Below, piece by piece: positions 1 to 64,000 of a stretch of DNA of 64,000 bases. Both the position numbers and the translations under genes were made by a program. Within the stretch, counting starts at the first letter, position 1; every line of letters begins with the position of its first letter. The notes under the pieces are model-generated. The model did no database searches. It was given only the letters and a program-made list of their open reading frames with translations, and was not told the origin of the DNA. The DNA is from Okamejei kenojei (lineage: Eukaryota): contig CM069132.1 in the NCBI GenBank assembly GCA_035221665.1, forward strand, positions 75,268,001 through 75,332,000. Direction: 5' to 3'.

Positions 1-356
1 TAGGACATGAGAGCAAGGGAAAGGAGCGAGGGAGAGAAAAGGATGAGATGAGGTGTCTCATTCTCTCAACCGTGAAAAGAAAGATGTCATGGAGGAAGAG
101 AGAGAGTGAGATAATGTTGCGAGGAATAAATGAGGGAGAGGGAACATGAAAATAAAAGAGGGGGGGGAGAGACATTGAAAGTAAAAATGAGAGAGGCTGA
201 GAAAGTGAGTGGAAGCGCAGAGGTGAGGGAGAGAAAGGGGGAAAGAAGGAAGAGAGGGGGAGAGAGAGAGAGAGCAAGAGAGAGCACAAGAGAGAGCAAG
301 AGAGAGAGCAAGAGAGAGCAAGAGAGGGAGGGAGAGAACAAGAGAGAGAGAGCAAA

Positions 357-403
<47 letters not shown>

Positions 404-450
404 GTAGATGGAAAAGCAGAAGAAAAAATAGGAAGATGGAGAGAGGATGA
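1..450. repeat. Polypurine low-complexity tract ending in (GA)n microsatellite
   Basis: Almost only A/G; GAGAGCAA units at ~270-360 and (GA)n at ~360-400. Confidence 0.95.
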
Positions 451-631
451 ATAAATTATTGCTTTGATAAGCTAGGATTTATTAGGTCTTTGGTAAAATG
501 AATCTTCAAATATATTTTAATAGTTGATACGTTTTTCCTTAATTTATCATTTAAAATGTTCTTGGCAGACATTTGGAAAAAGTAGAAATAAGAGACATCA
601 CAGCATATTTTTTATTTTGCTTTACTGTCAG

Positions 632-760
632 ATAATAACTGAAACTCTCTTGTCCTCTTCTGGTTTGCGTTGTTTTTACATTTGTGCAAAAACGGTACTG
701 GATGGCGCTACGATGTTTTGCTACCATACTCAGCGTCCTCCTGTGCTCCAAGCACACCAA
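632..760 (+). CDS. Candidate internal exon of unnamed host gene (IITETLLSSSGLRCFYICAKT...)
   Basis: Polypyrimidine acceptor ttttattttgctttactgtcag; only frame 0 is open; donor uncertain (694 ACG|gtactg or 760 CAA|gttttg, both phase 0). Confidence 0.3.
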
Positions 761-819
761 GTTTTGTTCTGATCGGTGGAATGTTACTAAACTTATGAGG
801 GTTTAAAAATCCTTCCAAT

Positions 820-2202
820 GTTCAATAGATTCAGGATCAGTTCCTGTGGATTGTAGGATAGCTAATGTTATCCCATTTTCCAAGAAAGGAGTGAGAGAGG
901 AAACGGGGAATTACAGACCAATTAGCCTGACTTCGGTGGTGAGAAAGATGCTAGTCAATTATTAAAGAGCTAATAATGGAGCATTTGGACAGAAGTAAAA
1001 GGATTAGTCCAATTCAGCATGATTTTATGAAAGGAAAATCATGCTTGACTAATCTTCTGGAACTTTTTGAGGATGTGACCAGTAAAATGGATGAAGGGGA
1101 GCTAGTGGATGTAGTGTATCTAGACTTTCAGAAAGCCTTTGATAAGGTCCCGCACAGGAGACTGGTGACTAAAATTAGAGCACATGGTATTGGGGGTAGG
1201 GTGTTGACGTGGATAGAAAATTGGTTGGTAGACAGGAAGCAAAGAGTAAGAGTGAACGAGTCCTTTTCAGAATGGCAGGCAGTGGCGAGTGGAGTGCCGC
1301 AAGGCTCGGTGTCGGGGCCACAACTGTTTACCATATATATTAATGATTTGGAAGAGGGAATTAGGAGCAATACTAGCAAGTTTGCGGATGACACAAAGCT
1401 GGGTGGCAGTGTGAACTGTGAAGAGAATGTTAGGAGGTTGCAGGGTGACCTGGACAGGTTGAGTGAGTGGGCAGAAGCATGGCAGATGCAGTATAATATA
1501 GATAAATGTGAGGTTATCCACTTTGGTGGCAAAAACAAGGGGGCAGATTATTATCTCAATGGGGCTAGATTAGGTAATGGGGAGGTACAGCGAGACCTGG
1601 GCGTTCTTGTACACCAGTCATTGAAAGTTGACGTGCAGGTACAGCAGGCAATGAAGAAAGCTAATGGAATGTTGGCCTTCATAACAAGAGGATTTCAGTA
1701 TAGGAGTAAAGAGGGGGAATTTTATAGAAACATATAAAATTATAAAAGGACTGGACAAGCTAGATGCAGGAAAAAATGTCCCAATGTTGGGCGAGTCCAG
1801 AACCAGGGGCCTCACTTAGAATAAAGGGGAGGCCATTTAATACTGAGGTGAGAAAAAACTTTTTGGGGAAAACAAATGGTCGGCACGGACTGGAAGGGCC
1901 GAGAGGGCCTGTTTCCATGCTGTAATTGTTATATGGTTATATGGTTTTTCACCCAGAGAGTTGTGAATTTGTGGAATTCCCTGCCACAGAGGGCAGTGGA
2001 GACCAAATCACTGGATGGATTTAAGAGAGAGTTAAATAGAGCTCTAGGAGCTAGTGGAATCAAGGGATATGGGGAGAAGGCAGGCACAGGTTATTGATTG
2101 GGGATGATCAGCCATGGTTGCAATAAATGGTGGTGCTGGCTCTAAGGGCCGAATGGCCTCCTCCTGCACCTATTTTCTATGTTTCTATCTATGTTTCTAT
2201 GT
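820..2202 (+). mobile_element. CR1-clade (HER1-like) LINE, 5'-truncated, with RT fragment and 3' tail
   Basis: ORF 976-1737 has QHDF..GKSCLTNL, LDFQKAFDKV, GVPQGSV and KFADD motifs; internal deletion after YRSKE; 3' (TTTCTATG)-type tail. Confidence 0.95.
1866..1944 (+). mobile_element. ~80-bp 3' tail of a second CR1 family nested in the first
   Basis: ggggaaaacaaatggtcggcacggactggaagggccg...ttatatggttatatgg matches 41209-41300 and the reverse complement of 39227-39310; it splits the host aaaaacttttt|tcacccagagag. Confidence 0.85.
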
Positions 2203-2769
2203 AAGATCAGCAGATTGGTCTTCTCTCCTGTCGGTCGTCGGGATGGCAATGCCCCTTCTGGCTTCCGCTGTCAATCACCAGGGCAAGTAGAATAAAGCCC
2301 CAGAGTCCAGAAGCCACCCAGAAGCCATTCAGAAGCCTTCCCAAAGTCGTCCTGAAGCAATCCTGAGCCCGTGAGTCCCGAGTCCGTGAGTCCCGAGTCC
2401 ATGAGTCCCAAGTCCATCCCGAGTCCAGAAGCCGCCCCGAGTCAGGGAGCCCCGAAGCCACCGCCGAGTCAGGGAGCCCGGAGTGCGGAGCGGCCCGGAG
2501 CCTGGCCGACTGCGAGGCCGACTGCTGCAATCTCAAGATCCTGGGGAAGTGAGGTGTGAATATGGGGGATTGAGGGAGCCAGGCGCTGGGGTGGCCAGGT
2601 GATGGTGGGGCACACCACACCCGCCCACACAACCCCTCCCACCTACACCTCCACAACCCCTTCACCTCGCACACCCCACAGCAGCTGCAGGCCACAGCAG
2701 CGGTAGGCCATGGCAGCGCTCCCCATTCCCCCACTGGCACTCTCCTGAATCCATCCGTCTCCCCTGGCT

Positions 2770-3495
2770 ACAGAACACTCACCCCCTCGCTGGCTTCCGC
2801 CTGAAGCCATCCCCGTCCCCGGCTACATGACGCTCCCGCTGGCCCCCACCTGAAGCCGTCCCACTCCGGTTGCAGGATGCTCCTGACAGCCCCCGCTTGA
2901 AGCCGTCCCCATCCCCAGCTGCAGGATAATCCCCCCCCCCCCCCCACACCGGCCGCCCGCCTGAAACTGTCCCTGTCCCCACCTGCAGGATGCTCCCCAC
3001 CGACCCCCTCCTGAAGCCGGTGGGGAGCGGCAGTGGTAATGCCAGCAGTTTCCTGGCTGCCGGATACTCTACCCTCCCCCACCGGCTCAGATAGTCCCCG
3101 CCTGTAGCTGTCCCCCTCCCCGGATGTAGGATGCTCCCCCCCGACAACCCCCTCCTGAAGCCGACCCCATCCCCAAGCTGCAGGACGCCCCTACCCCAGC
3201 TGCAAGTCGTTCACACCCCACCTGCCCCTGATGGCCCCTGTCTGAAGTTGTCCCCCTCCCTGGCTGTAGGACACTCCCCTGGACCCCCGACAACCCCCGC
3301 CTGAAGCCGTCCCCCTCCCCTGGCTGCAGGCTGATTCCCCCACCAGCCCACGTCAGCCCCCACCTGAAGCCGTCCACCTCCACTGGCTGTTGGATACTTC
3401 CCCCAGCAGCTCCCGACAGCCCCCACCTGAAGTCGCCCTTCTCCCCGGCTGCAGGATGCCCCCCCGACAGCCCCCACCTGAAGCCGTCCCGCTCC
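2770..3495 (+). repeat. GC-rich minisatellite (~55-65 bp units, core CCTGAAGCCGTCCCC...GGCTGCAGGA)
   Basis: About a dozen degenerate units; the reverse-complement array occurs at 46500-46860. Confidence 0.9.
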
Positions 3496-3824
3496 CTGAC
3501 TGAATGTTGACTTCTAAGGTAAATTCTCATATTTTCTTCAAGTTAAAGTTTGACCACTCAATAACGTCTCTATATTAAAATGGTGTGTATTTTCTTTCAC
3601 CTACCACAAAGAGACATCGAGCTGCAGTGACCAGCAGAATGCAACAAGAGAAGCGAAATGAAAGAACTGAACTGAATAAACCTCATCTTTAACGTTTAAA
3701 TTGTTGTTGTACTTTAAGAGTAATTCACATTTTAAGCTTTAATAAATCCCTTTTCCATGCCTTGCCCATCAGCTGCGCCTGTGCAGTAATACCTGCGTGT
3801 TCTACATCACAATGACCATATGGT

Positions 3825-4470
3825 CACTGGATCTCTATATCAGCAAAACAAAAGAATTGATTGTGGACTTAGGAAGAGGAAGGTTGAGGATCCGCAATCC
3901 TGTTTCCATCAATAGGATGATGGTGGAGTGAGTAAAAAAAAAAATCAAATTCCTGGGCGTGCATATTTCCGCGGATCTTTCCTGGACCCAGCACACTGAA
4001 GCAATAATAAAGAAAGCACATCAATGCCTCTACTTCCTGAGAAGATTACGGAAATTCGGTATGTCAAAGCGGATTCTCTTGAACTTCTAAAGGTACACAG
4101 CAGAGAGCACACTGACATTGCATCGTGGCCTGGTTCGGTAACTTGAATGTCCAGGAGCGGAAAAAACTGCAAAATGTTATAAACACTGCCCAGGCCATCA
4201 CTGGTTCTGACCTCACCACCATCGAAGGGATTTATCATAGTCACTGCCTCAAAAAGGCAGCCAACATCATCAAAGATCCACACCATCCTGGCCACACACT
4301 CATCTCACCACTGCCATTGGGAAAAAGGTACAGGAGCCTGAGAACTGTAACACCCAGGTTCAGGAACAGCTTCTTCACTACGGCCATCAGGCTGTTGAAC
4401 ACTACAACCTCATATGCTCTGAACTACAATTGATTTTTATTATTATTATTGCACTGTTATTGTTTGTTCT
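3825..4470 (+). mobile_element. Rex1/Babar LINE 3' fragment
   Basis: ORF 4125-4433: WFGN...KAANIIKDPHHPGH...GKRYRSL...RFRNSFF..AIRLLN, typical Rex1 ORF2 C-terminus. Confidence 0.85.
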
Positions 4471-5363
4471 TTTTGTTCTGGGTTGAGGGGGAATGGAGTG
4501 AGTGCATGGGGGAGATGGCAAGGGGTGGAGTGGGGGGGGGGGGGTTGAGGGGGATCAGGAGCGCCACAGGAACCCATCAGCCACGCCTGTGCAGTTGGGA
4601 GCTATGGGAGAGTGGTGGAATATTGTGTTGGGGGACCGGGCGTCCCAGGTGACAATGGGACCCAACGGGTCCCACTTTGTCTAGTATCTTTTAACAGTAA
4701 TGTTTGTGGGTCCATCCCACTTAACATGTTATAAACTGCAAGTCTGAGTCTTCATGGGAAAGAAATTGAGGACCATTAATGTAGTACATTAATAGATAAG
4801 TGTCCAGTCACCATTGGCAGTGTGATTAACTGTGGAGATGATACCGAATGTGGAAAAGGTTTTTAAAGACTGAAGTTAGATTGTCATTTAATATCTTGAA
4901 TGAGAAATTCATTCTTAACACATCTGTAGTATAGGAGGTGCATTACTCCTGTCTGAAGGTGTGTGATAACAGGCTAAGAACTTGGAATATGGCTTGCTTT
5001 GTGTAAGAAAAGTCCTTAATTGATCCTTTTGTGGAAAATAACGTTGGTAGTCTGCAATCGCTAAACATATAATTGAATTTTATTGTAACGGTCATCAGAT
5101 TATTATCTGGAGGATTTATTTTTGTGCTTTTTAATTAATACAAGTATTAACTTTTAATTCAAAGTATACAAAGCCCTGTTTACTGGATAGTTTTGCTACA
5201 TCACTGAGGGCACCACACACGCACTGTTGTATGTTTCACGTGTTATATCAGCTGGCAACCACCGTAACTATTTTAAAACTGCACCACATTAAGGATTGTA
5301 TAATACAATATGACCAGTCGCTTTCTGGATTGTTGAAACTGTTTGTGTAGAACTTGCCATGAG

Positions 5364-5442
5364 TCCGAAGAAGGGTCTCACACCCACTTCTCTCCTGAGA
5401 TGGTGCCTATCCCGCTGAGTTACTCCAGCATTTTGTGTCTAC
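5364..5442 (+). mobile_element. 79-bp Penelope-tail mini-insertion with 11-bp TSD
   Basis: CTTGCCATGAG at 5353-5363 and 5443-5453 flanks (t)ccgaagaagggtctc...ctgagttactccagcattttgtgtctac. Confidence 0.85.
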
Positions 5443-5569
5443 CTTGCCATGAGGCACCTGGCTGTGTGAAGTAAATGACGGAAATAATGTCCCATATCTC
5501 TATAAGCTGTTATTTAATAGATTGATCTTTCTTGATTTTTGATAATTCAATAGATCCTTTTTGTTGTAG

Positions 5570-5667
5570 CCTGAATTTCCGACTATTTTCATCACCTTAG
5601 GGAGAGAGGAAAATGTACTGGCCCCATTATGTTTACATCAGATAGCGAACTATCCAAGTGCAATGAT
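5570..5667 (+). CDS. Candidate host exon (PEFPTIFITLGREENVLAPLCLHQIANYPSAM)
   Basis: Acceptor tttttgttgtag; single open frame; weak donor GAT|gtaaac gives phase 2, matching the next exon. Confidence 0.25.
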
Positions 5668-5900
5668 GTAAACCAGTTGGCTCACCACTCACATCATGGG
5701 GCTAATGGGAAAAGGCTACATATGAACATAATGCTTTTCCTAGATGAAGTAAATAATTCTCTTGGTGACTGCATTGTTGCAAACAGATGTGCACACTATT
5801 AAGATGTAACTATCCTTCACACTGCATTTTTCTGTGGAAATTAATTCGGAGGCTGTTGTGGCTTTGCCACATTGTCTTTTTTTCTTTGGTCTTTAAGCAG

Positions 5901-5938
5901 ATTCAGACTTTATGAGTCTGTGCAATCTGCTGAATGCA
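5901..5938 (+). CDS. Candidate host exon (FRLYESVQSAEC)
   Basis: Strong acceptor ttttctttggtctttaagcag and donor GCA|gtgagt; phase 2 to 1, fits exon 7699. Confidence 0.55.
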
Positions 5939-6249
5939 GTGAGTGGTGGGATTTCTGAATGCAAATGTATAATAGACAGCACATTGTGAGAGGTGATCTC
6001 AGTACTCTGATTGACATGTCAATGTACACTGTTGATTCTTTATCTCTTTGTTGCTGAAACAATCAGATGAAAAGCAGAGTAAGTTGGATCACTGTTTATT
6101 GGTTATCTGGAACAAGGTTGAAAATGCTTGTCTTTACCGCCATGGATGAGCTTTGGAAAGGAATGCTCATTTTCATCAGCATTGTCAATTGAAACATCAG
6201 CACCAGGCAATGGGAAGCTAAAAACAAACACATAGAATCAACATGGAGC

Positions 6250-6475
6250 ATAAGTTCCCAGATTCTAGGAGCAGAATTAGGCCATTCAGCCAGTCAAGTC
6301 TACTCTGCCATTCAATCATGGCTGATCTATCTTTCACTCTCAACCCCAATCTCCTGCCTTCTCTCCATAACCCATGATAGCCTTACCAATCAACAATCTG
6401 TTAATCTCCACCTTAGAAATAACCATTGGCTTCCACGGCCCTCTGTGGCAATGAATTCCACATTGTTACCACAGT
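6250..6475 (-). mobile_element. CR1 LINE 3' tail fragment
   Basis: aggagcagaattaggccattcagcc...ccattcaatcatggctgatc is the reverse complement of the CR1 tails seen elsewhere in the window. Confidence 0.75.
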
Positions 6476-7323
6476 CTAAGGTTATGTAGAATGCATTATG
6501 CAGAGGGAGCTTTGTTCTAGATGGTGAGTGAGGCAGAATGGAGGATGGCAGGTGGGATGGGTCAAAGGGTGGTTTGCAATGGAGAACATGTGGGCTCTGG
6601 TGGAGGGAAATAAATGTAGCCTTTTCTAATTGGCCGCGGGATATGAGTGGTGAAGCAAATGGCACACACGATTGTACTTGGCCAATGGCTATGTGGAGTC
6701 TGGACAAAGAGCAGTAGCGATCGGATATGTTCCATGTGCAGGTCAAGGCTTGTCGAGATCACTGGAAGGTGCACTGTAAAGTTCAGTGCCAGGTGTCAGT
6801 TACATTCACAGCAGATGTAAGAGAAAGATTGTTGTATTTGCATTTACGTGTTTATGCCAATATTAGGCCAACACACATTTATTCTTTATTGTAAAGTAAG
6901 ACTTGTATTTAGACTGCACCCTTTGCAGCTATGAAGTAACATAGCCAGTGAAATAATTTGGAGTCTCATTCTTGTTAAGTAGGCAACACGGGATAGCAAC
7001 TGGTGTCACAGAAAATGACTGATTTCCCCTTCCCTAAGACAGAATAATAGTACTGCAATCACATTTGATGTGACAGGTCATAAAACATGAGTAAAAGCAA
7101 TGAGTTCTCAATTAATGTGAAGGAATGTCTCAAACGACTTCAGAACAGTTTTGATTTGGAATGAGAGTCCTCCAAACCCTCTGAGAATGGTACAATGAAA
7201 ATTTCCATTCTCTTCTGGCTGCCAAGGACCCATATGAAGTGATTTTGGGCACATCTTAGCCCAGTTGATATATCGCATGATTCTGTCCATGACATGGCAC
7301 TAATTGGTACGGAGCTGTCATAC

Positions 7324-7352
7324 CTTGTCAGCAAGGCCACTGAGACGACTGG
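7324..7352 (-). other. Candidate 29-nt minus-strand exon
   Basis: Minus strand: ttttttattccttatag|CCAGTC...GACAAG|gtatga; both splice sites are strong. Confidence 0.3.
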
Positions 7353-7698
7353 CTATAAGGAATAAAAAATTCATATTGGTGCATCTTGGGTTGCTGCTAG
7401 GTTGAATTAAGACACATGATCAGGACAGTGGAAAGGCAGAGTGGTGTTCCTTGCATTTGGTTGTAAACTCCATGCAAGTGACAATCAGAACCAAGGTGCT
7501 AAGGAGTTGTACTCTGCAGTGCTGACAATTTTCACACTGATGAGCGTGCACTAAAAATACAGCCCTGTCACTTATTACAATTTTAACTTCTAGAAGCTTA
7601 ATCAAACGGTTCTGAAGACATAATAATGCTCAACTCAAATATACTAATGATGTTTTTAATGATGATTAATTTATGTTTTTGTTCCATTTATTTTTTAG

Positions 7699-7796
7699 CT
7701 CCATTTTCTGAAAAACACAGGATACTTTACAAACAGGATTCAGTCCCCAAACTTCTTTCTGTAAAACGTAATACCTCAGACCCTGAAACCTTTAAG
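7699..7796 (+). CDS. Candidate host exon (PFSEKHRILYKQDSVPKLLSVKRNTSDPETFK)
   Basis: Acceptor ttccatttattttttag, donor AAG|gttcgt; phase 1 to 0. Confidence 0.55.
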
Positions 7797-8324
7797 GTTC
7801 GTGTGGTTCTTCATCTTGTGCTTCTTGCACATTCCTGATTTTCATCACTTCTCCTCTGGCAGCTGTGCCTGGAAGAGGTATTGGGTTTGGAATTCTCTTC
7901 CTAAACCTTTGTGGTGCACCACCTCTCTTTCCTCCTTTACGGCAGTCTCTCAAACCTCTCTTTGAACATGCATCCTTACTGACCCTTGACTTCCTCTAAT
8001 CCATGACAACACAAACTGGAGAGGAGCACTCAGGATTGTATTGAGAATTGTGAGACCATACCTTGGGTGCCCAAAGAAGCTCCCCATAAGCAACCCACCT
8101 ACTTACCCTGTCTAGCCACCCCCGAGCTAGTTTATGGACGTGTCCACAGTTCTCCTCAGCTGCTTTAGAACTCAAAGTAAAGTAAAAGATCCATCCAAGG
8201 AATCTCAGAAGTAGAGGAGGAAGAAGAAAAAATAGGAAATGTGACAGTTTGGCAAGAACGACAACTACGTTTTGCAACTTATTTTATTCTCAAAATAGCT
8301 TCTTAGCTCACAGGTTCTTACAAC

Positions 8325-8470
8325 ACGTCTGGCCACAACGGTGGTCAGCACTCAACTGCCGTGCGAAAGCGAAACCGCGCGGAAAACCAGCGGCCCCTCC
8401 TGAGTCACGTGACCGCGATTTCCGAACACCGGGTTCGATACCTGCGTGCGCCAGCAGACGCCACTACAAC
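8325..8470. promoter_or_regulatory. CpG-rich promoter/enhancer-like patch
   Basis: Local CpG excess in non-repeat DNA; TGAGTCACGTGAC (AP-1 overlapping palindromic E-box/CLEAR, 8401-8413); B-box-like GGTTCGATACC (8432-8442). Confidence 0.45.
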
Positions 8471-8489
8471 AGACAACTTATGTTCAGCA

Positions 8490-8815
8490 AAGAAGATAGA
8501 CCTAAATTACTGGAGTAACTCCACGGGACAGGCAGCATCTCCAGATGGAGGGAATCGGTGACGTTTTGGATCGAGAACCTTTGTCAGACTGAAAGGCAAG
8601 CGAGAGGGAAACAAGAGATATGGAAGGATAAGGTGTGAAAACGAGATATCAAAAGGGACGAACATCATGGAAAACGTAGAATGGATCATTGTTAGCTAGG
8701 GAAAGCTGACAACGAGGCACACAATGTAAAATTTAATCAGGAGGATAGACAGACTGGGCAGAGAACTAGGATAGGGGAGGGATGGAGAGACTAGGTTGGG
8801 GGAGGGATGGAGAGC
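8490..8815 (-). mobile_element. Penelope terminal-repeat (tail) fragment
   Basis: ctggagtaactc..gggacaggcagcatctc...gacgttttggatcgagaacctttgtcagactg matches the tail of the 34406-35955 element. Confidence 0.8.
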
Positions 8816-8989
8816 AAGCTCCATTAATATCGATCAGAGAATAACAGAAAATGAGCAGTGTAAAGATGGTTGGTCAACCAATCATCTCTTTCCCAGTTGA
8901 AAAAGATCTAAATCAGTCCTACTTTCAAGCATTCTGCCTCTACCGCTGTAGCTCTACCCGTTGGCTTTTTCACACATTTATACATTTAA

Positions 8990-10295
8990 ATCAAGAGGGT
9001 AACCAGAAGAAAGGGTAGGACCTCTGAAGGATAACGGAAGGAATTTATGCTTCGATTCAGGGGATGTAGGGAGGTACTAAACTAATATTTTGCATCTGTT
9101 TTCACCATGGAGAAGGACACGGAGGACAATGGAATGCTGATCCAGAAGATTACGATGCATGGGATTACCAGTGATTTGTTAATCTGGATTCATAACTATC
9201 TTACTGAATGGAGTCAGAGGGTTGTGGTGGAGAGACCTGTGATGTTTTGCAGGGATCTGTGCTGGGACCTCAGAGGTTTGTGATATAGATAAATGACGTG
9301 AATGTAAGCGTAAATGGGCTTGTTCGTAAATTTGCAGATGTCACCGAGATTTCCGGGATCGCAGACTGTGAGGAAGGCTGTCAATGTATACAGTGGGATT
9401 TGGATCAGCCATATGGATAAAGCAGCACGGCGGCGCAGCAGTAGAGTTGCTTCCTTATAGCGCTTGCAGCACCGGGTTCGATCCTGTCTATGGGTGCTGT
9501 CTGTACGATCCCCCTGTGACCGCATGGGTTTTCTCCGAGATCGGTTTCCTCCCACACTCCAAGGACGTGTAGGTAAATTGGCTTGGTATAAGTGAAAATT
9601 GTCCCAATTCTGTGTTGGATAGTGTTAATGTGCGTGGATCGCTGGTTGGTGCGGACTTGGTGGGCCGAAGCGCAGGAACATTAAATATGGAATTAATGGC
9701 AAAACCTTTAACGTCATTGATGTACAGAGTTATCTTTGGGGTATGCTTGCCTTCATGGTTGGGGCATTGTGTATAAGAGTCAAGAAGTTATGATCAGCTT
9801 TATAGGACTTTGGTTCGGCTGCATTTGGAGTATTATGTGTAGTTCTGGTCTCCCTATTACAGGAAGGAAGCAGAGGCTTTGGAAAGGGTGCAGAAAAGAT
9901 TTACCAGAATTATGTCTGGATTAAGGGGTATTAGCTACAGGGAGAGATTGGACAGGCTTGGATTGTTTTCTCAGGAATGTCGTAGGTTATGCCCTGATAA
10001 AGGAATACAATTACGAGAGGCATAGATAGATAAGGACAGAACCCTTTTCTCAAGGTGGAAATATCAAATACTAGAAGGCATAGCTTTAAGGTGAAAGCTA
10101 TTTTTTTACACGTAGGTGCATGTGTGCCTGGAATGCGCTGCCAGGTGGTAGAGACTGATGTGATAGTGAGACTTAAGACACTTTTGTAGAGTTACCTGAA
10201 TATGCAGGGAATGGAAGGATATGTGAAGACAAATAAGAATTGGTATTGGCATCATGTTCGGCACAGCCACTGTGGACTGAGGGCCTGTTCCAGTG
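8990..10295 (+). mobile_element. Old, degraded CR1 LINE interrupted by a V-SINE
   Basis: Remnants of KFAD, HLEY.V.FWSP and the 3' UTR; many indels. Confidence 0.7.
9420..9670 (+). mobile_element. tRNA-derived V-SINE (HE1-like)
   Basis: A-box ggcgcagcagtagag, B-box gggttcgatcc, V-domain-like gggttttctcc..cggtttcctcccacactccaa. Confidence 0.85.
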
Positions 10296-11261
10296 CTGTG
10301 CTGTTAAGTGCATATCCAAGTGTTTATTTAAATGTAATGAAAGTTTCCGTCTCAACCACCCTTCATGGCAGTGAGTTCCAAGTCAAATTCTACAAAATTG
10401 ATAAGCAAGTTTCTTTTGAGGTTGTTGAACTTCAAATTAGTTCAATTAGCCTAGGTCCGAGGTGGTTTCCAAAGCCTATGCCTCTTCCAGCACGGCACAG
10501 CTGCCAAAGGTGAAATGAGGAAAATCAGGAATATGTTAATGTCCAGGCTTGGAGAAGCGCAGGAACATTAATGGCTGGAGGGGCTGAGGATTATACAGCT
10601 CTCATAAACGTGTTTGGGGACAGTCCAGTCTGAAAGTTGCCCAAATTGAGTTAAAAAGGTCAAATCACTCCACTGTGGATTTTAAATTCAGGTGATTAAA
10701 TAAATCAGGATTAGAAAGTGAGTGGTAGTCATGGTGACCATAAACTGTTTATCTCCAGAGCTACACAAAAAAATGGCTGCCACTTAACCACACTCTGAAA
10801 AGGCCCAGTGAACCACACTCATTTAATTGGAGATGGACAATAAATTCCCTCTTCTCTATAATACTCAAATCCTGCAAATGTATAAAAGGTGTAGTCAAGT
10901 TGCCAACTCAATACGTAGGGGACATTTATCAATAACACCAGTATTTCACGATACTGATTTAGGGAAGTTCACAGGTGCATATGCAGCTTATGTTTTTTAC
11001 TTGGCTGCAATTATAATTTGGTGCATTTTAATTATTTTCTTTTGTGTTGATGTGAAAGAGAAAAGAAATTACGTCAAAAAGGCAGCCAAGAATTTGGGAG
11101 ACGCAAATGATGGAGAATTTACTTCAATCTATACTTGCACCACAACAGCACTAATATATTTTTTTGGGAAGGCAAACGGCTGTTGTTTTCTTGGACCAGA
11201 AGCCATTGATCACAGGGCAGTATGATTACTTTTGAAGCTTGTTTCACTTTGACCTGAATAG

Positions 11262-11372
11262 CTTTTCAGCTGCATCACGGAGGGGTACATCAGAGCCAGC
11301 GCAACTGGATTTATGTCTGTGGTGTCATTGGCGTGTACTGATGAAGTACTGTATGTGGGCACTGAGCCCAAG
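11262..11372 (+). CDS. Candidate host exon with GC donor (LFSCITEGYIRASATGFMSVVSLACTDEVLYVGTEPK)
   Basis: 111 nt, phase 0 to 0; acceptor tttcactttgacctgaatag (alternative ttttcag at 11269); donor AAG|GCAAGT matches the GC-AG consensus. Confidence 0.5.
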
Positions 11373-12227
11373 GCAAGTTCCCAGTCAAAGAAAAGATTGG
11401 AGAGTATGCTGCTTCAAGGAACTAACAAAGAGTCTGGCAATGTATTACAATCTTTCCTTTGTTCTCTGAAACAGCAGCATCAAATTGCAATTATTTATTT
11501 ACAGTATATCGATGCCTTTCTTACACCTTAGTTTATTTGTAGTGTCCTTGAAGTAACCTCTACCTTCTTCCCACTGTAATAATAAAAAATCTGATCTTAT
11601 AATATGCTGAATTCAACTGTACCCTCTGGGCAGCTAAGCTGAGTGACAGTGGGTCAGACTGACAGACAGACTCGCATTTCTATCGAGTCTTTGGTAGGCG
11701 GAGCATGATTAAAATTGTCTTGGCCCCATTGTGTCTTCAGAAATCTCTTTGAAACCTTCCATTATTTATTGGAAAACTACTCGCTGTTCTTTATATCATC
11801 TTTTCTTTCCCCTGTATATATTGATTCTATTACCTCATATTTGAATCTTCTTCTGGTTAATTAGGATTGTCTTAAGGAATACATTAATATAACAAATTGC
11901 AGTTCACTATATTCCCCACTTTTCTCCTTATTTTAGTTTCTGCGTCTGTAACTTGCCATGACAGAACATGGTTTAACAGGACAGGAATTAATTACTGCTT
12001 GCCTGCGTTAAACGTGCTCTACACTGTATTCAGCTTCCCAAACCTGGCACAGTTGACTTCAAATCATGCCTGTAGGACTAAACAACTAGAAGTAAGCAGG
12101 AAATGATCAACTGGGCAATTGCTGTCTGCTTCTGTAGTTGTTCAGGGATGGCAGGTGTCATTGCTAAGATTGACTGGTTTACTTAGGTCATGAGGTGATG
12201 GGGATCTGGGTTCACTTGATTTTTCAG

Positions 12228-12260
12228 CTGATGCTTGAATCATCAGTAGCAGGTACAGAG
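12228..12260 (+). CDS. Candidate host micro-exon (LMLESSVAG[TE])
   Basis: Acceptor ttcacttgatttttcag; only frame 0 is open; donors CAG|gtacag (12252, phase 1) or GAG|gtaagg (12260, phase 0). Confidence 0.45.
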
Positions 12261-12479
12261 GTAAGGGAGGGAGGGAGCGATGGAGGGAAGAAGCAATGGA
12301 GGGAGGGAGCGATGGAAGAATGAAGGCATAGAGGGAGAGAGAGTGAGTGCAGCGAGGAACTGCGGGAAGATCGAAAAATCTGGAGCATGCATTGAGAGAA
12401 AATTGCACTGGACTCTGGGATAAGATGCAAAGAACCATTGGTACTATGAAATGCTGTCTGGAATTGCTGCGTAATAGTT

Positions 12480-12900
12480 TGAGGGTTTGCAACTACTACC
12501 CCTACCCCCTTCTCCTCCACATTCCTTTACTCTCCCCCTCCCCGTGCCCTACCTGGACGTACCTATTTCTGCCCTTCCTCACCCTCGCCAGCTGCATTCC
12601 TTCTGGCTGCACAATTCACATCTCATCAACGCTCTTGTCTTACACTTTCACTTTTTTTTGCATTTCTAGGTTTTGTCCAACCATCTATTAATCAACCGCC
12701 TATCACCAACCCCCTTGCCTGTGTTCACCTATTAAATGCCACATTTTGCTTTGCCCTGCCCTTCCTCTCTTCCAGCTTTCCTCTACCCCACGGCCCCCAG
12801 AATCAGTCTGAAGAAAGGTCCTGACCTAAAACGTCACCTATCCACGTTCTCTAGGTACGCTGCCTGACCCGCTGGTTATACCAGTGCTTTGTATCCTTTT
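12480..12900 (+). mobile_element. Penelope terminal-repeat fragment
   Basis: Pyrimidine-rich 3' region, then cagtctgaagaaaggtcctgacctaaaacgtcacctatcc...gctgcctgacccgctg. Confidence 0.75.
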
Positions 12901-13188
12901 TAACAACTGGGTTGGTTGTGCCATTTTCAGAGGGCAACCAGATTGGTGTGGACACAAAATGCTGGAGTAATTCAGAAGGAGTGACAGCATCTCTGGAGAG
13001 AAGGAATGGGTGGCGTTTTGAGTCAAGACCCTTCTTCAGACTGATGCCAGAGGAGTGGGCAAGACAGAGATAAAATGTAGTCAGAGACAGTAAGACTAGT
13101 GGGAGAACTGGGAAGGGGGAAGGATGGAGAGAAAGAGAAAGCAAGGGCTATTTGAAGCTAGAGAAGTCAATGTTCATACCGCTGGGGT

Positions 13189-15579
13189 CAGGGCCGGCCT
13201 TAAGCCAATTGGACCGATTTCTCCCAATTGGGCCCTGTGCCTAAGGGGAGCCCCTTGTTAATTTTCCGTATTTCATATGGAAATACAAATTCGCTTTGTT
13301 AAATAAAGAATAAAAATAAACATTCGCCATATGGATTTTTTTACAAAACGAACATGGATAACAACCGCTGCACGGCCATCAGACACAAATGATTTGTTAA
13401 CTACTACTGTTAGCACTTGTTAACAGCCAGTAATTAACAAGTAGTGTACAATGTGTCATCAATGCATCGATCCACATTCCTCAGTAAATGTAATTGTATA
13501 TTGAACAAATATTAATGACAATAGACAATAGACAATACATAATAGACAATAGACAATAGATGCAGGAGTAGGCCATTCGGCCCTTTGAGCCAGCACCACC
13601 ATTCAATGTGATCATGGCTGATCATCCACAATCAGTACCCCGTTCCTGCCTTTTCCCCATATCCCCTGACTCCTGCTACCTTCAAGAGCCCTATCCAGCT
13701 CTCTCTTGAAAGCATCCAGAGAACCTGCCTCCACCGCCCTCTGAGGCAAAGAATTCCACACACTCACAACTCTCTGTGAGAAAAAGTGTTTCCTCATCTC
13801 CATTCTAAATGGCTTACCCCTTATTCTTAAACTGTGGCCCCTGGTTCTGGACTCCCCCAACATCGGGAACATGTTTCCAGCCTCCAGAGTGTCCACACCC
13901 TTAACAATCTTATATGTTTCAATAAGGATACCTCTCATCCTTCTAAACTCCAGAGTGTACAAGCCCAGCCGCTCCATTCTCTCAGCATATGACAGCCCCG
14001 CCATCCCAGGAATTAACCTTGTAAACCTACACGGCACTCCCTCTATAGCAAGAATGTCCTTCCTCAAATTAGGGGACCAAAACTGCACACAATACTCCAG
14101 GTGTGGCCTCACTAGGGCTCTGTACAACTGCAGACGGACCTCTTTGCTCCTATACTCGACTCCTCTTGTTATAAAGGCCAACATGCCATTCCCTTTCTTC
14201 ACTGCAATACCTGCTTGCTTACTTTCATAGACTGATGAACAAGGATCTCCAGATCCTGCTGTACTTCCCCTTTTCCAAACTGATGCCATAGTAATCTGCC
14301 TTCCTGTTTTTGCTACCAAAGTGGATAACCTCACATTTCTCCACATTAAACGTCATCTGCCATGCATCCGCCCACTCCCCGAACCTGTCCAAGTCACCCT
14401 GCATTCTCAAAGTATCGCCCTCCCAGTTCACACTGCCACCCAGCTTTGTGTCATCTGCAAATTTGCTAATGTTACTTTGAATCCCTTCATCCAAATCATT
14501 GTCATATTAAGATATGAGGTAATTAAATCATCATATGCTTTAATTTCAGGTCATCCAAGTAAGATATTTAATATTTGTTTCAGAATGCTTCAATCTATAA
14601 TAACTGAACATTTCATTCAGTTTTCTTAATTTTTAAGAAAGTTATGGGCTTTGACTGTCCTCGATCACAGCTTTTGTGTTAAGTCAATGGAAAAGCAATA
14701 GGGTACAAAATGCTAATTTCCAAGTATGAAAATGACCATAACCTTTTTAATACTGAAGATATGAAAGTGAATTAGGTGTCAAATTAAACTTCTTTTTATG
14801 CTTTATCTGGTGGGATAAATTGCAGACTGGATTTTTTAAATCTCAAAATTTTGTAACATTGTTAGAAAATGTACCTGCACCTTGGAGGCTGAAGGTTAGG
14901 TTGTTAGCCAAGAAAGATAGACGTCGTTATCTTTTAAGCCAAGTCTATCGCTCATTGCTCGCTGCTGATGGGAAGCGGCTGTAAAGTGGGAAGCGCCTGT
15001 AAAAGGACAGCACTGCTGGGGGGAGGGGGGGGGGGGGGGGGGTTGGGAGGGGGGAGTTCCTTTCACAGTGTGTGGGTAGTCTGGCCAGGGTAAAGTTGCG
15101 GGAAAGGCAGGAGTGTTGAGAAGGAGGGGGTCGGGGATCATGCCAGCATCCAGCTCAACAGTGGGTCAGCGGGCGATGGATAACAGGACAGCGGGCGGTG
15201 GTGCTTACTTCATATGTCAGGGCGAGTAACCTCAATTGATCCCTTGTTCGCGCTGACACAGAAGTAAGCTCCACCGCCCGCTGTGATGTTACCCATCGCC
15301 CGCTGACCCACTCCGCTCTATGATCCTTGCACCCATTCAGTAATTCAGAAAGAAGGAGATTTGGAAGCCTTGGGCAAATTGAATTGTTTATTTATTTTTA
15401 TTTTTTATTTTTACAGAGGAGAACAATCTGTGCATGCGCGGTTTAAGATTTTTTTAAAGCCGACTGACTGTCATATTACTCACAACACGTGCCTGAATAT
15501 GACTCGTTTATAATTATATATTTATATTTCTGTGAAGATTGTTCCCAATTGCGCCCCGCACCTCCTAAGGCCGGCCCTG
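13189..15579. mobile_element. Non-autonomous hAT-type DNA transposon
   Basis: TIR CAGGGCCGGCCTTA...TAAGGCCGGCCCTG; perfect 8-bp TSD GCTGGGGT (13181-13188 and 15580-15587). Confidence 0.92.
13517..14495 (-). mobile_element. CR1 LINE 3' fragment nested in the hAT element
   Basis: KFADDTKLGG and ALVRPHLEYCVQFWSP; (TATTGTC)n tail at 13517-13560. Confidence 0.93.
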
Positions 15580-16659
15580 GCTGGGGTGTAAACTACCAAT
15601 GCGAAATATGAGGTGCTGTTCTCCAATCTCACTCTGACAATGGAGGAGGCCCAGGACAGAAAGGTCAGATTGGGAATGGGAGGGGGAATTAAAGTGCTGA
15701 GCAACTGGGAAATCAGGTAGGTTTAGGCGGACTGAGTGGTGATGTTCATCGAAACGATCGACGAGTGGTGATGTTCATCGAAACGATCGACGAGCCTGCG
15801 CTTGGTCTCACCGATATTTAGGAGTCCACACCTGAAACAGTGGATACAGTAGATGAGGTTGGAGGAGGTGTCCTTGGATGGAGTTGAAGGAGGAGTTATA
15901 GGGGCAGTTGTTGCATCTCCTGCGGTTGCAGGGGAAAGTACCTGGGGAGGGGTGGTTTGGGTGGGAAGGGATGATTTGACCAGGGAGTTGTGGAGGCAAT
16001 GGAGGTAGCGGAAAGGGGTAGAGAAAAGAAGACATGACTAGTGGTGGAACCCTGTTGGAGGTGGTGAAAATGTCGGAGCATTATGTGCTGTTTGCGACTG
16101 CTGATGGGGTGGAAGGTGAGGACAAGGGGGACTCTGTCCCTGCTGCGACTGGGGGGAGAGAGCACAAGAGTGGAGCTGTGGGATATCGAGGAGACCCTAA
16201 TGAGGGCCTCATCTATGATGGAAGAGGGGATCCCGCTTTCTCTATAGAATGAGGATATCCGACGTCCTGGTATGGAATACCTGATCTTTGGCACAGATGC
16301 AGCGTAGACGGAGGAATTGGGAGTAGGGGATAGAGTCTTTATAGGAAGAATGGTGGAAAGAAGTGGAGTCTAGATAGTTGTGGGAGGCAGTGGGTTTATA
16401 ATAGACGTCAGTCGATCGTCCATCTCCTGTGATGGAAACAGTAAGGTGATGAAATGATAGAAAGATGTCGGAGATGGTCCAAGTGAATTTGAGTGCAGGA
16501 TGGAAATTAGTAGTAAAGTTAATGAAGTCAGTGATTTCTGCATGGGTGAAAGAGGTAGCACTGATGCAGTCGTCAATGTACCTTCTGGATCCACTAGACT
16601 AGTAGCAGCCACTGTGTTCCTGCTTGCATATCTGGCATTATTGATTGCTTAAATTGATT

Positions 16660-16905
16660 GAAAGGTACAGCATGGAAACAGGCCCTTCAGCCCACCGAGT
16701 CCTCGCTCGATTAAACCACGCATCTTCATTCAATGTCATCCCACTTTCGCATCCACTCCCTACACACTAGGAGCCAATTAACCTACAAACCCACACATCT
16801 TTGGGATGTAGGAGGAAACCCATGCAGTCACACAAATAATGTGCAAACTCCACAGACTGCATTCAAGGTCAGGATTGACCCCGAGTCTCTGACGCTCTGA
16901 GGCAT
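16660..16905 (-). mobile_element. V-SINE (HE1-like), degraded
   Basis: Reverse complement of the tRNA head/V-domain plus CR1-like tail gggcctgtttccatgctgta. Confidence 0.75.
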
Positions 16906-17126
16906 TAGTTTTAAATACTCTCAATATGATTGAAGAAAGTCTGATACAAAAGGCAATGTTCCAGATCATGAGAGGTTGTCTTTATTACAATGCTGTGCTT
17001 TACAAGATAAATGACAGCGTGAATCATAAAGGTAGTACTTCTACTGTTTATAATGGTGACTGACGACACCATATCTGAGGAGATATAGATTTATAACCAC
17101 TGCATTCTCTGATGGTTCTTCTCCAG

Positions 17127-17195
17127 GATGTCTGCGACTGAAGGAAAATGTTCCGTCTCCAGATAACCCGTTTTATCTACTGTTGCAGCGAATAA
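17127..17195 (+). CDS. Candidate host exon (CLRLKENVPSPDNPFYLLLQRI)
   Basis: Acceptor ggttcttctccag; only the phase-1 frame is open; donor weak/uncertain (17195 or 17201). Confidence 0.45.
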
Positions 17196-17846
17196 GTGCA
17201 AGTCTGATTTGTATTCTCATTAAGAAAATCAATTGTGCGAGAGCGCGGAATTGATTCTATTTCTTCAGCTGCCCAAGGTGGAGTTAGGTGCAGCTTCACT
17301 TCATTAACTGAATAATGTGGCAGTGTGTGAGATTAAATTGGCTGTGGGAATGCATCACTTGGGAAGATAAATAATAATCTGAAGTGACAGTGTCCATTTC
17401 ATATTATTGATCCAGTTTAAGAGCAACCCATGGAAAGATTTGACGGGTGGACGTGGAGGATTTTGAGTTCACCAGGTCTCTGTGCTATCGCATTGAATCT
17501 GCTACTCATGCTCAATGATGGACTTATAAATGTAAGCAGTTTGACTAGATTCACTATGATGTCCAACATTCTCTCCTGACATCTACGTTCGCCCTGCAAA
17601 GCAATATCCCAGTAAACAATCTGCCACAATCAGTATTTAGAGAACACTTCAAAATATAGCAGCAAAATCTGCTGCAGTCCCAATAAAATAAACAACTTGA
17701 CACAAAAGAAGTGTAAGATCTATACCCCAAATATAATTTTAAGACAAGAACTATTGCATTACTAGTTCTAAATAAGTTAAATTCAGTCTTTGGGAAGTGA
17801 GCATGAATTTTGCATTGATATATACTTTTTAATTGATGTTGAGTTA

Positions 17847-18066
17847 TGTGACATAGTGGCGGTCCCTGGGGGGTAGGCCACTTCTTGAATCATCCTCCTC
17901 GCCGATTGAGTGACAGAGGCGTTGGTCTGCCACGGGGTTTCCTGACCACCCCTGGGTGTGTGCTCTCAGTGTGCGTGGTGTGCGATCGCTGTAGGGATTA
18001 AAGGACTACTGTTTAAACATGCCTAGCGTCTGGTCTTTTCCTGACCTCGTCTAGGCCACTACAACA
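17847..18066 (+). mobile_element. Possible solo LTR
   Basis: TGT..TAGTGGC / GCCACTA..ACA inverted ends, ATTAAA ~65 bp before the 3' end, GC-richer than flanks; no clear TSD. Confidence 0.3.
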
Positions 18067-18249
18067 TATAATGGTGAAGAAATATAGACTTACTAACATA
18101 CTGAGAGCATAGTGCAGCACAGGTCTGAATAAATAAAACTATGACTATCAAATGTTCAATCATGTTTCAAAGGCAAAATGGGTGGTGCAAAGTTTAGACA
18201 TTTATGAAAGGGATGGGAGGGAGGTGATATATGGGCGTGTAGATTTTCA

Positions 18250-20150
18250 AGAGTCAAGAGTGATAAATTGTCATATGTACTGGCAATGGAACAATGACAT
18301 CCTTACTAGCTATGGTTTACCAGGCACGTTAACACAATAACACACTGACAGGTATATAATAATCAATAACACAATAAATTAACAATTGTAATATTAGGTA
18401 ACAATAATAGTACAAAGCCAAGTGGATAGTACATCCAATGAACCAGTCCATGGAAGATCATTGTTGCTGAGGTTAGTGATGTGTCGTGTTCAAGAGCCTG
18501 ATAGTTGCTGGGAAGAAGCTGTTCTTGAACCTGGTGACATAGTTTTCAGGCTCCTGTACTTTCTTCCCAACAATAGGTGAAACAAGAGTGTGACCAGGGT
18601 GATGTGGGTCTTTGATGACATTGGCTGCCTTATTGAGGCAGCACCTCCTACAGATCCCCTTGATGACATGGATGTCAGTACCCATGATGGACTGGGTTGA
18701 GGCCCGGCAATCCCCTCTTGAAGTGAACAGTCAGTTCCTTGGTCTTGCAAAGACTGAGAGCAAGATTTTTGTTTGGGCAACATTTAATCAGAATTTCAAT
18801 CCCCCTCCTGCATTCTGACTCACCATTACCTGTGATTCGTCCAACAATGGTGGTATTGTTGGCATATCTAAAGGTGGTGCTGGAGCTGTGTCTGGCTCCA
18901 CAGTCATGAGAAACAGAGGGCTGAGCACACGGCCTTGCTCCCGTGTTGGTTATCGAGGAGGAACTGTTGCTGCCAATTCATATTGATTGCAATCTGCCAA
19001 GAAGAGGCCCAGAATCCGATTACATATGAGCAGAAACCCAGTCCTCTGAGTTTTATGGTAGACAAAAATTCTGGAGAAACTCAGCGGGTGAGGCAGCCTA
19101 TGGAGCGAAGGAATAGGTGACGTTTCGGGTCAAGACCTTTCTTCAGACTGATGTAGAGGTGGAGGTGGGGGGGGGGGGGGCGGGAAGAAGAAAGGAAGAG
19201 GCGGAGACAGTAGGGTGTGGGAGACCTGGGAAGGGAAGGGGAAGGAGGGAGAAGGCAAGGACTACCTGAAATTGGAGGTCAATGATAACTTTGCAGGGGA
19301 TGATGGTGCTGAATGCCAAGCTGCAACCGACAAATAGTGGCCTGGAAAATGTGTTCTTATTGTCCAAGTGATCCAGTGCAGAGTAGAGATCCAACGAGAT
19401 TGCATCCCTGTTGATCTTTGTTGGTGGTAGGTGAATTATAGTGGGTTTAGGTTCTAAAACAGGAGTTGATATGCATCATAACCAACCTCTCAAACCATTT
19501 AATCGCAGCAGGTGTGACTGCAACTGACAAGTATTCATTAAGGCATGTCACTGTACTCTTCTTGGGTTTTATTGATATATATTTAAAGCAAGTGAGAACC
19601 TCAGACCTTAGTAATGAGAGATTGTTGATGTCCACAAGACCCCAGCTTGCTGGTCCAAGCAGGCTTTAGGAATACGGGCCGGACACTTTCCAAGGGTTCT
19701 CCCTCATGAAGGCTCTTCCGATATCGGCCTCGGTGACTGAGATTATAGTGTTGCCCAGTGTTATGGGAGCCCAAGAAGGTATATATCAATGATCTCCTTT
19801 CTAAAGAGAGGATAGAAAGCATTGAGCTCATCCCAGAGTGATGTCTTGCTGTTACTTGAGCTGCTCCTTGGTTTCACTTGGTAGAAAGTGATGGCGTGCA
19901 AGTCCTGCCACAGCTGCCTCATTCTCCAGTTTAGACAGGAATTGTCCCTTTGCTTTTCAGATGGCCTTACTGAGGTCATACCAAGACTCTGTATTGTCAG
20001 ACTTAACTGCCCAAGACCTGGTCCTCAATAGATTGCAGATTCCTGGTTTATCCAAGGCTTCCAATTAAGGAACATTCAGATAACCTTCATGTGAACACAC
20101 ACCTCCATACTTTTATTAATGGAGTTGGTTGTTCTGACTGACAGCTGAGG
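18250..20150 (-). mobile_element. Rex1/Babar LINE, degraded and internally deleted, with a Penelope tail inserted at ~19058-19282
   Basis: KAANVIKDPHHPGH, HLDNKNT..R.LFV..SLAF.TIIP, CLNEY..VA.TP...K.FERLV. Confidence 0.85.
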
Positions 20151-21296
20151 AAAAAGACATTTTGAGATTTATGGTATACTAGACGAAGTGGGACCCGTTG
20201 GGTCCCAGCTTCACACGGGAGGGGTGGTCGCCCAATGCAATATATTCCACCTCTCCACCAATTCCAATATTGCTGGCCAGTTGGGGGGGGGGGGGGGGGG
20301 GGGGGGGGGGCTTTCTGGTGCGCTAGTATGTGTGTTGTGGGTCAAAGTTTCCAGAAGGCTAGTTTGCACATTGTGGGCCAAATGGATTCTTGGGCTGGCA
20401 ACTAAGTCACTCTGGCCAGGCAGCTCAGTTGCTCTGGCCAGGCAGCATTTTAGAACGAATAGAGACACTTTTTGCAAGCATTTTAGAACCAATAGACACT
20501 TTTTGCAAGCATTTTAGAACCAATAGAGGTGGCCTGACACTCTTTTAGCAAGCATTTTAGAACCAATAGAGACACTCTTTCAGCAAGCATTTTAGACCCA
20601 ATTGAGACATTCATTAAGCAACCATTTTAGACCCAATAGACACCTTCTGCAACCATTTTAGATCCAATAGATATTTTCTGAAACCATTTTAGACCCAATG
20701 GACACTTTCTGCAACCATTTAGACACAATAGACACTTTTTGCAAACATTTAGAACTAATAGACAATTTCTGCAACCATTTAGAACCAATAGGCACTTTCC
20801 GAAAGCATTTAGAACCAATAGGCACTTTTTGCAACTATTTAGAACAAATAGAAACGTTCTGCAAGCATTTTAGAACTAATAGCCACTTTCTGCAAGCATT
20901 TTAGAACCAAGAGACAATTTCCGCAAGCATTTTAGAAACAAAAGACACTTTCCGCAAGCAATTTAGAACCAATAGAGATACTTTCTGCAAGCATTTTAGA
21001 ACCAATAGAGACACTTGCAGGAGTTTGCAAGCATTTTAGAACCAATAGCCACTTTCAGCAAGCATTTTAGAACCAAGACTTTCTGCAAGCATTTTAGAAC
21101 CAAGGGACACTTTCCGCAAGCATTTTAGAGCCAATAGAGACATTTTTGCAAACATTTTAGAACCAATAGGGACACCTTTTGCAAGCATGTTAGAACCAAT
21201 AGGGACATTTTTTGCAAGCATTTTAGAACCAATAGAGACCTTCTGCAAGCATTTTAGAACCAGTAGACACCTGCAAGCATTTTAGAACCAATATGT

Positions 21297-21598
21297 CTAC
21301 AGTCTAAGGATAAGGGGGAATTCCTTTAGGACCGAGATGAGGAAAACATTCTTTACACAGAGAGTGGTGAGTCTCTGGAATTCTCTGCCACTGAAGGTCG
21401 TTGAGGCCAGTTCATTGGCTATATTCAAAAGGGAGTTGGATGTGGCTCTTGTGGCTAAAGGGATCAGGGGGTATGGAGAGAAGGCAGGTACGGGATACTG
21501 AGTTGGATAATCAGCCATGATCATATTGAATGGCGGTGCAGGCTCGAAGGGCTGAATGGCCTACTCCTGCACCTATTTTTCTATGTTTCTATGTTTCT
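21297..21598 (+). mobile_element. CR1 3' fragment inserted in the satellite
   Basis: SLRIRG.SFRTEMRKTFFTQRVVSLWNSLP plus ttctatgtttctatg tail; near-identical to 49980-50290. Confidence 0.93.
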
Positions 21599-22694
21599 AA
21601 TAGACACTCTTTCAGCAAGCATTTTCAGAACCAATAGGGACACTCTTTCAGCAAGCATTTTAGAACCAATAGACAACTTTCTGCAGGCATTTTAGAACCA
21701 AGTTAGACACTTTCTGCCAGCATTTTAGAACCAAGGGACACTTTCTGCCAGCATTTTAGAACCAAGAGACACTTTCTGCAAGCATTTTAGAACCATAGAG
21801 ACACTTTTCTGCAAGCATTTTAGAACCAAGAGACACATTTTTAGAACCAAGAGACACTTTTGCCCAAGCATTTTAGAACCATAGGACACTTTCTGCAAGC
21901 ATTTTAGAACCAAGAGACACTATTTGCAAGCATTTTAGAACCAATAGAAAATTTTTTTTTTGCAAGCATTTTAGAACCGATAGAGACAACTTTCTGCAAA
22001 CAATTTAGACCAATAGAGACACTTTCTGCAAGCATTTTACTACCAATAGACACTTTCTGCAAGCATTTTCAAACCAATAGAACTTTTTTGCAAGATATTT
22101 TAGAACCAAAATAAAAATTTTTTTTGCAATCACTTTAGAACCAATAGATTTTTTTGCAACCTTTTTTATTAGCACTCACCATTGAGTAGATATATGTTCA
22201 GCTATTAAAGAGAGACTGAATGAGGCACAACTGGCTTCCTCCATCATTGCAGAGACTGAGTGAGGCACACCATTCCTTATAGGCAGGGGCCAGTGAGAAT
22301 GGAAATATTTTCAAACAGTAGATCGCCCTGATTTTTCATCGATCGTGACGAGAGGCCAAAAATGAATAGCACTTTCTGCTGCAGAACCAAGAGAGAGAGA
22401 GCGGGATGGAGAGAGCCGAGAGAGAGAGAGAGAGAGAGAGAGATGAGCAATAGAGAAAGTATTTTAGACCATCACTCTTTCAGCTAAGCATTCCTTTAAG
22501 AGAACTCTTTCCAAATTTTAGAACTTCCCTGCTGCAAGCAATTTAGAACCAATAGCCACTTTTTGCAAGCATTTTAGAACCAATAGACACTTTTTGCAAG
22601 CAATTTAGAACCAATAGAGACACTTTTTGCAAGCAATTTAGAACCAAATAGACACTTTTTGCAAGCAAAATTTTAGAATTTAACATTTTCCAAT

Positions 22695-23200
22695 AGAGAT
22701 GGTATCCTGCATTTTAGCCACAAGCAACATCCAACTCATTAAATATAGCCAATGAACTGGCTACCCTCTGTGGCAGAGAGTTCCAGAGATCACCAGAAAA
22801 AACTTTCTCAGTCTTTCCCCCTTATCCTTAAGCTGTGACCCCTTGTCCTGGACTTCCCCAACATCAACAATCCTTGCAATTAGCCTGCTAAGTTTCTTAA
22901 GAATTTTCCAGAGCGTATAGAGTCTATCCAGTCTTTTCCTGCTAGCATTTGGTAGAACTCCCTCTATGGCAATAAGAGATTTGCAACTGTGCGCACTCCA
23001 GGTGTGGTCTCACCAAGACCCTGTACAACTGAAGTAGACCCCCTGACTGTACTCAAATTTTTGCTATGAAAGCTAACATACCATTCGCTTTTTTTCACTG
23101 CCTGCTGCCCTGCATGCCTACTTTCAATGACCTGGTGTACCATGACACCCAGGTCTCGCTGCATCTCCCCTTTTGGCTAATCGCCACCATTTAAATAATA
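22695..23200 (-). mobile_element. CR1 fragment riddled with small deletions
   Basis: Recognisable MQRDLGVMVHQ and ALVRPHLE remnants, with short deletions throughout. Confidence 0.75.
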
Positions 23201-24659
23201 ATAACAATTTAGAACCAATAGACACTTTTTGCAAGCATTTTAGAACCAATAGACACTTTTTGCAAGCATTTTAGAACCAGAGACACTTTTTGCAAGCATT
23301 TTAGAACCAAAAAAATACGCTTTTTGCAACCATTTTAGAACCAATAGACATTTTTTTGCAACCTTTTTAGAACCACATTAAGGGTACTCACAGCTGAGTA
23401 GACATGTGTTTAGTGCTATTCTGAATTCAGAGAGACTGAGTGAGGCACACCACTGGCTTCCTCCATCTTGCAGAGACTGAGTGAGGCACACCACTTCCTG
23501 GTTTTATAGTCCCTCCTCCTCCCTCCAGCAGGGGCTGCAGAGAGAATGGGAAATATTTTCAAAACAGTAATATTGCTCTGATTTTTCATCGATGGGAAAA
23601 ATCCTCTGGTCCTGGAAGGCAGAGGAGGGCTCTGAGCGAGGTGGCCAAAAATGACGGCCGTAGGTGGCGGTGTTCTCTCGGAAATCACAGCACAGCAAGC
23701 CAAAAGTGGTCTTGATCAGACTTTTAGTAATATAGATATAGATAGAAGATAGATAGATAGATAGCAACACTTTTTGCAAGCATTTTAGAACCAATAGACA
23801 CCATCTGCAAGCATTTTAGAACCAATTGACACTCTTTCAGCAAGCATTTTAGAATCAATAGAGACACTCTTTCAGCAAGCATTTTAGAACCAATAGAGAC
23901 ACTCTTTCAGCAAGTATTTTAGAACCAATAGAGACACTCTTTCAGGAAGCATTTTAGAACCAATAGAGACACTCTTTCAGCAAGCATTTTAGAACCAATA
24001 GAGACCCCTCCCTCCAGCAGGGGCAGCAGAGAGAATCGGGAATATTTTAAAAACAGTAATATCCCTCTGATTTTTCATCGACGGGAAAAATCCTCTGGTC
24101 CTGTAAGGTGGAGGAGGGTTCTGAGCGAGGTTGCCAAAAATGACGACCGCAGGTGGCGGCGTTCTCTCGGACATCACAGCACAGCGAGCCAAAAGCGGTC
24201 AAGATCAGGCTTCTAGTAATATAGTAGAAGACAGTAGAAGATAGATAGATATAGATTTGTAGCCTCTTTGATTGGAGAAATTTCTGAAATTCAGCGATTC
24301 ACTCACTTAGTTGAGTCTTTTGTTCTTTAACTGTCAAATATCCAGGTGGTTTATGAGAAAGATGCACATTTCTCTAGCGCCTTTCATAGCCTCGCCATGC
24401 CCCAAGGTGTTTTGTGCCAAGGAAGGACAGATTAATATACAGTCACAGTTGCAATGTAGGAAACACTAAGGTAAACACAAAAAGCTCACACAAAGAGCAA
24501 TGAGGTCAATACTCCTATAGTTATCCATAATTCAATATGTGTTGTCTTGCAACACCAACTTCCACTTATTTAGCATTTTTAGTTTTCCAAAACATCTTAA
24601 AATGCTTTACAGCAGAATTATTAAATGAAAATTGATCATGAGCTACATCGGGAGTTGTT

Positions 24660-24829
24660 AGGGGAGGTGGCCCTTGTGGCTGAAGGGATCAGGGGGTATG
24701 GAGAGAAGGCAGGTAGGTACAGGATACTGAATTGGATGATCAGCCATGATCATATTGAATGGCGGTGCAGGCTCGAAGGGCCGAATGGCCTGCTCCTGCA
24801 CCTAATTTCTATGTTTCTATGTTTCTATG
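24660..24829 (+). mobile_element. CR1 3' tail
   Basis: gggatcagggggtatggagagaaggcagg...ttctatgtttctatgtttctatg. Confidence 0.9.
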
Positions 24830-24842
24830 ATCAAAAGTCTGT

Positions 24843-25058
24843 AAAGTGCAGGAAGGAACTTCAGATACTGGTTTAACCCAAAGGTAGACACAAAATGCTG
24901 GCGTAACTCAGTGGGACAGGCAGCATGTTTGAAGAGAAGGAATGGGCGATGTTTCGGGTCGAGACCGAAAAAAGGTCTCGAAAAGAAACGTCCAATTACT
25001 TCTCTCCAGAGATGCTGCCTGTCCCATTGAGTTCCCCCAGCATTTTGTGTCTATCTTT
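24843..25058. mobile_element. Palindromic Penelope-tail mini-element with 13-bp TSD
   Basis: ATCAAAAGTCTGT at 24830-24842 and 25059-25071; two inverted tail copies form a ~170-bp imperfect hairpin (24885-25054). Confidence 0.85.
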
Positions 25059-25619
25059 ATCAAAAGTCTGTTTGAAGTGAGAGGTCTTAAAGAAGAAAGA
25101 AAAGCAGGAAGGCTGTGATTCATGGAGGGAATTTCTGGACTCAGCAACCTCATTTGAAGATGGCAATGATCAATTTGGCTCTCTCACTCCAGACGGTTTT
25201 GGCACACACATCAGTATTTACCAAAGCGTATGGGTGGATAGCTGATGCACTGCATTCATCTCAATGATGCCGAATGCTCAAAAGACAGCTAGAAGTCTAT
25301 TAGGAATTTTACTTCGGAGTCACATGAGTGATTCCGTGAAGAACCCCGTCTAGGCCGCATGCGCGTCAGTACGTCAGCTGCACTGGCGCAAGCACCAGAC
25401 TGGCAGGACAGAGCTCCTGCCAGCGGTAAGTTAAACCTAGAGGTAAGTTAGTTTTTACTCACATGGGGGTTTTTCAGGCAGGAGCCTCTCTTACAGAGGT
25501 ATTCCTGTCAGTTTCGCAGCTCGACGAGTGTACCGGTTAGGACTGAGGGGAAACCATGTCCGACCACGGAAGCGGATAACCGTCAAAAAGATCGGGTTAT
25601 GAGATAAGGAGCCGCTAAC

Positions 25620-26440
25620 AAGGCAGTCAGCGGCTCCCAGCTTGCGGGGATGCCGTGGAATGGCAAGGAAATAAAGCCAGAGTCGCTGACAGTGCAGTCA
25701 GCGGCTCCCATCCTGCGGGAATGTCATGGAACAGTAAGGAATTAAAGCCAGAGTCATTGACAGTGCAGTCAGTGGCTCCCAGCCTGTGGGGATCCCATGG
25801 AACGGCAAGGAAATCACGCCAAAGTCACTGACAGTGTGGTCAGTGGCTCACAAATGTTGGTCCACAGGCAAGGAATAAAATGGGACTCATTCAGCTCTAT
25901 TTGGACTCAGGTGAGTTGGGCTACAAAGGGTTTCTCTAAATAATAAAATGTATGTATGTCATAGTGTTTTTCTTAAAGTTATAAGCTAAAGGCAAAGTTA
26001 AAGTCATAGAAAGTTATTGTCATATGTCTCTGACAATGTAATCCTTGTTGTTTAGCACAAGTTGCTGTGAATTGTTTTAACCCTTCACAGGTAAAACTGT
26101 ACACTAAAAATGTTGATTTAATGAGCTTACACTGTAATAGCGCGGGCCTACGGGACAGGCTGCGCCAGCAGCACCTTGGATAGGGCTGCTTCATGTGTAA
26201 TAGTGCGGGCCTATGGGACAGGCCACGACAGCCGCGCCTGACAGGGCTGTTTCATGTATGAAAGTGCTCGTCTACGGGTGAGCCGTGCCAGCAGCGCCTG
26301 ATACAGGGCAGTTTCATTTGTGACATTAGCGGCCTACGAGAGATCCGTGCCAGCAGCACCTGGTTCAGGGCTGTTTCATGTCAAAAAGCGACGACCTTTA
26401 TGAAAGGCGGTGCCAGAAACACCTGGGACAGGGTTGCTCA
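25620..26440 (+). repeat. Two tandem-repeat blocks in the 5' part of the outer DIRS (~66-bp and ~62-bp units)
   Basis: CAGTCAGCGGCTCCC...AAGGAA..AAAGCCAGAGTC x4 at 25620-25880; GCCTACGGGACAGG..GCCAGCAGCACC..AGGGCTG x5 at 26140-26440. Confidence 0.85.
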
Positions 26441-29211
26441 AGTTCGCACATAATCTGCTACGTCCACGGAGTAGGGAGATGATTCTCCACCGGGGCTGGA
26501 AACGACTATCCCAAATACAGCAACTGTTGCTTACAGTGCTACAGCAGGGCACACGTCAACAGGAGGAGTGTCAGCGCCATCCTGAACAAAAAAGGCGCCG
26601 GCAGTATCTAGCAGAGAACTATTTGATAGTACCTTCATAGATGAGGATTAGTTTCGGACACCGACTCTGATGGTAAGGTGAGACAGAAGTTCCACCTCCG
26701 CAAGTCGCACCAGCAGCTCCAGTTACAGAGCTGCTACAGGTCTCCCTCTTGGAGGCAGAGACCAAGACAGGTCAGTATCCTGCTGACACTGAGTCTCAGG
26801 GTATGGCCCGTGGGGCATACCCCAAGGGATGAAGGGCACGTGTCAGAGGTACCTTTTTACGGGCAACAAAGTTGCCACCCAGCAGAATATTCTATTTGGG
26901 TATAGGTCCAATGGGTTCTTATCAGTATAATTATCCTGCGGCCTGCGGCAGTGCCTGTTTAGGGCTGCCTATGAATCACCCTCTCTGAGGAGGTAAGAGC
27001 AAAAGGTCAAGATATAACTGACACCAGGCTCTAAAGAAGTCAATAGAACATACTAAAGCACATATGTGCCGGCAGTGAACAGCGCCAACAGGGGGATGTG
27101 AGAGCCAGCCACTGAATCTGTTATTCAGGTAGGTCTATTCAACAGGGGAAGAAAACCTGGCAGATGAATCAATTGTCAGCGGGCAAAAGTCATTGTTTCA
27201 GAATGCACCCCAGGCGCTCATCAGCAGTAAGCGGTTCACTGGAGCTGGGGGCAGCATGATAGCTCAGAAATTCCATGCATCTTACCAACCCTACTCAACA
27301 AAATGGGTCCAGCACTTCCAAAATATGGGTGGTGCACCGTTCACGTTGTAATATTTACATTTGTTTTGTACAACACACAAAGGATAAAAACATCTGGTTG
27401 AGGCACAGTCGTAGCATTCCAAGCAAGTTTGGATTATGGCCTGGGTTATTTTTTAAAGTTAAGGTTCGGAAATTGGGCAAAAATTCTCATGCAAACCTCC
27501 CATGGAGTAAGACAGGATTGGCATGTTATTATGAAGAATGGAGAGTGTCGGGCATATGAACTTTCCGAATATGAAAACTTATTTTTCCTGACTAACAACA
27601 GATTCATAAGGGTCAAAGTTCCATGCTATGCAAATCCCATTACAGAGGTTATCAAAGGCAATATAACTGTACTAATAACAGTAAAGCTTTGTGGAATGGG
27701 ATAACCTGTTTGTTGGTCATTGGGATTTACCTTTAATTATTATTAGCCTTGACTCCACCCTGTGGCAAGAGATTGGAGTTAATAGCAACCTGTTATAAAA
27801 CTGAGTTTTATTTTCATCGAGAGTAATTGGCAATATTGCAGCTGTGTTTCAGTTGAGCAAATCAAGGAACTGATATCATTTAAGTAGCAACCTCTCAAAG
27901 GACAATTAGACCATTGTTAACAACCTAATGCTATTGTCAGCTGAAGCTACCTCTGTCACAATGATAAATAAACAGTATTCAGCATTGCTGAACATGACAA
28001 TAAACTCATTTGAATGAAACTCACTACAGGAGTGGGGTCAGTCGAATTCAGTTATTGCAAACTGATGATAAGAACTCTAAGGTGAAAAGTTCTGAATACC
28101 ATCTCTAGTTGGAGGTATTGAAGATTTGCATGAGTTACCAATTCTTCAATTGTTGGTATCAACTATATATATACAATAGATGCACCCCATGGGTAAGAGG
28201 CTATTGAGCGAATATACATATTCCACATGCTCAATTTCAAGTTGCTGCTCTATGATGGTGACATATGATAGTCACATGGCATTTAAGTAAAAGTATCCTG
28301 TAATAATTACCTAATCTCCTTTGCCACTGGTGTATCATCCAGTTCAGTTCGATGACAACACAGAATAGGAATTGGATCTCAAAGTATTATGAAAGTATGG
28401 TTCCATACTACATTGAATATCAACATGTTGGTGCATGTATATTCACTGATTGCAAAAATATGTGGCACAACAGTGCGGAGAAATACATTCTCGCTACAAA
28501 AGGAGGAATGTTCTTTATGTTTTTCTCCATTTTTTGCCTCATTAGCTGGGTCTTAAAACAGTCAGCGAGACCTCGCTTGGGTTTGTACTGTCAGACTGGC
28601 TAAGCAGCCATGTTGCCTACTTCATCAGGGATAATGGCACAACGGTATACGGTTATTCCAAAAAACAAAAAACTTGCTGGTTCAAACTGTGGTTCAGGAG
28701 ACCGGCCTTTGCACAATAAAACAATTATTGACTTACACATTTTGAATGGATTGACTTATGCCTCAGGTTGTCACATCAAGCTATGAATGTGCTCACTGCA
28801 GAGTGCAGGGATAGCACCCAAAAAAGCAGTACATTCCTATTGAGCAGGATCAGAAGTGATTTTGTTTAAATGTTAATGTTACATTTAATACGGTACAGAT
28901 TACTGACATTTTCCAGTTCATTCTTAAATGGTATTTGACAATAATTCAGTTATAGAGACACTACAGCTGAAACAAAAGGGAACTACTCTGTTAGGTTCAA
29001 CCTGGATGTCGAGTTGTTAAAAAGATCTTGACACAAGTTCGCCCACTACAAGATTATGCAGTTGGTTATTGAAAATGTGTGAACATTACTTCACCAAGGG
29101 CTTCCAGCTACATCCTTAGTTATGACACTAATAACAGCACAACGATGGCAAACATTGCAAATGCTATGGCTAGATAGGATGGAATTGGCTGCATGTGTCA
29201 TTACATTTTAC

Positions 29212-32200
29212 ATTTTACTTCGGACTCACGTGAATGATTACATGAAGAACCCCGTACAGCCATTCGTGCGTCATTGTGTCAGACGATTTCGTGCAGACGA
29301 CTGTGGAGCAGCGCAGCTCCTCCAACGGTAAGTCTAAAACTTCAGGTAAGTACTATTTCTTACCTGTTGTAGGTCTCCTGCAGGAACCTCCGAGGTTTTT
29401 GTGGGATGTTCGCGATGGCTGATGAGGGGAGCCTAGGGCTTTGGGGGAAAACCCTGGTCCAACCTCGGAAGCGGAGAGCTGGAAATGTCGGGTTCGCGAT
29501 CGGAGTCACTGATAACACGGTCAGTGACTCCACACGTTGGGTTCCCGGGGATGGGATACCCAAGAATGGTGCAGTTCCAGATTGCAGTAGTCCCTAGGGT
29601 ATGGGGCTAAACTGACTTGAACGGTCAGCCTAGGTTCCCGGTGGAGGGGAAACCAAAGTATGTGCGGTTCTAGACCGCATTAGTCCCCAGGAGATGGGGT
29701 TAAAACTAACCTAAACGATTAGACGTGGTTCCCAGTGGAGGGGAAACACAAGTATATGCGGTTCCCAGCACACAGTAGTCCCCAGGAAATGGGGTTAAAC
29801 TCACATAAATGATTTCCCGGGGAGGGAAATTCACCTATGGGGTTCCCAAACCATAGTAATCCCCAGGATATGGGGACAACTGACAAAAAATAGTCAGTAC
29901 AATTAGGAAAGATGGTGGGAGGTTTCCCCTCTGGGAATGAATTTAGAGACACTCCTTCAGCAGGAGTTGGGTCAGCGTGGCTTAATGTGAGAGCCGTGTC
30001 AGCAGTAAAGTTTATGGCATTGTCAGCCTATTGGAGAGGCTATGCCAGCAGCACCTTTGGGTAGGGCTGCTTTATGGGGATGCCAAGTTATGGCAGTGCC
30101 AGCCTATGGGAAAGGTTGTGCCAGCAGTACCTTTGTTCAGGACTGCTCATGGGGATGCCAAGCTATGGCAGGCTAGCCTATTGGAGAGGCTGTGCCAGCA
30201 GCACCTTTGCTCAGGGCTGCTTCATGAGAACGCCAAATCTATGGCAAATACTGGCCTATGGGAAAGGCCGCGCCAGCATCACCTTTGTTCAGGACTGCTT
30301 CATGGGAGCCAGCAGTTCCTTGTACAGGGCTGATTTATGGGAATAGCTGTTTAGTAGGGTATTCCCATTTAGGATAAGGCAATATAACAGAATGAGGACA
30401 AAAAAGCATTCAAAGAAAACTATTCACAGTTCAAAAATACTGGTTATGTATGTGTTAAAATCCACTGTTAAGTCTCAAACTATATTTGAGAAATTGGGCT
30501 CCTCTATCCAGTTAGATTAAGTTCCTATCAAATAGACTTGTAGGACATTGGGATTCACTTTTAGGTATTCAATTGGCCGTGACGCCGGCTGGGCAACAGA
30601 TTGCAGTCAATAGACTCTGGTAACAGTTGTTGTTATAAAACAGTTTTTCTAGTCGTTAGACTAATTGTTAATAGTATAGATGCGATTCAGCTGTGTAAGT
30701 AGGACAACTGTTATCTTGTTAAATGGTTAACTATTAAGTGCCATTTAGGTAATTGTTAACACACCTTATTATCACCAGCTGAAATTAATAAAGTCACAAT
30801 GATGGACAAACAGTATTCATTACTGCTCCAGTAGTTGCTAGGTAAATCTTTCATTATATTGCAAATTGGTGCTAATGGTCCTAAATGGTAAAGTGTGTCA
30901 GCAGGGCTTTGTAGCAGGCCTGCTTAATGTCTCCCTCATGTAGGAGGAGAGCATGCTGCATCAGTATTAGTCTGACGCTGGGGCCATGGCAAAGTCGGCG
31001 TATTGCTGAAGTTGCGCCAGCAGCACCTTCTAACAGGGCTGCTTAATGGCTCCCTCATGTAAGAGGAGAGCATGCAGGATTGGTATAGTCTAACACTGAG
31101 TCTGAGGGTATAGCCATAAAGCATGCCCAAGGGATACAGGGCATGTTCCAGAGGTCTATGCCTGGCAGGAAAGTTGCCATCCCAAACACATATGCAATGA
31201 ACACCACTCAGGGGGACATTACATTTGGCCGCCAAATCTTTTATTCAGGTAAGACCTTTCCATAGGTGAAACGTGATGATGGCATATGTTAGTCATGAGG
31301 GTGCAATCAGTTAAAGAATGGTTACATAATCTTGTTGGCACAGGAGAATCATCAAGTATAGGTTAATGGCAACACAGAATTGCAGTTGAATCACTCTGTA
31401 TTATGAAACTCTGGTTAAATGCAACACCTAATAAATATATATATATATAGTGATGATTTCATGTTTATTTCACTGGTTGCAAAATATGCGGCATAACAGT
31501 GGCGAAAGATACATTCTCGCTAAAAGGTGAAGGAAGGTCTTTTATGGATCCCTCCATTTTTGTTCAGCAATCAAGGCTTCAAATAAAGTCATTAAGAGGC
31601 CGCTTTACGTTCCTATTGTGTGATTATGCAAATTGATTCCCGAGTTATCGTGAATAATAATATAACCTTATTTGGTTATTTTAACGTAATTTTGCTGGTT
31701 CAGCCTGAGGCTTGGGAAATCAGTTGTTGCATGATAAACTCAAATTATGTTCTGCAGGTTTAATAAACTGCTCTAAGGTTTGGGTTGTAACATCTATCTT
31801 TCTATGTGTTCAAAGTGCTTGGATAGCACCAAACCGCAGTTTTTTTTTCCAGGCGATGAAATAGTTTGTTTATGCTCATGTTCCATTGAAAATGGTATAA
31901 ATTGCTAATGTTTGGAGTTCATGTTAAATGATCATTTGTTAATTATTGAGTTATACGGCCATTAATTGTGTCAATGAGCTTTCTCATTGAGTTGGCTGTA
32001 GCAAACAAGACTCGCTCTGTTGGGTCCACACCGGATATCAAGTGGCAGGATATCTTCAACATAGGTCTCCCAGGACCAGTACAATGCCATATGCGATGTT
32101 GACATTTATGAACACTATTTCACCAGGAGGCTCCAGCTATATCCATAAATTTGGCTGGAGTTTATTAGGTAGTTATCCTTCTGGCACTGGTTTAGTGCAG

Positions 32201-32727
32201 CAGGTTCAGTCGCCACATAATTGTGATGGTATAGGATGATTAAGTCTGTAAATTATAATATATAATATTATGTTATAAATACTTGAGCAGGCCAGAAGGG
32301 GGTCAGGTCTCAAAATTGTCACAGGCATGCCAGGGGACCTTTGATAAGGTAAGCACACATTTTTACAACAATATGTCAAGGTCATCAAGAGCCTTGGAGT
32401 TTCTGGACAAGCAATGTTGTTAATCACAAAAAAATTGGGAGAACTTATTTGTTCATGCCATTCCAGATGATAAAAACGGTGTTTGTGTTATGTAAGAATG
32501 GATTCTGATTTCAGATCTCATTCCACCAGGGCTGCTACAACATCAGCGGCAAGGGTATTTATGTTCCGCTATTATACTTCAGTCACTATTAGCTGTGATT
32601 TCACACCGTTGCTTTGAAATTGACGCATGAACGGCTGTACGGGTTCTTCACGTAGTTCCTCATCTTAACTCCTCATAAAATAAAGATCAAACTTCTAACT
32701 GGTAACTTCTCATTTAATCTTACTATT
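29212..32727 (+). mobile_element. Second DIRS1 element nested in the YR gene of the first
   Basis: Own left ITR ATTTTACTTCGGACTCACGTGAATGATTACATGAAGAACCCCGTACAGCC; right end ...GGCTGTACGGGTTCTTCACG...CTTACTATT; SHSTRAA remnant at ~32516. Confidence 0.9.
29520..30345 (+). repeat. Two tandem-repeat blocks in the 5' part of the inner DIRS
   Basis: GGTTCCC..GGAGGGGAAAC..AGTCCCCAGG units at 29520-29880; GCCTA.GGGAGAGGC.GTGCCAGCAGCACCTTTG units at 30020-30345, related to the second block of the outer element. Confidence 0.85.
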
Positions 32728-32833
32728 CTGGTCTACACAAGCAGAGCAGACCAGGGGTGGCATGATTTAAGATCATTTTTCGGATACCCCACGTTCTCAC
32801 GTCTATGTTATCAAGGCCACCAGAATCCTAAGT

Positions 32834-33055
32834 GTGGAATCAGCATTGTTTATTAATTGTTTATTAATCAACAAACAACTACACAAAGGAATGTCGGTTC
32901 AGACTATTTCAAGGTGGCTGCAGCAGGTTCTAGGTTATGCAGGTGTTAACACTGACAATTGTATATCTCATTCCACCAGGTCAGCATCAATGTCAGCGGC
33001 CAGGGCAATGGACATGCCCATCGACCATATCCTCGCGACTGCACGATGGTCAACT
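32834..33055 (+). pseudogene. DIRS tyrosine recombinase C-terminal fragment
   Basis: H-x-x-R catalytic motif (HSTR) and A.W.S box typical of DIRS YR. Confidence 0.85.
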
Positions 33056-33964
33056 ATATTGTTTTTAAATTTTTTTTCCATAGGCCCGTTACTGACCCGG
33101 GGGTTTGCCCATTCAGTTTGCGTCCACTTTAGCCTCCCCTGAGTTACAGGGGTTGCTATTGATTTATTTATTAACGTAAACCATTAATACATGTGAATCA
33201 ACATCATGCTAATGCATTTTGATTATTCACTCATCCCGAGTCAATCGATGCAGTGAGACACCGAGATTTCACAAAGCTTTGAAGTCTTCATGGAATCACT
33301 CATGTGACTCTGAAGTAAAATAGTAAGATTAAATGAGAGCTTACCAGTTTGATCTTGATTTTATGAGGAGTTAAGTTGGTGATTAGGTGCCCGCCACGCC
33401 CAACTCTCTGTCATAAAGATCATCTGGTAGTTCTCAAGTCGCGCATCTTACTATGTCACCGGTGATTGTTATTTGTGATTTCATACCACTGCTTTGAAGA
33501 TTGACGCGCATGCGACCTAGACGGGGTTCTTCACGTAATCACCAACGTAACTCCTCATGAAATCAAGATCAAACTTCAAACTGGTAAGTTCTCGTTTAAT
33601 CTGACTATTATTCAGTAGTTATACAATTAAGTGGAAGTAGCAACCATCTATTCAAAAGTCAAGTCAAGAGTCAAGAGAGTTTATTGTCATGTGTCCCATA
33701 GATAGGACAATGAAATTATATATATATATATATAGAGCAAGTCTTGAGAATATCTGTTCTAATGTACATTGGAAGCTGTAAACAGTTTGAAATTAATAGG
33801 TTGGCATTGTAAACAGATAGGCTGTCTACTCGCATGTCCGTGACTAGTTGTTGCATATATCAACTGCATGGAAAACGACATTGTACGTTATTGGTCTGCA
33901 TCAAACCAGAAATCTGCAGCTCAAATGATTTCACACCATTGTGATGAAGATGAAGGACACTTCC

Positions 33965-34275
33965 TGTTTAGTTTCGTTTAGAAATCCAACATGGAAACAG
34001 GTCCTTCAGTCCACCGAGTCCGTGCTGACCAGCAATCCCCATACACTAGCACTATCCTACACACAAGGGACAATTTACAATGTTACTCAAGCCTATTAAC
34101 CGGCAAACCCGTACGTCTTTGGAAGTGTGGGAAGAAAGCGGAGGACCCGGAGAAAACCCACGTGGTCATGGGGAGAATGTACAAACTCCATACAGACAAG
34201 ACTGTAGTCAGGATTGAACCCGGGTCTCTGGCGCTGTAAGGCAGCAACTCTACCATTGTGTCACTGCGCCGTCCC
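33965..34275 (-). mobile_element. V-SINE (HE1-like), near full length
   Basis: tRNA head (ggtagagttgctgccttacagcgccagagacccgggttcaatcc), V-domain, CR1-like tail and (CTAAA)n end. Confidence 0.9.
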
Positions 34276-34405
34276 TGCTGCTGTGCCACTGTGCCACCCA
34301 GACAGACTTCGTTTGGTCACTTGGCACATCAAGTATGGTCATGGAAGAGCAACAAGATCTTTTTTGTGCATTTCCTCTTTATGAGTTATTTCAAGGTTCG
34401 GTAGG

Positions 34406-35955
34406 TCCTTACCCTCAATAACTTCTCTTTTCACTCCTCCCATTTCCTCCAAACACAAGGCGTAGCCATGGGCACACGCATGGGCCCCAGCTACGCTTGC
34501 CTCTTTGTCGGGTACGTCGAACAATCCTTGTTCTCAGCGTACCAGGGCCCCATCCCCGACCTCTACCTCTGTTACATCGACGACTGCTTTGGTGTCACCT
34601 CCTGCACCCACACACAACTGACTGACTTCATCCATTTCACCACCATCCGGCACTCAAATACACTTGGACTATTTCCGACATTTCCCTACCATTCCTTGAC
34701 CTCACCATCTCTATTGCAGGTGATACACTCCTGACTGACATCCACTACAAACCAACTGACTCCCACAGCTACCTGGACTACTCTTCCTCCCACCCTGCTT
34801 CCTGTAAGGACTCCATCCCCTATTCCCAATTCCTCCGTCTACTCCGCATCTGCTCCCAGGATGAGGTGTTCCACACCAGGTCATCACAAATGGCCTCATT
34901 CTTCAGAGAACGGGGATTCCCCTCCCCCACTATAGATGAGGCTTGCAACAGGGTCTCCTCCATACCCCGCAACACTACCCTCTCTCCCCATTCCCCCATT
35001 CGCAAACAGGGCAGAGTCCCCCTGGTCCTCACCTTTCACCCCACCAGCCGGAAAATACAACACATAGTCCTCCGCCAGTTTTGCCACCTCCAACGTGACC
35101 CCTCCACTTGCCACATCTTCCCATCTCCCCCCTGACTGCCTTCCGCAAAGACCGCTCCCTCCGCAACTCCCTTGTCAATTCTTCCCTTCCCTCCCGCTCT
35201 ACCCCTTCCCCGGGCACTTTCCCTTGCAACCGCAAGAAATGCTACACTTGTCCCTTCACCTCCCCCCTCCACTCCTTTCAGGGACCCAAGCAGTCTTTCC
35301 AGGTCCGACAGAGGTTCACCTGCACCTCCTCCAACCTCATCTACTGCATCCGCTGCTCCAGATGCCAGATGATCTATATCGGTGAGACCAAGCGGAGGCT
35401 TGGCGATCGTTTCGCCGAACACCTCCGCTCGGTCCGCATTAACCAACCCGACCTCCCGGTGGCTCAGCACTTCAACTCCCCCTCCCATTCCGTATCCGAC
35501 CTCTCGGTCCTGGGCCTCCATGGCCAGAGAGAGCAACACCGCAAGTTGGAGGAACAGCACCTCATATTCCGCTTGGGGAGTCTGCATCCTTTGGGCTTGA
35601 ACATTGAATTTTCTCAATTCTGTTAACCCTTGCTGTCTCCTCCCCTTCCCACCTCTCCCTCAGCCCTCGGGCCCTGGCATTCCCTCTCTCTCTATCTCCC
35701 TCCCCCACCCTAGTCGCACCAGCTTCTCATTTTCACACCACAAACAGCTTACAATGGCTTGTTCCCTTTATCATCGAAACATTTTTGTATATCTTTCATT
35801 CATTGTTCTTTATCTCTCCACATCACCGTCTATATCTCTTGTTTCTCTGATCCCTGACCAGTCTGAAGAAGGGTCTCGACCCGAAACGTCGCCTATCTCC
35901 TTCGCTCCTTAGATGCTGCTGCACCCGCTGAGTTTCTCCAGCCTTTTGTGTACCC
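34406..35955 (+). mobile_element. Penelope-like retroelement, 5'-truncated, young, with 8-bp TSD
   Basis: GVAMGTRMGP..A.LF and YIDD RT motifs; GIY-YIG EN (CNRKKCYTC..NLIYCIRC..C..IYIGETKRRL..RF.EH); TCGGTAGG at 34398-34405 and 35956-35963. Confidence 0.95.
35863..35890 (+). ncRNA. Minimal hammerhead-ribozyme-like motif in the Penelope tail
   Basis: CTGAAGA-A-GGGTC/TC/GACCC-GAAA-CGTC: CUGANGA and GAAA cores, 5-bp stem II, palindromic ACGT, GUC triplet; stem I is weak. Confidence 0.6.
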
Positions 35956-36577
35956 TCGGTAGGATACATATACGTTACACAAGATACTATTTGTCCTGTA
36001 CTAATGCAAATGGCTGGATAGATCCTCAATCTCTACATTACTTAATCAAGTTGACAAAAACATTTTGATAAAGCATTGATAAAGCATTTATCGGGGAAAC
36101 AAAGGGTTTTGAAGAATAAAGCTCTAAGTAGTGGATTTTAAAACAAGTGAGGAATTGTTTTGCAGCCTTGGAGATAATTCCCCAACGTGCAGCTGAGCTG
36201 TGATTAACCAGCTCTGAAAGGTCTAGTTCAAAGCTGAGAAGTCTTAACAAAACAATTATTCAATATGAACTTTAAATGCATTGGTTTCTGTAATATGTAC
36301 TCTATATATCACTTTTATATTCTGAGAGCTTAGTATTTTGATATTCAGTCAAGTTCTGCTATTTCTACAGAATACATTTCCTTGGTGTAATCTCTAAACA
36401 AATTGCCCATTTAGAGCAACAGAGCGATAGAGAGCTATTGTATTTCCACTGCAAAGCATACTAAGTATTCATAGTTGTTATAATGAGTGATCCCTGTTTT
36501 TTGGTCGGTGATGAAGCAAACATGTTTGATGCTTAATGTAGTGATGACTACCCATACATATTTTATCGCAATTATAG

Positions 36578-36658
36578 CAGAGACTTGCTCTGATCCAGCA
36601 TCTGATTTTGTGCAGCACTTCGTGCACATTGCGGCATCAGTACATAAGCCAATATTCA
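36578..36658 (+). CDS. Candidate host exon (ETCSDPASDFVQHFVHIAASVHKPIF)
   Basis: NAGNAG acceptor attatag/cag; donor TCA|gtaagt; 81 nt, symmetric. Confidence 0.55.
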
Positions 36659-37499
36659 GTAAGTCTCTTCCTCACAGAGTCAAACAGAGCCTAAAGAAGG
36701 AAATATAAACTAGTACAGCAAGTGAAATAAAGACAGGGAAAGGCAGATGGCACAAGCTGCTGGAGGAACTCAGTGGGTCGGGAGGAAAGGGGACAGGAAT
36801 TATTTTGTTTTATTTCAAATTATATGGAATTTTTAAAAAAGATTTGCAGGCTGCATGTAAGTTTGTAATGATTTGCTCAGGAAGGCTGCAGCCATAATGT
36901 TTTTAGTCATTTTTAGCTGTGAATCTGTGGCCAGTTTACCACGGACTAAGCTGTTGCACTTGTTTGACATTTTTTACTCTTGGTTTTGATGTTCACAAGT
37001 GCACCGTATCACTATGAGCCCAGACGCTGTGGTTTAAGGCATGTATGCAGCTACTTTTAGTTGGTTGCTAATAATTAAAAGTCACCAATTACTTCACCAG
37101 TGAGCCTATTGTTCCGACTTTAACTCTTCAGCACAGAATAAGATCTGGACTGAATGTAACTTTTACTGCACATTAAAAGAGCATGGTCTATAAGCATTTA
37201 GATTTTTCTGTCTTCTAACGTACATCCATCTTTTTGTGAAAAATAGCTTAAATACTTATCAAATATAAATTTAATGTTAAAATTGCCATATACTGAGCGA
37301 AATAATGTAGAACATACAGCACAGCTCTTCAGCTCAAAACATATGAACATGATGCCATTTTAAACTAATCACACCTGCCTGCACAAAGTTAATATCCCTT
37401 CCAAGGTCCATATCCTACCTTGCCTGTTGATATGAATGTGTAAATGGCTCTCAAACATTGCACCGTATCTGCTTCCATCACATCCCTTGCAGTGTATTA

Positions 37500-37932
37500 A
37501 AAAAGAGATCAATGTTATGAACTCTATCTACATTTCATGTTGCCTCAGAAAAGCAGCAAAATAATTCGTCTTGTCCCACCTCAGTCATTCCTTCTTCTTC
37601 CTCCTCCAGTCAGGCAAGAGGTAGAGATGCTCAAAAACACACACAACTAGACTTGGAACAGCTTCTTCCTCTCTGTTATCAGGGTTCAAAACTTCCATTA
37701 GCTAGGGTACTATCTGATTCACTTCTAGTGCAATGCAGACATTTAACCTTATCCATGGGACTGTTGCACTACAATGCTGAGAACAATATTTTGCACCCCT
37801 TTACTCTGCCTATTGTATTTGAGTTTTACTTCATTGTATTTATGTATAGTGTTATCAGATATGATTGGATAGTTTGCAAAACAAAGCTTTTCACTGTGCC
37901 TTAGCACATATGACAATATTAAACCTAACATA
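37500..37932 (+). mobile_element. Rex1-type LINE 3' remnant
   Basis: rKAa.ii....HP.H..F..L.SG.R.R / NSFF remnants and tail cttttcactgt..cacatatgacaat. Confidence 0.65.
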
Positions 37933-37939
37933 AAACGAT

Positions 37940-38297
37940 TAATTGGAGAGGAAGAGCTCCGACCGCCTGCTGCAGGCTATAACATCCTGAAGCCGCGGTC
38001 TCTGGTAGAAAAGTGCCGATTCGGGTACTCCAAGCCGCGGAGTGTGTTTGACTGTCCCGATGTTGGAGTTTTGATCATCCCGACGAGAGGGTCTATACAT
38101 CACGATGTCCATAGTGGTGACTACGGAGGGTTCATGGCTCCAAACTGAACTTTGTTGCCTTCCACCACAGTGAAGAATCTTGTTAAATTCTATTGTGTAT
38201 TGTGTGTTCCTTTTTAAGTGTATCGCTGCTGGCAAATTCACTTCACTGCACCTTCGGGTGCATATGATGAATAAAATTGACTTTGACTTTGACTTTG
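37940..38297 (+). mobile_element. Unclassified SINE-like element with (GACTTT)n tail
   Basis: Shares the gccttcc..cacagtga..aa and ctat.gtgtattgtgt segments with 44690-44775; ends aataaaattgactttgactttgacttt. Confidence 0.5.
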
Positions 38298-39226
38298 AGG
38301 AAAGCTTTGTAGGGACATGGGCCAAATGCAGACAAGTGGGACTGGAATAGAAGGAGCATCTTGGTTGGCCTGGGCAAGTTAGACCTGTTTGCATGCAGAA
38401 TTACTATGACTATGATTCTATGATTGACTGAAATTAAAATAATTTCTAGAAAGTCGTTATCTTTTGACGAAAATTTGGTGGAACGCAGATGCTGGTAATC
38501 TGAAATATAAACTGCAAAAACTCAGTGGTCATGCAGCATCTTCAGAGGGAGTTTGGATATGCCCTGCCATTCTGACAGGATTGTGACAGGGGAGGCCAAC
38601 TCTTTGGCTGCAAGGCATAAACATGCGAAACAACTAAATCGAGTATGTTTGATCAGGGACATCTCTCCAACATAAGATATCAGTCATCAGTGCGTACATA
38701 TTGATAGGGGCGATTCTGCAGGAATTAATCTGGATGTTTCAAATGGTCTGCCCTTTTTTAATCATATTCTATTATAATTAAAGTGAACCCCGGCCTTGGT
38801 CACCCACATCAATGTCGGCCTAGAATTGATTAGTTGATTAGCACGGGTGTCCCGGGTTATGTGGCAAAGGCAGAAGAATGCGGTTGAGAGGGAAAGATAG
38901 ATCAACCACGATTAAATGGCGGAGTAGACTTGATGGGGCAAATAGCTTAATTCTGCTCCTAGAGTTTACAAACTTATGGGTTGCATATAGATGAAGCTGA
39001 GGTCATCAATGGACCAGAAGCGCTTTAAGTGACAATCCTGCTGTCCCTTCTTTCAATGTCTGAGTTATTTAATTACTTGGTTTTAAATTCTTTGACTGGA
39101 AAACTGCAATTTGAACTACAATGAAGGAATATAAGTTCAGGCCCATGCATTACCAATTCAGTAATTTACCCACTGTACTATTAGATCCAGAATATCCTGG
39201 ATAATATTTATCCCTCATTGAAAATT

Positions 39227-39855
39227 AACCATATAACCATATAACAATTACAGCACGGAGACAGGCACTCTCGGCCCTTCCAGTCTGTGCCGACCATTTG
39301 TTTTCCCCTAGTCCCATCTACCTGCACTCAGACCATACCCCTCCATTCCCTTCACGTCCATATACCTATCCACTTTACTTTTAAATGTTAAAATCGATCC
39401 TGCCTCCACCACCTCTGCTGGAAGCTCATTCCACACAGCCACCACCCTCTGAGTAAAGAAGGTTCCCCCTCACGTTACCCCTAAACTTCTGTCCCTTAAT
39501 TCTCATGTCATGCCCTCTTGTTTGAATCTTCCCTACCCTCAATGGGAAAAGCTTATCCACGTCAACTCTGTCTATCCCTTTCATCATTTTAAAGACCTCA
39601 ATCAAGTCCCCCCTTAACCTTCTGCGCTCCAAAGAATAAAGACCTAACTTGTTCAACCTTTCTCTGTAACATAGTTGCTGGAACCCTGGCAACATTCTAG
39701 TAAATCTCCTCTGTACTCTCTCTATTTTGTTGACATCCTTCCTATAACTAGGCGACCAAAATTGTACACCATACTCCAGAATTGGTCTTACCAATGCCTT
39801 GTACAATTTTAACATTACTTCCCTACTCCTATATTCAATGCTCTGATTTATAAAG
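39227..39855 (-). mobile_element. CR1 LINE 3' fragment ((TTATATGG)n-tail family)
   Basis: ORF 39426-39815: LYKALVRPILEYGVQFWSP...RRLRGDLIEVFK. Confidence 0.93.
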
Positions 39856-40412
39856 GCATTGTAAAGGCATTATAATTTATAAAATTATTAAAACAAAGCT
39901 GATTAGAACATTGTTGTTTGTGGAAAATAGACACAAAAAGCTGGAGTAACTCAGCGGGACAGGCAGCATCTCTGGAGTGAAGGAATGAGTGATCAAGACC
40001 CTTCTTCAGACATGTGGAGCCTGTGTGAGTATATTTGTTACTACCTTTTGCACATTCCAACAGTTACAGCACTGAGATAAAGATCCTCCATGGCTATGAA
40101 AAGCTCAGGGAATTGCCGAAAGCGGTGTGAATGGAAATGTAGCAATTCAATTCCCTTCTTTATTGACATGGTGAATTTTTCCAGAATGTTCTGCTTTCAG
40201 TACACTCTATGTTGGAGACATCGGGAACTGCAGATGCTGATTTACAAAAAAAAAAAACATAAAGTGCTGGAGTAATTCAGCAGGCCAAGCAGTATTTCGG
40301 GAAGGTCTGAGGCAGGCGACATTTGAGTCTGAAGAAGGGTTCTTATCCAAAACATTGCCTATTGATGTCTTTCAGAAATTTTGCTCTCTGTCCTGTTTAA
40401 CACCATTGACCA

Positions 40413-40426
40413 CCACCAGAGGGCAG
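40413..40426 (+). promoter_or_regulatory. CTCF-consensus-like motif
   Basis: CCACCAGAGGGCAG matches CCASYAGRKGGC; a motif match only. Confidence 0.3.
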
Positions 40427-40873
40427 TGAAGTATAACAACTCATTGCCAGCAGAGTTGCATATTGAATTTGTTATATTTTTTGTGGTTTCACCCCTGTAT
40501 CAGTATAGGGATGATTGCACTGCTTTTGATGTATCTTTGGACTAGGGAATTTAATAATAGCAGACTCCATTTAAAGAAGGTTTCATTGTGGTTTGTGGTG
40601 TATCAATGTAGCTTGTTATTCGATTCCAGTCAGTGTGGAATTAAGCAATGCTTTAAATGTCAGGTTTATTTCCCCCTTATGCATTTCAGCAATCCAGAAA
40701 CCTATTAAAACTGCATTCAATATTAAGAACAAACATAGAAATAATGGAAGAAAAGGTTTATATAGACAGTTTCGTTTTTTGAATATTTAGGTATTTCTTT
40801 ATGTTCAGTTTTATTGCATTCTTAATCCTTGAGGATTGAGTTGTGTCAAATGATTGTTTTTAGCTGTCCCTAG

Positions 40874-40921
40874 GATTTTGTTCCCCTGATGATTGGAAAT
40901 ATGTGGAACTGCAATTTTCAA
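40874..40921 (+). CDS. Candidate host exon (FCSPDDWKYVELQFS)
   Basis: Acceptor ttttagctgtccctag, donor CAA|gtaggt; 48 nt, symmetric, in frame with exon 36578. Confidence 0.55.
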
Positions 40922-40998
40922 GTAGGTGTACAAATAAATTCTGTAATGGAATAATTTCTAGGTGCAGTTCCGAGCGCTGATTAATGATTGGTACTTGT

Positions 40999-42174
40999 CA
41001 GGGGTGCAGTGCTGCTGGAGCTCACCGGAGCGCTGCTCCGGCAACTCTGTAAAGAAAAAAGCAAAAATAAACAGCGGGGAATTTTAACTCGTGTTTGGGT
41101 AACCTGGTTAAAAGAGGGGAAAAGGGGAAGACCCATCACATAAGTGGATAGGTATATGGACGTGAAGGGAATGGAGGGGTATGGTCTGAGTGCAGGTAGA
41201 TGGGACTAGGGGAAAACAAATGGTCGGCACGGACTGGAAGGGCCGAGAGGGCCTGATTCCGTGTTGTAATTGTTATATGGTTATATGGTTATATGGTTAT
41301 ATCACGATTGAGGTTCCCTGTAGGAGGGGGGAGCAGTAGGACCCAGCAGAGTCAGACCACGTGCTGTCTGCATCGTGGAGGTTGTGGGGCCGATGCTGAG
41401 CCTGGAACTCTGGTGAGGTGATGCCTCCGGCCCGCTGGTGGTCGGTGGAGAGGCGAAGGTCGGCGGTGTTGCAGGTGGAGGCCCGTGTGGGGCTGAAGTA
41501 GAGATAAGGGTCGGCGGCTGCAGCATCGGTGGCCCAGGGAAACAGTGAAGGTCGGCGACAGCGGCGGTGTCCCCGGGGAGGTTGTGAGAATCGACAACAA
41601 CAGCGGTGGCCCCAGGGAGGCGGTGAGAGTCGGCAGCCACAGCAGTTTCAGTGGTCTGTGAAGACGGTGAGGGTCGGAGAGGTAGTGGACGTTGTTGCTG
41701 CTCCTCATAGTGGCCATTTCGGCCTTGTGGTGGTCGGGCAGTTGGCACCGCGGTCCAGCGGTGGAGCTCCGGGCCTGCGGGCGGGTGGGCGGTTGAGTCA
41801 AGGAGGGACCGGTCTGGAGGTGGGCAAGCTTGTGTCCAGTTAGGCGAGGAAGCGTTTGATGTGGGTGTGGATCTGGCATCGAATTAAATAGAGTTGTAGT
41901 CCATTGCAGGTGTGAGTGGGTGAATGGGTGGGTGAGTGAGTGGTTTGGTGAGTGAGTGGTTGGGTGAGTGTGGGTAGGTGTGAGTGGGTGAGCGAGTGGA
42001 TGGGTGAGTGATGGGTGAGTGGGTGGATGAGTGGGTGGGTGTGTGTGAGTGTGTGAGTCACCCCTTGGAGACCCGCTTGTTTCCCCCCCCCCCCCCCCCC
42101 CCCCCCAAGCCAAACCTGAAATGACGCCCCTGTTTGACAGCTCTGGCACCCAAAAAATGAGCACTGCAACACTG
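40999..42174. mobile_element. Non-autonomous hAT-like element with (GTGA/GTGG)n microsatellite
   Basis: Imperfect TIR CAGGGGTGCAGTGCT / AGCACTGCAACACTG; 8-bp TSD GTACTTGT / GTACGTGC (6 of 8 match). Confidence 0.7.
41140..41300 (+). mobile_element. CR1 3' tail nested in the hAT-like element
   Basis: Near-identical reverse complement of 39227-39375; flanked by an ATCAC duplication. Confidence 0.9.
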
Positions 42175-42220
42175 GTACGTGCAGTTAGTGAAAAGTTACA
42201 GAGGACAGTGGATGCTCATG

Positions 42221-43320
42221 GCAGGGCTACCAACTCTCACGCATTTAACAAAATTCTCATGCTCTCACGCTGATCACAAATTTCTCACGCTCAAATATTT
42301 TTTTAATAAATAAATAAAGTCAAAAACAATTCAATTCGCCCAAGGCTTCCAGATCTCCTCCACACTCATGAATGAGAATAGTTTTCTATCGGCGCGTTCC
42401 CCGTAAAGAACGAGCAATTTAATTGTCTTAGACTAGAGCACACTATTTAAAATGGCAAACTGCAGTACATTTGACATTCATGGAACCAAAATCTGCTAGT
42501 GCTGGAAATTCAAAATAAAGCAAAAAAATGTATAGAGCTGAGTAAAAAACACGAGGGGAATATATATAAGGTGAATGCATATTATTTTCCCCGGATATGT
42601 GATTCAAGAACAGAGGGCAATGATTTAAAGCACGATTGTCAAACTACTGGCCTGCGGGATGATTTGGGGAAAATAAAAGTTTAGTTTCTCCCCTGCAGAT
42701 GGTGTCAGTGCCGGCCTTAGGAGGTGCGGGGTCCAATTGGGAACAATTTTGGTGGGCTCCAGGTTCCCAGCCAAGGTGTGTAGAATCATAGAAATATAAA
42801 TAAAGTCTATTATAGACTTTATATCTCTATGGTAGAATGGAAAGTAATCAAAATGTGATAGGTGAGACACGGCGGTGGTCCCAGCACAGATCCCTGAGGC
42901 ACCGCTCACACCTCCCACCCTCACCTCCGTTGGCCGCTCTGTCCACACCCGATGGTGTTTTAACCCCGGCCCAGAGCCAGGAGCGGACCGGGTGAGTGGG
43001 GGCGTCTGTGCTGCCTCCGGAGCCGGGGGGATGAATCTTGGCCTAGGCTCCGCTCCGATGCCCGACCCCCAGGTTACTGACCATCACCTCCCCTGGACCC
43101 GCGGGTCACTGACCATCACCTCCCCCGGACCCCAGATGGACACAGAGCACCTGGGCCGGCCCGCATTCCCGGGGAGAGATTGGGGTGCTTGAGGAGGGGG
43201 GTGGGTGGGGAAGCTACAGGGGGAGGGGAGAGGGAAACGCTCCCAGGGCATCGCCAAGTTTCAGCTCACTCTGGATGTTGTCGCGGCTTCACTGACCCAC
43301 ACTCTCACACACACACTGGC
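42221..43320. mobile_element. hAT-family fragments
   Basis: CAGGGCTACCAAC end at 42221; 42325-42360 is the reverse complement of 15352-15390; CAGTGCCGGCCTTAGGAGGTGCGGG at 42706 matches an end of the 13189-15579 element. Confidence 0.55.
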
Positions 43321-43639
43321 ACACACAAGGTTTCAAGGGATATGGGCCAAATGCGGATAAATGGGACTAGTTTATATGGGGCATCTTGATCTGTATGGAC
43401 AAGTTGGGATGAAAGGCCTGTTTCCATGCTGGAAAACTATGACACATTGTAGAAAGGGTGCAATTGCTCTGGAGAGGATCCAGGGGAGATTTGTGAAGAT
43501 GTTGATAGGGCTGGTATTTTTTTTTCACTTTGAAAAAAGATTTGGTAACTGGGATTGTATTCTCTGCAGCAACGGAGGTGAAGAAAATACTTAGTTGAGG
43601 TGAATAATATGAGAATAGGACCAATTTCGCTTAAAAAAG

Positions 43640-43775
43640 TGTAGGAAGGAACTGCAGATGCTGGTTTAAACTGAAGATAGACACTAAAAACTGGAATAAC
43701 TCAGCAGGACGCAGCATCTCTGGAGAGAAAGAGAAAGCTGGGTGATGTTTCGGGTCGAGACCTTCAGACTGAAGA
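43640..43775 (-). mobile_element. Penelope-tail mini-insertion
   Basis: aggaactgcagatgctgg...gatgtttcgggtcgagaccttcagactga. Confidence 0.8.
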
Positions 43776-43904
43776 GGTTGAAAACCAGCCAGAAAACAAA
43801 ATGACTGGATATGTGTGTTATCCAACTAAGGGCAGAAATCAGAATCATGTGTTCATCTTTATTGATGTGACACCATAATAAATATATTACAGAAAAAATA
43901 ATTT

Positions 43905-44112
43905 AATGGGGTGGCACATTGGCGCAGCAGTAGAGTTGCTGCCTTACAGCACCACAGACCCAGATTTGATCCTGACTACGGGTGCTGCTGTACAGAATTT
44001 GTACCTTCTCTCTATGACCACATGGGTTTGGATATTTCGGTCTCCCCCACATCCAAAAGAAGTGCAGGTTTGTAGGTTAATTGGCTTCTGTAAATTGTCC
44101 CTGGCGTATGGT
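43905..44112 (+). mobile_element. V-SINE, 3'-truncated
   Basis: tggcgcagcagtagagttgctgccttacagc head plus V-domain. Confidence 0.8.
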
Positions 44113-44149
44113 AGACAGGATTTCAGCAGGATTTCTTGAAGCAGGAATT

Positions 44150-44905
44150 TTCCACATCAGCATCATTTCCCCTTTTCACTATTTTCTCAGTCCTACCTGG
44201 TCGGAGATGCGGTTTTCCTTCGAGTCACATCTTCGCCCTCTCGGTGGGGCCTACCATCGGGACTGGAGCGGCATTTCCTGGCGGGACCGGCCGGGACTAC
44301 AGCTTTGGTGGCGGCACAGTGCTGGGACACCATCACGGAGCAGGTGATGCCTTACCCGGGTCGCCGTGCGGTAAGCTCCGGAGTGCCGTGACCGCCGACT
44401 CCAACATCCGAGGAGCTGTGGCTGCGGGCGTCCAGCCACGGGCGGTGCTGGATTTAAAATACTGTGGAGCTGGGATCTCTCACCGAGATCGACAGAGTCG
44501 GGAGCCGCGGTCTCCGGGGAGGAAGCAGCCATTTCAGACATTCTAAGCCGCTGAGGAGTTTTCCCCCGATGCCGGAGTTCCATCTTCCCGGCAAGAGGGC
44601 CTATAACATCGGGCCACCGATGCAGGGACTGGCTGCGGAGGCCTCAAATAGGCCCCGACCACAGGTGGACTAGGAGGACGAGGACTGGACTTTTTGGTGC
44701 CTTCCCTCACAGTGAAAAGTGTTGATCCTGCTGTGGGGGGATGTTCATGTTGAATCCTATAGTGTATTGTGTCTTTTTTTCTTTTTTTCTTTTATATGGA
44801 TGTAAGGTAAACTAATTTCTTCTCTGTAAAGCACTTTGGCTTCAACATGATTTGATTTAAAATGCTTTATAAATAACAATTACTTACTTACTTACTTACT
44901 TACTT
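44150..44905 (+). mobile_element. Unclassified GC-rich retroposon with L2-like tail and (TTAC)n
   Basis: Ends tgtaaagcactttg...aaatgctttataaataa followed by (TTAC)n. Confidence 0.55.
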
Positions 44906-46480
44906 AGTGTTGCTGCATACATCTTGAAGAATTCTGTCCACCGCTTCAAAGCTCTCTGTCCTAATCGTTGGGCATTCATCCCAAACAATGAGTTTCACTT
45001 GCCTCATCAAACGTGCAGTGTTAGAGTTCTTGTCAATGTTGCAGAATGTATCCTTGATCACTTGGATGGGTATCTTGAATCGGGAGTTCATCCACCAGGC
45101 ATGAATGTATCTGCTATCCCAGAGGATGCTACAGCAATAGCCTTGACCTCTACCTTTGGAGAGGTAGAGGAGGAGCAGGAAAAACATTTCTCACCAATTT
45201 GAACCTCTACCTTTGGAGAGGATCAAATTGGTGATAAATGTTTTTCCTGCTCCTCCTGGTGAATCAATGAAAAACATTGAAGGAAGCTTCCTTTTCAAGC
45301 AGTTGCACACCTGATCATACACTGTTCAGCATTCAGCAGAGGCTCATTTCCCTCAACAAATTGCTGTTCTTCAGTTCTATCGTATTGCAATTCCTGCAGC
45401 AATTCTGGATTGTCATCATCAAGGTGCATCCTTCCATTTCTTGGTCGTGGCAAATGAAAGCATTCCATTGTTTTGTTGTAATTCTCAAGCTTGTCTTGAA
45501 TATACAACAGAGCCTGATCATGATGCTTCTCTTCAATCATGATATTAGGATCACTCATTGTTCTCCATTCTTTTTCAAGGTAATCTTCAGATTTGAATGC
45601 TTGAAGTGATCCCATAATTGTCAAGGATTGTTGATCTCAGTATTCGTCAGCAAAACAACAAACAAATCTCTCATTGCACTGGGGATGTCTTCTCAGCATC
45701 TTCCATTGTTTGTTGCCAATGGTCATCAGTCTACAACAGACGTCTTTGAAGAAAGGATGAATTTCTCCATTATATGTCTTCAATGAATCAAAGGATATTT
45801 GCCCTTTTACGTGATGGAGAAGCAGTCTCAAGTAGTAGAAGTTACCATATCTTGGAGACACGGTATACACTTGTCCCACAACATTGGCTTCAAAAAGACC
45901 TGGAAGATCTTCCACTATCTTCCTAACCTTCCCTCTTTGCCATCTCCTATTGTTCTATGTGTAAAATCAGGGAACATCAGCATAGTCGAGTGTTCTTGGA
46001 AATGGCTCTCCATGTGAACACGATGCCATGAATTCAGTTAAAGTCGTTCTCATCATATCATCATTGCTCACTTGCTGAGCAGCATTAACTCTGATAACAA
46101 CCCGTCATTGTTGTGGTAGATGTACCTGCAGTCAAAAGACAGCGGGTTGTCTCTCATGAGTCGGAAATCCAAGGATTGATGCCACTGCTTCTGATGGATC
46201 AATGTATCTGGAAGTCAAGTACTGTATGATTTTGTCATCCCTGTTAACTCTAAAAGCTGCTTGATCACCACCCTACAAGGTGTATTTGATGACGTATTTT
46301 ACTGACTTTACAGAGGAGCATATCTCAACGTTGATGTGAGATTTGAACAACTTCAATAGTTGAGCATTATAGGGCACCACCCAATCAGAAATGATAGGTC
46401 GATGCCAGTGTCCCTCATGATGTCCCTGAAATCCTCCCATGAATGGAGATCTTCTCCTGCACAGAGCATATGAATTATGT
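44906..46480 (-). pseudogene. Helitron RepHel remnant (PIF1-like helicase and upstream linker)
   Basis: WVVPYN..LL..F..HINVEICSSVKSVKY..KY, YTVSP....YYLRLLL.HVKG..SF..LKT, FIDSPGGAGKTF (Walker A), AVASSGIA, LIVWDEC (Walker B); stops and frameshifts. Confidence 0.93.
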
Positions 46481-46494
46481 CTGCACCTTGTACT

Positions 46495-46955
46495 CCTGGT
46501 GGGGGGTTGGGGGGGAGCATCCAGCAGCTAGGAGAGGGGGTCGGCTTCAGGCGGGGGCTGTCGGGGGGGGGGGTGGGGAGCGGGCGTTCAGCAGCTGGGG
46601 GAAGGGGACGGCTTCAGGCGGGGGCTGTCCTGGGCCGAAGAGGGGGAGCATACTGCAGCAGGGGAGGGGGACGGCTTCAGGAGGGGGCTGTCGTGGACCG
46701 ATGGGGGGGGGGGGGGAGTGTCCTACAGCAGGGGGGAGGAGGACGGGGACAGGGACAGCTTTTGGCACGGGCCGGTGCGGGGGGGGGGTGGGGGGGGGCG
46801 GGAAGCGTCCTGCAGCTGTGGTAGGGTGAGGGCTTCAGACGGGGGCCAGTGGGGGGGGGGGGGTGGCTTTCCGGAGGGCTAGTATGGGTGTGGTGGGCGA
46901 AGGGACTGGTTACCAGAGGGCTAGTCCTGCTGCTGGGGACAGGGACGCTCACCAG
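46495..46955 (-). repeat. GC-rich minisatellite, same family as 2770-3495
   Basis: Repeated GGGGACGGCTTCAGGCGGGGGCTGTC, the reverse complement of the 2.8-kb array core. Confidence 0.85.
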
Positions 46956-48038
46956 CTATTTAACCATTCATTCTCCAGTTGAGCTTCCAAATAAATGATG
47001 AGCAATGGGAAAATTGATCATTTCTGAGCCCAGTATTCCACCTCCAGCCCTCCCATTATACACTCGATTACCGCTGTAGCTCCCATCGCTATCTGGAAGC
47101 CTGGAATGTGTGAGCCAAATCATTGATTCTGTAGCTGTTCCAAACATCACTGTTGATGCACATTTATAATAGGCCAAATACTGGGGAGGTAGGAAATTAA
47201 GAATGTATCATAGGGAACAAGACTTGAACCTCATCAAGCATGGGATGGTAAAAGGCAAGTAGCATTTGTGTCGTACAGATGCAGGCAATGGCTGTCTCCA
47301 ATGAGATGGTGTCTAACTCATTGCCATCAACAACTGAAGGTTCACCATTGACCAACCGCATAAATAATTCTAGGAGAACAGCTAAAGGACTGGGTATCCT
47401 ACAGAGAAATGCACTGTCATGTGACTCATGTCTCTACATCACCCACAAGCCACAAGTCTGGAAAAGTTGGAATTCTTTCTATTCATCTCGTCAGCTTGAC
47501 AAAACTCAGGAGATAGAACCTGTTTGACAACAATACCAAAACATTCCTTCTGTTCACTGACACCTGTCTGCAATATGCATCATTTATAAAATGCGTTTGC
47601 AATTACTCACTTAGCATATTCAGACATCTCCTGTTAAACCTGCAAACTCTGGTACCATGAAGGACAAGGGCAATGTGAACATGGAGACACCAGCACCTGC
47701 AGGTTTTCCTCCAGGTGACTTTAAAATAAATTGCTGTTTCCGCATCACTGCTGCTTCACAATGTTGGAACTGCCCACCTAACAGAGACGGATCGCAACGG
47801 TTCAAGAAGGCAACTCACCGATATGCTCTCAAAGCCACTTACAGATGAGCAATAAATAGCGGCTTTGCCTGCAACATCCAAATTTAAAAAATGGATCAAT
47901 AAAAATGAAAATGAGAACATTGCTCTTCTCCTCGAAATGGTATCTTTCAAAATAAGTCTCAATTTATATGTCTTTTCTGTAAAAACTTGGGATTGTTCCA
48001 ATTTTTAAACAATCAAAAAAAAAAATTTTGGGTCACAG

Positions 48039-48067
48039 AAAATGATTTGCATTCAATGCAGCACCAG
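48039..48067 (+). CDS. Candidate host micro-exon (NDLHSMQHQ)
   Basis: ttttgggtcacag acceptor and CAG|gtaaga donor; in frame after exon 40874. Confidence 0.45.
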
Positions 48068-49504
48068 GTAAGAATGTTCCTTCTATTGGTCTGAAAAGGA
48101 GGCAGACTGGATTAGTCATAGAGTCGTAGAGCAAAGACGCAGGACCTCTATGCCTCACCATGGCACTTAATAAAATTGTCACATCTCTGTACTTTTAACA
48201 TGAGCAGCAAAAAAGTGTATTTTTTTACTTTTTATATATTGTTTCACATTGAATTTATAGGCTGTAATGATTGGTTGATGCTTTATCATTTTCTGCTCAG
48301 TTATACTTTGTAATACTATGCATAAGGGTGGTAATGAATTTACTCAGCAAATATGCAGAGGATTTTTCCGACAGGATAGAATACTTGGAAAAATCTCCAT
48401 GAAAGGATGAATCCTTAGAAAAAAATCCTTGAAAGGATATTCTGTTAAGATTGAATGACAAACAATGGGAGAGCAAAACACAAAATGCTGGAGAAACTCA
48501 GCAGGTCAGGTAGCATCTGTGGAGGGAATGAACAAATGTCGTTTTGGCTGGGACCGTTCATCAGATTGATTGGAGTAGGGGGGTGAAAAGTGGAAAAGAG
48601 AGGTGAGGGCAGGACAGAGCTGGGCAAGTCATAGATGGATACGGGTGAGGGGAATGGGTGGTTGGCAGATTGACAGATTGGCAGAGCAAGTAACAAAGGC
48701 TAGAGGTGAAAAGGAGACAAACGTTTATCAGATAAGGAGAGAGGTAGAGATAGGAAATGTTAAACAGGAGAGAGGAATATGGATGGAAGGGGACAGGGGT
48801 TAACGGAAAATGGAGGACTTGGAATTAAAGGTGAGCGAAGGAGGGGAAAGGAGCAGGGTGACTGAGGTATGACTGTTGAAGAAAATGGGTGTGCACCTGG
48901 GTGGGGGGGATGCATGGGAAAGAGAATTCAATGGCCATATTGTTGGGACATACGCTACACAAATGGAATATGGGGACGCTGTTCCTCCCGTATGCACGTA
49001 ACCTCACTCTGGCAACAGAGGAGGCCACTGACAGAAAAGTCAGTATGACAACGGGAAGGGAGTCAAAATGGTTAGCAACTAGGAGCTGCAGCCGGCCCTG
49101 CCCTACAGAGAACAAGTGTTCCGCAAAACTGTCGCCAAGTTGTTGATGTTAAGGAGACCATATCAGGAGCAGGGTTTGAAGAGGTGCACATGAAATTCTC
49201 TTATTTGGAAGGGTTGCTGGATGCAAGTGAGAGGGGATGTGTAGGGACAGGTGTTTTCGTATCCTGTGACTGGGTTGAATTGGGTGGGAAATGATGAGTG
49301 AACTGAAAGGATGAGTCTCTACAGAAAGCTGACAGGAGTGGGGTTGGAAAGATGTAACTAGTGGTGGGATCGAATGGAAGGTGGCAGACATAGTTCGAGA
49401 ATTATGTATGGGATATGGAAGCTGGTGGGGTGAAAGGTAAGTACGAGGGATACTCTATCCTTGTTCCGTCTAGGGAGAGGGGGAATGTGAAGGGGAATGC
49501 TTAG

Positions 49505-49803
49505 GACGGCAAAATGGCGCAGTGGTAGAGTTGCTGCCCTACGGTGATAGAGTCCCAGTTTCAATCATGTTTATGAATGCTGTCTGAATGGATTTTGCAC
49601 GTTCTCCCTGTGAACGTGTCGGTTTCCTCCAGGTGCTCCAATTTCCTCCCATATGCAAATGACATACATGTTTGTAGATTCATTGGCTTTGGTAAAAATT
49701 GTAAATTGTCCCTAGTGTGTAGGATAGTGTTAGTGTACAGGGTGATTGGTGCAAAATCGGTGGACCGAAGGGCCTATTTTAGCACTGTATCTCTAAAGTC
49801 TAA
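49505..49803 (+). mobile_element. V-SINE (HE1-like)
   Basis: tggcgcagtggtagagttgctgcc head; ggtttcctccaggtgctcc V-domain. Confidence 0.88.
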
Positions 49804-49804
49804 A

Positions 49805-50288
49805 AGTCCTGGGATGTCAGGACTGTCTTATGAAGAAAGACTGGATAGACTCGGTTTATACTCTCTGGAATTTAGGAGATTTAGAGGGGATCTTATAGAA
49901 ACTTACAAAATTCTTAAGGGGTTGGACAGGCTAGATGCAGGAAGATTGTTCCCGATGTTGGGGAAGTCCAGGACAAGGGGTCACAGCTTAAGGATAAGGG
50001 GAAATCCTTTAAGACCGAGATGAGAAAGACTTTCTTCACACAGAGAGTGGTGAGTCTCTGGAACTCTCTGCCACAGAGGGTAGTTGAGGCCAGTTCATTG
50101 GCTATATTTAAGAGTGAGTTGGATGTGGCCCTTGTGGCTAAGGGGATCAGAGGGTATGGAGAGAAGGCAGGTACGGGATACTGAGTTGGATGATCAGCCA
50201 TGATCATATTGAATGGCGGTGCAGGCTCGAAGGGCTGAATGGCCTACTCCTGCACCTAATTTCTATGTTCTATGTTTCTATGTTTCTA
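49805..50288 (+). mobile_element. CR1 3' fragment
   Basis: PGMSGLSYEERLDRLGLYSLEFRRFRGDLIETYKI plus ttctatg tail. Confidence 0.93.
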
Positions 50289-50497
50289 AAGAGAACAAAT
50301 CTGTGGGACACAGAGATGACTCTACGCTTCTTCAAGAAAGAAGACATCTCAGAGGTCCTAGGGTGGAAAGGCCAATCTTGGCAGCGAATGTGGCGAAGAT
50401 ATTGAAATTGAGAGTAAGAGTTGACTTGCAAGAGGCAGGGTGGAAAGCAGTGTAGTCAAGGTAACTACGCGTGGATTTGTAATCAACATCAGTACAT

Positions 50498-50811
50498 AGT
50501 TTAGTTTAGATAAGCAGCATGGTAACACAACCCTCAACCTACTGTGTCCATGCTGATCATTGATCACTGTTCATACTAATTCACACAAGTTCACTGGTTC
50601 ACACTCATCCACACCCTACATACGATGGCAGGATTTAGGGGCCTATTGACCTACAAATCCGCACATTTTTGAGATGTGTGAGGAAACTGGAGCACCCGAT
50701 AAAATTCCATGTGATTACAGGCAGAACGTGCAAACTCCACACAGACAGCAAATAAAGTCAGGATCGAACCCACATCTTTGGCGCGTGCTCTACCAATTGC
50801 GCCACTGCACT
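50498..50811 (-). mobile_element. V-SINE (HE1-like)
   Basis: Minus-strand gtggcgcaattggtagagc..gggttcgatcctgac head plus V-domain. Confidence 0.8.
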
Positions 50812-51097
50812 GCCCTGTGATGGGGACAGGGAGATCGAGAAAGGGAAGAAAGGTATCAGAGATAGTCTAAGTGAATTTGAGAACAGGGTGGAAGTTAGTG
50901 GTAAAGTTGAATTTATTGACGCAGTCATCAATGTAGCAAAGAAAGAGTGGGGGTGTGGTGCAGGTAATTTGGAACAAGCTGCGTTCAATGTAACCAACAA
51001 AGAAACAGGCATTGTTGCGGCTTGTGAGTGCCTATGGTTATACCTTTGACGAAGAAGAACAAGTAGGCTTTTGTCTATATAAATGTTTCCTAATAAT

Positions 51098-51550
51098 CAT
51101 AGTCATATAGTCATACAGCATGGAAACAGGCCCTTCAGCCCAAAATACCCACACCGACTAACATATACTATCTACACTAGTCCCACCTGCCTGCATTTGG
51201 CCCATATCCCTTTAAACCTGTCCCATCCATGTACCTGTCCAAATGTTTCTTAAACGTTGCGATAGTACCTGCTTCACCTACCTCCTCCGGCAACTTGTTC
51301 CTTACACCCACCACCCTTTGTGTGAAAAAGTTACCCATCCGATTCCTATTAAATATTTCTCCCCTCATCTTAAACCAAAGTGGCCTGGTACTCTATTCCC
51401 CTATTGTGGGCAAGAGTCTCTGTGCATCTTCCCATTCTATTCATCTCATGATTTTGTACATCTCTATAAGATCATCCCTCATTCTCCTGTGCTCCGAATA
51501 GAGTTCTAACCTGTTCAACCTCTCCCTACCTCAGGCCCTCGAGTTCTGGC
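51098..51550 (-). mobile_element. CR1 3' fragment
   Basis: NFFTQRVVGV.NKLPEEV..A.T...FKKHLDRYM. Confidence 0.88.
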
Positions 51551-51630
51551 TTGAAAGAAAAATCCTAATTCTGATATGTTCTTCAAAAGGTGCACTTTTC
51601 AACACTTTAGAACTATACAGAGTATACTTT

Positions 51631-53470
51631 GGGTACACAAAAGGCTGGAGAAACTCAGCGGGTGCAGCAGCATCTAAGGAGCAAAGGAGATAGGCAACGC
51701 TTCGGGCCGAAACCCTTCTTCAGACTGATGGGAGGTGGGGGGGGGGGAGAAGAAAGGAAAAAGGAGGAGGAGCCCGAGGGCTGAGGGAGAGGTGGGAAGG
51801 GGAGGAGACAGCAAGGGTTAACAGAATTGAGAACATTCAATGTTCAAGCCCAGAGGATGCAGACTTCCCAAGCGGAATATGAGGTGCTGTTCCTCCAATT
51901 TGGCGGTGTTGCTCACTCTGGCCATGGAAGAGGCCCCAGGACAGAGAGGTCGAATATGGAATGGGAGGGGGAGTTGAAGTGCTGAGCCACCGGGAGTATC
52001 GGGTTGGTTATTGGGGACCGAGCGGAGTTTGTTCGGCGAAACGATCACCAAAACCTCCGCTTGGTCTCACCAATATAGATCAGCTGGCATCTAGAGCAGC
52101 GGATGCAGTAGATGAGGTTGGAGGAGGTGCAGGTGAACCTCTGTCAGACCTGGAAGGACTGCTTGGGTCCCTGAAAAGAGTGGAGGGGGGAGGTGAAGGG
52201 ACAAGTGTAGCATCTCTTGCGGTTGCAAGGGAAAGTGCCCGGGAAGGGGTGGAGTGGGAGGGAAGGGAATAATTGACAAGGGAGTTGTGGAGGGAGCAGT
52301 CTTTGCGGAAGGCAGACGGGGGGAGATGGGAAGATGTGGCGAGTGGAGGGGTCACGTTGGAGGTGGCAAAACTGGCGGAGGATGTGTTGTATGCGCCGGC
52401 TGGTGGGGTGAAAGGTGAGGACCAGGGGGACTCTGCCCTTATTGCGAATGGGGGAATGGGGAGAGAGGGCAGTGTTGCGGGGTATGGAGGAGACCCTGGT
52501 GCGAGCCTCATCTATAGTGGGGGAGGGGAATCCCCGTTCTCTGAAGAATGAGGACATTTGTGATGACCTGGTGTGGAACACCTCATCCTGGGAGAAGATG
52601 CGGCGTAGACGGAGGAATTGGGAATAGGAGATGGAGTCCTTACAGGAAGCAGGGTGGGAGGAAGAGTAGTCCAGGTAGCTGTGGGAGCCAGTTGGTTTTT
52701 AGTGGATGAAGGTCAGGAGTGTATCACCTGCAATAGAGATGGTGAGGTCAAGGAATGGTAGGGAAGTGTTGGAAATGGTCCAGGTCTATTTGAGTGCCGG
52801 ATGGAAGTTGGTGGTGAAATGGATGAAATCAGTCAGTTGTGTGTGGGTGCAGGAGGTGACTCCAAAGCAGTCGTCGATGTAACGGAGGTAGAGGTCGGGG
52901 ATGGGGCCCTGGTGCGCCGAGAACAAGGATTGTTCGACGTACGCGACAAAGAGGCAAGCGTTGCTGGGGCCCATGCGTGTGCCCATAGCTACGCCGTGTG
53001 TTTGGAGTAAATGGGAGGAGTCAAAAGAGAAGTTATTGAGGGTGAGGACCAACTCCGCTAGGCGGAGGAGGGTGTCAGTGGACGGGTATGGGTCGCTCCT
53101 CTGGTCGAGGAAGAATCGGAGGGCTTTGAGACCATCCTGGTGGGGGGTGGAGGTGTAGAGTGACTGGACGTCCATGGTGAAGATGAGAGGATGGGGGCCT
53201 GGAGAATGGAATGCGCGGAGCCGACAGAGAGTGTCTGAGGTGTCTTGAACATAGGTGGGAAGGGATTTAACCAAGGGGGATAGGATAGAGTCAAGGTATG
53301 TGGAAATGTGTTCGGTTGGGCACGAACAGGCAGAGACAATGGGTCTGCCAGGGCAGTCAGGTTTGTGGATTTTGGGGAGAAGGTAAAATCAGGCCGTGCG
53401 GGGCTGGGAAATGATGAGGTTGGAGGCTCGGGGGGGGCAGCGAGCCGGAGTTGATGAAGTCGGTTATGGT
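51631..53470 (-). mobile_element. Penelope-like retroelement, young, same family as 34406-35955
   Basis: RPIVS, TMDVQSLYT, GVAMGTRMGP and LRYIDD RT motifs; GIY-YIG region; same tail end ggctggagaaactcagcgggtgcagcagcatctaagg. Confidence 0.95.
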
Positions 53471-54054
53471 CCATAGCAAGTTCGTTTGCCTCAAGTCGTG
53501 TCCACGTATGATCCATGCGTTCGCAAGCCGACAATGGCTCCCTGTAAGGCAACCTGTCTAGTTTAAAACTCTGATCGTTGTTTTCAAAGCCCACTATTCC
53601 CTTTGCACCTACGCAGTCCAAAGCAGATTCACCAGGCAAATTCCCGAGAGAGAAGGGTGCATGCTATTAAGAGAGCTAAACAGTTTGGTGTTGTATTCCT
53701 TGGCATTTATTAGAATGAGGGCGACCTTATTAATCAAATAAGATACTAAGAGGACTTGTCTGGTAAGTATAGAGATACCTACCACAAGTTCTACTATGGA
53801 GATATACATCTTACCACTGGTGGGATAGTCACAAGTAAGGTGACACAGTGACAGAATAAGGTAATTTAAAACTGAGGTGCTTCGAAATTTAAGGGCAGGC
53901 CATTAGATATATCTAAGATCGAGCCAAATAAATAATTCAAAGATCAATGAATTGAGGGTAATGGGAAACTGACATAGAAGAGGATTTGAAGCCAGCATAG
54001 ATCAGCGGGACAGGCTTGAGGGACCAATTAGCTAAATTCCCGCTATTTTCTTAT

Positions 54055-54159
54055 AAAGGACAAAAAATTGCTGGAGTAACTCAACGAGTCAGACATGGAT
54101 AGGTAATGTTTCGGGTCAAGTCCCTTTTTCAGTCTCCAGCATCTGCAGTTCCGTGTATC
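54055..54159 (-). mobile_element. Penelope-tail mini-insertion with 12-bp TSD
   Basis: CTATTTTCTTAT at 54043-54054 and 54160-54171. Confidence 0.8.
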
Positions 54160-55336
54160 CTATTTTCTTATGTACCTGTAACCTCTACCTGCCAGAAAAT
54201 GTTCATTAGATAGTTGCAGGATCCTGGAATTTTAATTACTCCATCATTGGGAGCTGCAACTTCAGCTGCTATCATCTCAGCCTTTGGAATTCCCTCTCTA
54301 AGCCTTCCAACTTCTCTATATTTGTCCTCTCTTTTAAGACACTTATTCATCCCTTCACCTCCCCTAATTACTCATTTTGTTTGATAGTAACTCTTGAGAA
54401 CCACCTTGCTATATAATTACAGATTGTTGATGTGGAAATGTATTTGTACCAAAATGCAATTCAGTGATCTGCGCTTGGCATTGGTTCTACTTTAGCTCCA
54501 GTTGACAGCAGGTTAGTAGTTAAAAGTAAACAGGGTCAAGGAAGCAATTTTACATTTATATAGAAGAGTTGTGCAAAACCCCGTCGTAAAGATGGCTATA
54601 CTGACAATCCAAACACTCTTGAGGCCTCAGAATAAGGTTTAAATCCTGAACACCCTGAGTGCTCTTTGTGTTCTTTCATCCAACTGCACTCCATTGTTAT
54701 GCACTCCATTGACTACACTCCAATGGGCCAATGGAGTCCAACACAAGAGCATTGACTTCCTGCAGATTCTCATTAGACCCATTATATGTTCAATGGGTCC
54801 ATTCATTCCAATGTAGAGGCACAACACCAAGGCAGATAAATATTTTTGAGGTAAATTTACAATGTTTTGAATTGCAAGCATTTAATTTGAATAAGGCTTT
54901 ATGTATTTCATTGGTCTTAAATGTTCATTTCTAGTTCAATTGTTTATTTGATTTTTATTATTTAAATTTAATTTTAATTGTATAATTAATGTCATACGGT
55001 TTTGATTGTTTGTTAATGTCAGTGACAATTGATGACAGCTTTGACTGCAGGAATCTCAAAATGGTAAAAGCACAAGCGAGACCTCTCAGCTTCTCCTCCA
55101 TCCGTGCTTTCTGCAGGGAAAGTGCAACTAATCCCACTTCTTTTCCCCGTCCAAACGAAAACTAGTGAAACCCATGCCCCAATAATTTATGGTTGCTAAT
55201 ATTGATCACAGTTTATTATTTCTAATTTAAATCTAAATGCCCTGGCAGTGAAAGGATTTTGTCATTTGTTAACATCTCTGTTTTGGCAACCCAGTATATA
55301 ACCACTCTTCCACCATCCCCCACACTGGCATTTGCT

Positions 55337-55408
55337 TTATAAGTTCGGGGTAATGGTCTTCCCTTTCTGTCGCCACTTATTAATTTGACTTTGCACATCA
55401 GCGAGAAT
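55337..55408 (-). CDS. Possible terminal coding exon of a convergent gene (ILADVQSQINKWRQKGKTITPNL*)
   Basis: Minus-strand acceptor gtatgtcttcag, short open frame to TAA, then AT-rich UTR-like DNA with AATAAA near 54945; no upstream exon established. Confidence 0.2.
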   Translation of the reverse strand: MLADVQSQINKWRQKGKTITPNL

Positions 55409-55824
55409 CTGAAGACATACACATGATGACCACATTGAATTGTTTTATATCCCATGACGAGAGATATATCAGGTGGTCAATTATAATGAAACAGGGTATT
55501 CTGCACACATTTTACTGCAATTCACGCATATTCCCTGCCAAAGAGTATAATTGTAGTAATAAATCAAAGAACATTTTCTTTAACACAAACCCATTTCCTG
55601 CCAAATATTCAATTTTGTCCTACAGTTATTAACCTTCATCAATGTTGACTGGTTAGGTTTTGCTCTTCAAATGTTATCCAGCCTGCAACTGGCACCCAGC
55701 ACCAAACCAGCAGGGAACAAGAGGGAGGATGACCAAATGACTGGTCACAGAGCATCATGTTAAAGAGTGTGTTGAACAAAGGATGAGATAGAGGGATGAG
55801 GTAGAGTATGATAATGACGATAAA

Positions 55825-56140
55825 ACCTTTTTTTATTATTCAGTTTAGTTTATTGTCACATTGTACTGAGGTACAGTGAAAACCTTTTGTCGCGTGCCAT
55901 CCAGTCAGCAGAAAGACAATATACGATTACAATCGAGCCATATACAGTGTATATATGCATAATAAGGGAATAACGTTTAGTGCAAGGTAAAGCCAGCAAA
56001 GTCCGATCAAGTGTAGTCCGAGGGTCACCAATAAGTTAGATAGTAGTTCAGCACTGCTCTCTGGTTGTGGTAGGATGATTCAGTTGCCTGATAACAGCTG
56101 GGAAGAAACTGTCCCTGAATCCGGAGTATGGGTTTTCACA
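55825..56140 (-). mobile_element. Rex1-type LINE 3' tail
   Basis: Minus strand: ttcagggacagtttcttcccagctgttatcagg...cactgtacctcagtaca.tgtgacaataaactaaactg. Confidence 0.75.
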
Positions 56141-56783
56141 CTATGTTGATTGTGCTGATTGGGGACTAAGTATATTGGTCATGATGCCACACACATCTTT
56201 TATGTCTGCTTGAGAGAGCAGACCAGACCTTCGTTTAATCTCTCATTTGAAAGAGGGTACCTCTGGTAGTGCACCATTTGATTAGCACAAAGATCATTTT
56301 AAAGTTGAGCTGAGATATTTAGTTCTCAAGTCTCTGAAGTATGGCTTGAGCTTACAAACCTCAGACTCAGAGTCTGAAGTGCAACCACTGAGAGCTAACA
56401 GTGTGTGCCTGACAACTATTCAAGGAGAGTTCAAGCATATTTCAGCATCTTAACAAGGCCAGCTCACAAGCCTTGCATTGTACCCATCAGTGAGACGACA
56501 ACAGACGCTGGTGGATGGATCAGAAGAAGGAGACAAAGAGGAATAATGTAAAAGCAAGATGACCAAGCCCAAGTTTAAGATACCGTGAAAGGTAATTGAC
56601 TCCATTAGCTTGTGAATCCCTTATTCGAGGCAATATCTTTTCATGGATCAGAACTGCTGAAAACTGCAAGTGAACACCAATCATTTTGTGTGGATTCCAA
56701 TTATTAGAGTTGGCTCCTTTTATAGAGAAAAAATCATAACTAAAATTTAACGAAAAAGGTGTAAAGTTTATTTTTACGAATTA

Positions 56784-58339
56784 CTAGAATAAGTGGGACC
56801 CGTTGGGTCCCTGTCATACAGGAGGCTTGGTCCCCCAATGCAATATTCCACCATTCACCCATAGCCCCCAACTGCACAGGCGCAGCTCATTTCCCCTCAT
56901 CCCTAGCACTCTCTCCCCCTCCTCCACCCTCCCTCTTCTTTCCCTTCTCCTCCTCCACTCCCCAATCCCTCCCTCACCTCTCTCTTCCTCTCCTTTCCCC
57001 TACCCTCAGTCACTCCCTCCCTCCCTCCATAACTCCTCTCCCCTTGCTACCCCCTCTATTCCCCATCTCCCCCACTCCTCACTATAGATCAGTGTCACTC
57101 ATGTTGTCATGCTTTTGTAGTTATGCCCACTAGCTTTACAATAACCCTCCCTGCCTGGTTCCCGCATTATTAGAAAAACGTGCTAGCATGAAGTGATCTG
57201 TGCTATGTCATTAATAAAGTCTTTGGACCTTTATCACGGTGTAAGGCTTCAGTTATTTGGACAGCCGCAACACAACACTCACCCTCTACCCCCCCACTAT
57301 TATCCCTCACCTCCCCCACTGCCCTCCTCTCCCTCTATTCCCAAACTCCCTACCCCCCCACCTCTCCCCTCTTCCTCCCTCCTCTACTCCCCCCTCCTCT
57401 CCTTCTATTCCCCCTCCTTTCCCATTCTCCCTCCTCACCTCCGCCCTCTTCTTTTCATTCTCCTCCTCCCCTCGCCAAATCCAATCCTCACCTCTTCCTC
57501 CCTCTCCTTTCCCCTACTCTCAGTCACTCACTCCCTCCCTCCACAGCTCCTCTCCCCTTCCTTATCCCCTCCTCTCCTTCTACACCCTCTCCTCCCCAAG
57601 TCTCCCTCCCCAGAATCTCGAGGTTGCCACTTCTCTCCCTTCTTGCGTGTCCTGGAGGAGCATCAGCCATCGGCGCCCACAAAGCCAGGTCTCGGTTTGG
57701 CCCAGAAACAACAGCAGCTGGGGGGGGGGGGGGGGGGGAAAGAGAGAAAGAGCTCAGAAAAAAGATGGGGAAGAGCCATGGGGGAGAGGGGGAGGGTATC
57801 ACGGGGACGGGGCAGGAGCCAGCGAGGGGGATCCATGTGGAGCTGCAGGGCATTGCGATGGCAGTGCATTTGGGATTCACAGCGGGTGCTGGACGCTCTC
57901 CTCCACCAGGATCAGACTCTCCCCTTTCTGTTTGGTGACATTGCTGAGCTGCTGGGCTGCTGCTTGCAGCTGGGCTGCTTCGGGTCCCTCCAAAAGTCCA
58001 GTTGGAAACCTCCGCCGCCTTTCCTCAGTTCCAGTAAAGACGCGATAGCACAAGAAGGGGCCGACCATCCCGGGAAGTGACAGGGGAAGAGACTAATCCG
58101 CGCGGCGCTGGAAGACAGGAGAAGAGATCGATCTGCGCATGCACGTTTGTTAAGATTTTTAAACCTCGCTAACTTTGACGACATTGAACCAATTGGAACA
58201 AAACTTGGTGGACTCGCAGCATAGGAGAACGGTGAGTGAACTGGCGAAAAATTGTAGTGCTGTCGCGAACCATTTTTGCGCAAATAGAATGACCGCCAAA
58301 CCAGAAGATAACAAGATCAGAGTTTTAGTTATGTATAGA
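56784..58339 (-). mobile_element. Complete non-autonomous Helitron
   Basis: Minus strand A|TCTATACATAACTAAAACTCTGATC ... GGGACCC-AAC-GGGTCCC (56795-56811) ... CTAG|T; inserted at an A|T site with no TSD. Confidence 0.9.
57083..57277 (+). mobile_element. Probable solo LTR inside the Helitron
   Basis: 195-bp AT-richer insert in a C/T tract; CTCAC duplicated at 57078-57082 and 57278-57282; ends ..AACA; AATAAA at ~57213; starts TA rather than TG. Confidence 0.5.
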
Positions 58340-58788
58340 TTTTCATGAAGTTTATCTTTCATTGCCACTTAACTTGAAATGAAGTTAGTTGTGGCATTAG
58401 CTGTTTACAGGCTGCCTGTAAAAAGAAATTCCAACAATTGCTTTAACATGAAAGTGAAATATGTTTCATACGAAGGGAGCTAAATAGGTTTTATTGATTT
58501 CAAATCACTTAAATACTCAGAAGGCTAAAAAGCAGACAGCTGGAAAGGTTGACATTCTCAAAAAGAGTAAATCATACTCTGTGTTGAAATATGCGATGCT
58601 TGTATTTTGTCAGTTGAATATTAAAAGGCTCTCTCAACTAAATATGCATAATGCATCAATTATACTATAAAGTACCTATTTTGTTGTGCTTGTTATTCCT
58701 TGGTTTAACCCTGGTTTCTGAAATTGAATAGAACTACAGGTTGAACTGTGATTTCCCAGCACCCTTGGTTCCAGTGCCTTTCTGGATT

Positions 58789-58898
58789 CCCCCTTTTCTA
58801 TGACTTTCAGTCTGAAGAAGGGTCTCGACTCAAACATCACCTGTTCTTTCTCTCCAGAGATGCTGCCTGTCTGACTGAGTTGCACCAGCATTTTGTGT
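58789..58898 (+). mobile_element. Penelope-tail mini-insertion with 11-bp TSD
   Basis: CTTTCTGGATT at 58778-58788 and 58899-58909; contains ctgaagaagggtctcgact. Confidence 0.8.
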
Positions 58899-59349
58899 CT
58901 TTCTGGATTATCCGTTTTTCCAGACCAGCAGAAGTCACGTGACAATGTAAGGACAATACACCCCTGGTCCACTAATGACACTCCTCCCGTGTCTCGAAAG
59001 CACCACGGAGTGCCAGAAACGTAAATAAAACAAATATGAATTGTAAACTGAATGTGAATGGAATGACCTGACAACCCATCCCCAGCTTCCACTGTCTCCC
59101 CGGTCGTTTTGAGACTCGGCTTCTGGCCCCACTCCCGACTTGCAAAGTGCACCAATGCGCCCCACTTCATCCACCCTTCTTCAGCCTGATACAGTCGGCT
59201 AAGGTACTCCAGCATTTTTAGCCGTTTCACTTTAAAACTAGGTGCCGATGCCACTGGTCTGCAACAGTGAGCCTTTCTTCATCGCTTCACACGGCTATAG
59301 TTGAAGCTTTCTTTGGGTCGCCACCCCTTCTCCCTCGCCCCCTCTTCTC

Positions 59350-59790
59350 ATTTGGTCCATCAAGTCTACACTGCCATTCAATTAGGGCTGATCTATCTTT
59401 CCTCTTAACCCCATTCTCTTGCTTCCTGACAATAACCCCTGACACTCTTACCAATCGTGTATCTGTCAATCTCCGCCTTAAAAATACCCAACGACTAGGC
59501 CTCCACAGCCACCTGTGGCAATGAATTCCACAGATTCACCATGCTCTGACTAAATAAATTCCTCCTCATCTCTTTTCTAAAAGGACGCCGTTTTATTCAG
59601 AGGCTATGCTCTCTGGTTCTAGGTTCTCCCACTAGCAGAAACATCGTCTCTATATCCACCCCAGCCAGGCCTTTCACTATTTGATAACTTTCCATGAAGT
59701 TCCCCCTCATCCTTTTAAACTCCAGAAAGTACAGGCCCAGTGCCGTCAAATGCTCGTCATAAGTTAATCCAATCATTACTGGGATGAATT
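59350..59790 (-). mobile_element. CR1 3' fragment
   Basis: GL.Y.E.L.ALGLY.LEFKRMRG...TR.HSL. Confidence 0.85.
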
Positions 59791-60559
59791 GGGTTAAATC
59801 ATGATAGGTATTACGTTTCAGCACTGCTAATGACAACCATATCATGTGAATTGATTCATAAAATATAGAATTGGAGTAATTGTGCCACTAATAGAGAACA
59901 CGCCACACATTCACACAGGGGAATGACTACCTGCTGGAAGGTAGTGGGGAAGCCCTGCCACTCTCAGCGGAATTGAATCTCGCCAATTTCTATAAGCGTT
60001 CCAACATTATGTATTTTTGTTCTTTAATTTCATATAAAATATGAGTAGATTAAGTTATTAAAACTTCAGACCAATATGCTTAATCCATTTGAATTTGAAT
60101 GATACATATCAAAATATATCCCAAGGCTTTGAATTTCACACATATCTGCAATGTCATTAAGAGGATTAATGGCTCCTTATGCACTAGTTCCAGATGTGGG
60201 ATTGACATAGAAAGGAACACATCCAGGTTGAGAAGTTGTTATTAGCTTCCAGCTCTCAATTAAAGTCACATTACTTTTAAAGAATATTAACCTCAGGCCA
60301 CCTTTATAGTTTGTGGATTTCTGATGGACACAGATTCATCAGATGGAGTAGACAATGAGACTGAGGGAAAGAAATTGTTAACTAGGTCTTCTACACCTCA
60401 AGTCTGCAAATGACAAACCAGCCTAATGGTCTGAGCTATTTCTGGGAAGCCTATGTATAGAGCTGGAAATCAAAAGACTGTACATCTGCTTTACACTCCC
60501 CATAGGAATTGAATAGTCATAGAGGTCCCCATCTAAGACTATTCAGCGTGGAAATTAAT

Positions 60560-60975
60560 GCATCATGGAAACAGGCTCTTCAGCCCAACCTTTTTCTATC
60601 CATGTACCTGTCCAAATATCATTAAAATGTTGTGATTGTACCTACATCAAACACTGTCTCTGGAAGCTCATTCCATGTAAGCACCACCCTCTGTGTGAAG
60701 CGATTGTCCCTTATATCCCTTTTGAACCTTTTCTGGCTCATCTTAAACATATACCCTCTAGTTTTCGATTCCCCTTCCCTGGGAACAAGGCATTCACCTA
60801 ATATATGCATCCTGCGCATTCACCTAATACAGGCGAGGTGCCCGAAGACTGGAGGGTGGCATATGTTGTTACTCTATTCAAGATTGGCAGCAAGGAAAAG
60901 CCTGGGATCTATAGACCAGTGAGTCTAACATTTGTGGTTGGAAAGCTACCAGAGTATTCCGAGGGATAAGATAAC
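60560..60975. mobile_element. CR1 fragments (3' piece on the minus strand, RT-upstream piece on the plus strand)
   Basis: FTQRVV..WNELP on - (60622-60800); GEVPEDWRVA.V...YRPVSLT on + (60825-60975). Confidence 0.75.
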
Positions 60976-61995
60976 ACCAGGAAGTTCCCAGGCTTGGTTG
61001 ACTTGATTGAATAATAGTGTCTCAACTGTGTGTCCATTCATACACCCATTTCCAAACTCTTTGGTTGAAGCAACTTGTCAATATCCATTCTGTGGACCTG
61101 GAGTGACTCTGCATCCTTACATTTTGTCCCATGTAACATGCATTACAATGTCTCTTATAACATCATATACATTTGTCTTTCATTATTGAAGGCAGGTTGA
61201 TGAACATTTTTTTGTAACTGAGCATCATTATAAACCAACAGCATTTATTGTTTTCAAACAAAATATGGAAATTAAACGAATAAAATCCGCGCCTCAATTC
61301 ATTTCCCATTATTCCTTGATTTGTGCACAACAATAAATCTGCAAAGCAAACTCAAATCTCAGTGAAAATCAATTTCCAAGGTAGCCGTTCCTAATCTAAC
61401 TCGTTCTATTGTCTCTGGTAAAGATTGTGCATTCATGTGCCTAGCCAGGAGTTTTTGTCTGTCCTAAGAGTAAACTGAATTAATTTATTTCTCCTCAGCT
61501 TGCATACCAATGAAAGCCTTTTTGATTTAATTAATCCATAAGGGGGCTTCCATTGACTGAGCAAAAAATAAATAAATTATCATTTCTGTTAATGGTTGAA
61601 GATATTTGATTCTTAGTGTTGCAAATATTTATCTAATGGACTCTTAGGGTTTTCCCATTGTTCAAAAGTTGTAAGAGCACTGGAAGATAAGCAGTGCCAT
61701 AGCCTGATGCCATTCTCTCACTGGCCATGAAATGCTCGGGATGGAATGCAATAAATTGCAATGATTCTGTTATGAACACCTCCAAGTACTGCAGCATAGC
61801 CTAGAATGCAGGTCCACTGGCTTTGTGAGTTAACCTCTTAAACGCTAAAAATAATTTTACAGTAAATCTTAACATTAGCCATAAGAGTCCACAAAGTATT
61901 ACAGGATGAACGAAAGGTGAACTAATATTGGTTGTTAGTTTGTTTTTACGTGTGTGGGTGTGAGGGTGTGTATACTGTGTTTTTAAAAGTTATAT

Positions 61996-62354
61996 NNNNN
62001 NNNNNNNNNNNNNNNNNNNNNNNNNNNNNNNNNNNNNNNNNNNNNNNNNNNNNNNNNNNNNNNNNNNNNNNNNNNNNNNNNNNNNNNNNNNNNNNNNNNN
62101 NNNNNNNNNNNNNNNNNNNNNNNNNNNNNNNNNNNNNNNNNNNNNNNNNNNNNNNNNNNNNNNNNNNNNNNNNNNNNNNNNNNNNNNNNNNNNNNNNNNN
62201 NNNTATAAATAAATGNNNNNNNNNNNNNNNNNNNNNNNNNNNNNNNNNNNNNNNNNNNNNNNNNNNNNNNNNNNNNNNNNNNNNNNNNNNNNNNNNNNNN
62301 NNNNNNNNNNNNNNNNNNNNNNNNNNNNNNNNNNNNNNNNNNNNNNNNNNNNNN
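61996..62354. other. N runs (assembly gap or masking)
   Basis: Ns at 61996-62203 and 62216-62354. Confidence 1.
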
Positions 62355-63955
62355 ATTCATACCCCTTGAACTTTTCCATATTTTGTCACGTTACAACCAC
62401 AAACGTAAATGTATTTTATTAGCATTTTATGTGATAGACCAACACAAAGTGGCACATAATTGTGAAGTGGAAGGAAAATGATACATGGTTTTCAAATTTT
62501 TTTTACAAATAAAAATCTGAAAAGTGTGGTGGGCAAAAGTATTCACCCCCCTTTACTCTGATACCGCTAAAAAAAAATCCAGTGCAACCAATTGCCTTCA
62601 GAAGCCACCTAATTAGTAAATAAAGTCCACTTGTGTGTAATCTAATCTCAGTATAAATACAGCTGTTCTGTGAAGGCCTCAGAGGTTTGTTAGAGAACAT
62701 TAGTGAACAAACAGCATCATGAAGCCCAAGGAACACACCAGATAGGTCAGGGCTAAAGTTGTGGAGAAGTTTAAAGCAGGGTTAGGTTATAAAAAAATAT
62801 CCCAAGCTTTGAACATCTCACAGAGCACTGTTCAATCCATCATCCAAAAATGGAAAGCGTATGGCACAACTGCAAACCTACCAAGACATGGCCGTCCACC
62901 TAAACTGACAGGCCGGGCAAGGAGAGCATTGATCACAGAAGCAGCCAAGAGGCCCATGGTAACTCTGGAGGAGCTGCAGAGATCCACAGCTCAGGTGGGA
63001 GAATCTGTCCACAGGACAACTATTAGTCGTGCACTCCACAAATCGGGCCTTTATGGAAGAGTGGCAAGAAGAAAGCCATTGTTGAAACAAAGCCATAAGA
63101 AGTCCCGTTTACAATTTGCCACAAGCCATGTGGGGGGACACAGCAAACATGTGGTGGAAGGTGCTCTGGTCTGATGAGACCAAAATTGAAGTTTTTGGCC
63201 TAAATGCAAAACGCTATGTGTGGCGGAAAACTAACACTGCACATTACCCTGAACACACCATCCCCACTGTGAAACATGGTGGTGGCAGCATCATGCTGTG
63301 GGGATGCTTTTCTTTAGCAGGGACAGGGAAGCTGGTCAGAGTTGATGGGAAGATGGATGGAGCCAAATACAGGGCAATCTTGGAAGAAAACCCGTTAGAG
63401 TCTGCAAAAGACTTGAGACTGGGGCGGAGGTTCACCTTCCAGCAGGACAACAACCCTAAACATGCAGCCAGAGCTACAATGGAATGGTTTAGATCAAAGC
63501 ATATTCATGTGTAATGGCCCAGTCAAAGTCCAGAACTAAATCCAATTGAGAATCTCTGGCAAGACGTGAAAATTGCTGTTCACAGACGCTCTCTATCCAA
63601 TCAGACTGAGCTTAAGCTATTTTGCAAAGAAGAATGGGCAAAAATTTCAATCTCTGGATGTGCAAAGCTGGTAGAGACATACCATAAAAAGACTTGCAGC
63701 TGTAATTGCAGCAAAAGGTGGTTCTACAAAAATATTGACTCGGGGGGCTGAATACTTTTGCCCGCCACACTTTTCAGTTTTTTATTTGTAATAAAATTTG
63801 GAAACCATGTATCATTTTCCTTCCACTTCACATTTATGCACCACTTTGTGTTGGTCTATCACATAAAATCCCAATAAAATACATTTACGTTTGTGGTTGT
63901 AACGTGACAAAATGTGGAAAAGTTCAAGGGCTATGAATACTTTTGCAAGCCACTG
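62355..63955 (+). mobile_element. Tc1-family IR/DR DNA transposon (left tip lost in Ns)
   Basis: ~200-bp TIRs with outer and inner direct repeats (CAAAAGTATTCA..CCC); right end ...GCAAGCCACTG|TA. Confidence 0.97.
62719..63740 (+). pseudogene. Tc1 DD34E transposase with few lesions
   Basis: Paired-like HTH (GLGYKKIS..L), GRPPK, WSDETK, FQQDNNPKH, SPELNPIENLW; frameshift at ~63130, stop/deletion at ~63512, frameshift at ~63690. Confidence 0.95.
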
Positions 63956-64000
63956 TATAAATGTAAATGTATGTATGTATATATATATTTAAATGTGTGT

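Follow-up and report, generated by a model that had tools for sequence, protein, structure and literature searches.

Helitrons carrying tandem repeats, and their transposase-bearing relatives, in the skate Okamejei kenojei

The 64,000-nucleotide stretch of Okamejei kenojei DNA analyzed here (the window) contains three elements, A, B and C, that share a 3′ end and are filled with different repetitive DNA. This arrangement raises the question of whether the three belong to one transposon family and, if so, where their repeats came from. A first-pass annotation had proposed a modular Helitron family that disperses repeats in a cartilaginous fish, with captured host DNA as cargo. The repeat-dispersing family is supported, but captured cargo is not the best reading of the interiors, since the units are already present in RepHel-bearing relatives. 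With a probability of about 0.65, the three elements represent three sublineages of a single canonical Helitron family. On this reading they lack coding sequence, are likely products of internal deletion, and gained their repeats by growth in place from non-coding DNA that already belonged to the Helitron, for the most part within the first intron predicted for the RepHel gene.

The window contains the hairpin GGGACCC-AAC-GGGTCCC exactly three times, at 4657, 20190 and 56795 (0.15 expected; 0/100 shuffles reach three). After a 7-nt spacer, each leads into CTAG|T, placing the ends of A, B and C at 4684, 20179 and 56784, respectively. These terminal hairpins fold with z scores of −4.2, −3.6 and −2.3, and the final 30 nt of the three elements are pairwise identical at 26–28 positions. 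The common hairpin, the CTAG|T ends and the similar subterminal sequence described in the first-pass annotation are thus borne out. Genome-wide, the exact 3′ end has 5,936 matches and the exact B-type 5′ end 3,853, with no control matches for either. Under a rule of 80% identity across the last 30 nt (PMC4224331), A, B and C class as one family, and as different subfamilies because their first 30 nt differ (18/30 for A against C). All head types are homologous over the first 30–40 nt.

Assignment to canonical, Helitron1-type Helitrons is supported by several features. The canonical 3′ end is described as CTRR with a 16–20-nt palindrome about 11 nt upstream (PMC4067079); here the terminus is of the CTRR type and a 17-nt palindrome stops 11 nt before it. 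B, C and other copies begin with 5′ TC, while the TC start of A has decayed. Of 33 complete copies, 26 have an A before TC and all have a T after the 3′ end; T also comes directly after CTAG in 86 of the 90 3′ ends examined. Seven of 33 tested flank pairs gave spanning matches, four of which were dropped as self, tandem or simple-repeat matches. The remaining three (L027, L173 and L285) are paralogous empty sites with the form A|T and without target duplication; for the window copies A, B and C themselves, the search turned up no empty site. Rep motif 2 in L095 and L096 reads GLPH, the Helitron form, and lacks the Helentron-type S between G and P, and the A|T empty sites differ from the TT or T-rich targets of Helentrons. 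The family does share one trait with Helentron, HINE and DINE-1-like elements, in that central tandem repeats in fixed orientation lie between conserved flanks, and in this respect it works like them.

Table 1. Features of the repeat-bearing elements in the window
Element	Position	Strand	Feature	Evidence
A	628–811	+	True 5′ head, TC start decayed	72% to C head; 80–84% to heads of RepHel-bearing L092/L097
A	812–2201	+	LINE, presumably CR1-type, splitting A; secondary insertion	Both flanks contiguous in L097 and L092
A	2202–2780	+	5′ non-coding part with short 15–27-bp repeats	Same module in L092, L097
A	2780–3495	+	GC minisatellite, unit ~63 bp	Amplified form of unit preceding predicted acceptor in RepHel copies
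A	3496–3800	+	3′ non-coding module beginning at RepHel stop codon, ORF deleted	81–83% to L092/L109; junction; ORF end
A	3800–4465	+	3′ fragment, presumably LINE-like; secondary	Same block outside A-type context in L110, L114, L289
A	4470–4684	+	Subterminal module, hairpin, CTAG|T end	Hairpin match and fold
B	20179–20445	−	Subterminal block, hairpin, CTAG|T end	Hairpin match and fold
B	20444–22166	−	Main 31-bp satellite arrays, interrupted by CR1 3′ tail at 21299–21599	Repeat scan
B	22170–23205	−	Deletion-ridden stretch (CR1 piece, satellite, third head)	Comparison with other CR1 copies
B	23390–23761	−	Second head, complete; TATA-like, initiator-like and donor-like motifs (predicted exon 1)	89–90% to other B copies
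B	23776–24005	−	35-bp variant of 31-bp satellite, 6.7 units	Tandem-repeat scan of window
B	24010–24255	−	First 5′ head with (TCTA)n, truncated	90% to second B head
D	44912–46512	−	Decayed stretch of RepHel, from the C-terminal part of Rep to PIF1 helicase motifs; stops and frameshifts	PF05970 E 4e-17
D	46499–46925	−	GC minisatellite with B-type subterminal remnant, adjoining RepHel fragment on its upstream side	Sequence comparison
C	56784–56900	−	Subterminal module, hairpin, CTAG|T end	Hairpin match and fold
C	56900–57610	−	GA-rich low-complexity interior	Common to other C copies
C	57102–57277	−	Solo LTR, 176 bp, TG..CA, 4-bp TGAG target duplication; secondary insertion	Absent here in C-type L025
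C	57600–58339	−	5′ head and exon-like module closing with donor-like motif	75% over 608 nt to RepHel-bearing L109

The architecture of A, B and C is set out in Table 1. A had been taken to start at 2205 and only two elements to share a 5′ end; the TC starts given for B (24255) and C (58339) stand, but the real start of A is 628, an inserted LINE separates its head from the remainder, and all three elements have a head. The head of A and the RepHel fragment of D had both been missed. Its motifs make the inserted LINE presumably CR1-type, and the second fragment is presumably LINE-like. The interiors are, as first described, a GC minisatellite (63-bp period, 69% GC) in A, a 31-bp satellite (36% GC; 57 unit cores across all of B) and, in C, DNA with a purine/pyrimidine bias (purines make up 88% of the minus strand); the solo LTR, also counted as cargo, is a secondary insertion. 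The deletion in A ends at the transposase stop codon. B contains three heads (24255, 23761 and about 22370) and two CR1 pieces, and its part at 22.2–23.2 kb is probably unpolished long-read sequence, because comparison with other CR1 copies gives 146 deleted bases against 3 inserted and only 19 mismatches. C-type copies have an exon-like module that differs from those of the other types. D is a fourth, truncated member at about 44.1–46.9 kb that combines RepHel coding sequence, matching residues 771–1297 of a skate RepHel at 55%, with the GC minisatellite of A. About 23 kb of the window is duplicated 188 kb away at 96–99% identity; the duplicate carries C and D and leaves out A and B.

Each of the three head types has full-length but decayed relatives that bear RepHel. 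L111+L095 consists of a head, seven 31-bp units, RepHel, a 30-bp array and a B end; L097+L230 of an A head, the GC minisatellite, RepHel and an A/C end; and L109 and L094 of a C head, RepHel and an A/C end. L095 matches PF14214 (E 1e-54) and PF05970 (E 6e-65) in a single, broken RepHel ORF (HUH Rep and PIF1) and ends in the family hairpin-CTAG. Compared with the window fragment, the RepHel sequence that follows A-, B- and C-type heads is 84–87% identical, which argues that one transposase lineage serves all three. The closest proteins are the uncharacterized skate RepHels P0120 (Rhinoraja, 1,614 aa), P0121 (Leucoraja) and P0002 (Amblyraja), at 68–82% identity and with the same single-ORF layout, followed by a snail (57–59%) and arthropods (about 40%). 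P0120 is an open full-length frame, whereas all copies seen in Okamejei kenojei are broken. No intact transposase was present among 101 PF14214 matches and 150 PF05970 matches (150 scored of 517 PIF1 candidates); the longest open frames are 452 aa and 466 aa, respectively, and 518 aa in L096. The family looks inactive in this assembly.

These relatives reveal the position of the repeats. Ahead of the start codon, in the interval from a predicted splice donor to a predicted acceptor, they already carry the GC unit and either the 31-bp unit or a relative. Residue 1 of the intact skate RepHel aligns with an ATG just behind that acceptor. The exact acceptor motif is present at 28 loci, with GC-unit sequence just upstream in 26; strict GC-unit cores number 0–2 at 25 of these loci and 11–13 at the other three. 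In L129, which bears RepHel, the 70-bp and 37-bp repeats are each present as a single seed unit, a 34-bp variant in RepHel copies matches the 31-bp unit (0/500 shuffles), and some units are related to one another (48~41, z 10.5; 41~70, z 5.8). Donor-like and acceptor motifs are conserved around the head and start codon, so that an intron is predicted from motifs. With four contig runs of uncertain kind, two of them probably DNA, as the material, neither of two comparisons showed a joint or loose end at either predicted splice site among the matches listed, a result that speaks neither for nor against splicing. The joint at L130:2844 falls on the start codon; derivatives in which a deletion at the DNA level connects that position to the helicase are common. 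Of 69 heads found by regular expression, only 30 have promoter motifs.

Dispersal of tandem repeats by the family is supported. An array lies within the last 1.2 kb of 27/30 copies against 8/30 downstream flanks, and of 44/60 copies against 6/60 far-upstream controls. One array, 11.9 kb in length, is inside intact Helitron ends. In samples drawn mostly from the start of contig C1, with queries built from Helitron-borne units, Helitron modules adjoin the 31-bp satellite at 29/29 loci and the GC minisatellite at 26/27. Two stacked heads occur in 14/60 copies, and no head lies within 2.5 kb of 20/60 ends.

In-place amplification, followed by internal deletion and head stacking, is the likeliest explanation and is favored over capture. 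The head would supply the promoter and exon 1 of the RepHel gene, and the predicted first intron would tolerate expansion, with slippage or unequal exchange building arrays there. Deletion of the ORF would leave head, array and end, and RepHel could copy such derivatives in trans by rolling-circle transposition. Insertion of Helitron into Helitron, together with end bypass, may have stacked heads and mixed modules, and the LINEs and solo LTR would be later arrivals. Somewhat more speculatively, the RepHel first intron may have been a nursery for satellites, in which seed units were amplified independently in each sublineage into about ten tandem repeats that ORF-less derivatives spread to thousands of sites. 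Several observations run against in-place growth. The RepHel relatives are decayed and possibly chimeras, and a unit in the parent is compatible with ancient capture. The head of the relative with the 31-bp array is only 76–78% identical to that of B, and closer heads (81–83%) accompany a diverged unit or none. For the GA-rich interior of C, the sequence seen behind it is limited to a short remnant of RepHel in L124 and, in L305, an acceptor that no ORF follows. The single occurrence of the L109 fusion junction, the ends with no nearby head and the limited share of heads with promoter motifs count against it as well. L124 and L166 also contain an ALG13-like piece; this resemblance is unsupported by Pfam or PDB searches, and the piece is absent from the window.

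Filler-DNA capture, in which one chassis took up unrelated host repeats or gene pieces that were later dispersed, is an unlikely source of the interiors. The 31-bp and GC units have no mutual kinship and no convincing match to any of the other 10 units, the exon-like module of C-type copies is distinct, and a LINE-like scrap fixed within the intron of the B parent means that foreign DNA did enter. Against these points, no free-standing source was seen among the loci examined (29/29 and 26/27 adjoin Helitron modules), and seed units occupy fixed positions in RepHel copies. Less probable again are independent families that borrowed only a 3′ end, their modules joined by nesting and end bypass and their RepHel "parents" being secondary fusions. 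L109 does consist of a whole C-type element minus its last bases, fused at the acceptor (the exact junction occurred once in a replication search), A-type 5′ regions contain remnants of B-type subterminal sequence, and 8/90 ends run straight into a head (control 1/60; one match is possibly a mere TCTA run). The homology of all heads at their 5′ ends and the 84–87% identity to the window fragment of RepHel sequence behind A-, B- and C-type heads speak against this origin. An assembly or chance artefact, suggested by the deletion-ridden part of B and the 96–99% copy of about 23 kb, is highly implausible, and for the family as a whole refuted, given thousands of dispersed copies, zero control matches and clean empty sites.

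Repeat-carrying, repeat-spreading Helitrons have been published for oysters, flies and frogs, and the principle is not new. Among the top-ranked literature matches, no paper on a skate Helitron was found; the family may already be catalogued in Dfam or Repbase. Helibat/Helraiser of Myotis bats has the same 5′-TC, 3′-CTAG with hairpin and AT target, and likewise many subfamilies or exemplars with a common 3′ end and composites formed by end bypass (PMC4224331, PMC4778049). These accounts, as far as they bear on content, concern captured genes and promoters, and "minisatellite" and "tandem" are absent from the main text of PMC4224331. Oyster Cg_HINE (PMC7492417) and Drosophila DINE-1 (PMC4067079) resemble the skate family in their related flanks, different central repeats, fixed orientation and genome-wide dispersal. 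However, they are Helentron partners with subterminal inverted repeats and T-rich targets, whereas the skate family is a TC/CTAG, A|T Helitron. For Cg_HINE, the authors describe the autonomous partner as unlinked and capture versus intrinsic origin as undecided (PMC7492417); in the skate, by contrast, RepHel relatives can be traced. Heli2Xen of Xenopus and zebrafish Helitron-N1_DR are vertebrate Helitrons with arrays in autonomous and non-autonomous copies (PMC12001565). Minisatellite arrays delimit the autonomous Heli2Xen copy and fill the non-autonomous ones, and the authors tie it to minisatellite birth and spread (PMC12001565). One 166-bp unit is described for Heli2Xen (PMC12001565), while the skate family has about ten units of 19–72 bp distributed over different sublineages, the majority occupying a single position ahead of the start codon.

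What the skate case adds is a large family (at least 5,936 ends) with surviving transposase-bearing relatives that reveal the repeat positions. The family is relevant to repeat annotation of skate genomes, because its broken transposases show up as uncharacterized genes. If the intron reading is true, it explains the tolerance and diversification of repeats in one slot. If that intron was also a satellite nursery, the presence of seeds, short arrays and long arrays side by side in a single genome makes it possible to test directly, in a vertebrate, whether the repeats of rolling-circle elements are captured or intrinsic.

The elements A, B and C of the window belong to a family that is a canonical Helitron by all features tested. 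The window contains three copies of the hairpin of the 3′ module (GGGACCC-AAC-GGGTCCC), where 0.15 would be expected and 0 of 100 shuffles reached three, and each copy is followed by seven nucleotides and then CTAG|T. The first-pass annotation, which claimed one modular chassis dispersing three different repeat cargos, placed all three 3′ ends and the 5′ ends of B and C correctly, and its start of A was wrong: the 5′ module (head) of A is split from the rest by a LINE. Its proposed genome search for the exact hairpin-N7-CTAG pattern returned 5,936 matches, with none for the reversed control, and the exact B-type 5′ pattern returned 3,853; these counts are lower bounds, because copies diverge by 7-8% from the majority sequence (53 B ends, 16 B heads).

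Features of the window and order of modules in longer transposase (RepHel) copies
Feature	Position	Remarks
Head of A	628-811	
LINE, presumably CR1-type by its motifs	812-2201	Inserted within A; its flanks are contiguous in L092 and L097
Palindromes	15160-15312, 24880-25058, 45168-45257	Long; the last lies within the RepHel fragment
At least two decayed elements	25290-33620	Terminal and internal complementary repeats; own 62-94-bp tandem arrays; we take them to resemble DIRS-type retrotransposons
Inverted pair	34401-35672 / 51772-53053	93% identity across 1.3 kb
Duplicated parts	40822-49807, 50510-63988	Copy 96-99% identical (L224-L227) ~188 kb downstream, second part inverted; either segmental duplication or unpurged haplotype
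Decayed RepHel fragment	44912-46512	Preceded by A's minisatellite
Solo LTR in C	57102-57277	4-bp duplication
L111+L095		Head, 7 x 31-bp unit, RepHel, 30-bp array, B end
L097+L230		A head, GC minisatellite, RepHel, A/C end
L109 and L094		C head, RepHel, A/C end

Among the first 90 3′ ends listed, all on one contig (C1), the next base is T in 86. Heads lie within 2.5 kb upstream of 40/60 ends versus 4/60 in a farther control, and tandem arrays occupy the last 1.2 kb of 27/30 copies versus 8/30 in a downstream control and of 44/60 versus 6/60 in a second control comparison. The 33 complete copies with flanks are preceded by A in 26 cases and followed by T in all, and paralogous empty sites for three of them, one a B-type copy inside a CR1, read A|T with no duplication.

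Head clades mostly retain their own interiors and ends. Two heads are stacked in 14/60 copies, a head immediately follows 8/90 ends, and B contains three heads and two CR1 pieces. In L109 a C-type element, complete except for the final bases, is joined on at the acceptor, and this junction occurs once. Composite Helitrons formed through end bypass have already been described (PMC4224331, PMC4778049). Compared with other CR1 copies, B at 22.2-23.2 kb shows 146 deleted against 3 inserted bases, unlike its CR1 tail (21299-21599), which has almost no such changes, and we therefore infer unpolished sequence there.

The solo LTR was found at its site solely in C and C's near-identical duplicate; a 76% relative sits at a different site in another family member (L052 and L107). 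C-type copies carry an exon-like module (57860-58090, minus strand) with an ATG and a donor-like motif at its end, unlike B heads, which is possibly a captured host first exon. Some also contain an antisense exon-like piece (L124:2684-2773 and L166) presumably resembling the start of ALG13, an identity for which Pfam and PDB gave no confirmation.

The repeat interiors first described are real, and there are more kinds than three: units of 19, 30, 31, 37, 41, 47, 48, 70 and 72 bp, plus GT runs. Exact counts, made with patterns of differing stringency, are 7,526 for the 48-bp unit (the commonest counted), 1,121 for the 31-bp unit and 98 for the GC unit. Each of the 29 loci of the 31-bp unit that were examined lies next to a head or 3′ module of matching orientation, and at 26/27 GC loci a Helitron module other than a repeat is found within 1.5 kb, although the queries were Helitron-borne units, which biases this test. 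By our reading of the tables, both ends are present at 22 of the 29. The longest 31-bp array (380 units, 11.9 kb) is bounded by intact ends; another (L277+278) extends beyond the stretch examined.

Searches with the window's RepHel fragment and Pfam recovered longer copies, all broken, with no intact one among those examined. Rep motif 2 has the Helitron rather than the Helentron form. Skates supply the most similar proteins (68-82%), followed by a snail (57-59%) and arthropods (~40%), which points to a skate as the likely host. The nearest non-skate proteins (P0122, P0123, P0127; 57-59%) include one from a freshwater snail, and RepHel may possibly have been transferred horizontally. A common derivative (L298-L324) joins the start codon straight to the helicase region and has ~1 kb of GT repeat inside the predicted intron.

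A TATA-like motif occurs in 30 of 69 heads found by regex, followed 28-30 nt on by an initiator-like motif in 23 and farther on by a donor-like motif in 16. An acceptor-like motif is conserved ahead of an ATG, kept in 23/28 exact-motif loci, that aligns with residue 1 of intact skate RepHel; splicing from head donor to acceptor is predicted. The 5′ repeats lie between these motifs, and the 30-bp array lies downstream of the ORF. GC-unit sequence is found upstream of the acceptor in 26/28 loci (strict cores 0-2 in 25, 11-13 in 3). L129 has single 70-bp and 37-bp units that are arrayed in ORF-less copies, and A passes from minisatellite directly to the RepHel stop codon.

From the observed ends, target, RepHel relatives and placement of repeats and seeds, we favour, at a probability of about 0.65, a mechanism that begins with amplification of repeats in place within the element's own non-coding DNA. 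In this mechanism as a whole, the head would be exon 1 and the repeat-bearing stretch intron 1; seed units would expand into arrays, ORF deletion would yield ORF-less copies, these would be copied in trans, and heads would become stacked. Several points count against this. The putative seed-to-array direction is not polarised; parents holding a diverged unit have closer heads than the one that carries the 31-bp array (76-78%); a LINE-like scrap inside the predicted intron shows that some foreign DNA entered; and the tracing is weakest for the GA-rich interior of C.

The family is not a member of Helentron/HINE, yet works like one. No paper on a skate Helitron was among the matches listed in literature searches. 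For Xenopus, an autonomous Helitron has already been linked with the birth and spread of minisatellites (PMC12001565), and an oyster paper describes unrelated repeats between related flanks, leaving their origin open (PMC7492417). The principle of the skate family is already known, and the family is a further example of an established kind.
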